Shown in pieces: positions 1 through 64,000 of a stretch of 64,000 nt of DNA (the stretch's first letter is position 1; every line of letters begins with the position of its first letter). Under the pieces are notes generated by a model, which searched no databases, was not told where the DNA came from, and saw only the letters and a list, made by a program, of their open reading frames with translations. The stretch spans positions 25,110,001 through 25,174,000 of the forward strand of contig OZ004612.1 of assembly GCA_963924565.1 (NCBI GenBank). Reading direction: 5' to 3'. Both the position numbers and the translations under genes were made by a program. The stretch comes from Ascidiella aspersa (Eukaryota).

Positions 1-606
1 TGGATTCGCCAGCACACCTTCTACACAAACCCAACCGCCACCCGATCGGTGCCTCGTACCATCTGGGTTATCAGCTACTCGGCCTTGGTCGGAATGGTCG
101 TCCTGCCGATTGGACAGGTGATTTTCCAGTGCCTGGCGCGCATCAACGCAACGCCGGTAGGCTGCGACTACTATCAACTGCCTGGATTTACGTTCTATTT
201 AACGCTTTTGGCACCGGTGCTGTTTATGCTTTTCGTGTTGGTACAGTTCATGCTGCTCGGCCTGGTGCTTTACCCCATTGCCAGTCACCTTCGCAAGAAT
301 CGGAGCGGCAGTAGCGGCAGCACGATACAAGATGTAATCGTTCGCCTGAGCATCTGCACCGGGATTTGCGTGGCCACCGACATTGGAGCCCTAATAGTTG
401 TTCTACATGGAATGCCGGAAGGACAATCTATGTCCTTCATGCCGCTCACGTTTAGCTTCAACGCGATCGCAAACGTCTTGTTTTTGTACCTGTCTTTTAC
501 GGACAAATTCGACCGGCTTGTTCCATTCAAAACGAGGATTCATTCAAATAATCCCAAAAACAAAGATTCCGAGAAAGGGCAGCAGACTAAGCAGTCGCAA
601 TTATAA
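1..606 (+). CDS. Orphan 7TM GPCR-like receptor, copy 1 (5' end outside the window)
   Basis: Open from base 1 (W-I-R-Q-H-T-F-Y...) to TAA at 604-606; nearly identical to the 3' two-thirds of ORF 2737-3717; C-tail type RIHSN...KQSQL. Confidence 0.85.
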   Translation, partial: WIRQHTFYTNPTATRSVPRTIWVISYSALVGMVVLPIGQVIFQCLARINATPVGCDYYQLPGFTFYLTLLAPVLFMLFVLVQFMLLGLVLYPIASHLRKNRSGSSGSTIQDVIVRLSICTGICVATDIGALIVVLHGMPEGQSMSFMPLTFSFNAIANVLFLYLSFTDKFDRLVPFKTRIHSNNPKNKDSEKGQQTKQSQL

Positions 607-2371
607 TAAATCGACCCGCGAAATAAAAGTAATGAAGTTAATTTTACTTTCGGACTGTGTAAATAAGTGTCACATCATTTGGATGTACATTATTGTAATG
701 ACTTGAGTCAACCGATATCTTTACTCCAGGAGCACTAATGTGATTGTTTTGCATTGGATTGAATTTACCTAAATATTTTTGCACAAATGACTTCATTTGA
801 GTAATTTTATCAAATAACTTAACTTGAAGTTGTAACTTCTAAATTATTTATGTTGTTTAAATTGTAACACATTTGTTAAACCGATTGTTTTTATTAAACA
901 CATAACTTGTCTATTTGAAATATTCCCTAGTTGTTAAACGCAAGTATATTTAAGTATGTTTTTTTTACAAGTATTTCTTTACGCAAGTATTTCAAGTATT
1001 TTTGTTTGTTTGCTTTGTTTTTGGTGTTTGTTGTGCAAAGTTGTCTTGAAATGTTTATGATTCAACATTTACATTAAGAAAAACCTTGGACTGGTACTTG
1101 ACTTGGACAGATAATGGCTTGGAATAGGATTGGATTTGTTGAAAATGACTTCACTTGGACTTAAGTCAAATTAAAATTTCTGATTTTTAAGATTGAAAAT
1201 GCGAGGTTTTATCTTTTTAGAGTGCACCCTGTGCGAATCTAGGATTTGTGTCTAACAATCTTGAACATTTACCATAAACAAAGTTAAGGCTCCGTCATAG
1301 GGTGACGTTGCAAAACAAGTCAACTATAACTTGTGTTTTCGTTTGAAGTTCTGAGTATTGTGTGTGTCACACCCAGTCTATTTGAATAAATTCAAGGAGA
1401 TGGGGGCTTAGTGTTCCTATGAAGCGCCATTACATTCACTTGCCTTTGCACTTGGGTTAAGAACCACTTGTTTCGATTGTAGCACCAGTATTCATTCAAC
1501 ATAGTGGTTCTCTTGATTCCAGAATCAAAAACATCAAAGTTACCAAAATTAATTGAAATAGTACAATGAATGTTAACCACTAATTTGCTTAACTAATAAA
1601 GTCTAAGTCAAGTCTAATTTAGTCATCACACGCAAAGTTTTTCTTGTCACAAATGCTTCAAGTTATGCTATTGGCAAAGAGTGACTAAATTGCACTTTAG
1701 TCTATATAAGATTACGACACTTAGAAGAAAAGCTGCTTCAGAAACAAACTAAAATAATATACTTTAACAAATACCTGTAACTCGTGCAAGCGTAATACAT
1801 AAAAGCAGCCCAACCGCATACTTGTAAACCATAACTGATGGGTCTTTAAGTGAAAATAAACGTGATTTGTTTTAACTGGTCGTGAATATACCTGATTTTG
1901 TTATAGCCAGAGGCAATGGCGCCCGTAGTTTATTTGTTGATTCGCCTACATTGCCCAGGTAAGGTTCAGTTAAGGCCTAGTTTTCTTTTCATGGAATGAA
2001 TGACCAACAAACTAACGAAATGAAATCTGCATATTTATTTACGTATCTGTTTATTTATTTAGTGATTTCGCGCAAGTATTTGAGGTCTGTATGCGGCCAT
2101 AGCAACGTTTATAGTTTCTTAAAAAAATTCGGAGATTTATGACATCTTCCGATGCCATTTTTTCTCTTAGGCTACTTCTCACTTTACGGGTTGGAATGGA
2201 GCAGTGAAGATTATGAAAGTCAATCTAATTAAACCCTCCAATTAACGAAATGGACTATGCCTATATGTGCCTATGCTATGCTACTCAGACAATGCGATGG
2301 ACATTGATTTCAATTGTTTAACGTTTATATTCCTGAAGGTCCCTAATTCTGTTAGAACGTGACTGATTGAC

Positions 2372-2447
2372 CCAACAAACAGGTGTTTAGGATTAAGTGC
2401 TCGTAGGAACTAACCGCGTTTGTCGTTTTTCAAGCAATGTGTTCACG
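2372..2447 (+). promoter_or_regulatory. Conserved upstream block shared by the receptor paralogs (putative cis-regulatory element)
   Basis: caacaaacagg(t/c)gttta..ttaagtgctcgtcg..aact.acc...aatg(t/c)gtt recurs at ~5499, ~10809, ~13893, ~18677, ~22250 (partial) and 48640-48719 (minus), although A- and B-type upstream regions otherwise diverge. Confidence 0.5.
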
Positions 2448-2736
2448 AATGTTCCGAGCCTGATCTAGACAACGTTTAGTCGTTTACTTTCCACCTACTG
2501 ATGTGGCAGCTATACTCCCTGAAAGCAAGAAAGTTTTTCAAGTTTTGTTTTGCAATATAGAAAACAGATTATCTTCATTTCGTACAGTGCACTTGAATAA
2601 CACTGTAAGAAATTTTGTAGGAAATAGTCAGTTGCACAGGTCCGAAGCCTTAAATTTTCACCCTGTGGACTGCCAAGAGTAATTTGAAACAGCCAACTCA
2701 AATTTAGTTGTTAAACGTTAAACAAGTCAAAACCCA

Positions 2737-3717
2737 ATGTCAACTTCCACCAGTAGTTTGGATGTGAGTACAGGGCCCGGAGCCTCGCCATCAAATGTTA
2801 CAGCACAACCTGGAGTCACCTTCGTTCCCTACGTGACTCGCCCGGCCGAGATATACATGCTGTTTTTTCTGCTGATCATCAGTCTCTACCTGACGGTGGC
2901 CGCGTCCTGGTACCAGTGGAAGCACGGCCAGGAATCGCTGAAGTGGACCAACCGTCTTTGCACCATCGCGCCCTCAACGCTGCTGCTTCAGTCATGCTTG
3001 TTTCTCATCGAGGTCTGCGGCACAAACCTGAGCGACGCGGTGTGCAGCTTCTACTTTATCGTCACCATTTTCCTGCTGAACTTCAACAAGTCCTTTGTCT
3101 ACTTGGTGCTATGGATTCGCCAGCACACCTTCTACACAAACCCAACCGCCACCCGATCGGTGCCTCGTACCATCTGGGTTATCAGCTACTCGGCCTTGGT
3201 CGGAATGGTCGTCCTGCCGATTGGACAGGTGATTTTCCAGTGCCTGGCGCGCATCAACGCAACGCCGGTAGGCCGCGACTACTATCAACTGTCTGGATTT
3301 ACGTTCTATTTAACGCTTTTGGCACCGGTGCTGTTTATGCTTTTCGTGTTGGTACAGTTCATGCTTCTCGGACTGGTGCTTTACCCCATTGCCAGTCACC
3401 TTCGCAAGAATCGTAGCGGCAGTAGCGGCAGCACGATACGAGATGTAATCGTTCGCCTGAGCATCTGCACCGGGATTTGCGTGGCCACCGACATTGGAGC
3501 CCTAATAGTTGTTCTACATGGAATGCCGGAAGGACAATCTATGTCCTTCATGCCGCTCACGTTTAGCTTCAACGCGATCGCAAACGTCTTGTTTTTGTAC
3601 CTGTCTTTTACGGACAAATTCGACCGGCTTGTTCCATTCAAAACGAGGATTCATTCAAATGATCCCAAAAACAAAGATTCCGAGAAAGGGCAGCAGACTA
3701 AGCAGTCGCAATTATAA
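2737..3717 (+). CDS. Orphan intronless 7TM GPCR-like receptor, copy 2 (326 aa; ECL2 Cys->Arg)
   Basis: Seven hydrophobic segments, Ser/Thr-rich N-terminus with NVT sequon, Cys at top of TM3 (DAVC), LWIRQ motif at TM3 end; PVGC of paralogs is PVGR here. Confidence 0.85.
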   Translation: MSTSTSSLDVSTGPGASPSNVTAQPGVTFVPYVTRPAEIYMLFFLLIISLYLTVAASWYQWKHGQESLKWTNRLCTIAPSTLLLQSCLFLIEVCGTNLSDAVCSFYFIVTIFLLNFNKSFVYLVLWIRQHTFYTNPTATRSVPRTIWVISYSALVGMVVLPIGQVIFQCLARINATPVGRDYYQLSGFTFYLTLLAPVLFMLFVLVQFMLLGLVLYPIASHLRKNRSGSSGSTIRDVIVRLSICTGICVATDIGALIVVLHGMPEGQSMSFMPLTFSFNAIANVLFLYLSFTDKFDRLVPFKTRIHSNDPKNKDSEKGQQTKQSQL

Positions 3718-5863
3718 TAAATCGACCCGCGAAATAAAAGTAATGAAGTTTATTTTACTTTCGGACTGTGTAAATAAGTGTCACATCATTTGGATGTACA
3801 TTATTGTAATGACTTGAGTCAACCGATATCTTTACTCCAGGAGCACTAATGTGATTGTTTTGCATTGGATTGAATTTACCTAAATATTTTTGCACAAATG
3901 ACTTGATTTGAGTAATTTTATCAAATAACTTAACTTGAAGTTGTAACTTCTAAATTATTTATGTTGTTTAAATTGAAACACATTTGTTAAACCGATTGTT
4001 TTTATTAAACACATAACTTGTATATTTGAAATATTCCCTAGTTGTTAAACGCAAGTATATTTAAGTATTTTTTTTTACAAGTATTTCTTTACGCAAGTAT
4101 TTCAAGTATTTTTTGTTTGTTTGCTTGCTAATAGCTTTGTTTTCGGTGTTTGTTGTGCAAAGTTGTCTTGAAATGTTTATGATTCAACATTTACATTAAG
4201 AAAAACCTTGGACTGGTACTTGACTTGGACAGATAATGGCTTGGAATAGGATTGGATTTGTTGAAAATAACTTCACTTGAACTTAAGTCAAATTAAAATT
4301 TCTGATTTTTAAGATTGAAAATGCGAGGTTTTATCTTTTTAGAGTGCACCCTGTGCGAATCTAGGATTTGTGTCTAACAATCTTGAACATTTACCATAAA
4401 CAAAGTTAAGGCTCCGTCATAGGGTGACGTTGCAAAACAAGTCAACTATAACTTGCTGTTTTCGTTTGAAGTTCTGAGTATTGTGTGTGTCACACCCAGT
4501 CTATTTGAATAAATTCAAGGAGATGGGGGCTTAGTGTTCCTATGAAGCGCCATTACATTCACTTGCCTTTGCACTTGGGTTAAGAACCACTTGTTTCGAT
4601 TGTAGCACCAGTATTCATTCAACATAGTGGTTCTCTTGATTCCAGAATCAAAAACACCAAAGATACCAAAATTAATTGAAATAGTACAATGAATGTTAAC
4701 CACTAATTTGCTTAACTAATAAAGTCTAAGTCAAGTCTAATTTAGTCATCACACGCAAAGTTTTTCTTGTCACAAATGCTTCAAGTTATGCTATTGGCAA
4801 AGAGTGACTAAATTGCACTTTAGTCTATATAAGATTACGACACTTAGAAGAAAAGCTGCTTCAGAAACAAACTAAAAGATTATACTTTAACAATATACCT
4901 GTAACTCGTGCAAGCGTAATACATAAAAGCAGCCCAACCGCATACTTGTAAACCATAACTGATGGGTCTTTACGTGAAACTGAACGTGATTTGTTTTAAC
5001 TGGTCGTGAATATACCTGATTTTGTTATAGCCAGAGGCAATGGCGCCCGTAGTTTATTTGTTGATTCGCCTACATTGCCCAGGTAAGGTTCAGTTAAGGC
5101 CCAGTTATTTTTTTTTCATGAAATGAATGACCAACCAACTAACGAAATGAAATCTGCATATTTATTTACGTATCTGTTTATTTATTTACTGATTTCGCGC
5201 AGGTATTTTAGGTCTGTATGCGGCCATAGCAACGTTTATAGTTTCTTAAAAAAATTCGGAGATTTATGACATCTTCCGATGCCATTTTTTCTCTTAGGCT
5301 ACTTCTCACTTTACAGATTGGAATGGAGCAGTGAAGACTATGAAACTCAATCTAATTAAACCCTCCAATTAACGAAATGGACTATGCCTATATGTGCCTA
5401 TGCTATGCTACTCAGACAATGCGATGGACAGTAAAGTCAATTGTTTAACGTTTATATACCTGAAGGTCCCTAATTCTGTTAGAACGTGACTAATTGACCC
5501 AACAAACAGGTGTTTAGGATTAAGTGCTCGTCGGAACTAACCGCGTTTGTCGTTTTTCAAGCAATGTGTTCACGAATGTTCCGAGCCTGATTTAGACAAC
5601 GTTTAGTCGTTTACTTTCCACCTACTGATGTGGCAGCTATACTCCCTGAAAGCAAGAAAGTTTTTCAAGTTTTGTTTTACAATATAGAAAACAGATTATC
5701 TTCATTTCGTACAGTGCGCTTGAATAACACTGTAAGAAATTTCGTAGGAAATAGTCAGTTGCACAGGTCCGAAACCTTTAATTTTCACCCTGTGGACTGC
5801 CAAGAGTAATTTGAAATAGCCAACTCAAATTTAGTTGTTAAACGTTAAACAAGTCAAAACCCA

Positions 5864-6826
5864 ATGTCAACTTCCACCAGTAGTTTGGATGTGAGTACAG
5901 GGCCCGGAGCCTCGCCATCAAATGTTACAGCACAACCTGGAGTCACCTTCGTTCCCTACGTGACTCGCCCGGCCGAGATATACATGCTGGTTTCTCTGCT
6001 GATAATCAGTCTCTACCTGACTATGGCCGCGTCCTGGTACCAGTGGAAGCACGGCAAGGAATCGCTGAAGTGGACCAATCGTCTTTGCACCATTGCGCCG
6101 GCAATGCTACTTCTCCAGTCCTGCTTGTTTCTCATCGAGGTCTGCGGCACAAACCTGAGCGACGCGGTGTGCAGCTTCTACTTTATCGTCACCATTTTCC
6201 TGCTGAACTTCAACAAGTCCTTTGTCTACCTGGTGCTATGGATTCGCCAGCACACTTTCTACACAAACCCGACCGACGCCAGACCGGTGCCTTGCACCAT
6301 TTGGGTTATCAGCTATTCGGCCTTGGTCGGAATGGTCGTCCTGCCGATTGGACAGGTGATTTTCCAGTGCCTGGCGCGCATCAACGCAACGCCGGTAGGC
6401 TGCGACTACTATCAACTGCCTGGATTTACGTTCTATTTAACGCTTTTGGCACCGGTACTGTTTATGCTTTTCGTGCTGGTACAGTTCATGCTGCTCGGCC
6501 TGGTGCTTTACCCCATTGCCAGTCACCTTTGCAAGAATCGTAGCGGCAGAAGCGGCAGCACGATCCAGGATGTAATCGTTCGCCTGAGCATCTGCACCGG
6601 GATTTGCGTGGCCACCGACATTGGAGCCCTAATAGTTGTTCTACATGGAATGCCGGAAGGACAATCTATGTCCTTCATGCCGCTCACGTTTAGCTTCAAC
6701 GCGATCGCGAACATCATGTTTTTGTACCTGTCTTTTGTGGACAAATTCGACCGACTGGTTCCTTTCAAAACGAAGATTGATCCAAACGATGCCAGAAACA
6801 AAACTGCCGACCAAGGCCAGGGGTAG
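5864..6826 (+). CDS. Orphan intronless 7TM GPCR-like receptor, copy 3 (320 aa)
   Basis: Intact ORF paralogous to copy 2; alternative C-tail KIDPNDARNKTADQGQG. Confidence 0.88.
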   Translation: MSTSTSSLDVSTGPGASPSNVTAQPGVTFVPYVTRPAEIYMLVSLLIISLYLTMAASWYQWKHGKESLKWTNRLCTIAPAMLLLQSCLFLIEVCGTNLSDAVCSFYFIVTIFLLNFNKSFVYLVLWIRQHTFYTNPTDARPVPCTIWVISYSALVGMVVLPIGQVIFQCLARINATPVGCDYYQLPGFTFYLTLLAPVLFMLFVLVQFMLLGLVLYPIASHLCKNRSGRSGSTIQDVIVRLSICTGICVATDIGALIVVLHGMPEGQSMSFMPLTFSFNAIANIMFLYLSFVDKFDRLVPFKTKIDPNDARNKTADQGQG

Positions 6827-7783
6827 CAGACTCAGAGTTCGAAAATATAACAAATCGACTCGCGAGTTATATTTCAACTTTCGGACTCTGTGACCACGTG
6901 TCACATTATTGGGATACATTGTTGTACAGGAATCTTGAGTCAACCAATATATATACTTAAGTGCACTAAAGTAATTGTTTTGCAATGGACTGACTTTACC
7001 TAAATATTTTGGCCAAAATGACTTGATTTGAGTAATTTTATCAACTAACTTAACTTGGAGTTGAGACTTTCATATTAATTTGTTGTTTAATTAAACAAAT
7101 TTTTAACCTTATTGTTTTAATTAAACACAATCAATTCTAAAATTTAAAATTTACCATAATTTTTAAGTGCAACTTTTTTGTTTTGCTTATTGTCTTGTTT
7201 TTGGTGTTTGTTATGCGAAGTTGTCTTAAGATATAATCAATTTACTAATTTTGATGGTTTAGCATATGTATTTAAAAGAGTTAGGACAAAAACTTGGACT
7301 GCTACTTGACTTGGATTAGTAATGACTAGAAATAGGGTTGGATTTGTTATTTATTGAAAATGACTTGACTGAGACTTCAATTAAAAATGTCTGCGGTTTC
7401 CAGCGTTTAAAAATGCGAGGTTTATCTTTTTAGAGTGCACCCTCTGCAAATCTAGAATTTGTGTCTAATTTAACCTTGAACATTTACCATAAACAACGTT
7501 AAAATTCTGTCATAAGGTGATGTTGAAAAACAATCACCTGTAACCTGTTTTTGTGGTTTCAAGTTGTGAGTATTGTGTGGAGCACACCCAGTTTATTCGA
7601 ATAATCTTAAGTAGATGACAGCCTAATGTTGCTAGGAAGCACCATTACGTTTTCTTGTCCCCGTTAAAGATCCACTACTTATAGAGTACCACGCGCATGG
7701 CAACTTTGAGACAAACACAAAAGTCATATTATAAGAATTGCGCCAAATGCAGACAATCAATCGGAGAGAACAGACGTTGGCAA

Positions 7784-9749
7784 CAGGGGACGTGGCGTTA
7801 TTTTGCACAATGTGCGCAAAAATGTAGACACCAAAATGTGAAAAAAATTTGTGCACATTTAGAACTGCCTTCAAAAATGTGCGCACTTTTTTTAACATTG
7901 AGCACACATTTTGAACTGCCTTCAAAAATGTGAGCACTTTTTTCGCAATGTTTAAATGCCTTTAAAATGTGCGCACATTTTAAGTTAGAGTTGTTTAGAG
8001 CAGGGCCGGCCAACTTCTCCGGTTGGCGGGCCAGATATGGAAAAGTGAAGTACTTGGCGGGCCGGATTAAGCACTGCCAAGGCGCATGCTTTGTCGCATA
8101 ACGGCGACTAATATTATACTCTTTAAACACGGCAACACTTTCATTGCACATCAAACATACTGCAATAAACTAAGTGCAATTATTAAACCGAAAATCAGTT
8201 TGTTTGGATGTTATGAGATAGATATTTCGCTACAAAACGCATCCTCAGTAGAATACTGATGATTAGGGCGATGACTTGACAAAAAAGTTAAATTTTTTTC
8301 AAAACTTACACGTTACCGGTAGGTCAAAACTAAGTCAAAAACAATAAAAAAGTTGTGGATATTGTGTGGAGCACACATTGATCGTTTACAAAATAAAATA
8401 AAAATCTACAAAATTTTATTAAAAAAAAGTTAGTTTGAGTTATATTCAACGACATTTTAACTGCATTACATCTTTAGTAGAGCAATACGATATACGCGAG
8501 CTTCCAGAATTAACCACCTGGGCCTAGTTTATCGCAATAGGTTCAGCTCAAACTTCGTTTTTGCATTATACAGTTGTTTATCTCTGATTTGAACAAATGT
8601 ATTTAAGAGTATTTGCTGTCTTTTTTCGCTGGACAACATTTTCTAAAATACCCCGTCGTTTGTTTTTCTTCGGCAATTTATAGTTATTTGACTTTTTAAA
8701 ATAACAAAAATATCAACTAAACATTTTTAATAATTTTGCATAAACCCGACAAAATAACTGATTTGTGTTCGATCGATAGTCAGTAAAACATCACAAATGT
8801 GTGGTATGACGACGCCAAGACACTAATGCTGTTGTTTAAATTATTATAAAATTTTAATTTTTTAAGTCAAAATTTTTCATCTTTTAGGTCTTATATTTTA
8901 AATATATAAATTTTAATTGTTGCCCTAATGATGATGGATCATTACCCTAAAAATAATTGCTCTAATGATGATGCTTTTAGTAGCAAAATATATTTATCTT
9001 ATAACATTCAAACATTCTTTGTCATTTGAGTACTCTATGCACGGATCTATATTGTAGCTTGAAAATAAATTGCAAAGCCGAAAAGGTCTTAATCAAGATG
9101 CTGTCGATCTACTTGACCTTTTTGGCTTTTCAATTCTTTGTCATTAATGTGCAACCAGAATAATTTGATTTTCACCATTCGGATTCAAGCAGATTTTTTT
9201 TTTGAAAGAAAGTTCTGATTTTTCCCGACTTGAGTGAAGAAGTACCTCGGCATCCAATCATTGTTAAACTAGCGCCACACCTTCCTACAAACTTACGTTT
9301 CTTAAGAAACCAATGGAAAAATATTTATTGTAAATTTTAAATATAATTTTAACCCAAAACAAAGAACTAAAGAATAACCAAGGATCACTATTTTTTGACG
9401 TAGTAAGCAAGTAGTGGGGGATTGTGGCAGAATGTGGCCGCGGGCCACAAATTCCACGATATCATGTAAGACCGGAAACTGTCTGCGCGCCGCTCAAAAT
9501 CCCGTCGCGGGCCCGACCCGGTCCGCGGGCCGTATGCTGCCCGCCCCTGGTTTCGAGTTTAGAATTTAGAGTTAGTGTTATTAGGGTTAGAGTTAGCTAA
9601 CTCTGCACTCTAAACTCTGTACTCTTGACTCTAACTCTAAAGTCTAACCCTTGCTAACTCTAACTCTAACCTAAATATTGCGCACATTTTTTGCACATTT
9701 TTTGGCGTGCACATTTTTGCGCACATTGTGCAAAAATGTTCGCATCCCC
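7784..9749. mobile_element. Non-autonomous repeat (tgtgcgcac-rich, with a ttaggg/ccctaa-like internal palindrome), interrupted by a nested hAT MITE
   Basis: Ends ttttgcacaatgtgcgcaaaaatg / catttttgcgcacattgtgcaaaa are inverted; a second copy lies at 27604-27922 in the opposite orientation. Confidence 0.65.
8001..9549. mobile_element. hAT-type non-autonomous DNA transposon nested in the 7784-9749 element
   Basis: Termini cagggccggc... / ...gcccgcccctg, gcgggcc subterminal motifs, 8-bp TSD gtttagag / gtttcgag (1 mismatch). Confidence 0.8.
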
Positions 9750-10286
9750 GTCTCGACGTTAGGGGCGTGGTCTTGTACCTTTCCTGGTAATGCCCCTATT
9801 TTATTAGGAAGATCTACGAAGAATGATATAGAAATTCATAGAGACTTACCGGTAACAAACTAAACTTTGTTGCCGCCATTATTAAGCTGTACAACATTTC
9901 ACCACAAAAGACCAGGGCAATTATTTTTTTCGATTTTCTTGTCTTTGATCAAAGTAAGTCCTTAATAAGTTCTAGTCATATTTAAAAGAGAAATATATTT
10001 TGCCACAAAATAAGGCATTATCAGTTTCTATAAAAACAACAACAAACACGTAAACTGGTTGGTACCAAAGTAAAATTGACAGTACTACCAAAGGCAACGT
10101 GCGACGTGAGTAATTGTAGGTTAAAAATGGCAGTTAAAAGTTATAGGTATAGAAAAATATATATATTTTTGATTTTTTCTATACTTGTATGTTCGTTGCG
10201 GGGTAATTGCACTTAAGTGGAAAACCGCTTGTTTCGATTGTCCTGAATTTCTAGTTGTTTAGCGTAGCACCAGTATTCGTTTAACA

Positions 10287-10621
10287 CAGCGGTTCTTAAA
10301 CTTTTTTTACCGCGGACCCCTCAATTTTTTTTTTGCTTTGCATGGACCCCGGTAGACAAGAAATGCTCCAAAATGACGTCATATTGACGCCACAAAACAA
10401 ATAGACTTCATGACTCTGTTATTTAGGCCGAAAAATGTGACAGTTAAATGCATAACTATACATTCTGTGCAAAACTGTTTAATTTTTAATTAAAGTGTTT
10501 TCTTTGAAAAATTATTTACTTCTTAAGTATACACTAGTTTTTTAATTAGGCCTTCATGGACCCCGTGAAACTAGTTCACGGACCCCCAGGGGGTCCATGG
10601 ACCCCAGTGTAAAAACCCCTG
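10287..10621. mobile_element. hAT-type MITE (ggacccc repeats)
   Basis: Termini cagcggttcttaaac / gtaaaaacccctg; perfect 8-bp TSD gtttaaca (10279-10286 and 10622-10629). Confidence 0.85.
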
Positions 10622-11149
10622 GTTTAACAGAACCGGCCAAAACAATCAGCGCACAGATTTCACACATATTTGTCGCAAGCATATGCATACATTATGCAAT
10701 GCCGCAACACATTAATAATTAAGGTGTATAGATGAAATCCCATAATCATCCAATGAATGCCGGTTCGGTAACTAATGTAATATAGACTGTCGAGGACTAA
10801 GTGGATCTAACAAACAGGCGTTTACTGTTAAGTGCTCGTCGATAACTGACCACCGTTGTTGGTCTTCAACTAATGCGTTTACGCTTGTTCTTAACCTCAG
10901 TCGCGCACAGCTTTCTTCTATTACAGCTGGTGGTGTCAAATGGAGGCAGGCTTTTTTACTCTAGTTCTCTTTTCGTATGACAGACTGAACTTAAATCACA
11001 GCAAGTATAGTTTAACCGTCAGTTACAAGCAAAACGCTTCGGATTAGTCACCTGGTTAATACCAATAGTTTAAAACCAAGAAACCAAGTTAACCGTGTGG
11101 AAGGCCATTATATCCCAGAGACTTTGATCAACACTAGATATATCAAGCG

Positions 11150-12124
11150 ATGGAAACTTCCACCAGCAGTTTAGAAGCGAGCACAGGGCTTGAAACCTCG
11201 CCATCGAATATTACAACGCCAGTCACCTTTGTTCCCTACGTGACTCGCCCGGCCGAAATCATAATGCTGGTTTGTCTGCTGATCCTTAGTCTCTACCTGA
11301 CGGTGGCCGCGTCCTGGTACCAGTGGAAGTATGGCCAGGAATCGCTGAAGTGGACCAACCGTCTTTGTACCATCGCGCCCTCAACGCTGCTGCTTCAGTC
11401 CTGCTTGTTTCTCATCGAGGTCTGCGGCACAAACCTGAGCGACGCGGTGTGCAGTTTCTACTTTATCGTCACCATTTTCCTGCTGAACTTCAACAAGTCC
11501 TTTGTCTACTTGGTGCTATGGATTCGCCAGAACACCTTCTACACAAACCCAACCGCCACCCGATCGGTGCCTCGTACCATCTGGGTTATCAGCTACTCGG
11601 CCTTGGTCGGAATGGTCGTCCTGCCGATTGGACAGGTGATTTTCCAGTGCCTGGCGCGCATCAACGCAACGCCGGTAGGCTGCGACTACTATCAACTGCC
11701 TGGATTTACGTTCTATTTAACGCTTTTGGCACCGGTACTGTTTATGCTTTTCGTGTTGGTACAGTTCATGCTGCTCGGCCTGGTGCTTTACCCCATTGCC
11801 AGTCACCTTTGCAAAAATCGGAGCGGCAGTAGCGGCAGCTCGATCCAGGATGTAATCGTTCGCCTGAGCATCTGCACCGGGATTTGCGTGGCCACCGACA
11901 TTGGAGCCCTAATAGTTGTTCTACATGGAATGCCGGAAGGACAATCTATGTCCTTCATGCCGCTCACGTTTAGCTTCAACGCTATCGCGAACGTCTTGTT
12001 TTTGTACCTGTCTTTTACGGACAAATTCGACCGGCTTGTTCCATTCAAAACGAGGATTCATTCAAATGATCCCCGAAACAAAGATTCCGAGAAAGGGCAG
12101 CAGACTAAGAAGTCGCAATTATAA
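11150..12124 (+). CDS. Orphan intronless 7TM GPCR-like receptor, copy 4 (324 aa)
   Basis: Intact ORF; distinct N-terminus METSTSSLEASTGLETSP and a different ('B-type') upstream region; core near-identical to copies 1/2/5. Confidence 0.88.
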   Translation: METSTSSLEASTGLETSPSNITTPVTFVPYVTRPAEIIMLVCLLILSLYLTVAASWYQWKYGQESLKWTNRLCTIAPSTLLLQSCLFLIEVCGTNLSDAVCSFYFIVTIFLLNFNKSFVYLVLWIRQNTFYTNPTATRSVPRTIWVISYSALVGMVVLPIGQVIFQCLARINATPVGCDYYQLPGFTFYLTLLAPVLFMLFVLVQFMLLGLVLYPIASHLCKNRSGSSGSSIQDVIVRLSICTGICVATDIGALIVVLHGMPEGQSMSFMPLTFSFNAIANVLFLYLSFTDKFDRLVPFKTRIHSNDPRNKDSEKGQQTKKSQL

Positions 12125-14257
12125 TAAATCGACCCGCGAAATAAAAGTAATGAAGTTAATTTTACTTTCGGACTGTGCAAATAAGTGACACATTATTTGG
12201 ATGTACATTATTGTAATGACTTGAGTCAACCGATATCTTTACTCCAGGAGCACTAATGTGATTGTTTTGCATTGGATTGAATTTACCTAAATATTTTTGC
12301 ACAAATGACTTGATTTGAGTAATTTTATCAAATAACTTAACTTGAAGTTGTAACTTCTAAATTATTTATGTTGTTTAAATTGAAACACATTTGTTAAACC
12401 GATTGTTTTTATTAAACACATAACTTGTATATTTGAAATATTCCCTAGTTGTTAAACGCAAGTATATTTAAGTATTTTTTTTTACAAGTATTTCTTTACG
12501 CAAGTATTTCAAGTATTTTTGTTTGTTTGCTTTGTTTTTGGTGTTTGTTGTGCAAAGTTGTCTTGAAATGTTTATGATTCAACATTTACATTAAGAAAAA
12601 CCTTGGACTGGTACTTGACTTGGACAGATAATGGCTTGGAATAGGATTGGATTTGTTGAAAATAACTTCACTTGAACTTAAGTCAAATTAAAATTTCTGA
12701 TTTTTAAGATTGAAAATGCGAGGTTTTATCTTTTTAGAGTGCACCCTGTGCGAATCTAGGATTTGTGTCTAACAATCTTGAACATTTACCATAAACAAAG
12801 TTAAGGCTCCGTCATAGGGTGACGTTGCAAAACAAGTCAACTATAACTTGCTGTTTTCGTTTGAAGTTCTGAGTATTGTGTGTGTCACACCCAGTCTATT
12901 TGAATAAATTCAAGGAGATGGGGGCTTAGTGTTCCTATGAAGCGCCATTACATTCACTTGCCTTTGCACTTGGGTTAAGAACCACTTGTTTCGATTGTAG
13001 CACCAGTATTCATTCAACATAGTGGTTCTCTTGATTCCAGAATCAAAAACATCAAAGTTACCAAAATGAATTGAAATAGTACAATGAATGTTAACCACTA
13101 ATTTGCTTAACTAATAAAGTCTAAGTCAAGTCTAATTTAGTCATCACACGCAAAGTTTTTCTTGTCACAAATGCTTCAAGTTATGCTATTGGCAAAGAGT
13201 GACTAAATTGCACTTTAGTCTATATAAGATTACGACACTTAGAAGAAAAGCTGCTTCAGAAACAAACTAAAAGATTATACTTTAACAATATACCTGTAAC
13301 TCGTGCAAGCGTAATACATAAAAGCAGCCCAACCGCATACTTGTAAACCATAACTGATGGGTCTTTACGTGAAACTGAACGTGATTTGTTTTAACTGGTC
13401 GTGAATATACCTGATTTTGTTATAGCCAGAGGCAATGGCGCCCGTAGTTTATTTGTTGATTCGCCTACATTGCCCAGGTAAGGTTCAGTTAAGGCCCAGT
13501 TATTTTTTTTCATGAAATGAATGACCAACCAACTAACGAAATGAAATCTGCATATTTATTTACGTATCTGTTTATTTATTTACTGATTTCGCGCAGGTAT
13601 TTTAGGTCTGTATGCGGCCATAGCAACGTTTATAGTTTCTTAAAAAAATTCGGAGATTTATGACATCTTCCGATGCCATTTTTTCTCTTAGGCTACTTCT
13701 CACTTTACAGGTTGGAATGGAGCAGTGAAGACTATGAAACTCAATCTAATTAAACCCTCCAATTAACGAAATGGACTATGCCTATATGTGCCTATGCTAT
13801 GCTACTCAGACAATGCGATGGACAGTAAAGTCAATTGTTTAACGTTTATATACCTGAAGGTCCCTAATTCTGTTAGAACGTGACTAATTGACCCAACAAA
13901 CAGGTGTTTAGGATTAAGTGCTCGTCGGAACTAACCGCGTTTGTCGTTTTTCAAGCAATGTGTTCACGAATGTTCCGAGCCTGATCTAGACAACGTTCAG
14001 TCGTTTACTTTCCACCTACTGATGTGGCAGCTATACTCCCTGAAAGCAATAAAGTTTTTCAAGTTTTGTTTTGCAATATAGAAAACAGATTATCTTCATT
14101 TCGTACAGTGCGCTTGAATAACACTGTAGGAAATTTCGTAGGAAATAGTCAGTTGCACAGGTCCGAAGCCTTTAATTTTCACCCTGTGGACTGCCAAGAG
14201 TAATTTGAAACAGCCAACTCAAATTTAGTTGTTAAACGTTAAACAAGTCAAAACCCA

Positions 14258-15220
14258 ATGTCAACTTCCACCAGTAGTTTGGATGTGAGTACAGGGCCCG
14301 GATCATCGCCATCAAATGTTACAGCACAACCTGGAGTCACCTTCGTTCCCTACGTGACTCGCCCGGCCGAGATATACATGCTGGTTTCTCTGCTGATAAT
14401 CAGTCTCTACCTGACTATGGCCGCGTCCTGGTACCAGTGGAAGCACGGCCAGGAATCGCTGAAGTGGACCAACCGTCTTTGCACCATCGCGCCCTCAACG
14501 CTGCTGCTTCAGGCCTGCTTGTTTCTCATCGAGGTCTGCGGCACAAACCTGAGCGACGCGGTGTGCAGCTTCTACTTTATCGTCACCATTTTCCTGCTGA
14601 ACTTCAACAAGTCCTTTGTCTACTTGGTGCTATGGATTCGCCAGCACACCTTCTACACAAACCCAACCGCCACCCGATCGGTGCCTCGTACCATCTGGGT
14701 TATCAGCTATTCGGCCTTGGTCGGAATGGTCGTCCTGCCGATTGGACAGGTGATTTTCCAGTGCCTGGCGCGCATCAACGCAACGCCGGTAGGCTGCGAC
14801 TACTATCAACTGCCTGGATTTACGTTCTATTTAACGCTTTTGGCACCGGTGCTGTTTATGCTTTTTGTGTTGGTACAGTTCATGCTGCTTGGACTGGTTC
14901 TTTACCCCATTGCCAGTCACCTTTGCAAGAATCGTAGCGGCAGTAGCGGCAGCACGATGCAAGATGTAATCGTTCGCCTGAGCATCTGCACCGGGATTTG
15001 CGTGGCCACCGACATTGGAGCCCTAATAGTTGTTCTACATGGAATGCCGGAAGGACAATCTATGTCCTTCATGCCGCTCACGTTTAGCTTCAACTCTATC
15101 GCAAACGTCTTGTTTTTGTACCTGTCTTTTGCGGACAAATTCGACCGGCTGGTTCCTTTTAAAACGAAGATTGATCCAAACGATGCCAGAAACAAAACTG
15201 CCGACCAAGGCCAGGGGTAG
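14258..15220 (+). CDS. Orphan intronless 7TM GPCR-like receptor, copy 5 (320 aa)
   Basis: Intact ORF; same N-terminal and C-terminal types as copy 3. Confidence 0.88.
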   Translation: MSTSTSSLDVSTGPGSSPSNVTAQPGVTFVPYVTRPAEIYMLVSLLIISLYLTMAASWYQWKHGQESLKWTNRLCTIAPSTLLLQACLFLIEVCGTNLSDAVCSFYFIVTIFLLNFNKSFVYLVLWIRQHTFYTNPTATRSVPRTIWVISYSALVGMVVLPIGQVIFQCLARINATPVGCDYYQLPGFTFYLTLLAPVLFMLFVLVQFMLLGLVLYPIASHLCKNRSGSSGSTMQDVIVRLSICTGICVATDIGALIVVLHGMPEGQSMSFMPLTFSFNSIANVLFLYLSFADKFDRLVPFKTKIDPNDARNKTADQGQG

Positions 15221-15315
15221 CAGACTCAGGGTTCGAAAATATAACAAATCGACTCGCGAGTCATATTTCAACGTTCGGACTCTATGAACAAGTGTCACAT
15301 CATTTGGATGTACAT

Positions 15316-16501
15316 TGTTGTAATGACTTTGAGTCAACCAATATCTATACTTAAGTTGAAGTTGTGATTTCTAAATTATTTATGTTGTTTAAATTGAAAC
15401 ACATTTGTGAAACCGATTGTTTTTACTAGTCACATAACTTGTATATTTGAAATATTCCCTAGTATTTCCCAAACCGCAAGTTTTTTTTGTTTTTTTTTGT
15501 TGTTGGGTTGCCAGATAGAAAAAATAAGAGCCAAAATTACTCTTAAAAAGGCCAAATCTACTACAAACTCCAACAAGCCTATGTTTTTCCTTAAATGAAT
15601 AAAAAATGCAATAAATGATCATGCTGGTACATTGAATTTCTTTTCTTGTGGCAAATTTTCTTAACAAAAAGGTGTGCAACCAACAAAAAGGTGTGCAACC
15701 ATTGCCTTATTGAATGCTAAGCAAAATCAAGCAGTAAACAAACTGGCAATTGGATCAAACTTTATGCAAGTGACGTGATCTGTTCCAAACTTGAAATTTT
15801 ACTTGTCCTATAATGCTAATCTAGTATTTAGTAAATCTAGTTTTTAGTAAATCTAGAAGACACCACTCAAAATCTATGTAACTCTATTGAGTTACGATTG
15901 GCCCTAATTGAAAATCCATCCAACTCGCCTGTACCATGTGCCAAAAAATCAATAGTTTTTTTTTAAACGACAATATTGTTTTCATTTTTTCTTTGTTACG
16001 CTTTAAATTGTTTCACCAGGGAATATTTGTTTATGGTATTTTTTTAGGGTTGTAAAAAGTCATTTTGAAATGACTTAAGTCCTATAGTCAAATCAATTGA
16101 AAAGTCCAAGTTTATTTTGCAAAAAAATAATAAGTCAAGTCCAAGTCATCATTTGCCGTAGTCAAGTTTCATTTAAGTCATTTTTACGTCAAGGCATCTT
16201 TAAGTCATGTCACTGATATAAAAATAAAACAATAAACTATTAAAATTGGTAAACTCGTCCGATTAGGGCTAGGCCTATGATCAACACCTGAACTAAAAAA
16301 AACTATATGCAGCAAGCAAAATTGTTTACCTGAAAAAATTACGACAAATAACTCAATTTTGTTTGAAAATATTTTGTGTAACACTTAACTTTATCTAAGA
16401 TATTTGACTAAATGACTTAAGTCAAGTCAAGTCATTTTAGTCACAGGACTTAAGTCAAGTCAAGTTATTTTAAAACAATGACTTAAGTGGACTTACAACA
16501 C
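15316..16501. mobile_element. Old TIR element with GACTT/AAGTC subterminal repeats in the receptor 3' flank
   Basis: Begins tgttgtaatgactt and ends ...acttacaacac after many aagtcaagtc repeats; related left ends follow copies 1-4 and 6. Confidence 0.5.
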
Positions 16502-16848
16502 GCATTACAACATTGCTATTTTTACTTTTATATCTTTATCAAGACTTTAAAAATGGTTTTCTATTGCATTTTACCGTCTGCCGTGCTTCCTCAAATAATG
16601 CGTTTTTTGGGGCAAAATATTGTTCGCTTAGGGTTGTACAAAATTGTATTTCGATACGCGATGCTCCGGGCAAAATTTACAACTATGCGCTACAAAACTA
16701 AATGAGTTCATTACTATGGTTCAGTATGCAAAACTGAGAAAATTGAAACATGCGAGGGCGTGTTTTTTGGTTGTTACGCCAAAGTTGACTTTAGCGTTGT
16801 CAACCTTATTGAGTTTTTCTTTTTCTTTTAATATGTAACGTTCTAGGG

Positions 16849-18229
16849 CAGGGGTGGGCAATTATTTTTAACCGCGGGCCACAAGAGAAACTTAAAATGT
16901 TGTCGCGGGCCGGGTCCAAAAAGAGGCTCTCAAATGCACGTAATATGACGTTATACTACGACGCTAAAAAATAAATAAGCTGACGAACTTGTTATTTCGT
17001 TAGGAGTTGTGCGCAAATGTGCAATTTACGTCAAATTTAACACAAAGGAAAAATGTGACTATAGGCTATTTGAGTGTTCCTTAACCTTTTTTACTTGGGG
17101 CGCACCTAGAGACATATGCAAACAGGGCGGCGCACCTTGCGAGCGAAGCGAGCGCGAATTTTTTTAGGTGTACCGGTATTTCTCTTAAATTGCCTGCATT
17201 TTTTTATTATATAGGTTTTATATAGTTGCATATCTTTAAAGGGACTCCAGCCTTTAAGACTATAAACCTTATTTTGTCCATTTAAGTCTTGTTCCGATTA
17301 ATTTTGGACTTATTTTGTGTTTAGGTCTTATTTAGACTATTTTAGATTTTATTCTGTCGTGTTTATTATTGCGAGTATGGCGTTATTATGTCGGTGGTCT
17401 TAGTACTATGGTATTATAGATTATCTTTTTTTTTTTAGGTATTGTTGCCTTGTAGGTCCTATTGCGTTTTCTACTTAAAAGGCTTGTGGAATCAATGAGC
17501 TAAGCTTGATAGGAAAGTAAAAAATATATGTTTTATATAATAGGATAATAGGACCTACATTATTTTTTCCTTTTGCTCGCGGCGTACCTGGCAGCCTTCT
17601 GCGCCGCGGCGCGCCGGTTAAGAAACGCTGGGCTATTTGTTTTAAAACGAAAATTTTAATTTAGACATAGAGGGCAACGTCAAGCATTGAGTACAGATAA
17701 AAAATATACATTGCTTGATATATACTTTGGTACAATGGCCATATTGCAAAGAAGGCATAAATCAGGAGAAATACACAACATGGCATTAATTAAATTAGGC
17801 TAACAAACGTGAATCTGTATGTTTCAGAGTTTAGAAAACGGCATGTATTTCGTCCATATTTTAAAGTCGGAATACATTCGAAAGCAGCGCAATATACTTA
17901 AATATATTAGGGCTAAGTTTGTTAAACTTTTGTTGAAGAGAGTGCCACAGTGCAGAGGACGCTTTTAATCTGTAAATATGGCCAAATAATTTGTGGAAGA
18001 TACGAAAAAGACAGAAAAGATTCGCGCAAAGCGCAAAAAAAAAATCATTTTAGTCTTTAAAACAGGCTTTAAATAGAGTTTGGATCCGTCCCTAGAAATA
18101 GTGTTAACGATACAACCAAACGTAGAAATTCCCCCTTGTTTTCTCTCGGCTTATGTATTTTAAGAAAACTAAGCCGCGGGCCGGATTAAATTGCCTGGCG
18201 GGCCGCGGGCCGTATGTTGCCCAGGTCTG
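16849..18229. mobile_element. hAT-type non-autonomous DNA transposon
   Basis: Termini caggggtgggcaa / ttgcccaggtctg, gcgggcc motifs; perfect 8-bp TSD ttctaggg. Confidence 0.88.
17072..17630. mobile_element. hAT-type MITE nested in 16849-18229
   Basis: Termini gagtgttccttaacc / ggttaagaaacgctg; perfect 8-bp TSD ggctattt. Confidence 0.82.
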
Positions 18230-19007
18230 TTCTAGGGTATATAATGTTGCTTTGGAGCACAAATCTTGGCTGCAGATTGGACAAATAGAAATGTTTTGAC
18301 GTTTCAAATTTAGATTAGAATAAAACTTAGCTCATTTTTGTTCGTCTAAATTAGATTATCATTATCATATTATTGTCTAGATTAGCCCCTATAAACTGTT
18401 AAATTGGCCTTTTCGAGGTTATCGCACTAAAGTGAAGATCCACTTGTTGGGATTGACCCAGATTAATTGTCGATTTAAAGCAGTGCCAGTATTGGTTTAT
18501 CAACCCGCACAATAAAGCGCGCAGACTTCACACAATTTTTTCGCAAGCATATATGCATAAATTATGCAATATCGCAACAGATTAATAATTAAGGTGTATG
18601 GATAAAATCCCACCATCATCCAATTAATGCCGGCTCCGTCACCAACGTAATGTAGATTGTAGAGGCCTAATTGGGTCCAACAAACAGGGGTTTGTGCTCG
18701 TCGATAACTGACCACCTTTGTCGGTGTTGGCTAATGCGTTTACGCTTGTTCTTAGCATTCGTGCGCACAGCTTTCTTCTCGCAGTAAATGGAGGCAGTCA
18801 TTTTTTCTGAAGTTCTTTTTTCATATGACAGACTGGACTGGCAACACAGCAAGTAGTTGAGCGATCAGTTACAAGCGCAAAGTTGCTTGGTTTTTGTGTG
18901 GTTAAAGAGATATAGTTTAAAACGAAGGTTTCCGTGTGACTTCAAGAAAAATTTTGATCAACAATTGACTTCAAGAAGATTTTGATCAACACTGGACATA
19001 TCAAGCG

Positions 19008-19986
19008 ACGGCGACTTCAACCAGCAGTGAAGATGCGAGCACATGGTTTGAAACCTTGCCATCAAATGTTACAGCACAACCTGCAGTCACCTTTGTGCCC
19101 TACGTGACTCGTACGGCTGAGATGATCATGCTGGTCCCTGTGCTGATCATCAGTCTCTACCTGACTGTGGCCGCGTCCTGGTACCAGTGGAAATACGGCC
19201 AGGAATCACTGAAGTGGACCAACCGTCTTTGCACTATCGCGCCCATTATGCTTCTCCTTCAGTCCTGCATGCTTCTGATCGAGGTCTACGGCAGAAACCT
19301 GAGCGACGCGGTGTGCAACTTCTACGCCATCGTTATTTTTTTCCTGCTTATCTTCAACAAGTCCTTCGTCTACCTGGTGCTCTGGTTGCGCCAACATATC
19401 TTCTACAAAACCCCGACCGCCGCCCGAACGGTGCCGCTCGCCATCTGGGTTATCAGCTACTCGGCATTGGTCAGAATAGTTGTCCTGCCGCTTGGACAGC
19501 TCGTCGTTGATGCCCTTAGCGTACGAAGGCACGCCGGTCGGATGTGTTAATGTCACCCGGTTCATAAAAAAAGAATTTAGGAGATCTATCCATACGGTGC
19601 TGTACATGCTCTTCGTGCTGGTACAGTTCCTGCTGCTCGGCCTGGTGCTTTACCCCATTGCCAGTCACCTTCGAAGAAACCGTAGCGGCAGCAGTGGAAG
19701 CACGATTCAGGATGTAATCGTTCGCCTGAGCATCTGCACCGGAATTTGCGTGGCTACCGACGTTGGCGCCTTATTCTTTATCCTATTTGGAATTCCGAAA
19801 GGGTCATCTTTGTCCTTCATTCCGCTCACCTTTAGCTTTAACGAAATCGCGAACATCTTGCTTTTGTACCTGTCTTTTACGGACAAATTCGACCGACTAG
19901 TTCCTTTTAACACGAGGATTAATTCAAATGATCCCAGAAACATAAAATCCGACCAAGGGGAGCAGACTGAGCAGTCGAAGATTTAA
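19008..19986 (+). pseudogene. 7TM receptor pseudogene, copy 6
   Basis: Start context tcaagcgACGgcg versus tcaagcgATGgaa in copy 4 (ATG->ACG at 19008); 2-bp deletion near 19526 (cgaaggcacg versus cgaagaggcacg in copy 7) splits the frame into ORFs 19056-19550 and 19480-19986. Confidence 0.85.
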
Positions 19987-20384
19987 TAAATCGACTAGCG
20001 AAATGAAAGTTATATTCATTTCCGAACAAAATAAGTGTCACGCTAGCAAACGTGCATTGTTGTAATGACTTTATTCAATAAATATTTTGAGTTAAGTGCA
20101 CTTAAACTGTTTTCAAATGGAATGTCTTGACTTAAGAGGGAAAAATACAGTGGGAAAAATTACTTGATTTGAGTCATTCTATCTAATGAATTAGCTTGGA
20201 GTTGTGAATTATATATTGATCTGTTGTTTAAATTGAAACACATGTTTAATCCTAATTGTTTTAATTCAAAACATAATTTTATATTTACCTCAATTTTTAA
20301 CGTAAAAGCTTGCTTGCTATTTGATGGGTTTTTGGTGTTCTTTATGTGTAATTTTCGTGAAACGTAATAAATTTACTATTATTT

Positions 20385-21675
20385 TTTGTGAGGGATCACG
20401 TACATCAGAGTTGGTAGGGTTAGCAATTTGCTAATTCTCCCCCTTGGTTTGGGATTATTATTGCCCCGTTTGTGTAGTGTTTTTACTTTTAAAAGCGACG
20501 GAAAAGAGTTGCGACAACTACTGTGCTTGTTTTCAGAGGGTGCTGTTTGGGGAATCTGAAATCAAAGAAAAAAACACTAAATATGTTTCATAAAATATGA
20601 ACCTGCTTTTCACTCCCCCAACGAGGGGGAGAGTTTATTAGCATCAGGTGGATATGTAAGAAGGACAAAAAGTAAGGATGTTGAAGCCCTATTTTATTTG
20701 AAAGCGTTCTCCTCATTCGAGGAAATGCATTTTCGGTATTTGATATATTGTGGCCGGTTATTCTTCACAGGCTGTGGGTCGCTTACGCATGTTATCTGAA
20801 AAAACACACCCTACAACGGTGTTTCCACAACTTAAAAATATGTACCAATGCGATAAGGTCATGAGAAGCGGGGTTTGAGGGGGTGCGATAAAAAAATGTG
20901 GGAGTGGAAATCAACAAAAGTTGTGGATAGGGATGAGGTGAAAATTTAATGAAGGTTTTTGATGTGGGTTAGGAGGGGTTGGATTTGGGTAAAATGTAAA
21001 ATAGTGGATATAATTTGTGTATACAGTAGGTAGATCAAATAACCTTTGTTTTTGCGGTTCAAGGGCCAAACCATGTTTCTAATTTGGCTAGGTATCAAAT
21101 AGTGGGTGTAGGGAATGGAGATGGGAAAGGGTAAAGGTCACGTCGTCGGCATAAGCCACGAGTTCGGGTGGGGTGCGAGCGGTGGCGGGGAAAGAAAAAT
21201 GGAATAGTTTAAATGTTTTTCAGGAGGGGTACGAGGGCGATCAGTTTGAAACTCAGCGGGTCGCCTTGTCCTACTCCTCTTGTGATCGCAACGAGGCCAG
21301 TAGGCAAACCGTTCAACAAAATGGCGGATGTGGCCATATCTTTGGTAGTATGGATGTAATTCAGCAAAGCCGAGGGGAAATTGCGGGTGAATGGCACGAG
21401 GGTAGGTTATGGAATCGAAGGCTTTTTTTAAATCGAGCGATAAAGTAGGAGGGGGTCACTCTTGATGCCGTGGTGGTAAAGGTCGAGGAATAGGGTGGCG
21501 GCAGTGGCAGTGGACGTGCCCTGTTGTTCATGTTGTAGGATATTGAAGAAGTGTTTTAAATGTGACTTCGTACGTTGATTTAAAATTTTTGTTGAGGATT
21601 TTGAGATAAAATTTGCATGATTGTTGGCAGCGGTTTCTTTTAATATAAGGGTAATGCCTACAAGTTTACTCATTT
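20385..21675 (-). mobile_element. Degenerate non-LTR retrotransposon (LINE, probably L1/Tx1-like) reverse-transcriptase fragment
   Basis: Minus-strand translations contain RT motifs LD..KAFDSI (~21410-21437), RGVGQGDPLS (~21255-21285) and ELVAYADDVT (~21136-21165), broken by frameshifts and stops; boundaries approximate. Confidence 0.85.
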
Positions 21676-22639
21676 CAAAACAGTAAATTAAAGCACTTAA
21701 GTAAACTTAAGTCATTACAACACCAAAAACAAAGCTAATTAAGAAACAATTACTAAAGGGTATACTTTATCAATTACCCTCATCGCGTGCAAGCGTAGCC
21801 TAATACAGAAAACTCGGCCAACCGTATAGGCCTACTGAAAATCCATAACTGGACAGATACAAGCACAAAATTGCAGCTAAAGCAATAAATTGAAGTATTT
21901 ACATACTTATTTACTGTTTTCGTACTTAAATTGAAGTAGCCTATCTGCATATTTATTTATTGTTTTTCGCACGAGCAAGTATGTGAAGCCTTTATGCGAC
22001 CACAGCAACATTAAAAAAACCCTTTGTGACAGGTTACAATGCCATTTCGTTTGCTTTCTAGTTTACGGTTTGGGATGGAGGTGTGAAGATTGTGAAACTC
22101 TGATTCAAACTAAGGTTTTATGTTAATGTATTGAAAAACATAGGTGTATGTTATGGTACTGCAAGAAAACGACGGACAGCGAAGTAAATAGTTAAACGTG
22201 CCAATGCCTGAAGGCAACTAATGCAGTTTGAAGGTGATTAATTAATGTGCTTAGGATTAAGTGCTCGTCGGAAACTGACCGCGTTTGTCGGTTTTCAACT
22301 AATGTGTTTACGTTTGTTCCGAGTCTGATCTAGACAACGTTCAGCCTTTTACCGTTCACCTACTGATGAGGCAGCATCATTGTCAGGTTGTCAGTGTATC
22401 ATTGACCTACGCCGTGAATGGAGCAAGTTTCTTAAGGTTTGTTTTGCAATACAGAAGCAAGATTATCCTCATTTCGTACAGCGCAATTCAAAGACACTGT
22501 GAGAAATTTTGAAGCTAATAGCAAGGTTGGTGGTAGTTGCACAGGTCCGAAGCCTCAAATTGTAACAGTGGACCGTCAGAAGCGATTTAAAACAGCCAAC
22601 TCCAATCTACTTGTGAGACGTTTGACAAGTCAAAACCCA

Positions 22640-23593
22640 ATGGCAACTTCCACCAGTAGTTTGGATGTGAGTACAGGACCTGGAGCGTCGCCATCGAATG
22701 TCACAACGCCAGAAACATTTGTGCCCTACGTGACTCGCCCGGCGGAGGTCATCATGCTGGTTCCTGTGCTGATTATCAGTATCTACCTGACGGTGGCTGC
22801 GCCCTGGTACCAGTGGAAGTACGGCCAGGAATCATTAAACTGGACCAACCGTCTTTGTACCATCGTACCGTCAACGCTGCTGCTTCAGACCTGCTTGTTT
22901 CTGATCGAGGTCTGCGGCAGAAACCTGAGCGACGCGGTGTGCAACTTCTACGCCATCGTTACTTTTTTCCTGCTCAACTTCAACAAGTCCGTCGTCTACC
23001 TGGTGCTCTGGTTCCGCCAGCACACCTTCTACACAAACCCAACCGCCGCCCGATCGGTGCCGCGAGTCATCTGGGTTATCAGCTACTCCGCCTTGGTCGG
23101 AATAGTCGTCCTGCCGCTTGGACAGATCTTCTTTGATGCCCTTAGCGTACGAAGAGGCACGCCGGTCGGATGTATAACCGTCACCCAATTTATGGGAACC
23201 AAAGTTAAAAGATCTATCCAGACGGTGCTGTACACGATCTTCGTGTTGAAACAGTTCCTGCTGCTCGGCTTGGTGCTTTACCCCATCATCAGCCACCTTC
23301 GCAAGAATCGTAGCGGCAGTAGCGGAAGCACGATCCAGGATGTAATCGTTCGCCTGAGCATCTGCACCGGAATTTGCGTGGCCACCGACGTTGGCGCCTT
23401 ATTCGTTATCCGATATGGAACTCCGAAAGGCGCATCAATGTCCTTCATGCCGCTCACCTTTAGCTTTAACGCGACCGTGAACATCTTGCTTTTGTACCTG
23501 TCTTTTGCGGACAAATTCGACCGACTAGTTCCTTTTAACAAGAGGATTAATTTAAATGATCCCAGAAACAAAAAATCTAAAGAAGTTCTTTAG
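22640..23593 (+). CDS. Orphan intronless 7TM GPCR-like receptor, copy 7 (317 aa)
   Basis: ATG at 22640 in the same aagtcaaaacccaATG context as copies 2/3/5; divergent TM4-ECL2-TM5; shortened C-tail ending KKSKEVL. Confidence 0.85.
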   Translation: MATSTSSLDVSTGPGASPSNVTTPETFVPYVTRPAEVIMLVPVLIISIYLTVAAPWYQWKYGQESLNWTNRLCTIVPSTLLLQTCLFLIEVCGRNLSDAVCNFYAIVTFFLLNFNKSVVYLVLWFRQHTFYTNPTAARSVPRVIWVISYSALVGIVVLPLGQIFFDALSVRRGTPVGCITVTQFMGTKVKRSIQTVLYTIFVLKQFLLLGLVLYPIISHLRKNRSGSSGSTIQDVIVRLSICTGICVATDVGALFVIRYGTPKGASMSFMPLTFSFNATVNILLLYLSFADKFDRLVPFNKRINLNDPRNKKSKEVL

Positions 23594-24130
23594 ACGTGCG
23601 ATATTTAGGTGTAAAAACGTAGTGAACTAATATTAATTATCGAGGCAAAATTTTATCTTTAACCTTCTTCTCGTTCCATAAGCCTATAGACCTGCACTTA
23701 TCGCTCATTACCGTTGATGTTATATTCGTGTTTGCATGGTATTAAGGTATAGCGACTTAAGAATGATACTCGCCCCGACTATAGCCTACCACACTTAATT
23801 GTTGCCCTTGCAGTAACTAGCTTTTTTTCAACTTGTTTGTCCCTCTAATGTTTAAAAAACTTTTAAGCTACTAAAGTTTCTGTTTCATACCAGTTTTCAA
23901 TCCACTGAACATTTTTAATAGTTCATTTCGAACATTTGTTTGTTTCAAAACTTTCTTGTAAATAAAACTCGGTACACACGGTTTTAGTTTTAGTCTGATG
24001 ATAAAATATCGTACGAGCTGCTTATCTATTTATTAACATGTAGGCTACCACAAAATCTATGAAATGGTTTTCTTTAAACTATCTAAAATCTAAATGTCCC
24101 AACATGGTTTTAATTGAAGAATAACAAAAA

Positions 24131-24254
24131 CTTGATAACAAATTGCAAAGCCAAAAAGGTCGAATAGATCGACATCATCTTGATTAAGACGTTTCGATAC
24201 GTCAAGATGATGTCGATCTACTCGACCTTTTTTGCTTTGCAATTTATTATCAAG
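24131..24254. repeat. ~124-bp near-perfect hairpin (palindromic mini-element)
   Basis: Arm cttgataacaaattgcaaagccaaaaaggtcgaatagatcgacatcatcttga pairs with tcaagatgatgtcgatctactcgaccttttttgctttgcaatttattatcaag; a decayed copy lies at ~9056-9135. Confidence 0.85.
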
Positions 24255-24337
24255 CTACATTCCAGATCCGTACATAGTGTACCCAAACAAAAAACTTTCT
24301 ATGCAAAAATCGAAAAAACACTAGTAAGTTTTTTTTG

Positions 24338-24580
24338 TGTAGCCTTCTTTGACATCAATTTAACACATTTTAATACCTGACATTTTAGCAAAGAATAACT
24401 GACCCACACACTTTAATTTAAAAGAACTAACTATTTGTAATGTTTTTTTATTTTTTTCTGTAGCCTACTTCACATCAATCTAACACATTTTAATACAAAG
24501 TACCAGAGATTTTAGTGAAGGATAACTGATCCACGTACGTGTACTTTAAAACAACTAAATATTTGTAATGTTATTTTATT
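24338..24580 (+). repeat. Two-copy ~120-bp imperfect direct repeat
   Basis: gtagcct...acatcaat.taacacattttaatac...tatttgtaatgtt occurs twice in tandem. Confidence 0.7.
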
Positions 24581-27500
24581 TTACAGTGGGTGTGCTTTAA
24601 ATCTTAACATTACTCCGATGTCACACAACTACAATGTCATTCTGAGGCAAACAATAACCAAGTCCTTTTGGGTAAAAAATGAAAAAAAAGTAGTATTGTA
24701 CTGCTGTTGATATGAAATTTAGTAAAAAGTCATAATCATAATTTGTCGACTTTTTGTTTATTTTATTTTGTATAATTGGTCACATACAAAAAAAAATGCA
24801 TATTTTTAATAAAACAAGCAAAACTATGGACTTTTTTTAGGTGAATGCTGTATCATATGAAATTGAGATCATAATTAAAAGTTTATTAAATGAGGCATAT
24901 TCGAGTCTTCACTTGCAGAAATTTGATTTCCATATTTGTCTGTTTCGATTCCAAACCTATAAAGAAGGTACAAATATTTTCTAAATATAATAAATATTTA
25001 ATACAAATAAAACAGTTTAGCAACTGAACTGTATAATTTCACCCAATTTGCAAGATTAATATATATTATTGCATATTTCAACTAAAGTAAACGCTGACAG
25101 AGCTTCCCACAACCTAATAAAAAACACTTCCAAAAAAATCTCCACCATATTTAATTTATTTGGTCAACACGCAACAGTTAAACTTCTTACCTTTTGCATC
25201 CTTTGGAAAGCAGCATCTGCTTGACTTGTAGCAAATTACTTTATCAGTGTATTGAGTTCCGTATACAGATTGTTAATACAGGGAGAGATTGCATACCAGT
25301 TTGAATATAAACAAAGCTTTGTTTTATGGAAGTCACAAATATTCTCACAAACTTCCGAAAATAACATTCATAGCAAGAATAGACTGACTAAAACAAATAT
25401 AGCAACATTAATAGTAAGAATAGCTTAGAAAATAGAAAAATAGAAAAATTTTCCCCAATAACCCGAGAAAAATTTATTGTAAGTTTTAATTTAAACTATT
25501 TTGTTAGTTTGAGCATTGTTATGACGTCACTGGTATAGGATCTCGATATTTTTGTCCAAAATATCGAGTATCGCATTCAAATGTCAAGTATCGGACATTC
25601 CTACTGCTCGATTTCCAAAATACTACATTGTAATTACAAACGAGAAAAAGTTCAAAAACAGTTATTGCCTTTGTACGGCTACTGCTATACGGGAAATCAC
25701 GAAATCGCATCACAATCAATTTTAACGTCATGTAGAATTTATTGCAACAATGCACACGTAAAAGCAATTGCACTTTTGACGAAAACAACCAACAACTAAG
25801 GTAAGGCCATGTCCAGCTTAAAGCCATTTCGGCGTGAAGAACAAACAGCGAACGATTTCCCAAAGTGTGTGAGAACCTTGGGTCACACAACTTTCAAATA
25901 GTAACTTGTAAATTAAGCACCTACTGAACGATGTTGCTACAAGGTTTACATAAATACTCCAAAACGACATCAAACTTACAGCTTAAATTAAAAAAAATGA
26001 CTTAATACCAGGTTTACACAGAAAGGTAATTTATTTTTTTCTATTTTCCTAATCAAAAAACCATTAGTATAAGCCTACGCTATTTTCCTTATCAAAAACC
26101 CTATTTTTGAGGAAGCAGTGAACTGAGACCAAAAAAAACTACGACATTTTCTCATAAGTAAATGCGGGAAAATCGTACTTCACCTAAAATTATGTCTTAT
26201 AAATCGTCAAATGTTTTGTTCTTTGGCGAGGATTGTATAAAACGAGATTTCATTAGGAAACGGCGCAGCTGAATAAGTAAAACATTACGTTAATCATAGG
26301 GAAAATCGTCGACAATAAACAACAAGAACATTAATCATATTGATAAGCCTTTCAAACACATGCGAATGTAACAATATCACCTGAACGTGGTAACATACAT
26401 ATTTTAGGCGGAGTAATCTTAATGACCAAGTATCATACGACAAAAGCACTTTGGCTACTGAGTTTAGTGGACTTACAGAAACGTCGCTTTGGGGAAAAAA
26501 TGTATTTCCCAAAACAAATAAATATTTTCTATGGCTCGTTGTAAATTAGGGGAAAATATGTTTTCCCAAAACAGATCGCACGAAATTACTCTACGGCTCG
26601 TTGCAATTGATACTCTACGGCTCGTTGCAATTGATATTAAAACCACCAGCTTAGAAATTGCATTGGAAAAGAAGGCGTAAAAGTTCTGTTTGATCACAGC
26701 GCGATGTCACGCAATGAACGATACAATGACGACAGCTACGTTAAGTGCATTTGGGTTATTTTCAGGTAGGAATGACTGCTATAGTTATAATTTCATATAA
26801 CAAGTACTAAAACTTTTTTTTTCAATTTAATGAATGGATAACGTGACCATCTAAGTTTTGCCTGGATGCAAGTTAAGAGTATAGCTTGCCGTTTTTTTTT
26901 TTAAACAAAAATGTCTTCCCAGTAATAATCGTAATGATTTGCTAACGACCTAGAATTGAGAATAGGCTGCCATTCGATGAAAGCAAACATTTGTAACGTT
27001 AGGTACAACAACGAGTATTGGTAAAAAAAAGCTTCAAAATTAAGCGGAAATTACCTGTTAAGCGTAACCAGCGCCTATCGTGTCGCTAAACACAAGGAAA
27101 AAAAGTGTCATTGACGCTTCAGACTGTTTTTGAAAATCATAAAGGGTTGTTTTAATGACCGGTATTAACGATTTTTAAAAGCGCAGAACTGCAAACAAAA
27201 AACTATTTGCGGAAACTTCATCCACAGTTTACTTAGTCTTAGATCAGGAGGTGGGCAACCTACGGACCGCTAATGAATATCATTCGGCCCGCTAACGAAA
27301 TGGGTAGGAGGCTCTTTCCAACGAAAAAAATGCGAAATTTGTTTACCCTAAAGGCGTAACGTATCAACAATCAAAGTAACGTCAGGTAAAAATTATCACG
27401 GTCCGCAGAGACGTTTCCGAGGTTGATTAGCCCGCGTCTTTAGTAAAATATTGCCCTTTTTGTGTTGAGCGATTTCCTTTAAGAAAGCGACCAATAAATA

Positions 27501-27603
27501 AAACGCAACAGTAAAACGACCCAGCCCTACACATTTTTCAAATAGCCACACCATATCTTGTTATCAATAAGACCCGTCGCGAAAAGTATTCCAGGCCCGC
27601 GTT

Positions 27604-27922
27604 TGGGATAAGAGCATTTTTTGCACAACGTGCGCAAAAATGTGCACGCGAAAATATGCGAAAAATGTGCGCACACATAAAATTACCTTCAAAAATGTGC
27701 GCACATTTTAAAATGCCTTAAATGCGCTCACATTTTTACAGGGCAGTTTTAAATGTGCGCACACTCTGGGAAAAAAGTGCGCTCATTTTTAAGGCCAGTT
27801 TAAAATGTTAGGCACTTTCTGAAAAAAAAGTGCGCATAGTTTAAAACGCTTTTAAAATGTGCGCACATATTTTGCACATTTTCGCGTGCACATTGCGCAA
27901 AACAACGCCACGTTCCCTGTTG
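27604..27922 (-). mobile_element. tgtgcgcac-rich non-autonomous repeat in the TBC1D5 3' region
   Basis: Its reverse complement begins caacagggaacgtggcgttgttttgcgcaatgtg, matching caacaggggacgtggcgttattttgcacaatgtg at ~7781. Confidence 0.7.
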
Positions 27923-27975
27923 CGTGATTGGTGAGCCTATCTGCGGCAAACCGGCTTTCAAAACGCAGCCAATTC

Positions 27976-30900
27976 TTATCCGTTGTCGGAGCCGTTGGAG
28001 ACTACTAGCGGGTCGGACTCTGGCGGGTTTGGCAAGCGATCCAATTGAGTCTGGATGGAGATGGAGGTTTGGGAGGGAAAGGATGCCTCCATGTGGAGAG
28101 TGCCTCTGAGAATGTCGCGGATCTGTGAAGAAGAGAAAGATCGTTTTTCTCGTGAAGTATTTTCTTGATGAAAATAAATGAAAGTTGGGGGCAATTTTAA
28201 ACAATTTTTATGAAATTCTAAACTGAACGACAATTTATAGATGGAAATCGCTCTTGTGGTGTAAACGAAGTATAACCCGAAGTTAGCACTCCAAATGGCG
28301 TGTTTTAACCACGAAAGCCATATTTTCCAAGGCAACACTGTAAACGGCATAGCCAGGCTAGAAAAAACAACCGCGATGGCTTTCGGTGTATTAGTTATAT
28401 GTAAGCCGTAATGGTTGGTCAAAAAGCTGCATTCATATGTGTGTGTAATACTAAAACGTATAATTTTTTTTACGTACATAACTAAAAGAGCGCCTAAATA
28501 TTTACCATTTACATTTTTACTGGAATACATTAGGTTGTAAATTGAATTGATTGTGAATAAATAAATGTTATCGTATTCAAATTCTAAAATGATATAATTC
28601 TAATCTAATTTACATTTAACCAGCCCAGTGTTTCTTAACCATGGGCCGCGGCTCGATATTGTGTCGCCGTTTGAATTGGTTGTGTCATTGTCTGATCGAC
28701 TAAGGTAGTTTTATATGTTCAGATTTAATAGGATCAGGCCTGAGCAAGATTTATTCAATACGATTTATTCAGTACACAAATTACAAAAGCAACACAAAGA
28801 TATTGCCCATGCTAAATAAATTAGAACTTGTTCTATTGCCCAACGTCGAATGTTTTGTGTGCTTACATAATGTTCAACGAAAATAGTCGCGTTGCCAAAG
28901 CTTTGCGGTTATAAAAATAACATTTTAATATTTTCCTTCAAAAAAATATATATTATAAAAGGAAAATACCCTTAAAAATGCAAACAAAAGGCTTAAAAAT
29001 CACTGGTCTAGCCAAGAGGCTCTGCACACTTCTAAACACTTAGCATCAACCCGCCTATGACGTAACAATGGAGTAAATTTAAAAGTAAACAAGGTAGCTA
29101 GCCAAGGGTCTGTACACTTCTAAACACTTAACATTAACCTGCCTATGACGTCACAATGGAGTAAATGTAAAAGTAAACAAGGTACTGTCTGTACACTTCT
29201 AATACTTAGCATCAAGCCGCCTATGACGTCACAATGGAGTAAATTTAAAAGTAAACACAGGTATCCGAACTCGCCTGTTTGAGGTTGGCGACCGCCACAC
29301 AAGTTTCGGCGTCCTCCGTCGCATCCGTGTCCTCCTTCTGAGGACTCGGATTTTCGGCTTCGTCGCTCCTCGTCGCATCCGGAGGAGCAACTGCGCTCCC
29401 GCTCCTGGATCTCCGGCCGATCACTCCCTGCTGGAGCAGCCGGATGTTGGCGTCCAGCTTGTCGGAGCAGAAGCGACACTTCTCCTGCAGCTCGGCGTTC
29501 TCCTGCCGAAGGAGGAGGACCTCTTTCTCCTGCGAGAGATGAATTGAGTAAAGGTAGAAAAAGAAGAGTTACGGTAGAAAAAGAAGATGAAGCGAAAACG
29601 CTAAACTAAAAGAAATAGCTAAAAAAACTTGTTTGAGATAACCATGCAGTACAGATAAACTTTTTTTGGTTTTATTGCAAATTTCCGGCAACCACTCAAA
29701 ACTGATGTAGTAATAATGTGTTAAACGTTTTTTTAGTTTGTATTTCATTGTGTGCGTCGAGCTATTTTGCTGTGCGTTAAGTTAAGCTGTAAAAAGTTGG
29801 TTTGATAAAGGGCTTTCCATTAGTTTTTGCACCAGGAAGAATAGGTTTACTTTGTATAGTTATTAGGTCGTTTACATTTCAAGACAAACTTTTTTTTTCT
29901 CAGAACATTGACCAAAAAAATATGGATTTCACGACGAAATTTTTCATACACTGCAAAATTTATCTTTTAAAAGCAATGCTTTTCAAGGCACAATTACCCC
30001 AAAACTCACAAACATATCTCACACACCTGTTTCGCCATACGACAAACAAAACGCATCACATCGACTATGTACAGAAGGGCACATTTATTTGACCAGGCTA
30101 AGTAAGCCCAGTTATCACACACTAAAAAACCTTCAAACGCCTTTATAAACAACAGATGCTCAGCGTCCAAATAATCTAAACTTTACATTTTAGCAGGCGG
30201 CATTTGCTAGTAAGGAATTTACCAGTTTTTTAAGCATGACTGCCTTAGAAAAACTCGACAAAAAACCATTCACTGCTTGACGGCCTGTCACTGACCGGAT
30301 GCCTCACTCAGGTAAACATTAGTATTTAATATTATTAGAATGGCCGCGTGGAGCGAACGCCAACACTAAGCCCAATCTGTAGCACAGCGGCTAGTGCGTA
30401 CGCTAGCTCGCTTGCTCATAAAAACAACTAGACCACGCTCAAAACCAGACTCCAATTAGTGGCCATAAGTGGAGAACGCAAAAGTAGAAAGGCAACAGAA
30501 CAAACGAAGTGAAGCGAATTAAACAAAACAGACGAACTAAAATATAATTTTGTATTACACATAGACAATAAAAGCAACATACCAGGTCGAGTTGCTGTTG
30601 ATTTTGCATCGCTTGCATTTGATTGAGCTTGGGCCTGGCTTGGTCCGATTTGCCCATAGACTTTGAAGAATAGCGGTTGCGCGAAAAAGGTGACTCGTCA
30701 GAAACGGTGTCTAAAAATTAGTGTATTTTGTTTTCTATTGTTAAATTTTAAATTAAAAATAAATTAAAAACAGTTAAAAGTTTCCGATTTTTGATCATCG
30801 TTTACCATACGGTTTTCAATCATGTAATAAAGTTAAAGACATTCGAATATCTATTTATAGGTTTATGAAGACCTACAAAAATTAAATCACTCGACGTTTT

Positions 30901-33900
30901 TCGTAAAAAAAATCAAAACAAAAAAGTGATTTCCATGGTTCACACCAGCAGTCGACAAGCTGGGCCACGGCCCAAATGTGTGTATTTTAGCTATTGTTTA
31001 ACGGTTTCGTTTTATCATTTAGTTGTGGGTCAAGTGATAGTTGTAAATCATTTTACTGTACTTAAAAGTTTGTGAGGTTAAGCGTTTTTTTAGGGAGTAC
31101 CACATTGATGGGGTGTACTGCGGTGTGTTCAAGATACCACATAACAATAAGCCTATGATCAGGTAACATAACAAATAAACAGGTTTACTACCAGACTGAC
31201 TGGAGTGTAGAATACATGGCACAACATGTATTTAAGCGTAGCCTACGTAGCTTGCAAGATACTATATTCTATTCATGACATCATAACCAAATATTTCTCT
31301 TGATAATTAATCGTTATTGTGAGGTACTAACTAGTTCTTCATAACAGGTAATAGTTCTTTTTGCAACACGGTGTATGCTTCTATAAGTTTAGTGAACTTC
31401 GTGAACTGGGATGTACAAATTCTTTAGTAAACGCAGAAGTATGTACTGTTCCAAAAAAAGTTGCAAAAGCACTGCTCCAGGCCGAAAAGTTTGCATGCCC
31501 CCATACCCCAAACAGATATTTCTGGTTTTACGTGCTGGGTCTTCAATAGCTCCGGATAGAGTATTTTGGATCGCAACAAAAAGTTTTCCGACCACTGGTT
31601 TACACAATGGTTTAAAAACATGTTTTTCGACCTCACATTCAAAATATAAAACAGTCGCACAGAAAAAAAAAGCTTTTTTAAACAGTTAAGATGCCCCAAA
31701 AAAATAGTCAAAGACTTTTCAAAAAAAACACAGGGGGCTTTTAAATACTTTTCAATACGCAAATCGCTTCAAAGACAATCAAAGATATTTAGAGATTCGA
31801 ATACTTTGTGGTAACCCTATGACTAATAGTGATTGTAATAAAATGAGTCGTCGTAAACCGTAGCTAAACATCGGTTACCTATAGGAAAAAATTCAAAAAA
31901 CAAAACAACATTTTTTTCCGATTTTTGAGGACCTTTTATACAATCGGCCACCCAAATCTACAGTTTGATTATTATCTATAGTTTAAAGATGCAAATAAAA
32001 AAAAGAGCAAAGAGGCAATACTTTGATATGAGTGGCAAAAGCGGCGTGCATGATATCATTACAAATATTTCGCACAACCAATATGATACAAGGCACACCC
32101 GGAAAAGATGTGCTGACGCCAAAGTACAAACAATAAACATATACCAACCCGGCAAATTCTTCGGTTTCTTCGGCTTGTTGGGTGGAGACTGCAAAACTTT
32201 CTTTATGTCTCTGAAAATGTCAAGACAAATTCCGATTAAATTAGTCCGCCGTAGGACTGGCTTGCTACCATCAAACTTGGGACAAGCGCTAGCGTAAAAA
32301 AATAGATAATATTTGGTAGCACTTGGTATGTTGTGCACCGAAAAGCCATCGCAGACTCGCCGAATCTGTCGATCTATGATGCAAGCAGAGCAAGCCAGGA
32401 AAACAACTGGCCTGCAGTGAGGTTCGAACTCACGAACTCCGGTCAAGCCGGGACCGTCGCTCTACCAACTGAGCAGGCTCAGAAGAGAGGAGCGAGTCGA
32501 GAAACAATCATGCGCCAATACTTGCACATTCTGTTAGTACAAGCAACCTCACATTGGGGGATCATCAGTCCGTATCAATCAATGAAAGACACACACACAC
32601 ATATGTGTTTAAAAACAACTGTAATCTAGCCCCTCGGAAACTATTGATACGGAAGCCGTAATTGTTGGTTATAAAGCATGACGCCGTCAGAGTGCCACTA
32701 TCGTTAATAAACTGTTTTGCACCGGATTTTTGGCGCTGTTTGGGGTTAGTGGTGGGTCATGAGTGGAGTTAGAAATTAGGGTTGAAAGTATTAGGGGAGT
32801 TAGCAATGTACTTAGGGGTGGGGTTTAAGGGTTAGGCAAAATGTTGTATAGGCCTGATTGTGGCCATTTAGGTGTTTTTCCGGCGGGTTTCGGACTTAAT
32901 CCGATTTAGACGGTACTACGACTACTGGGTGTTATTTTGTTCTTATTCCGAACTGTATTTTATTCCGAAAATGATGTTGTTCCGATTTCGGTCTTATAGC
33001 TGGAGTCCGTTAAACTATTAAAATTGGTAAATTCGTCTGATTATGAGCAACAATTCAACTGAAAAAAACGCAATGTACACAGGGGCGTATCCAGAAATTT
33101 AAAAAGGGGGGGTCCCGAATTTTCAACTTGGGGAATTCCCCGATTTTTCGTCTGACGTTAATGACGTCATAAAATAGTGACGGATATGACGTCATAAAAT
33201 AGCGATTGTGATAACGTCATAAATAATACCGCTTAGTGTGCAATCGTTAACTTCAGAAGTAAATAAAAAACAAGACCGTGAAATATATGTGATTGATTTT
33301 GATAGATCCATGTACGGGACCACGCTAAATTACAAGCACGTCTGTCGCCACCTGTAATACTAAATGAAGATCGTTTTCCCGGGTGTTATTCGACTAGCAC
33401 ACCATGAAAAAACACTTAAATAGTCCTAAAATCAGTGTAGTTAACCTTTTTAAGAGAGGGCACACCTGGCGAGCGAAGCGAGCGCGATTTTTTTTTGGTA
33501 TAACAGCATTTCTTTTAAATTTATTGCAAGTTTTATCACATTGCCGAAACTAAAAAATAAAAAAATATGTCCAATATTTTTGAATACGTTTTCCATTTGT
33601 TAACGACGCACTTGGCAGCCCTCCACGGCGCAACGGTAAATCAGCGCTGTTCAAAAGACAGCTATAAATTGTAAACAAAACGGACGTATAAAAGTCATTC
33701 GCGCGAAGCGCGAAAATTTTTCGCACTTACGTAGTTAAAATAGTCGAAAAGTATATGAAATGGCAAACTGCCAAACTGAACGAATAAGGAAATGCGAGAG
33801 AAAAAATATCCTGCGTTTACGGTCGACCAAACAAGAAACGAAAAACGGCGTTTTGCGTTTGATTTTGGTTTCGCATTAGCTTAAGACGCGTGATCCAATT

Positions 33901-36900
33901 ACATTGAAAAACACGCAGCTTCGGACGGTGGGGTTCAAACCCCCATATTTTTTTGCAATTCTGTCCAGACGCTGGCAGCTGTATAATGTCACGAGGTTTA
34001 AAGGTAAAAGGCAAATATATAATTCTTCAATACATATTTTAATACATAAGTACAACGTCAATCTTTTGGTTGTCAACAAACTGTTTTTTGACACTTTTAG
34101 CATTCGAGAAAAAAAAAATGTTTTATTGTTGGAGCCTCATTTGTTGTCCCTAAAACATGTTTAAGTAAGTAAAACGGCAAAACAAAAGGAATAGTAAAAT
34201 TTACTCTTTGACAAGAGCCTAATTTTAACTGGCAGAATTTAGTATCTTGATGTTTAGAAAATAACATTTCTAATTTCCGAAACAAAAATAAAAATAAAAA
34301 ATGTCTTAAAATAGATCGGTATCCTGAAACACCATTTATTCCTTAATTCAACTTGAACCAAAGCTTTAAACACCGAACCCTGCGGACAAAATCAAATATC
34401 AACATGTTCTATTAGTTCACGAAAACCAACCAATTTGTGAAATTCAGTTAACGTACAGTTTGGCTTTGGCTTAATACAGTGGTTCTCAACCAGGGGTGCC
34501 GTGGCGCCCTGGTGTGCCATTTCTAATGCTCAAAGGTGCCGATAGGTATTTGATATTTTTCAAGAATATGATTTTTGCTTAATTGTGTACGCTTCTTGAT
34601 ACAACTATTTGTGTACGATTAGAGACCATTATACTAAATGACATTTTTCTACATGTTTTAAGTTGATTGTGTTTTTCCAGTTCCATGTATAGTGACATTT
34701 CAGTAAAATACTCAACTAAAATTCCAGTCGGGATGCCAAAAATCTATTTATTACTTTTAAGGGGTGTCGTAAGCCATACAAAGTTGAGAATCACTGGCCT
34801 AATACAATATAGGCACAAGTGGTGACGTATAATTTATAAAATCAGTTACAGAAACCGTTTTTAAGTTTTTAAACAACAAATTTTACCTGCTTAACGAAGT
34901 GAAGGGGTTGTCGACTTTGAAACTGGGCAGGAAAGTGTTGCTTTTGCTTTTCCTGAGTGGTATGTCGGTGATAATCGACGACTGGGGTTGTCTGAACTTG
35001 GTGTGCGAAGGACGACGCTTGCTCTGCGTAAAAAATATTTTTTTTAAGAAGTAGGGCAATTATTTTTTGACCTATAAAAATGAGAAATTTATGCGAAAAA
35101 AGGGGGGCAAAAAGGGGGGTATGCAAAACTCTTGAGAATGCTTTGTCCTTTTAAAACGACAAACAACTATAAAATCAAAAAGAAAAACAAGACGCTGGTT
35201 TATAAAAAATCTAAAAGCGGATAACGTATGTTGCTCTAATAAAGATATAATACAGTTAAATAGTCGTTGAGTGTATTTCAAAATTTTTTTTCATTTTACT
35301 GAGCGACGATTTCAAAAAGCTGACTGTAGTTTTTTTTAGTTTTTTGTAAACGATTTGCGCATTTTTAATTGTTTATACTTTTTTGACAAGTTAGAATATA
35401 ATCGCCCTAGTCATAAGGCCTTACATCATAGCATGACGTCATGACTATAACTTTTCTGACGATCGAAGAGTTACATCGGAAAATGCATTAACAAGTCGAT
35501 ATATAGGCAAAAACTTTCTGTAAAAACTGCTGACAAATTTTGCAGATAATACACATAATTGCAAGACTCTTGAAAATATAGCACTCAGCTATATATAACT
35601 GGAAAATTTTAATGCCACTAAAAAGTAAATTCCAATGCGAATTAGCGTGATCATCATTCACTGACGTCATGCTACAGCCGGGCGTGTTTGACCCAGAGTA
35701 ACCCCCTGTGCGTATTACGGGGTCATCGCACATTCAAACTTGCATGTGATTTAAATACAAAGTTATCGACAAGATGAGTCAATTTTAAAGATGGGAAAAA
35801 TTCGACTTTCCTTCCTAAATTTGAAACGCTAACTACATCCTTGAATCTCGATATTTTTGGGGAGTTTTATCGACGGAATAAGTCATTTGTTTGGAAGTTC
35901 TATCGACAAACTCAATCATTTTAAAAGAGGGGAAATTTCGACTTTTTTTCGTAAATTTAAAACGTCAACTTTGCCCTTGAAAACCTTGATTATTTTTTTG
36001 GGAATAGTTTCTTGAACAACTAACCTTGGGGTCTCTGAAGTAAACGGCAAGATCAACAAGGTCGTAGATGTCTTCAATGGGCGGATACTTCATGAGCAGT
36101 TGCATGCAGCTGCAGTAGTCGGCCAGTAATACTAAACATTAAAAATGTTTGTTTTTTGTGCGAAAACTGTTAATGCATATTTCATACGGAAACATTCGAC
36201 AGTCCAAATACCACATTAAACAAAGGTGTTTGAAGAACACAATTTAAACTTTTCTAAATTAGTCCTAACAACACGGGCATCCCCGAATGACACAAGGTGG
36301 CAAATACAACGGTTAGAAAAAGATAAAGTCCACTAACATTGTTTCCTTATGTTGTACATCATAGCAACGAAGATATAGTCGACCAGATCGAGAGTAGGAC
36401 TGTCGGCGAACATTGCATCCCACAATACAAGAAGGTCCTGAAGATCCAACTCTCGACCGAACAGTAGCCGAACCCAACGCCTAAATGGATAACACAAGTC
36501 TTCATAGGTGCCAAACTTTTTCAAAATTCCGGGGCGTTATTTCTCAGCCAGTGCAAAATTGCTTATTTATTACAAAATGTGAGCTCTAAGGAACCGGTTT
36601 TTGCGCTGTTCGGTGTTGTTATCACTGAAACAAACCATTTTGCCTTTAGGCTAGAAAAAGTATAAATTTTTTTAAATGGGCAAAACAATTTTGAATTAAC
36701 GTTTAATTTGAAAACATGTTTAGGGTTTTTTTTTTGTTATATGGTGGTTTTCGAAAGTTTTAAAAAACTTTTGTTAAACTAAAACTGTGCTAACAGGAAT
36801 TAATTATGCACATTAATAGATAATTTTTGTCAAACTCAGTTTCGAGGCGTCAAAAAAAACGCTCTGCACACGCACGTTCTTCGGCGCCTATGCCAGTAAC

Positions 36901-39900
36901 ATAAGAGTTAAGGTCAGGGGCGTATCCAGAAAATCAAAAAGGGAAGGGTCCTAAATTTTCAACTTGGGGAATTCCCCTATTTTCCGCCTATCGTTAATGA
37001 ATAATGAAGTCATAAACTAGTGACGCGTATGACGTCATACAATAGTGATTTGTAATGACGTCATAAAAAATTCTCAGACACTGGCAATTAACGTCGAGCA
37101 AAGTAAACTTTTACGACGCAAAGCGAGCACGTGCGTCGAAACCGCTTAAAAGACGGTGAAATGTAAACCAAGACAGTAAAATGTGTGTGATTGATTTTAA
37201 AATCATGTTTAGACTATCAGCAGATCAGTGTCCTAAGTTCCATGTACGGGACCACGCTAAATTACAAGCACATATTTCGCCACCTCCAATACTAAACAAA
37301 GATGTGCCAAGTCAGCTTATACACAAACTGCGGTTGAGGGAAAATAATTGTGTCAATTACACACTAAACACGTTGTCTTAGGATATGCTTCGAGAATAAT
37401 TTTGCGGTATCAATCATTACATCAAAAAGGTCACTTTGAAAGTCACAGAAGAGAATTTTCTTTAGTTAAAAAATGCCGTTGTTACACCAACATCAGATAT
37501 TAGCGCGAACAGCGAGGAACATTTTGCGCCTAACTCGTAGTTTTTAAGGTTAATCACTAACGAAAAAAAAAAAGGGGGGGGGGGGTCCGGACACCCAAAC
37601 CTTGCCAATAGGTTTGATGTATCGACGCCAAGAAAACATTTGGCCGCGATAGTGCTATGAGATACCTTATTCTACTTCTTAATTCGGCCTTACCAATTTA
37701 AATGTCCGTAAAATTATCTGGTTAATTAATTTTATTCTTAAGAAACCTAATAGGTTCAGCTTTTAAAACTTTAAACGTTGACATTTTAAAGTGTCGTTTG
37801 TCGCTCATTAGTATTGCTTGTGAGACAACCTAACCGCAAATGAAATCATAATATTTTATTTTGAATAACCAGTATTACATGAAAGAATAGACATTTCACA
37901 TATTTATCCTGTCAAATCCCTGATTAGTGCAATAGAAAAGAGGACAAGAGGTCAAAAGTCTAAGAAATGGTCGGTCTTATGACAAAGTAAAAAAGTATGG
38001 TTCGTCTCTAGGGAGGCAGACTAATACATCTCTTATGTGCACCTACATACCACTCTACGTCTTGTCTGAAAATGTAGAAGTTCTACGTTGTATACTTTTG
38101 CTGGACGAAAAAAGCCCTGGACGAAAATCGGTCTGAAACAAACCATAGCAAACAAAAAAGAATAACAGCAAAAACAAGATATGTCCCGAAAATAAATTTT
38201 CGGCCCATATTAACTCCACATGAAGCTAAACGATTTAATGTCGTCCGAACACATAAATAACTTACAAGCCATAAACTTGTGGTATGATCTCAAGTCTTGT
38301 GAGATGGTGATACAGCTCACGATCGTGAGTGGCGAGAAGTTTCTCATGAATGTGATTGAGTTTGTTCGTGATTTCAAGCGGTGGGCTGTTCACAGAATTC
38401 TGCAAATTCAAAATTAAACGGACTTAAATCAAAGCAGCCTTGACTTGAATTATAGAACTAATTTTTAAAAACTAAATTGTAAAACAGAAAAGCTAGCATT
38501 TAGTTTATCTACCTATTCTTATTGAATAATACACTTTTATTTCAGCCAGCCAGCAATGAAAATAAAAGTGCAAATTTTCCAAAGTTCTAAAAGTATTTCT
38601 TTTTGTACTGAAAAGCTATATAATGTTTGTATAATAGTAAAATATTGACCAATATTACCGTAAAACTAATGTATCAGTACATCTCTATTGAAAAGGTTTC
38701 TAATATGCATAATAATTAGTGTCAGGTTAATGGATGTCATTTATCTATATGTTGTATCTATATAAATAAATAAATATGCATAGCTGTATAGTGTATATAC
38801 ACATATACAATGAAATATTTACTACAAAGTCAGGGTGTGTATTGAACACATCAGTGAATAACAATAGATCATGGAAAATTACCTATTATGCATAAACAAA
38901 CAATGTCTCCTTACCTTATCATGCTTTAAAAGTGTTAAAACATATTTAAAGAGTTGTAATACATGTAGATTGTAGATTGTACAGTAAAGTGTCAGAATTC
39001 AAAAATCAAATGTGCATTGAAAAAACAAAATTACATCTGTTTCCTTGAATGGTACAGTTGGAATAGGGTCTTCTGTAGTTTTGCTGTTCACGCTTTCGGA
39101 ATTTGTTTCTGGCACCTCGGTGACAGAATACCATGCATTTGTGGCATCCATTAGTTTTGAAAACATCAAGCTGACAGTAAAAAGACAAACTGTGTGGACA
39201 TGTAAGGGATGTGTTATTTTACATTTAAAGCAAATAGATTTCACACTAAATATTTTAAGTATAAAAATTTTAAATTTTACTGTAAAAAATTAAATAATCT
39301 ATCATTCACCAATTACCAACAATACTAATTAAACAGTTGTATGTTTATTTTAACAAATTCCAAAAATTAGATTATAATATGTTGAAGAACAGTTGACAGA
39401 AGTGTTTGCCAAACAGAACAATATCGTTGTGATACTATTCACATAATTATTTGTGTTAGGTAAATGAAAACAAGCATGGCATTAGGCACGCATGTTAACA
39501 ATTGACAAAATGTCAGACAATGTGCAATCCAATATCACATGATACTTCCTTGCATATAATTTGTAACTTTAACAGCTGTCTTTTTGAACAAAACAAGCTT
39601 CAGCAATGCAATTTAAATATTAGCCGATTTCATAAATCAGATTTTCTTACAGATGTTATAAAACCATAACAATGCTGTTTAAAGGCAAATATAACTTGAA
39701 AAAATACTCACTATGCATCATGTTCAAGAAATTCTTCACTAAGCAAGTTTGTCACAATTACCCTGAAAATGTTAAAAAAAAACATCTTAAATAACAATAA
39801 TGAGCAGAAACTGAGACTTAAGCATGTTTTGCAAATTTTTTTGGATATTGCGCAATGTTTATGACACTACTTATTTACCAGTAAAAAATACAATTCATAA

Positions 39901-42900
39901 TGATTAAATTCTACACCTATGCATTTATGTTAAAATAACTAATTTTTCTTTCATTTGCACCATCGTAAAATATAAAGAAACAATATCGTTCTCAAAAGAA
40001 AGAGTAATACATAATTTAAAAAATTACATTTAGCCTAAACAGCTAATAAGATATTTTTTTTCGATAACACAAAAGTTTTATATTCTTTGATATATTTGAT
40101 TGAATTTTACTTAAAAACAAAAAAAGGAAATGGTACTAAACATACGGCAAATCTCCCATATCCCTTGCATGTGCAGCGCCCTGAAGGTCACAATGAAGGA
40201 CAAATATGAGCGGCGCTAGCAACTCGTGCATTCCCTGGCGATAGGACAGGCTTTCGTGCTGCCGAGCGTAGCAGAACAAGATGTTCGCCATCATTTCGTG
40301 GACTTTTTCCGAATGGTAGAAATCAAGTTCGGGACATCTGAGTTCAAGAACAAAGACAATAAAAAACTTATATCAACGTCACTAAACGATACTGAAAAAC
40401 TGTTATTAGGTTTTGCCAATTGGTACTATATTAGGGTGTTTTTAATGTATATACATTTTGCCCAGCGGTCGTAATGAAAGACATTGAAATTTTTTACAAA
40501 CTGTCTTACTTTTTGGACAAAATAGTTATATCTGTGTCAGAATAAAAAATGAAGTTTCTAACATTCCTAGGCATTCATAAAAAACATTTGCTAGGCGTTT
40601 ATCCATAAATTTGTTACCTTGTGTTTTCTACAGTTTACATAACATTACAAAACATTATTTCAAGCACAGTTTGAGATTGGATGTTATTGTAAAGGGGGAA
40701 GAATGGGACAGTAATTGAAAGTGTTAACTACTCACGTTCTTTGAACATCTCTTTCAATTAAAGTTTTCAACTCAGCGTTGCGAAAATGCTGTGACCAAGA
40801 ACTCTACAAAAACAAATGCCATTTAAATTGAAGTAAAAACTAGGCTTAGCTTGTATTTAAAATTTATTAAATTATAAACAGCAGGGCAGACTTTAACAAC
40901 TAGATAAGTTTAGTTTTTTAATTCTAATCTAATTTGTGAATTGCTTGTGTGCTCTAATTCTAAATCAAATCTAATTCAGATTTTACTCAAAATGCTACTT
41001 TGTCCAACGGCATTTTTATTTACTCAGTCACAACAAAGAATTTGAATTATTACTCTTCAATTGGAATGACTTGTTGGCAGTGTTCCCGATAAGCACATTT
41101 TTTTTGGCCACTGGCGGACTTTTTTTTCACAGAAGTGCGCAAGCAAAAATAAAATTAAAAGTTTTTTTTTTTTTTACTTTAATTCGACTTCCAGTCAAGA
41201 AGGCCAGATTATCACTATTTTGCAAAGATTAGTAAATATAATACCTTATGTACCCCATTCTTACTAAACAAAAGTTTCAAAAAAGTGCCCAAATTAGTTT
41301 TATCCGAGCTACGTACAACAAAAAAAGTGCCCAGATTAGTTTTATCCGAGCTACGTACCGACAAAAAAAATGCCCAAATTAGTTTTATCCGAGCTTCGTA
41401 CCGACAAAAAAAGTGCCCAGATTAATTTTATCCGAGCTACGTACGGTACAAAAAGTGCCCAAATTAGTTTCATACGAGCTACGTACGAGCAAAAAAGTGC
41501 CTAAATTAGTTTTATTCGAGCTACGTACGGAACAAAAAAGTGCCCAAATTAGTTTTATTCGAGCTACGTACGGAACAAAAAAGTGCCAAAAATTAGTTTT
41601 ATCTGAGCTACGTACGAGCAAAAAAGTGTTCAAATTAGTTTGCTTTAAGATATATATATGTGGAAAAAAGCTGTTCTTAACTATGGAAGGCGTTATCGAA
41701 GTTCAAATTCTTGTTTACATTTAGGTTTTTTAAGAATTTGGTAATTCTAATTCTAATCTAATTTGAAAAAACAAAAATGATCTCATTCTGATCTATTTTT
41801 ACAAAAACTGAAATGCTCTAATTTTAATTCTAATCTAATTTAAAAAACAGAAATAAATTTAGTTGTCCAAGTCTGTTTCAGATTTTATGCCAGAACAAAA
41901 TTACCTTAAATACATTTCAAAAATAGTGCACTGCAGTTGCATGATATTTCAAAGTGTATTTTTAGTGGCACACAAAAGCTAAGTAAACTCCAGCACAGTT
42001 TTAAAAGCTTGCACACCACAAATGCTTAAAAAGACTTTCTTGCAAAAAGAGGCTTTTATAACGTTTGCAAGACTTAGTACAAAACGAACAAATGATAACT
42101 GTGGTTTGGAATTTGATGAATCAGAAAATCTGAATTCAGTTTAAATCTATATAATATATATACCAAATAAAAAATATATATATATATATTTCAATTTCAA
42201 ATGAATAAATGCTTTTAATATATATATGTACCTATAAAAAAAGGATAAGCACAATTGACAAATTAAGTGTCAAGTCCATAAATACATCCTTGAATGTTTA
42301 TCTTTATACTTGAGACCGCGTGATTGAAGTGACATCAAATTTTTGATTTTCTGTTTGCACACTTACGTTTTTGCTTTGTGAAAGCGGGTTTTCAACTTGT
42401 ATATCGTTTCGCTCGCTGCTTTCCTGCGGAATGTTGTTTAATGACGCTTTTATTCGAGCATAACTTTCCCTGGATCTCTGTGTGGCATTTTCCCAGTCGT
42501 TCTGATCTTCTGATAGACAACCAAGAAATATCTGAAATTAAGGGTTTGTTTGAGAATTGATTTCATATTAGACTAGTTGGTCTAAAACGGTTCTGTTTAC
42601 ATGTAAACCAACTCTGAGACCAGTGGTTCTCAAAGTTATTTTTATATTCTATCCTTAGAAGCCCAATCACTTCCAATACCTCTACCCAGCAAAACACACG
42701 GAGTATTCTACCTTTTAAACAAACCTACAGGATTTGACACAATTAAAGAAAATACCATATGTAAAACTGCCAGAGACACATTTGTGCCAAAGTTCAAGAC
42801 TTTTTACAAAATTTTAATCCATTAATCGTCCGAAAGTTGAGTTTGTTTGAACGGTGTAGGTATTTATTTTATGCCCGCATTGTTGTATATCTATTAAATG

Positions 42901-44130
42901 GCTGTAATTGCAAAGAAACATTAGACCAGTGGTTTTCAACCTGGGGGTCGCGACCCCCGGGTGGGTTGTTTGCCTTTTCTCTGGGTCGCGAAGACGACAA
43001 TCAAAAATACGAATCACTATTGCTAGAATGCGAATTAATTAGCTTAAAAAAGTAACTTGTAATGATAGTAAATGTTCAAACAGTGAGCTGCCAGGAAGAA
43101 AGTTGCGAGATAGAATTTTATTTTAACAATGTAGGCTTGCTATTGAGTTCCCGGTATCAATCAAAGGTAGCCAACGGCAGTGCTTGTCAACCTTCTTGGG
43201 AATAGTACACACTTAAGTTTATTAAAGAACTTTAAGTGAACACTTAAACCTATAATTCAAGTTGCAATTGTTTATATTGCATGTTATTTATCTTCAGACT
43301 CATTAAAGACAGAAATCACAAGCAAAAAACTATTAACCGTTATGACAAGAACCATATTTATTACATCGCAATAATGATTATTACATCACATTAACGATTA
43401 AACTAAAGTTTAGTCAAATAGTGTTAAAAATCTTAATGTGGCGATTGCAGGCTTAAACCGTAACTTTATAAGCTAGTACATATACCTTTTTCATTAATCC
43501 GTATAGTTAACCAAATTTTACAACAATCGGTCGATAAATGTGATTGTTTTACCAATTTAAATGTGACTCTAATTTACTTCGGTCAATGTATCATTAATTT
43601 CAAAATTGAGGTCGCGTAAATTTCGAAAAATGGAAAAGGGGTTGCGACAACAAAAAGGTTGGGAACCACTGCATTAGACTAATATGTAAATGTGATTAAA
43701 CAATATACCTAGATTATGGACCTAAAATAGATTCTTCAAGATACCAATCGTTAAACTTAAACAGGCGTTTTATTGGCTTTTGCATTTTCCTCCCCAAATT
43801 AACAGATTCCTCCCTTGGGGAGCAAAAAAAATACAAATACCACCAAGAACCCACCCTCCAACAGATACTGCGGAAATGGCAACTCCTCAAGCTTTCCTTG
43901 AAAGTGATGGACCTCAGTCTTTCCAGGAGGCCAAGTTGCCCGCCGTTGATTGGCCGTTGGCCTTTATCGAAATAATAGCTCCACTGCTTTAGATAGCTAG
44001 CAGTACTGTTGGTGTCATTGGCTTGTTGCTTGGCTTCTGAAACATCAGTGTCTTGCTTTGCATTTACAGGTTTTTCAGCATTTTCAGTTGTTTCTACACT
44101 GTCACCACCTGAGTGCTCATTTCCATCCAT
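27976..44130 (-). CDS. TBC1D5: TBC1 domain family member 5 (Rab7 GTPase-activating protein), 14 coding exons, ~666 aa
   Basis: Exons: 44130-43855, 42531-42367, 40803-40736, 40337-40146, 39762-39712, 39170-39035, 38399-38266, 36480-36338, 36131-36025, 35023-34887, 32210-32149, 30710-30583, 29529-29275, 28122-27976. Phases are consistent and sum to 2001 nt. Motifs: LRSCHFRSICWR, NPLSQ, DVQRT (Arg finger), YRQGMHELLAP (Gln finger), LEHDAY, YGLRWVRLLFGRE, FRDPK and C-terminal LKQIRDILRGTL. Confidence 0.93.
28626..29005. mobile_element. Decayed hAT-type MITE in the last TBC1D5 intron
   Basis: Termini cagtgtttcttaacc / gcttaaaaatcactg; TSD only partly conserved. Confidence 0.55.
29008..29262. repeat. 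Three-copy 79-88-bp minisatellite next to the GC donor
   Basis: tctg(c/t)acacttctaa.acttagcat...gcctatgacgt(a/c)acaatggagtaaat.taaaagtaaaca occurs three times. Confidence 0.9.
32409..32480 (-). mobile_element. tRNA-derived SINE head / tRNA pseudogene in a TBC1D5 intron
   Basis: Minus strand shows D-arm gctc-agttggta-gagc (box A), stem cggtc/gaccg and T-arm gtgag-ttcgaac-ctcac (box B); the 5' side of the acceptor stem is partly deleted and the anticodon loop is non-canonical. Confidence 0.7.
32690..33000. repeat. ttaggg-like dispersed repeat (possibly Helentron-associated)
   Basis: ggggttag/ttaggg tract followed by ttccga repeats; a related inverted fragment lies at ~55360-55475. Confidence 0.4.
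33081..33370. mobile_element. PIF/Harbinger-like MITE end
   Basis: aggggcgtatccagaaa...aacttggggaattccc...tgacgtcat repeats, shared with 36916-37300. Confidence 0.55.
34477..34796. mobile_element. hAT-type MITE
   Basis: Termini cagtggttctcaacc / gttgagaatcactg; TSD gcttaata / gcctaata. Confidence 0.8.
36916..37600. mobile_element. PIF/Harbinger-like MITE relic
   Basis: aggggcgtatccagaaa left end homologous to 33081; poly-G-tccggacaccc near the right end. Confidence 0.55.
40887..41875. mobile_element. TIR element with tctaat subterminal repeats hosting a minisatellite
   Basis: cagactttaacaacta ... tagttgtccaagtctg are inverted termini. Confidence 0.5.
41281..41642. repeat. ~43-45-bp minisatellite, ~8 copies
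   Basis: Unit aaaagtgcccaaattagttttatccgagctacgtac(n)caaa is repeated; it generates spurious ORFs 41385-41633 and 41413-41724. Confidence 0.95.
42927..43671. mobile_element. hAT-type MITE in TBC1D5 intron 1
   Basis: Termini cagtggttttcaacc / ggttgggaaccactg, ggggtcgcg motifs; perfect TSD cattagac. Confidence 0.88.
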
Positions 44131-45364
44131 TTTCGAAGAATAATTTATAAAAATTTTCCTAAAGTCACAGTCAAAATTAAGTATTTTCTCAAGTTACAAA
44201 TCAGGCCTTAACTATAAGTTAACATTTGACTACAGAGGTAGACTGTTGTTTTCACAGGGTTAATAAAAATTTTTCACTAAATCTGTTGTCACAAAATACC
44301 AGTTAAAAAGATGAGTTAATCCATGGAGTAAGATAATTAACTTAAGGTATTTTAAGCTAATTTTACAATTAACGTTATTACAGCCGCGCAAATTTGGGCA
44401 GAAATGTTATTACAGCCGCACAATTTCAAGCTGCAAAATCGTCTCCCCTGCGCAAAGTCCAACGTTTCCAATCTAGAAGTCAGCATCCATACCCCAACAT
44501 AAAATTGTACAGGTTAACTATAATTTTTAGTAAAAATATGGCATGAAAATTTTTAAATACATAATGTGCCAGGAATTATTAGTTGGCTAGCATTTGCTTG
44601 GTAGATATATTTAAATCAAAAAGGCCAAAGACAAAACAAAATCAGTTAGTAATCAAAAAATTTGTACCTAATTATGCCTTAGTTATCTCATCTCAGGTTG
44701 CTAATTTTAACACACTTTTTGCAATCAAAGAACATTAAACATTTTTGTCCAATTTTCATTAATAAATATGCCGTCATAGATGGATTAGGGAAAGTGGGTT
44801 AGCGGTATGTCATAAAACATATTTTAACCTAAATTCATGTTTTTTCTCAAACCCTGTCTGTATATTATATGACACTTTTTATCAAGTGTGTAGTTCTCAT
44901 GAGAGCAGGTATGTAATCAAGGCCTTATGCACATCTGAAGTGCAACTCCTTATAAATCAACCACAGATACAAACTAATTACAAAGTTTTCAAAAAAAAAT
45001 TTAAAAATAAGGCACTATATTATTAGCGTGACAGAGGTTGTGCACGTTTGAGCAGGTTTTCGCAACTTACCGCTTTTCATGGCAATTTTAAACGAAATCA
45101 CAAAATGCCAATAATATATTTACAAATATATTATGTGAGTCTCAAGCGTACGGTTAATTTCCCTTTCCACTTTGGTGCACCGTTTTAAATCAAAACTTTT
45201 TGGATATTTGATTTCCGGCGATAAAAAGTAAAATAGGTTTCATAAAGTTTTAATCAATGTGGAAAGTTCTTAAATTTAAAACCGGATTATTGCATAAAAT
45301 CGAAATATCTGTCTTGATAAGAATATAGTTTTTCGCGTTAATTTGACTGATTAATAAAAATTAC

Positions 45365-45567
45365 GGCGCTGGTCTAGAATCCTACCACAGTTCTAAAATC
45401 AACGCACAAAATTTGAGTTAGGGTGCGGGTTAGCGTTCGGGTGTGGGTGGGTCAAGTATTATTATATTCTTTGTTTAATAATAATACTTGACCCACCTTA
45501 ACCCAAACGTTAACCCGCACCCTAACCCAAATGGTGTTTCGTTGTGGTAGGATTCTAGACCAGCGCC
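45365..45567. mobile_element. 203-bp palindromic MITE
   Basis: Perfect TIR ggcgctggtctagaatcctaccac, internal inverted ttagggtgcgggtta/taacccgcaccctaa; perfect 8-bp TSD aaaattac. Confidence 0.9.
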
Positions 45568-47295
45568 AAAATTACTCTTACAAACACAAATAACACACCT
45601 CATAGAACTTCTAAATAACAATTGCAGTTTGCTGCCAGCCTGCCATGTTCGACATTTACGAGCTATTTTAAAAACCATATTTAGTGTTTAAAACTGTAAT
45701 TACTATACGTTTATTACATGTTTGCATTTTCGTGATGCTTCTTCAAAATCTGACGTCTTTGTTACGCTTGAATGCATACCACTCGTCTACAAACCAAAGA
45801 GATTAAAATTTAAACAGATTTTATTCAATCCCTTTGTACAAACAATAGAAGGTTTTTATTGAATACTTGTTATCAAGCACCTGTTAACTAAACTTTAGGG
45901 AAAGAGTTCTTAAACTTTCTCTACTAGGATCCCTAAAAAGTGCAACCAGAATAGGCATAAACTTGTTCAAGGATGACATCATCAAAGAAGTTGACCAAAG
46001 AAGCCTGTCTGAATACATAAAAGCAGAAATCGCCAAAGCGTGTACGTGTTTCTATTAAGCTCAATTCATTTGAAAAAAATATTCCATTTTCAAATGTATT
46101 TTCATTTTCAATAGACTAACATATTTTTAGCTTATTATAAAACTATGCCACTACTAAAGAAAAGATAACTAGTATTTTCTCGATTTTTCCATAGACAGCA
46201 ATCTTTTGTTTTCGAAAGATACATGGATTAAGGTTTCTTTTGTGCCTTCGTCAGCCTATTTAACTATAAAAACATTTTCATATCTAGTTTGTTATCTCCA
46301 ACGATTAGAACGTTTTGTAGCAGTAATTGGGCATTCTTGTAAAATTTATCAAGCGTTATCAAGCTCCTGCATGGTAGGCCAAACATGTAGGCTAGGCTAT
46401 TGTGTTTACGTACCGGCAACCTATACTTTTTCCTATTCTCATCACCTAAAATGCATTAAACTTCGTTTACTTTTACGAACATGACTGAACTGATTTACAC
46501 CATTTGCTGGTAGGCTATTGTAAATTACGCTTTTAACTTGTCCTAAGAGGCGCACATAAGGCATATATCTGTCAATTCGTCCATTAAACAGAGACAAGAT
46601 TAACTAACACGGGTTGTGTTTTATGGCCGCTGACTGGCAAATAGGATAACTAGCATTTGTGTTGAAATCAGGAATCTATTTAAAACAACACAACGAATTA
46701 ATTTCGTGTCCGAAAAAAAACAAATATCAAAATATACGATTTTTGTATATTTGGATGGTCATTGGTAGGCCCAACAACAGTTTATATATTTTGTCAAGGT
46801 ACTTACTTTATTATTTTCTAACCCTATATCACTTTCTTATATTAAACGAAAATATGACATATGTTTATTACTTCCATGTTAAATGTTAAGGGTAAAAAAG
46901 CACCTTTATACAAGTTTTATTTACAAGAAGTTACTGAAATAAACCAATGTTCGAAAAGAATATAGAACCCATCAAAAACGTGCTGAAAAAAAAAACTGTT
47001 ACGAAAGAGAAACTCGAAGCAGCCTAATACGTTTTTAAAAATTGAAAGGGCAAACAAATCAAGAATAAAAAAAAAAGAAAATTCAGTGGGCTATAGTCGG
47101 GGCGAGTTTCATCTTAATACTTAAGTCGATACTTTGTTACAAACTTGCAATAATATGTGACCACAAATATAATGCAACGGTAACAGGTCGATAAGTGAAT
47201 ATTCCTATATAGTACGAAAGGATCTGCAGTGAAAGTCATTAGTAATTGCACTTTTACGTTTTAACACCTAAATGTCGCACGTCTACAGAACTTCT

Positions 47296-48286
47296 TTAGA
47301 TATTGGACTGTTTGGTCTCCTCGCCTTTACCGACCTCTTCCGGGCGCGGTTCGACCTTCGTGTTGAACGGAACCAGTCGGTCGAACTTGTCCGTGAACGA
47401 CATGTACAGCATTACCACGTTAAAAACAGCGTTGTAGCTGTAGACCAACGGCATAAAGGACATGGAAGCCCCTTTAGGCACGCCCACCAGTATGAACACC
47501 AAAAGCGACGTCGGTGGCCACGCAAATCCCGGAAGCGACGTCGGTGGCCACGCAAATCCCGGTGCAGATGCTCAGGCGAACGATTACATCTTGTATCGTG
47601 CTGCCGCTACTGCCACCACGGTTCTTGCGAAGGTGACTAGCGATGGGGTAAAGCACCAGGCAGAGCAGCATTAACTGTACCAGCACGAAGAGCATGTAAA
47701 ACAGCGGTATCGCAAACTTTACGAAGGTAAGTCCTGGCAGGTGTACGTAGACGCAGCCTACCGGCGTTGCGTTGATGCGCGCCAGGCACTGTAAAATCAT
47801 CTGTCCAAGCGGCAACCCCAAGACGCCGATTAAGGTCGAGTAGCTGATAACCAAGATGACGCGAGACACCGATCGGGCGGCGGTCGGGTTTGTGTAGAAA
47901 GTGTGCTGGCGTAACCATAGCACCAGATAGACGAAGGACTTGTTGAAAATAAGCAGAAAAAGGGTGGCGATTACGTAAAAACTGCATACAGCGTCGCTCA
48001 GGCCACTTCCGCAGACCTCGATGAGAAACAAGCAGGCCTGAAGAAGCAGCGTTGACGGAGCGATGGTGCAAAGACGGTTGGTCCACTTCAGAGATTCCTG
48101 GCCGTACTTCCACTGGTACCAGAACGCGGCCACCGTCAAGTAGAGACAGAGGATTAGCAAAGATACCAACAAGATGATCTCGGCTGGGCGAGTCACGTAG
48201 GGAACAAAGGTGACTGGCGTTGTAGAATTTAAAGGCGAGAGTCCGAGCCCTGTGCTCGCATTTAAACTGCTGGTGGAAGTTGTCAT
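47296..48286 (-). pseudogene. 7TM receptor copy 8, inverted, frameshifted in TM6
   Basis: ORFs 47474-48286 and 47296-47502 together rebuild a full paralog; a tandem repeat of aagcgacgtcggtggccacgcaaatcccgg (47503-47562) gives a net +28 bp frameshift relative to paralogs. Confidence 0.85.
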
Positions 48287-49392
48287 CGCTATATGTCCAG
48301 ATATGTCCAGTGCTGATTGAAATGTTCAGTCCTCTCGAAGTGAATTGCTGTTAAGTTAGGAGATGACGTCACATGGACAATCGGTTTTAAACTATTGTCT
48401 TTAACTTCACATAAAATGAGCAGCTGACTAATTCTAATCTTCTTGCTTGTAACTGATCGCATGAATAACTACTTGCTGCGTTGAGTAAGCGGTATCAGTC
48501 CGGTTTGTCATATAAAAGAGAACTTAAGAAGCCGGCATCCTTTTGACAGAAGAGCTTAACGCGAAACCACCGCACCCATAAAGTAACCAGCACCTGCTGT
48601 AATAGAAGAAAGCTGTGCGCGATTGAGGCTAAGAACAATTAAGCGTAAACGCATTAGCTGAAGACTGACAAGGGGGTCAGTTTCTGACAAGCACTTAATA
48701 CTAAACGCCTGTTTGTTGGACCTACTTAGTCCTCTGATTTGCATTAGTGAGGGAGTCAACGTTAATTGTTTGAGTGTGGGACTTTAAACTTTCACCTGGG
48801 GCTCGCGAGCCATATATATGGCTCTTTTAGTGACGCCATATTATGGATCTTTTAGTGAAGGAATATTTTTAGTGAAGAAAGTTTGCAGATAAATATAAGC
48901 TGTTATTCTAGCATGATTTGAATAAAACTACACGGTACCACATGACCTCATTTAAACTATATTTTTTATTAAGTTAAAACAAACATTCGATTTTTTTCCG
49001 CGCTTCGCGTGAATCATATTTGTCTTAATGTCTGTACATGGCTATTAGACAGTTTGACGATCTCTTATTATATCTTACGGCCCTGTCAGTGTGTCCGTAT
49101 TAAGTTTTTCAACCTTTGCCAATGCATTCTTTGCCAACGCGCATAATATGTAGAAATAAAATAAACGTCCTATTAAAATCATTATTTTTGCCGACCTAAA
49201 CTGCATGTTGAACAATATTATATGGCGCTCATGGAAATGAGTCCTATATACGATTTAATATTCTGTTTCAAACATGTGTATTGGTATGCTTGCGACAAAT
49301 ATGGTCAACTTTGTGCGCCGTTGATGTGTTCCGCTTCTATTCAACAAATTGATGGCCTGTTAAAACGACAATGATAACTTATTATTTTATAT

Positions 49393-49795
49393 CTAAAGCC
49401 ACGAATCTATCTTCCTCGTGACTGTATTATTTGATAAGGTAAAGGCAGCATCTTTGTCGTTATCTTCATTTCCAAGCACAAGTTCAACTGTTGTTAAAGC
49501 ACAAGGTTTTATCAAATCTTCACCAATTGTATGTGGCTTTTTATGCTTTAACTGTATTGTTTGTTTCATATGTTTCACTTGAATCTAGTCTCATCTTTTT
49601 CAAAGCACAAGCGTGACCCACAAAAAAAGAGTGAACATTTTGTAAATGCTGTTTTAACATTGTTGGTTTTGAAGAATTATTTGACAGAACTTTATAGCAT
49701 ATTACAGATTAAGGTCTCTCCCCTGCACTATTAATGATGCATGTGAATCCATATTCAATATATGATTTGCTGTATTTTCTCTTTTTAAAATTCAT
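49393..49795 (-). mobile_element. Degenerate hAT (Charlie/Buster, ZBED5/8-like) transposase N-terminal fragment
   Basis: YIEYGFTC...P*SVICYKVLSNNSSKPTMLKQHLQNVH (BED finger relic) and KKPHTIGEDLIKPC...LSNNTVTRKI, with stops and frameshifts. Confidence 0.82.
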
Positions 49796-51708
49796 GTGAA
49801 GTAAAACTTAGAGTAAAATTACTTTGAAACACAGGTAAGAAAATTTTTGCCTAAATGTTTTTGAAGACATAATTAAGGCTTCACACTGAACAATCGTTAG
49901 TTCTAGAAGCCCAAATGAAATTGCATTTTGATTGGCCAATTACCAGTGATCTAACTCGAAGTTTGAAACACAGTACACTGTTTTTTTTTAGTAATCTCAG
50001 TAAAAATATCAAAGCCATAATATTCGATAAAATCGACATTTCGCAATTTACAGACGTTTCAGCAATAACTCATGCTATCATCAGTGTCAACATTAAGTAA
50101 AGATATAAACGATAAAACATAAAAAAAAGGGAAAAAAATAGCAGCAAAAAAAGAAAAAGGCGATGTATGGGTCAGTGCGTACCTCTAGCTATAAAAATAT
50201 TTTCTGCATTGCTGCCGTAAACCGATTAAATTATACAACTTTTTTTGCTAGCTTATATATGGAAAATGAACCAGTAACACATAGCACAGACAACCAGTAA
50301 AACATTATGCTGTGACACCAATCCCCCCTCGTTACCATTTTGAGTCAGAATTTTAGGCAATTTTGAAAACAATAATATTTGCAGAAACTGAAAAAAAAAT
50401 AATAAATTCAACATTTCTAATATTTTGATGTTAAAATGTGTTTAGCAATTGAATAACTAACTACCTACAAGCAAGGGTTTAGCCGCAACTGTCGATTTAC
50501 TTATTTTTGTTTTATTTGACATCGGGTTTAGTGCTGTGTTTTACAATTATAACCTAATTTTAACTTTAAATAAGAGCGGAAACAAGAAATTATGCTCTAT
50601 TAATAAAATTTATAACTAAACTAAGCATTATCTAACACTAGTTTAAATTTCAACTCAACTTTTTTTAAATGCTCAGGAATATGATGTAAGTTAGACAAGT
50701 GATAAAACGTTTCTAACATCAAATTAAAATCAATCGTTAACTCTATAAAAAAAAACATTATTTCAGCAAGACATGCGCGTTGACAACAAACTATTGAATA
50801 ACTTCCCTGTGCAGGCACAATACGGCAAATTTGAAGTTGCAACGTTAGATTCTGATTCAATGTAGCCTATATTTGTGCCTCTTGAAAACATTGAAAACAA
50901 AAAGACAACGAAAAGATCTATTTATCATCGAGTCGAGCTGCCAATCAAAAATAGACAAGTTTGGCTGAAATGTTGACAATAACGATTAATTTAAAATAAA
51001 ATGCCTAAAAAAGACAATATGGAGATTTGAAACGTTCAAAATAAATGTTGAAAGAAAAAAACGACTAAGCAGTGGAGAATTCGCAGAACGACAGGATACA
51101 CATAAATATTACGTGCTGCAGAATTTTTTTGAAATAAAATGGCTTTCGCACGTGTCGCTGCCTTTACTGCTGGCAATTAATTAATAATAAACAAGAAACA
51201 GTATTCCACTTCTTGCAATCCTTGCGAACGTTTGGTTCGTTTCGAGTCATATAACACCTGTTTAAACCGTTAAGGCAATGTACACTGTAAACAGAAAATT
51301 GTAGAAATTTTTACACCCAACGTTTTACACCCCTTGTAATGCTAATACCACCATTAAGTACGTGAGTAGGTGGCAATATCAACCCGACTAACTCAGTAGA
51401 TTTTTCTACCCTAGAGATTGAACGAGTACAGTGGAATTAACCACCAACAATACGAGTATAGTTGTGTAAATTCAACCCAACGAGGTATGTTGAAACCACC
51501 GCCCCCAACGACTATCATGCATAAACACACTTGATGTAAGTAGGCTATCATACATAAAAGGTGGAACCATATGCACTAAATTTTCTATTTTGAACATAAA
51601 GTGGAAATTAACACTCTTAAGTGGAATTTTCCACCGCAAAAATGTAATTTTAACTTTTTTCCCACCGCAATAAATTTTCCACCTTTTTTCCCACAAAGTA
51701 TTTACCGT

Positions 51709-53873
51709 CTACAGTGTATTTACCGTCCCTAGTGCAATACATAGAGCAGAAGTCCAGCACTTTACCCAGTCGAGCGGCTTCGAACCAGTTGCCAACTTGT
51801 AAGCGCCAAACAAACCAAGCCCTGATAATATGGCACAGGTACAGTACATTTCCCTACGTGCTCTGGCCATGGTAGGGTCTTGTTTAAACATCTCGTCGGT
51901 AAATTCGCCTCCCTTGTTCTTATGGGGGAAAGGTTTGGAGGGAACTTCTTTGCCCAGAAAGTGGCACAGCGGGCCCCAACCATCTTTCACCGAGAAATGG
52001 AGAAACTTGTCTTTGGGCGCGTTCTAAGAAATGCAAAACAATCTTTTATTGACAAAATTTGGTTCTAACAAAATGAAATTCACCGGCAGAGGGCTTTTGG
52101 TGAAGTTTCATATTTTTAAACCGGTATCAAGTTCACTTCACTGTTGTGCAATTATTTGCATTACAAGCAGAGCTGCGGATTCGGTTAAAAATAACCCGAA
52201 ATAATTGAACCCGAGTCTCAAGTTTGAATCCGGCCAAAAGGCAGTTTTTCGACAAGCCCCGTGAACGTCTCTGACTCTGCAGGCTGCTGTTAACCAATAT
52301 AAGTTACTTAAATCAGGTAAATATTCAACAACCCGCTCTTAGGTGTGTCAAATAATTTATCCACTCACAATAATTGGTTGGAAATATCCACTATATGTTA
52401 TATTCCACATTTAAAAATTAGAGTTTGCGGCCTTATGAGTTTCGAAATTTGGTACTTGAGCATGCGCACATCGAAATCGGGACTTGGTGGCCTTACCTAG
52501 TCTTACTCGAGACCCGTGTTCTACTCAATTACTCGAGTTCGTCGAGTTGTGCGTCCCGAGGTGGCAGCTCCGATTGTACGAATCCAAACTCTGGTTTTAT
52601 TTTTAAAAGTACCGCTTGCTTGACTTCTTACATTTCTTTGTATGATGTACCAACACAAGTTCGAAACCATCATTGAAAATTTAATTACTGTTTTCACAAG
52701 TATGCAGTATTTCTTTGATAAAAATACGTTGCACTAAAGAGCCTGAAGTGTTGAGTAGATTATATAGGTTTATCGATATATGGTTATTTTTATAAATAGT
52801 AGCAAAAGTAAAAATAAAACTAACAATGTGGTTTTGGGTTTACTTCTAATTTTTTCTTACCTGTAATACATTAGCGTTGTGACTCCTGTACGCCAATTTG
52901 CTCACGAGCTCATTGAAGCGATTCTTTCCAAACAAGGCCGCCGTCGTTTCATCCCAGAAGAACGTACAAATCACTACAAACAAGTTTTTTTGACTTAAAA
53001 TAAAATGCATCAGTCCATCTACCTGAATGCTTCTGGTAAATATTATCGACCACTATCGGTGGAATATTAATTCCGATACATAACTTAAGATTTTGTAAAT
53101 AGCAAAGCAGTTTATATAATTTGAACAGGAGGTGTGTAGGTATTTTTTGCGAACAGCAATTAAGATAAGATTTATGCGCAATGCAATTTCAACAGCCAAC
53201 CTAATTTTCCTATGTAGCGACCTAATTTTTTCTATGTATATGCAACCTACTTAATTTTCCTATGTAGCGAAAATAGCGTCTTAGGGTTGGTGACAAATAA
53301 GAAAATATCCTAATTGCGATCGTCATTTCAGCTTCCATTTGTCTTTCCTGGCTCTTCCACCAGATTTCTTCGTTCTCTCTCGTCATCAGAATAATCTACA
53401 TTGCAATGTTGGATACAAGTCATTTTGGATTGACTTAAAGCACAGTCATCTAAAAACGCATAATATAAGACAAGTCGTTTTAAATAAACAACAAGTCAAG
53501 TCCCAAGCATCAACTCTATTAACTAAATATTAACAAAAACGCAACATATAGCAAGATAATATTTGTTTGTGCAAAAATTACCATAAATAACCCATTTTTT
53601 TTTCTTTAACGGCTGTTTTACCTTTGAATCGGGAAAGGCTTTGTGTATTTCCTGCCAAAACACGCACGCTGGTATATCCGTAACGGCGTCCACATTCAAG
53701 TACATTCGGCGGAAATCTTCTGTACTTCCACCACTCTTGAAAATCCTCTCCCACTGGGCGCCATGATTGTTGTAATGGTCCATGTAGTCGTACACGTTGT
53801 AGCCCAATTCCTGTAGAGCGGCCGCCATTGTCTTAGTCCCTGTTTTGCAAGTTCCGGCGCATATCACCTTCAT
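51709..53873 (-). CDS. Sulfotransferase-like P-loop protein (Sulfotransfer_4 family), 4 exons, 274 aa, C-terminal hydrophobic helix
   Basis: Exons 53873-53622, 53395-53251, 52973-52861, 52023-51709 (825 nt, GT-AG, phases consistent). Motifs MKVICAGTCKTGTKTM, DAVTDIP, FPDSKIILMTRE..W, HNANVLQ, KDGWGPLCHFLGKEVPSKPFPHKN. Confidence 0.85.
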
Positions 53874-56800
53874 TTTTCGTCAACCGGTTTCCTTGACCAA
53901 TGATTGAAAAACTTGCCGGTTTGTTGCACAGTAAGCAAATAAATACAATCGTCACCTTTCCTACAAAATATTATTGTTATACCTGACAATCACTTTTACT
54001 TGAGTACAATTAAGTCACCCTTTCCAATTTATTTGACTTCACTTGGTCTTTTGAACAAATCACTTGGGTTGAAATGAATTGTTTTTATCAAGCATTTTTT
54101 TTTTACAAAATTGGGTCATTTGTCTTAATTTTTACGCATAAGACATTTTACTTTTATTTTTATGACAAGGACTTGACTTGGAATTGGCTTGTTATTCTAC
54201 GTTTGTAGAAGAGCAAGACTGAGCGGTCAGGGCTGGAAACTATAAAATCACATAATATGTTGGGTTATAGTTTGATTTCGATGTGTATCAACATTAGTGC
54301 AAATGAAGTAAATAACTCAAGTTTTTTAATCATTCATTATTGATGCCATCAGGGGTGAATCCATGGGATAGGGGCGACATCAAGCCCCCCACCCTACGTT
54401 TTATTGGTATTGAGAAAATATATTTAGCCGAAATATGCCGAGCATATGGCGTGTTACGACATGCGAACTTCAAAACTTCATAACGTGAAATTTTTGTTAA
54501 ATTAAATTACACATGCTATAATTTCGAGCAAAATGCAAACCTTTTTTGTGTGCCTTTTGCAATAAAATTTGAGCCAATTTGACCAAATAAACGCATATTT
54601 TTGTAAGACTGTATAAGCTGGAATTTACGCGAGAGTTCGCTCGACAACAACAAATGTTAAGAAGATTATTTGATTTATGACGTCACGTCATGACGTATAA
54701 TTTTGTGACGTCTAAGCAATCATGTACTGTGTGGCGTAACTATTCTATGAACGTAGAGCAGTAGAAGAGAAGTTATATCTACTGCTGATTTTAAGGCTGA
54801 AGAAGGATGATTGTAACGAAGCATAAATTCGTCGAATACGTCACATTTGCTAGTGGTGGTCAGCGCTTACGGACATGACATCACCATCAAACATGTTTAG
54901 TAAACATTGACACCAGCCAACTACAATGCACGTTATGCTGGCATAAAAAGACATGTTCGGGACAACCTGACAATTTTTATGATGGCTACGCTTGTTGGTA
55001 GTTTAATATTAACTAAAGGCTTAAACTTTGATGCCTGAAGTCATGCCTAACTCCAACTTTTGTTCTGCTTGGAAGTCTCAGTAGCTACTTGCATCTCTGT
55101 CTTGTTTACTTTAGTGCGCGTTTTGACTTAACTGCAAACGTAGCAGTCTTTTTACCTTTGTCAATTATTAACAGATAATGACTATCTCGTAGTGCAAAAA
55201 ACGTTAATGACAACTTGAAATCATCTCCCCTGTATTAGGCTGCTGCCAATTTAATACGGTTTCGGCATAATTATCAGCAGTCGTTAAAAATAAGTTTTTA
55301 TCAATCTAAAACATTTCGTATGCTTAAACAAGCTTCACAAAGAAATAAGAACAAAATCAACGTAGGAATGAAACACAGTTCAGAATCAGACCAAAATAGG
55401 ACTATAATACCTATATGTAGTTGTAATACCGTATAAATCGAAATAAGTCCTAATTCTGTCGGAATAAGACGTAATTGACCAGAACTAGGCATTTATTTGA
55501 AACATTTTAGAAGCTCACTTGCAACGACTAAAAAAGAATTACTTTTTTCATTATGCAACTCTTATGCGCAATAAAACTATGTTGTTTCATTGTACAAGGT
55601 TCGGAGGAATTAGTTTTGATTGTTTTTGATGTATTAACTTTAAGCAAAGCATTGTTGTGGAATTGGATTCTCTAAAATATGTGGTTTGGTTACGTAATGA
55701 GATTAAGAGGCCAAAAATGCTTCTCTGATTAGTGGATAACATTTAAGTAACTCTTCTTTGAATTTCTCTAATCTACTTAACACGGCTTTTGTTCCAAGGT
55801 TCTCCACTTTTGCGTTTTAAGGCTTCTGGAAGCTTCGGAGCTGGATGAAAGTGAGTCCGTTATCACGATATTCTCATTCGACAAGGTGATTCGTGAAATA
55901 AAAACATCATATATGAGTTGCCTAACAAATGTTGGAACAACTAAACTTGTGATTTTTAAACCGAAAACGTCTCATATAAATGGTTACGCAATTCTTTCCG
56001 GGGATATTTTTCGCGGTCATATTCCTAGAAATAGTTTAAATAAATTTAATTCTAACCAAAAAAATAAGAGTTTGTCAAGCTATAGGTCGCGACTTCAAAT
56101 TGATTGACTGTTTTCTATTTAAATTGGTTGGGTCAAGTACTGCTGAAAATTTTAGAAAATTGCGGTAGTAATAAGACGACAATGCTTGTATTACATAAAT
56201 TCTTATTAAAATCTTGACTAGAGGCAATTCCTCATATTTTTTGACTGTTTTAACAACCTGAAAGCAAGTATTTACTCTGTAAGTCTATAGCAGGGGTGGG
56301 CAAATTGGGGCTCTCCGGTATGTTTTTTGTGGCTCTTCTAGTTGAATCGTAAAATTCCAAAAAGTTGTAAAGTTTAACCCGTTTATCAACATTTTTATCT
56401 TTTTAGTTTTTTTATTTAGGCCAGCATTTCGTTTATGACGTAACACTAGACATAGAGTCCGAAAAGTTAGTTAACAAAAGACGAAAATTGATAAATATTG
56501 TGCGTGTTTTTTGCTATAACCGTTTTGCTATAACTCTCAATAATGGTACTTACTAAAGACACCGGATACATCTAGTTAGTAATGTCTGCTTGTAAGTCGA
56601 AGATATCCGATACAAATGACGTCACTGCTATATGCTCCAACAAGTCAAATGGAATAAATTGAAAATTTCAAAGGTATATTTTAGGTTATTGGGGCTAAAT
56701 TCGCCTATGCTTTAAAACATATAACTTTTTTTTAACGTTTTATTCATTGACAAAGTCCCCTTGCTTACAATTGCTGCGTTGGATCAGGTTTCTGTATTTG

Positions 56801-57115
56801 TTTTGCATCACGCTTTAGCTTCGATTAACAACTCTGCATGAAACATAAATCAGTTGCACTTCACATATACGCATGTGACGGTAAGTGTAGTGTGTGCAAA
56901 TTCTAAAACTAAACGGAGTTTAATGTTGAATTTGCCAAAAATTACAGTCGATATCGAGTAAATCGCGTTCCCGGTCTTTGTTTCATGACCAACGCGACAT
57001 AATCCTTTCCTGGATCTGCAGTTTTGTTATGAAATCCGGTGAAGCTTTATCTTCATCTTATAAATCTTCAGGCACAAGTACATAACACAGCATTACTTCT
57101 TTTGGCACTGTAGTC

Positions 57116-57864
57116 CAGTTCTCCGCAACCGGCGTGCCGCGATGTTTCCGGAGGTGTTTACTTGCGTTTTTAATTGTTCTTTTCACAGTAAAATTAAACG
57201 AAAATGGTATATCAAGGCAGGCATTTTAACCTCATGCAATATTCAAGGTGTACTTTATAATTTTTCTTTAACATTTGAAAGTAAAACCTATGTTACGTCA
57301 ATCGCCGGAAGACTATTTTGGGAATAAAGCTACCCGCTCCCGCGATTTTTCCAACCTCCGTTTCGAATATCTACGGAAACTGAACAATACGGGCCGCCGT
57401 AGGACGAACTGAGTCATTATTTGGTCGCATGTATAGACGGCTGCGCTGTTAATTTAAACTCAAACAAACCTTGTTGGACGATGTTCGTTCGACTTTGATT
57501 AATTGGAAACGATGATGTTTCTTGTTCTTAGTTTACGAAAAAAAATACGAGTGTCATAGCTTAAACAGCTTAGTCACTCATTATGGCAACTTGCAGGACA
57601 TTTCAGGAAACCTTGTTGCAGAAATTTGACTTGCATTATTATAAATGTGTGTGTACTTCTATTATTCGATGAATTTTCTTTTTTTATTGTAAAAAAATGG
57701 CTACCTAATTTATTCAAATAATTTATTTTTAGCTGTTCTAAACTCGCAGAAGGGGATTAACCGAAAGATTGATTGAAAATTCTATTATTATTGTGGCGAA
57801 ACAAAAATCTTGGCTGAAGTTTTGCGTTTATGTGCGGCAAGTGGAAAAAGGTTGCGGAGCACTG
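57116..57864. mobile_element. hAT-type MITE
   Basis: Termini cagttctccgcaacc / ggttgcggagcactg; perfect TSD ctgtagtc. Confidence 0.85.
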
Positions 57865-58763
57865 CTGTAGTCGTAAGTCGTAGCAATGCGGATATTGTTA
57901 CCCAGGAAAATGTTCGATTGGAGACACATTGAAATCAATGAGCTGTAATAAGAAGCGCACTTAATATGAAACAACCAAAGCACTGTGGAGTCTGATTCGG
58001 GACTCTAGGGCTACAAGAGTCCAATGTGCGCAGTAATAACTTAAACCGATAAAGTCAAAAACTCTAAATTGTAAAGCTAGAATATTAAAATAAAAATCGT
58101 AGAATATTTTTCACACTTCTATGGTTATTTAGGACACTCCTGTGAGTAGATTGCTGTATATTCAGTTTATTTTAAGGCTGTAGAGTCATCCCACAGAATT
58201 GCAGAGTATGGACTGGGGGTTGCAGTCTAATTATATTGTTTGGTTAGCTCCTAATGCTTTAGATTGGCCTGGCCGCAGGGCGGGCAGGGAAATGTAGTGA
58301 CGTACCGTATCTAACTAATTAAATACTCGCCGGTACGTTACCTGACTAGTGTACTTCTTTACCATTGTTCGTTTCGCGGCTCTCACTCTCTCGCATGTGG
58401 CTTTTCGTGTTAACGCCCTCGGTAATCTGGTCCTAGCAGAAGCTAACATGCGATTACACAACAATAAGCCTGTTATATGCACGTTTAAGCCGGATTCGAA
58501 TCTATTTCGTTAATTCATTCTCTCTCGTTTTGGTGCTGGAATGAATTAAGTTCTCTCGTTTCTTAATCGGTCAAAAGGAGTGGTTTTCAATCCGTTCGCC
58601 GCTTAATCTGTTCGTTTCGCTGACGGCCGGCTTTAACGCAGTAAACATTAGGACACTTTTGGGGCATTATGACGTAACACGAACGGCTAGTCGTAAACAA
58701 AACAAGTTTAACGCATAAGGAAAGAATATTACATACACTCGTTAGATACTAATTTGTGACTGA

Positions 58764-58868
58764 GGCGCTGGTCTAGAATCCACAAAATCGAACTTTATGG
58801 CCCACCCTCACCAAATATTGTACATTGCTTTATGTCTCAAAGCTGTGGTAGGATTATAGGTCAGCGCC
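58764..58868. mobile_element. Internally deleted copy of the 45365 MITE family
   Basis: ggcgctggtctagaatcc ... gtggtaggattataggtcagcgcc. Confidence 0.7.
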
Positions 58869-60532
58869 CAACACAGTTTTCATTAGTCATGTTTGGTACG
58901 TCTTATCACCTTCTTTTGTCCACTCTGCCTTGTATATAGCGTTGACCAGCAAACATAAGCTTAACTTTCCTGTACTTATATTCTGTGTGCCAGGTAAACT
59001 GAATCACTATACAATCAAAAAACTCAAGTAATTCTTGTTTTTTTTCAATTTTAGGTTTATAAAAACGAACAAGCAGCAATAGATTGCTATCCGCAAGGAG
59101 TAGCCTAAGCCGAAAAATCGGTTGTGCGTCTGAGGTTTACTGGAATATTACGTAATAATGCACACCAGTGCAGTTTGTACACTCAAGCTGACTTGAATTT
59201 CGCGCCATGTAATTACGACGCTGAAACGGATTACTTTTCAATCCGGATTGAACCTTAATCTAATCTGCCCGCGAAAGGTGCATATAAACGGGCTTACTGC
59301 CTATTCTTGCTGCATAACCAAGTACGCAGCTTTATACGCACTCAGTATGAAAAAGATAATACAAATATGCCAAAAACAGCCGCTGCTTAACAAAGTCAAT
59401 TTATGTCTTCGGCAAGTTCACCCCTACCCTAGCCTCTGCTTTAGTAAGAATTCCAAACGGAAATATCAAGTAAATAAATAGAAAACGTAATACGGGGGGC
59501 ATTTGAAGGTTTGATTGATTTATTGATGTACTATTTTTTTTAAATAATAATTTTTTTTTAACAAAATAAATTCATTTTAAAAACAGCGCTTTGATGCCTC
59601 CCTGAATGTGTTTAGACCTATTTTCAGTTCCTTTTTGTTAATAATCTTTTTTTCATATTACTTGTTTTATGACGTCAACTCTAAAGGTTTCATGCCGACC
59701 CTGCCTGATGCAAAGTTAGTTTAGTTAAAAAACTTCAAGAACCACGGGGTTATACATTGGACTTTTATAAAACAAATGTTTTAAGAGTTGTACAGGTAAT
59801 ATTAAAAATATTAATCTAAGTTAATTAATGCCTTTTTTCAATTTTTTTAAAAAATTTTAAAACCACTTTTTATTGCCAACCTAGTATTAAAAAGTAAATA
59901 GTACATTTTTTTAACTAATTATAAAATCTATTAGTTTTTTTGCCAAAGTCTTTCAATAATTGCATTTGTAAAGGAACGACTCGTTTTTTTTCAAAACCAT
60001 TCCCGGTAAATAACATGCATCGATATGCGTTTAAAGACAGGAAGCTTTGATGGAAACGTGATTAGGAGTCCCTACTATGCTTGCGTTATGTCTCTGTGTT
60101 CAATACAAATGCGCACAGTGTTTACGTTTTTTCTCTCGTTACTACAATATTGATTTATTTTTCCCATTCCTAACACAGAGCATGCCAGCCATTAAATAAA
60201 AATGATTTTATTTTGTAAATCCTAATGATTTCATCTTATATTTTTCTATTGTCTTGTGTGAAAAGAATCAAATAGTTTCATACGTTATTTGGTTATTCTG
60301 TTAAAAATCACGCACATCAACACATTGAATATAAAGGCTACAAGTCAAACGACAGTATTTACAACAAGCTCACTGATAAACAGAAACAAAAAGCGATTGT
60401 GATTATAACAAAGTTAAATAAAGTTGGTCATTAAAGAAAAGTATGTGAATAGTAATTTGTTAAACTAAGGTATGCTTATATGGTTTCCCTTAATTCACAT
60501 GACCCATAATTAAATCTTTAACATTTCTCAAT

Positions 60533-63254
60533 TTAAAGTTGATTTTCTGCTATGACATTCCCTTCTTTATTTCTGCTTTGGGCAAAAATCTTACGTTTTT
60601 TAAGTTTCTCCAATCGAACAGTGCATCTGTCTATTATTGTGGAATAAAGCAAGGGGTTTAACGCACTGTTAATGGGAAGCAAAATACCAGCACTAATAAG
60701 ATAAACATCGTTGGGTAGTGGAACACCAGAAACAGCCAAGTAAGCAAGCACACACATTGGGATCCAGCAACAGAAGTCAGTAATAAGCAAGCGAGAAATA
60801 CGTTTTTGCATTGTGCTGTTGGGTTGCTTGTTTCTAGATTTAGCCATTTTGTTACTTCTTGTGTAAATAAGTATGTAAGCCACAAGCATGAAAATGAAAA
60901 GCAGGAAGTTGAGTGTGATAAGAAACACAGAATATTGCCAAGAAGCGTCATTTGCAGAGGCGAACAGTCTGGGCATGCAAACACTAGTTTCACCATAATA
61001 ACCAAATATTCCTTTTATCGGTTGATGTGGAAAGGTTTTGCTTATTAGCTGAGTGACATCATGCCAATAAAGTGACGTCATGTTATGTGGTTTTATTTTA
61101 TTGGCTAAATCAACCATATTTTGTTTAAGGACTTGATTAGTTTTGAAAAATCTACTTGAAAACCAAACATGGGAAACAAAATATCCTGAACTGTAATTAA
61201 ACAAAGGCAGAAGTGAAAATAAAATTGCAAACAGCCAAACACATGCACATGAAATGTAAATCCCCTTTAACTCCATAGCCCTAGTAATAAATGGTTTATA
61301 AACTGTTGCTAGTCTAAACGCTGTCATGACAGCCATAGTACCCGAAGAGGCCATGGTAGCTACAACACACAACACCCCAAGAATGGAACAGGTGCTACTT
61401 GTACGCCAAGCTGCGTCAAACGAGCAATAATCCCCTGAAAACTGTAAACCCTTTATGCTTATTGCAATTAGATAAATGCCCATGAGAAAATCAGCAGGTG
61501 CCAAACTAAGCAAAAATATGTAAGTGCTTTTTGTAAAATTATCCGCGTTTTTTTTATTTATAATGTCCCTTATAGTAATTACGCCAACCGATAAATTCCC
61601 GAAGATAGCCACCGACCCCATTAACCAGAAGAAGGCTATGTAAACAGGGTTGGCGATCATTTCCTTTTGATTTGAGAAAATGCTACTTCGCTTACTTATA
61701 GGGGGGCATTCGTCACTTCCGTCTGAACATTGAGGATATCCATCTTCAACCAAGTTGATGGCGATCGACAGAGGTTTTCCATTGCGACAGTAAAATCTCG
61801 TTTTGCTGCATCGCGTCGTATCCTCGTCCGATCCGTCGTCGCAGTCTATTGTTCCGTCACAAAGGTTGTTGACATCGATGCTGATGAACGTTCCACTGAT
61901 GCAACCGTGACGCTTGGGGCACAATTCACGTTCGTTGCATGACATCCATGACATATTCAGCCCAGTACATGCTACTCCCAACGAGGCAGTCAAACCAATG
62001 CACTCCACATCGCAAAAAACCAAATGCACTCCACATCGTAAAGAGAAAGACGGTTGGCAATACATGTGTTCTACTTCACAGTCATCCTCAACTAGTCCAC
62101 AATATTTCGTGTTGGATTCTCCCACACAACTGACTTCTGGGTTACAAAGCACATTGTCCATGTCCATGCAGTCCGTTTCATTGTAGCAATGCATTTGGTT
62201 GGGAGGGCAAGTGTCGCTAGCGTCGCCCAAGATATCACGGCAAACTGTTTGGTCGTCGCACAAACATTCATCGGAAAGATCATAGCAGTCAGCCACTCCG
62301 TCACAAACTTGCTGTTGAGAAACAACCTGTCGATTGTCCAAACACGAGAAGCAAACAAATTGTCCATCAACGAAGCAAATATCTGACTTATCAGCGCACT
62401 GAGGTTCATCGTCGTAGATGTTTATCTGCGGTAAAACGCAAATCGCTTTTCTGCTTGTTCCTGAGCATTTAAATCCCTGCCCGGTTTGAATTTCATCATC
62501 ATTGCAACGAATGAAGTTGTCGCAATAGCTATGGGTGTGAATGAGATTACCGTTACTACATCGTGACAAACTTGTGTGCCTTCCCTCTTCACAAACCCAC
62601 TGTCCATTCCCACACACCCTGTCTATCCGACCTTCACACGGCCCCATAAGTTGGTGGCAAGTCGTATTGTTTTGGATTGCTTGAAACTTGACTTTGCTTG
62701 TCTCGTTAGAGCAAGTTAGAGCAATGAGTTACATTAATCCACTTATCACCTACAAACACAAGCCGATCATCGCAAGGCTCCTTTCGTCCGACGCACTGGA
62801 TCCTACCGTCAGCCACTTGTTGCTTGCAAGCTCTGCAAAACCACTCGTCGCTACCTTCTAAGCACTCGTTACCACCTTCACATATGTTGTACCTCTCACT
62901 AACACACTGAAGACCATCGCTGCAATGTACTGCGCCCTTTCCACAACTGCTGCAGTTTGTCTCATCGCTTGAATCGCCACAACGCTTCCACCCATCGCAC
63001 CACTTGGTTAAGTGAACACACTGCTTCCCATTATCGCACTTCTTCGCTCCTGGTTTGCAAGTTGTGCAGTCCATCTCATCCTCACCCCAAGAACAATCCT
63101 CCCATCCGTCGCAAACTTCGGTTTGGTTGATGCACTTTGCATCTGACTCCAAAAATAACTTGCTACACTCAAACTGATCCTGAGCGCATCTTTCGTTTGC
63201 TCCAACGCACAAGGCGAGCAACGCACAAATAAAAGTAAACATTCCAAACTGCAT
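60533..63254 (-). pseudogene. Intronless LDLa-repeat LGR/RXFP/GRL101-type GPCR, frameshifted by a 10-bp duplication (903 aa when repaired)
   Basis: Signal peptide, multiple LDLa modules (CDGWEDCSWGEDE, CDGVADCYDLSDE, CDGTIDCDDGSDE) and LGR-type 7TM motifs (GN, ADFLMGIYL, YYGETSVCMP, TDFCCWIP, LPINSALNPLLY). Removing one gttagagcaa copy (62705-62724) fuses ORFs 62706-63254 and 60533-62647 in frame. Confidence 0.85.
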
Positions 63255-64000
63255 TTTACCAAATTAGTGGCAATATCTTGTGTTGAGCTACGAGTGCAAA
63301 TATAGCGGTTTAATCAGCCTAATTAGTAGTTATTAACTAAATATCAACAAAGAACAACAACAATATGACAAAACCATCTCTGTGTTTTGTGTCGCAATAT
63401 TTTGTACCAAAATTATTTAAAGTTGCTGGAATATATTGGGACAGTAAAAAATTAAACAATCTTTTCTGCAGTCTAAACCTTGCACTGCGCAAATACAAAG
63501 TGGGTAACCGTCTCTTATCTTATTTCTAAATGAGTTTATAAATTAAATTATTGGTAAATCAAAGAGCTCGCTTTCCAACTAAACTAAACAAAAAATACAA
63601 CGTTAACCTAAACACTTAAACCAATCACTTACATCCGTACAACACATTTTAAAATCACTGCAATATTGCAACCAAGGTCATCTAAACCAAATTATAAGTA
63701 TAAAAATATGCGCCCATATATATGGACAACTCCGTATATAATATTTTTAGTTGTCTAGTTTTGTAAATATTGACTGCAAGTGTAAATATTTAAAATTACA
63801 ATTATAATCGCATTACGAAAAGAGAAGACAAATAACAATTTTATGAAGTACACAGCGACCAATATACGAACTTATTAGTAAATTATGCACATTTAACTAT
63901 ATTTTTTGGCGATTCATTCACTTTTAAGTCTATTAACCATCCTTGCGTAATTTCCAAAGATATAGAAATATTGGCAATAAGCCAACAGAGGGTAAAATAT

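Follow-up and report, generated by a model that had tools for sequence, protein, structure and literature searches.

Tunicates respond to chemicals, and yet, according to reviews, every known family of animal chemoreceptors is missing from them (PMC7776563). The OR, V1R and V2R families and the nematode and insect chemoreceptor families are all absent from tunicates (PMC7776563, PMC2396169), and the literature therefore agrees with the original prediction for this locus, which stated that ascidian genomes lack vertebrate-type olfactory receptors. A 2026 study of taurine-driven settlement names no receptor (PMC12922724). A large 7TM family specific to tunicates was noted by Johnson, Razy-Krajka and Stolfi in 2020, in a single paragraph with a supplementary tree, and they suggested that it may be chemosensory (PMC7397655). 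Its member KH.C3.516 is expressed specifically in the axial columnar cells of the papilla in the Ciona larva, and a GFP fusion of this protein was concentrated at the exposed apical tips of those cells (PMC7397655). The Ciona LDLRR-GPCR expansion (Kamesh et al. 2008, PMC2396169) is likewise ascidian-specific and largely intronless; LDLRR-GPCRs match Pfam 7tm_1 and carry LDLa modules, whereas the family studied here has neither.

The window analysed is a 64,000-nucleotide stretch of the Ascidiella aspersa genome, on contig C6, and its sequence contains no N. Family copies were located by tblastn with c4 as the query and through the list of open reading frames; all searches, as well as the structure model, were based on c4. 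Eight copies were found (Table 1), six of them intact (c1 counted) and two broken. Seven stand in tandem on the forward strand within positions 1-23593 and the eighth is inverted; the predicted count and orientation thus hold, but the eighth copy lies about 24 kb beyond the interval to which the cluster had been assigned. Copy c1 is truncated by the window start only: it begins 369 nt upstream and is intact in the genome as a 324-aa ORF (contig C6:25109632-25110603). The coding regions are intronless, with one open frame each of 317-326 aa, which bears out the single-exon genes of about 320 aa that had been proposed. The other ORFs at 24-47 kb had no Pfam matches.

Table 1. Positions of family copies and associated features in the window.
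Feature	Position	Strand	Description
c1	1-606	+	residues 124-324, 3' two thirds; 97% identity to c4 (tblastn)
Spacer	1012-2281	+	intergenic spacer of the ~3.1-kb tandem unit (repeat families); recurs at 4134-5408 and 12529-13802, 97-100% identity
c2	2737-3717	+	intact, single exon, 326 aa; ECL2 Cys replaced by Arg
c3	5864-6826	+	intact, 320 aa; shorter C-terminal tail type
c4	11150-12124	+	intact, 324 aa
c5	14258-15220	+	intact, 320 aa
c6	~19008-19986	+	pseudogene; two tblastn pieces in different frames
c7	22640-23593	+	intact, 317 aa; divergent paralog, 75% identity to c4
c8	48286-47296	-	inverted pseudogene; ORF ends after 270 aa
LDLRR-GPCR member	60533-63254		within the same window

The start codon of c6 is lost (ACG, where the other copies have ATG), and its translations place a frameshift in ECL2, near 19520-19528; c8 carries in TM6 a perfect 30-nt in-frame tandem duplication (47503-47562) that adjoins a frameshift. 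Copy c2 has a 5' end like that of c3 and c5 and a 3' end like that of c1 and c4: by identities in 100-nt windows, its first 100 nt match c3 at 100% and c4 at 77%, and over its final stretch of about 80 nt, from position 901, it has 78 matches to c4 against 48 to c3. The dS between c1 and c4 is 0.047 and the spacers of the tandem unit are nearly identical (Table 1), so that recent duplicates do sit beside pseudogenes, as had been noticed from the sequence. The ORF list holds no transposon ORF in the 3.1-kb unit. The ten copies on contig C6 form one clade (100% support) whose sister is a Phallusia protein; c7 groups with a second cluster, at contig C6:24.33-24.37 Mb. In the window one subfamily has undergone a young, lineage-specific expansion in tandem, and evolution of the family by tandem birth and death, pseudogenes included, is supported.

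By BLASTP, c4 shares 42% identity with UniProt H2XS12 over 270 residues (E 7e-64; phmmer E 3.1e-50), and H2XS12 is identical, over its whole length, to the KH.C3.516 protein given in the supplement of PMC7397655. Judged by sequence, the window genes are members of the tunicate-specific orphan 7TM family that KH.C3.516 typifies. Both have the motifs TNRLC, VLWxRQ, PVGC, LLGLVL, VRLSxCT and SFxD...RLxPF, both occur as tandem arrays and neither has a named relative outside tunicates; the window genes come from a different ascidian and belong to a different subfamily. An AU test did not reject KH.C3.516 as the sister of the window clade (p 0.24), from which no orthology call follows. Genome-wide, at least 125 loci were detected at E ≤ 1e-5 on nine chromosome-scale contigs, and about 77 of them span 250 or more of the 318 profile positions within a single open frame. 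In public databases, 181 clusters at 50% identity matched the family, and every named one is ascidian (Ciona, Phallusia, Clavelina and Styela only), with most matches nameless and the tunicates covered being ascidians. Orthologs span three ascidian orders. The proposed survey of copy number and taxon range accordingly returned a large family with exclusively ascidian named relatives, and its pseudogenes and species-specific clades agree with the intronless, clustered, birth-and-death pattern that had been described. No literature was found under the NCBI LOC identifiers. The family had been called uncharacterised, a word that calls for qualification, as it had been noted in 2020, together with the chemoreceptor idea (PMC7397655). 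Since it was flagged then, the present analysis adds no new kind of system; what is new here is a confident fold model, the topology, a copy-number floor for one genome, the selection pattern, the motif analysis and a dated lineage-specific expansion. The motif set could seed a family HMM, which Pfam lacks.

The explanation that best accounts for the locus, to which we give a probability of about 70%, is a young expansion of GPCR-type receptors of the KH.C3.516-type family. Vertebrate odorant receptors, TAS2Rs, V1Rs and nematode serpentine chemoreceptors are comparable in being intronless or nearly so, about 300-350 aa long and clustered, with birth-and-death evolution, many pseudogenes, lineage-specific clades, a variable outer pocket and a conserved inner face. 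The likeness lies in the mode of evolution and is not demonstrated ancestry: the Pfam models for OR, TAS2R, V1R and nematode Sr had no match at E ≤ 1 in 69 members. One ESM Atlas cluster, chordate and without a Pfam family, bears the automatic name 'Serpentine receptor class gamma'; among the named ESM Atlas clusters the nearest was fungal DUF7703 at 0.87, which we rejected as too weak. The chemoreceptor gap could be filled by a 7TM family that is confined to tunicates, numbers more than 100 genes and combines GPCR hallmarks with a fast-evolving outer loop and a conserved inner face. A chemosensory role with an environmental ligand is a serious possibility that we place somewhat below even odds. 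Held more tentatively is the proposal that the family of more than 100 genes may be the tunicate chemoreceptor repertoire, an OR-like system that arose independently out of a very divergent receptor of rhodopsin type once the chordate OR, V1R, V2R and TAAR families had been lost. If so, young species-specific arrays such as that of the window would tune settlement or feeding cues, and settlement cues are of practical interest in biofouling and for invasive ascidians. In one same-species RNA-seq run, no reads fell on the copies in a 6% sample, which bears neither way on expression. Read runs X1 and X2 were rejected as RNA evidence because genes and spacers were covered alike, as expected of DNA, and X4 was of low depth.

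GPCR-type receptors might instead serve endogenous signals (neuropeptides, transmitters or hormones) and not environmental chemicals. Johnson et al. raise this option for KH.C3.516 because the axial columnar cells adjoin sensory neurons (PMC7397655), and Ciona is reported to have many lineage-specific neuropeptides with divergent receptors (PMC6475428). We regard an endogenous ligand as unlikely: a genome with at least 125 loci, among which tandem duplicates are young, pseudogenes numerous and clades species-specific, would be unusual for receptors of this kind, and the position of the KH.C3.516 fusion at tips exposed to sea water (PMC7397655) speaks against it. Immune receptor families, too, are marked by birth-and-death evolution and by an extracellular loop that evolves fast, and the Ciona ESTs of another ascidian-specific expansion, the LDLa-GPCRs, come mainly from blood cells; the genes could on that account be immune, allorecognition or microbe-sensing receptors of blood cells or epithelia. 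Expression of KH.C3.516, the sole member studied, in the larval papilla argues against this, and we consider an immune role very unlikely.

Whether the proteins are receptors at all was addressed through their sequence features and predicted fold. Hydropathy gave seven hydrophobic segments, in keeping with the seven helices first noticed, and an NxS/T site at residue 20 is consistent with the short, glycosylated N-terminus that had been predicted. Lys and Arg number 18 on the predicted inside against 2 outside, which places the N-terminus outside; by this positive-inside rule and the NxS/T site, and in having no Pfam match, the family differs from insect OR/GR-type 7TM ion channels and PAQR receptors, whose N-terminus is inside. 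The TM3/ECL2 Cys pair (C101 and C178, each at least 90% conserved) is present, and its loss in c2, also reported earlier, was confirmed. All three variants of the motif said to replace DRY occur at the TM3 end, LWIRQ in c1-c5, LWFRQ in c7 and LWLRQ in c6 and c8; family-wide, W-x-R-Q stands at the TM3 cytoplasmic end with W at 100%, R at 94% and Q at 97%. TM6 reads RLxxCTxVCVxTD, with no W-x-P. TM7 reads N-x3-N-(V/L/N/I), where position 282, after N281, is V, L, N or I and never a common Pro, in line with the reported absence of NPxxY.

An AlphaFold2 model of c4 (pLDDT 88.8, pTM 0.84) has seven helices, an ECL2 hairpin and a short helix 8. All 50 Foldseek matches listed from the PDB are GPCRs, nearly all of class A (E from 6e-5, TM-score 0.40-0.55), and the best among those listed are class A receptors; the suggested check by AlphaFold and Foldseek thus came out as a 7TM GPCR-type fold. 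A structure search independent of Foldseek produced a flat list (Z 14-16.3) in which yeast Ste2, microbial rhodopsins, class A receptors and TMEM87A were mixed, so the fold alone indicates only a generic 7TM bundle. A trimmed profile-profile alignment against eight class A receptors encoded in the same genome scored 31-40, against 16-19 for reversed controls, and paired C101 with C3.25 and R126 with R3.50. In UniProt, H2XS12 and several Clavelina members carry the label 'GPCR family 1 profile domain', assigned by automatic rules. An untrimmed hhalign comparison of the family with class A (probability 99%, E 1e-22; score 158) was discarded as an artefact of gappy columns, with shuffled or reversed controls reaching 130-139 and some of them spanning as few as 8 aligned columns. 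P215 was rejected as the counterpart of P5.50 of class A, as the alignment places it at the cytoplasmic end of TM5.

With class A the family shares a 7TM topology in which the N-terminus is outside, a disulfide between TM3 and ECL2, the beta-hairpin of ECL2, an Arg that occupies the R3.50 position and N-x3-N in TM7; helix 8 is amphipathic in both and contains a conserved Phe. Of the family WxRQ only the Arg corresponds to DRY, and the family lacks N1.50, D2.50, the D/E of DRY, W4.50, CWxP and the Pro of NPxxY. No Pfam family, PF00001 (7tm_1) included, matched at E ≤ 1 in the 78 members scanned, these loci were not among the matches of a genome-wide PF00001 search, and a sequence search with the family profile retrieved none of the solved GPCRs even at E ≤ 10.

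The lack of a match to GPCR Pfam models favours a non-receptor seven-helix membrane protein, such as a transporter, a TMEM87-like trafficking factor or a rhodopsin-like protein, and in the structure search independent of Foldseek class A receptors were equalled by TMEM87A (Z 15.7) and by microbial rhodopsins (Z 16.0, with an rmsd of 3.6 over 211 residues). No copy, however, has a Lys in TM7 (residues 269-290), so the retinal-binding Lys of microbial (type I) rhodopsin is missing, and the proteins have no GOLD domain and no long N-terminal region. Three hallmarks of GPCRs, namely the Cys pair of TM3 and ECL2, the hairpin in ECL2 and a conserved Arg where TM3 ends, count, with the 50 listed Foldseek matches, against a non-receptor protein, which we judge highly improbable. 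That the genes encode receptors is, in our assessment, probable.

Conservation is higher in the cytoplasmic half than in the outer half (1.58 vs 0.98 bits, Mann-Whitney p 1e-11, 65 members). Every pair of intact copies gives a whole-gene dN/dS of 0.19-0.53, which shows purifying selection on the genes; by region, dN/dS is 1.0-1.2 in ECL2 and 0.1-0.6 in the other regions with enough substitutions to estimate. Relaxed constraint on the loop fits an ECL2 dN/dS of about 1 as well as ligand-driven diversification does, and gene conversion elsewhere in the gene could inflate the contrast between ECL2 and the rest.

As GPCR-type receptors, the proteins are predicted to lie at the cell surface with the glycosylated N-terminus outside, seven helices and the C-terminus inside, and with the TM3-ECL2 disulfide beneath the ECL2 beta-hairpin. 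A ligand would be bound by the variable outer half, formed by ECL2 and the outer halves of the helices, and the signal would then pass to the cytoplasmic face, which is conserved across the family and would comprise YxVLWxRQ (TM3 end), YP (TM5 end), RLxxCT (TM6 start) and SFxD(W/Y)(R/K)xRLxP (helix 8). This face may engage a common transducer, for which a heterotrimeric G protein is the most plausible candidate. Two broken copies of eight and the missing ECL2 Cys of c2 might point to a repeat that is decaying or was amplified selfishly, without organismal function, but this is scarcely credible against the dN/dS of all intact pairs, residues invariant across the family, orthologs in three ascidian orders and a 3.1-kb unit free of transposon ORFs.

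Copies of the roughly 320-codon gene were located in the window (G000:C6:25110001-25174000 of the 308.6-Mb assembly; zero N in the window) by tblastn with c4, the copy that was also modelled, together with ORF lists. Eight were found, so that the original prediction of seven tandem copies plus an inverted eighth held for count and orientation, although c8 falls outside the interval 1-23593 to which the cluster had been assigned.

Copies of the 7TM gene located in the window
Copy	Position	Strand	Remark
c1	1-606	+	truncated by window edge; full 324-aa ORF intact in genome
c2	2737-3717	+	tblastn/ORF
c3	5864-6826	+	tblastn/ORF
c4	11150-12124	+	tblastn/ORF
c5	14258-15220	+	tblastn/ORF
c6	about 19008-19986	+	broken copy
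c7	22640-23593	+	tblastn/ORF
c8	48286-47296	inverted (-)	broken copy

The tandem unit measures ~3.1 kb, and intergenic spacers are 97-100% identical among units. Other features that had been read from the sequence were recovered: seven hydrophobic segments, an N-terminal NxS/T site (residue 20), the cysteine pair C101/C178 (with the second Cys changed to Arg in c2), the motif LW(I/L/F)RQ, the absence of NPxxY, and pseudogenes among the copies. In c6 the start codon is replaced by ACG and a frameshift lies in the second extracellular loop; in c8, 30 nt of helix 6 are perfectly duplicated in frame (47503-47562), with an adjoining frameshift. Over its first 100 nt, c2 shows 100% identity to c3 and 77% identity to c4; over the last block (from position 901, about 80 nt) it matches c4 at 78 positions and c3 at 48. 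By this pattern c2 looks chimeric, which would fit unequal crossover between the alternating gene types of the array (c1/c4 versus c3/c5). Open frames of 158-169 aa also occur in a second frame over TM2-TM5 (2916-3416, 6043-6543, 11323-11832 and 14437-14937 on the plus strand, 47637-48113 on the minus strand); they were rejected as genes, being conserved solely via the main frame and a by-product of composition.

The cluster was confirmed as a genuine, clearly delimited feature, and by sequence its copies belong to the family of Ciona KH.C3.516. Johnson, Razy-Krajka and Stolfi (2020; PMC7397655) reported this gene as the second most enriched transcript in the axial columnar cells of the Ciona papilla, described a 7TM protein with tandem neighbours and BLAST hits confined to tunicates, found its GFP fusion concentrated at exposed apical tips, and printed the protein sequence in their supplement. 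UniProt H2XS12 is identical to the printed sequence across all of its 284 residues and aligns to c4 at 42% identity (E 7e-64). KH.C3.516 may be the sister of a group made up of the window clade and its relative from Phallusia, a placement that an AU test did not reject (p 0.24). To the published account of this family we add a model and topology, a motif set, a copy-number floor, the pattern of inside versus outside conservation, a signal in ECL2 and a dating of the expansion on this contig (C6).

In public data, 181 clusters (50% identity) matched c4 at E<=1e-3, and the named matches were all ascidian, from three orders (Ciona intestinalis, Phallusia mammillata, Clavelina lepadiformis and Styela clava), in line with the proposed lineage restriction. 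Within the A. aspersa genome, a single-sequence search gave 89 matches and a profile search at least 125 (E<=1e-5) on nine chromosome-scale contigs, a floor in that 125 of 125 scored candidates matched, from 236 first-look candidates. In about 77 of the 125, a single stop-free frame covers 250 or more of the 318 profile positions, the rest being partial or broken; since the 77 are near full-length in single frames, the coding regions are intronless, as had been proposed. The largest array seen (C5:21.87-22.04 Mb) holds ~20 matches, several with stops. Another (C3:31.04-31.10 Mb) holds seven, most of them limited to about positions 16-245, the initial two thirds of the profile; these could be truncated genes or intron-bearing members. 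Family-wide, TM3 ends with the motif Y-x-V-L-W-x-R-Q-R-x-F-Y (W 100%, R 94%, Q 97%) and TM5 with Y-P, TM6 contains R-L-x-x-C-T-x-V-C-V-x-T-D, and (N/D)-x3-N ... S-F-x-D-(W/Y)-(R/K)-x-R-L-x-P runs from TM7 to helix 8.

Neither the window copies nor the 69 relatives in the alignment matched a Pfam family, even at E<=1, and nine further, more distant members gave the same result; a genome-wide Pfam 7tm_1 search matched none of the family loci, and no solved chain was matched by protein or family profile at E<=10. The AlphaFold2 model computed from the 69-sequence alignment was confident (pLDDT 88.8, pTM 0.84), with seven long helices, ECL2 forming a two-stranded hairpin (171-174, 177-180) and TM7 followed by a short helix. 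Foldseek against the PDB, proposed originally as the check for a GPCR fold, listed 50 matches, of which 50 were GPCRs, nearly all class A (E from 6e-5, TM-scores just 0.40-0.55). A structure search independent of Foldseek was not GPCR-specific, returning a flat list (Z 14-16.3) that mixed yeast Ste2, microbial rhodopsins, class A receptors and TMEM87A. For the predicted model, both searches concur on a 7TM bundle and differ on class; the fold alone therefore indicates a generic seven-helix bundle and no finer class.

Class was approached by profile-profile comparison of the family, with gappy columns trimmed, against eight class A receptors from the same genome. Scores were 31-40 (E 1.5e-3 to 6e-5, 183-262 columns), versus 16-19 for reversed controls; an untrimmed run gave very high scores that were judged artefactual and discarded. 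The alignment equates C101 with C3.25 and R126 with R3.50, and in TM7 sets the family's N-x3-N opposite the class A N-x3-N-P, within one residue. Across the family, the TM3-ECL2 cysteine pair shows conservation of at least 90%. Under UniProt's automatic rules, 'GPCR family 1 profile domain-containing' is the label given to H2XS12 and to several Clavelina members; one family member is labelled 'family 3'. Unlike class A GPCRs, the family lacks a Pfam 7tm_1 match, the D/E of DRY, CWxP, NPxxY, N1.50 and D2.50. We read the protein as a very divergent GPCR-type receptor, with the rhodopsin class nearest, and consider the GPCR-type assignment likely (probability about 0.8). A retinal-binding rhodopsin is excluded because TM7 has no Lys, and the inverted topologies of insect ORs and PAQRs by the distribution of Lys+Arg (18 in predicted cytoplasmic segments versus 2 in outer ones), which therefore places the N-terminus outside.

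Conservation across 65 members was clearly higher in the cytoplasmic half (the inner halves of the helices, the inner loops and helix 8) than in the outer half (1.58 versus 0.98 bits; Mann-Whitney p 1e-11). Among the 30 best-conserved positions, 23 belong to the cytoplasmic half and one other is the initiator Met; those on the extracellular side are the cysteine pair and its adjoining Gly, Q205, D250 and N277. Such a pattern is expected of receptors that have a common intracellular partner and diverging ligands. Pairwise dN/dS among intact copies was 0.19-0.53 and dS went down to 0.047. These genes evolve under purifying selection, and some of them duplicated very recently, the recent duplication being as had been proposed. 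By region, dN/dS was 1.0-1.2 in ECL2 and 0.1-0.6 in the others with enough substitutions. The contrast may stem from ligand-driven change, from a relaxed loop or from gene conversion in other parts of the gene.

A second cluster lies 0.75 Mb upstream (G000:C6:24331473-24368847), and comprises fragments and at least four intact copies, which share 70-76% identity with c4. In the maximum-likelihood tree, c1, the five intact window copies and four copies of this cluster (C6:24.33-24.37 Mb) fall into a single clade (support 100%), whose sister group consists of one Phallusia and one Logan protein (97%), and both arrays therefore postdate the split from the Phallusia lineage. Copy c7 groups with the second array, apart from c1-c5, implying that copies moved or were exchanged between the arrays.

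Reviews describe tunicates as having neither OR, V1R, V2R or TAAR receptors nor the chemoreceptor families of nematodes and insects, and their own chemoreceptors as unknown (PMC7776563; PMC2396169); a 2026 study of taurine-driven settlement named no receptor (PMC12922724). The chemoreceptor interpretation put forward from the sequence coincides with a hypothesis already published by Johnson et al., who had noticed the family (PMC7397655). A putative chemosensory role is plausible, if tentative. Same-species RNA-seq gave 0 reads over 4.8 kb spanning c4-c5 in a 6% sample of the run, a result that weighs neither for nor against expression; two other runs (X1 and X2) are genomic, because genes and spacers are evenly covered.

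At 60533-63254 on the minus strand, two adjoining ORFs encode a GPCR that carries LDLa modules and in which LRRs are not visible; the 182-aa ORF has three LDLa modules, and the 704-aa ORF combines such modules with Pfam 7tm_1. This GPCR matches the ascidian-specific 'LDLRR-GPCR' type of Ciona (Kamesh et al. 2008; PMC2396169). A genome-wide PF00001 search returned dozens of uninterrupted frames of 700-1900 aa in which the 7tm_1 match begins far inside, which suggests that LDLa-type GPCRs have undergone a very large intronless expansion in this genome, exceeding the 15 reported in Ciona.

Follow-up and report, generated by a model that had tools for sequence, protein, structure and literature searches.

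The closest described relative of the receptors analysed here is KH.C3.516 (Cirobu.g00005701) of Ciona robusta, a seven-transmembrane (7TM) gene placed in a tunicate-specific family by Johnson, Razy-Krajka, and Stolfi in 2020 (PMC7397655). As described there, it is expressed in the axial columnar cells of the larval papilla, with enrichment at the exposed tip, and a chemoreceptor role was proposed, with a neurotransmitter ligand named as the alternative. In the accessible text of PMC10962819, KH.C3.516 serves merely as a marker. A literature search, with subscription journals mostly outside its range, turned up neither an evolutionary nor a functional study of this family. According to a review in the part available, tunicates have none of the smell and pheromone receptor families of vertebrates, and their receptors for larval settlement cues are unknown (PMC7776563). 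The available part of a census of Ciona GPCRs reports no olfactory receptors (PMC2396169), and that of a 2026 paper on taurine chemotaxis leaves the receptor to future work (PMC12922724).

Clustered receptor genes that exchange segments have been described elsewhere. For odorant receptor clusters, mosaic formation and homogenisation by gene conversion are reported, and the vertebrate odorant and vomeronasal clusters share with the present locus tandem arrays formed by unequal crossover, mosaics, conversion, pseudogenes, and hypervariable pocket positions (PMC1995454). They differ from it in that there is no sequence relationship, that whole TM4-ECL2-TM5 and TM6-ECL3-TM7 blocks are exchanged here, and that omega is not significantly above 1 here. 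The neighbouring GPCR paralogues CCR2/CCR5 and CCR1/CCR3 also swap segments, mostly transmembrane and at times ECL1, ECL2, or ECL3; each case involves just two genes for known chemokine receptors, and positive selection has been reported for their extracellular domains (PMC2880985), whereas the present family is multi-copy and orphan.

The window, a stretch of 64,000 nucleotides from Ascidiella aspersa, contains eight related single-ORF 7TM genes, seven in tandem on the plus strand (1-23593) and one on the minus strand (47296-48286). Their features are listed in Table 1. Open frames of 317-326 amino acids were present in six of the eight. In copy 6, ACG stands in place of the ATG of the others, and a 2-base deletion lies at 19526/19527 in ECL2. 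Copy 8 carries 30 bases duplicated in tandem (47503-47562) where the TM6 junction ends, and its frame is broken after that point. The 5' flank and N-terminus of copy 2 resemble copies 3 and 5 and its C-terminus and 3' flank resemble copies 1 and 4, so that copy 2 is likely an unequal-crossover chimera. It reads PVGR, with Arg replacing an ECL2 cysteine whose conservation across the family is at least 90%, and is likely impaired despite its open frame. A first-pass annotation of this DNA had described the TM4-TM5 segment of copy 2 as nearly the same as that of copies 1 and 3-5, which is correct for the sequence as a whole but passes over the lost cysteine.

Table 1. Receptor gene copies of the window and segments of copy 7. 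Types are given as ECL2 type/TM7 type; U1 and U2 are upstream flank classes.
Feature	Position	Strand	Description
Copy 1, 3' part	1..606	+	Intact 324-aa ORF, start ~370 bases upstream of the window; types Q (ECL2)/T (TM7); flank U1
Copy 2	2737..3717	+	Open 326-aa ORF; ECL2 cysteine replaced by Arg
Copy 3	5864..6826	+	Intact, 320 aa; types Q/T; flank U2
Copy 4	11150..12124	+	Intact, 324 aa; types Q/T; flank U1
Copy 5	14258..15220	+	Intact, 320 aa; types Q/T; flank U2
Copy 6	19008..19986	+	Broken; basic D-type ECL2 cassette; flank U1
Copy 7	22640..23593	+	Intact 317-aa 7TM protein; types D/T; flank U2
Copy 7, cassette A (residues 161-196: TM4 top, ECL2, TM5 top)	23120..23227	+	Hypervariable
Copy 7, conserved junction (residues 197-250: inner TM5, ICL3, inner TM6)	23228..23389	+	omega 0.16-0.18
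Copy 7, cassette B (residues 251-299: TM6 top, ECL3, TM7, helix 8)	23390..23536	+	omega 0.19-0.26
Copy 8	47296..48286	-	Broken; cassette A resembles copies 1-5; cassette B resembles two second-cluster genes; flank U1

A second cluster lies ~750 kb off on the same contig and contains the intact genes B1, B2, B4, and B5, the broken gene B3, and fragments. Among the near-full-length copies of both clusters, 3 of 13 are broken. B3 (C6, ~24.351 Mb) has an 18-base Ser-Gly repeat in ICL3 and a 1-base insertion. Tandem duplications within the conserved junction thus occur in two of the three broken copies (copy 8 and B3) and are possibly scars of slippage or recombination.

Judged by sequence similarity, the eight copies belong to the tunicate-specific 7TM family of KH.C3.516. 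In a BLASTP comparison, copy 7 and KH.C3.516 were identical at 103 of 270 positions (38%, E 6e-57); the agreement of the sequence used as KH.C3.516 with residues 8-291 of the published supplement was judged by eye. The likeness includes shared motifs, a tandem arrangement, the lack of a GPCR family match, and the proposed chemoreceptor role. When KH.C3.516 was compared with the A. aspersa genome, the four best matches were window copies 3, 5, 4, and 1, with the window copies at 190.6 bits narrowly over a C3 gene at 178.4. The cluster contains the genes of this genome most like the one published tunicate chemoreceptor candidate; the node bearing on one-to-one orthology with KH.C3.516 was left open in a quick 71-row tree. 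The published work, in the part available, deals with expression and localisation of one Ciona gene (PMC7397655), whereas a recent 13-copy subfamily, its cassette mosaicism, and a predicted fold and G-alpha complex are treated here. Copy 7 had at least 104 matches in its own genome (125 of 151 candidates scored), and an ORF of >230 amino acids matching the family profile was present at 44 of 55 further loci examined. In a seven-gene group of the same family at C3:31.03-31.10 Mb, the ORF match ends just past TM5. This end is likely an intron, and not every family member would therefore be intronless. Word-seeded homologue searches returned one relative with a single-protein query and none with an alignment query, so a full HMM scan was needed; it yielded 1057 clusters at E<=0.001. 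Ten of these hits were looked up, and the seven that carried names were all ascidian (four Clavelina, two Styela, one Ciona), none with a tested function.

The AF2 model of copy 7 (pLDDT 90.4) consisted of seven helices (33-61, 64-92, 98-132, 142-167, 187-222, 230-260, and 269-287), an ECL2 hairpin (170-182), and helix 8 (292-296). Foldseek gave class A GPCRs in 49 of the 49 listed rows with TM-scores of 0.38-0.56, the top rows being peptide receptors. In VIA-align, class A GPCRs tied with Ste2, microbial rhodopsins, and TMEM87A (Z 16.8-15), with values of 16.8 for Ste2 (rmsd 5.8, 263 aligned), 15.9 for Acetabularia rhodopsin (3.8, 212), and 15.6 for P2Y1 (4.6, 256). Across 126 family sequences C101 was invariant, and C178 and R126 were each at least 90% conserved. 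R126 sits 25 residues past C101, and from this spacing we take it to be the class A 3.50 position. No member of the 126 matched a Pfam GPCR family at E<=0.01, no odorant receptor profile in Pfam was matched, and a sequence search of the PDB gave no GPCR. The canonical class A motifs DRY, CWxP, and NPxxY are altered to WxRQ, CxxxD, and N-x3-N. The seven helices, the cysteines of TM3 and ECL2, the Arg at its distance from the TM3 cysteine, helix 8, and a predicted docking of the G-alpha C-terminal helix are features held in common with class A GPCRs. Identity of 10-16% to the listed structures, the missing Pfam 7tm_1 match, the altered motifs, and the tie with non-class-A folds set the family apart from them.

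A complex of copy 7 with a Gi-like alpha subunit of the same genome was predicted. It passed the score mark with 0.61 compared with 0.00 for the best of three controls, a result that is uninformative on which G-alpha binds. The mark was reached by 51/78 solved versus 2/108 mismatched pairs, and in eukaryotes by 39/65 versus 2/126. Contact agreement between runs was at least 88% and partner pLDDT at least 74. The pass may be due to likeness to solved GPCR-G protein complexes. The predicted interface of copy 7 is formed by R126, 129-136 (ICL2), 216-235 (TM5-ICL3-TM6), and 288-291, set against the C-terminal helix of the alpha subunit. The end of TM5, ICL3, and the start of TM6 lie within this predicted interface, in agreement with the earlier description of that stretch as facing the G protein. 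Variation is equally low (0.10) in the 21 residues of the predicted interface and in 197-250 as a whole. At C1:4.766-4.782 Mb lies a tandem of six single-ORF genes for Gi-like alpha subunits. Their identity to the first of them is 68-86%, but their C-terminal tails, the receptor-contact helix, are very different; one further single-ORF copy is located at C8:11.05 Mb. In Ciona, divergent Gi-like genes are described as required for metamorphosis, and the accessible text of that work has no mention of a six-gene Gi-like tandem (PMC12176390).

The first-pass annotation had placed a hypervariable TM4-ECL2-TM5 segment next to a homogenised ICL3-TM6 segment at 23095-23400, which corresponds to codons 153-254 of copy 7, and the peptides that it quoted for the eight copies are present in the sequence as written. 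The hypervariability was borne out. In four of four sequence sets the top non-synonymous 18-codon window was residues 179-196 (23174-23227), where pN was 0.45-0.62 compared with a permutation maximum of 0.20-0.28, exceeded in 0 of 5000 permutations (scan p<0.0002). The segment does vary across paralogues, but copies 1-5 are nearly one sequence in cassette A, and the window therefore has about three cassette types and not eight. The alignment behind the scans, the PHI test, and the first omega estimate for 179-196 had a frame error over about four codons of copy 8 (180-184), which left the intact-gene set untouched. The segment-wise omega, tree, quartet, and silent-codon tests were performed on the corrected alignment. 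Omega of residues 161-196 was 1.07-1.12, about four times the background of 0.23-0.26 in TM1-TM4 (p<1e-5 against 0.25 in three of three sets), which establishes the proposed non-synonymous excess over ECL2 and the top of TM5. Values >1 were not significant for 161-196 (p 0.6-0.84). Residues 179-196 alone gave 1.1-2.3, with a best p of 0.05 for this post-hoc 18-codon window. The site models M1a/M2a and M8a/M8, run on one tree or four segment trees from several starts in our own GY94 implementation and not in codeml, brought no gain. Because their power in simulation was low (one of eight at omega 2 and one of eight at omega 4), this null is weak evidence against positive selection. Selection on cassette A is either relaxed or weakly diversifying, with the data fitting both. 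Of the ligand-facing diversification proposed earlier, the extracellular bias of the variation is upheld; the site-wise dN/dS tests, at their low power, gave no significant omega >1.

The net charge of cassette A was +4/+5 in copies 6, 7, B4, and B5 and +2/+3 in B1, B2, and copy 8; in copies 1 and 3, where the cassette includes six aromatics, it was 0. By type, D cassettes carry +4/+5 and E cassettes +2/+3. Outer helix halves varied more than inner halves (0.27 versus 0.14, p 0.0009), with TM7 as the exception. The variable TM3 sites 105, 109, and 113 lie on a single helix face by helix periodicity, and by analogy with class A receptors this face would line the pocket. In eight other paralogue groups of the genome, the segment corresponding to cassette A was the most variable in three, the least variable in two, uninformative in two, and not comparable in one; one group has its lowest variation there (0.01). 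In a second sample, a loose end at 23198-23227 reads by eye as a B5-like variant of the TM5 top, with three amino-acid and no silent differences in 30 bases. It is a weak hint of further cassette alleles.

The earlier annotation had missed a second divergent segment, cassette B (TM6 top, ECL3, and TM7). Here pS peaked at 252-269, with p 0.0004 and 0.006 in the two sets including the second cluster. Cassette B occurs in two old types, T and V, with differences at the majority of silent sites. Separate trees for the four segments are in conflict. With the cassette A data (161-196), and likewise with those of cassette B (251-299), the trees of the other three segments are rejected (AU p<0.001); the trees of TM1-TM4 and 197-250 have short branches and are mutually compatible. 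In the quartet of copy 8, copy 1, B4, and copy 7, the site counts were 36:0 in cassette A and 0:30 in cassette B (p 2e-19), including 4 and 11 silent-codon sites, respectively. In cassette A, copy 8 falls with copies 1-5 (36:0), and in cassette B it falls with B4/B5 (30:0), which places a switch of ancestry within 197-250. All four combinations of cassettes were found: Q/T (copies 1-5), D-or-E/T (6, 7, B1, and B2), D/V (B4 and B5), and Q/V, the last only in the broken copy 8 as assembled. Among intact genes, particular pairs had an excess of silent divergence in one cassette. Copy 7 and B4 differed at 20/31 silent codons in cassette B versus 29/154 in the scaffold (p 1e-6); for copy 1 and B1 the counts were 8/12 in cassette A versus 37/152 in the scaffold (p 0.004). 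The PHI test for recombination gave p 0.0005 for the intact genes, and its silent-only form was significant in one of four sets. Convergent change of amino acids was ruled out as the source of the conflicting trees, since the switch is seen at silent-codon sites as well. A regional mutation-rate effect was likewise ruled out, because the high silent divergence of each cassette is pair-specific; copies 6 and 7 differ at just 2/38 in cassette B. The outgroup polarity of the cassette types was weak and was not used. From these sequence comparisons, the copies appear as patchworks in which two divergent outward-facing segments were swapped across a conserved middle.

The upstream flanks fall into class U1 (copies 1, 4, 6, 8, and B1) and class U2 (copies 2, 3, 5, 7, B2, B4, and B5). 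Most pairs of the same class can be aligned over 200-1400 bases, and pairs from different classes over ~100 bases. Copies 1/4 and 3/5 have different flank classes and near-identical coding bodies. Silent codons differed between copies 1 and 5 at 5/117 in TM1-TM4 and 0/36 in cassette A, and between copies 3 and 4 at 0/36 in cassette A versus 21/160 in the scaffold. The U1/U2 neighbours 6/7 and B1/B2 have cassette types in common within each pair. The near-identical bodies behind unlike flanks, these shared types, and the chimeric copy 2 indicate that conversion and unequal crossover act on the whole gene, cassette A included. Divergence between the deep cassette types exceeds that between the flanks of the units in which they sit.

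In the conserved stretch, residues 236-250 of TM6 had no amino-acid change among the seven intact genes and are similar in Ciona. Residue 204 of copy 7 (23249-23251), mid-TM5, is Lys only in this copy and Val in the nine other compared copies. For residues 233-250, pS was 0.09-0.19 compared with 0.26-0.36 gene-wide, and tree dS was about half that of TM1-TM4 (a fifth in the window-only set). A dip as low as this is expected somewhere in the gene by chance, so the low silent divergence is not significant: scans for low pS at 233-250 gave p 0.12-0.53 with all codons and 0.29-0.94 with the scaffold only, and for the 23 codons of the first-pass annotation p 0.52-1.0, in four of four sets each. In ICL3 (223-232), tree dS was 2.1-2.4 versus 1.0-1.9 in TM1-TM4. 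Of the statement that ICL3-TM6 is nearly identical even at synonymous sites, the invariant TM6 protein and the low pS remain, but the dip does not survive the scan and silent divergence in ICL3 is above average. Copies 7 and 1 differ at 18/105 silent codons in TM1-TM4 and 8/48 in TM5-TM6. Homogenisation of TM1-TM4 is about as strong, and conversion has reached cassette A too. A conversion hot spot specific to ICL3-TM6 is not supported by these counts and was rejected on the basis of the scan. Gene conversion is real, but a gene-converted G-protein-facing module as a local feature is not supported. Residues 236-250 are absent from the named G-alpha interface residues. As this TM6 core lies outside the predicted interface and is conserved out to Ciona, purifying selection explains its invariance, and the stretch as a whole is best seen as a junction that protein-level selection maintains, not as a module with special conversion.

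The copies are probably mosaic 7TM proteins of the KH.C3.516 family, likely G-protein-coupled chemoreceptors, in which recombination between paralogues shuffled two old extracellular cassettes across TM5-ICL3-TM6. The G-protein face and the TM6 core would be under purifying selection, which would preserve long near-identical DNA flanking each cassette, in which conversion tracts and unequal crossovers could begin and finish. Each cassette would travel as a block and would form a separate wall of the outer pocket (TM4-ECL2-TM5 versus TM6-ECL3-TM7), so that swapping would yield new receptor variants and new combinations would give new ligand ranges. The earlier proposal in full, that positive selection diversifies a ligand-facing ECL2/TM5 and gene conversion specifically homogenises ICL3-TM6, is quite unlikely. 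The pN peak at 179-196 with its omega estimates of 1.1-2.3 and the reduced tree dS of TM6 are in its favour, as are the differences between copy 8 and B4 at 3/46 silent codons in 197-250 versus 26/100 in TM1-TM4, and the site tests had power of just one in eight in each of two simulations. It is opposed by the non-significant low-pS scan in all four sets, the high dS of ICL3, the about equal homogenisation of TM1-TM4, the conversion of cassette A, and the lack of omega >1.

The least probable of the alternatives is a neutral patchwork, in which tandem-array recombination mixes old paralogue segments, the outer loop is unconstrained, and the combinations are without functional meaning. An omega of cassette A indistinguishable from 1, the 3 broken among 13 near-full-length copies, the missing ECL2 cysteine of copy 2, and the paralogue group that is least variable in the cassette-A segment (0.01) would fit it; the many replacement changes in cassette B at omega 0.2-0.26 and the directional charge differences between cassette A types, 0 to +5, would not. 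The old cassette types also persist though conversion reaches them, which suggests that selection keeps them. We consider it rather improbable that these are internal or immune-type receptors (peptide, neurotransmitter, or self/non-self) or 7TM proteins without G-protein coupling. Peptide receptors head the Foldseek rows, 0 of 126 members match a Pfam GPCR family, and the canonical DRY, CWxP, and NPxxY motifs are altered. A neurotransmitter ligand is the alternative of Johnson et al. (PMC7397655). These points are countered by the large clustered family with copies born and lost, by the predicted G-alpha docking, and by the apical position of KH.C3.516 in exposed papilla cells (PMC7397655). 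Beyond the mosaic chemoreceptor reading preferred here, a more far-reaching version is unlikely as a whole. According to it, these would be the missing chemoreceptors of the sea squirt with a combinatorial repertoire, their pocket-wall cassettes being older than the copies that carry them, kept by balancing selection, and recombined via the invariant TM6 junction; the receptors would signal through the tandem of single-ORF, tail-diversified Gi-like alphas in the same genome.

The mosaicism is a real feature of this candidate chemoreceptor family, which has been little studied, and it arose by a kind of process already familiar from clusters of odorant and chemokine receptor genes. New here are the predicted GPCR fold and the predicted G-alpha docking for that family. 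The four cassette combinations form a natural 2x2 set of putative pocket-wall chimeras with a nearly constant scaffold, a ready-made layout for deorphanisation. Between the receptor genes, self-inverted elements at 24131-24254, 27639-27894, and 45359-45573 are likely small transposons, and tandem repeat arrays occupy 41278-41641 and 29008-29263. At 60533-63254, the minus strand encodes a rhodopsin-type GPCR with LDLa repeats (704-aa ORF) and an upstream LDLa ORF, a kind described in Ciona as LDLRR-GPCR (PMC2396169).
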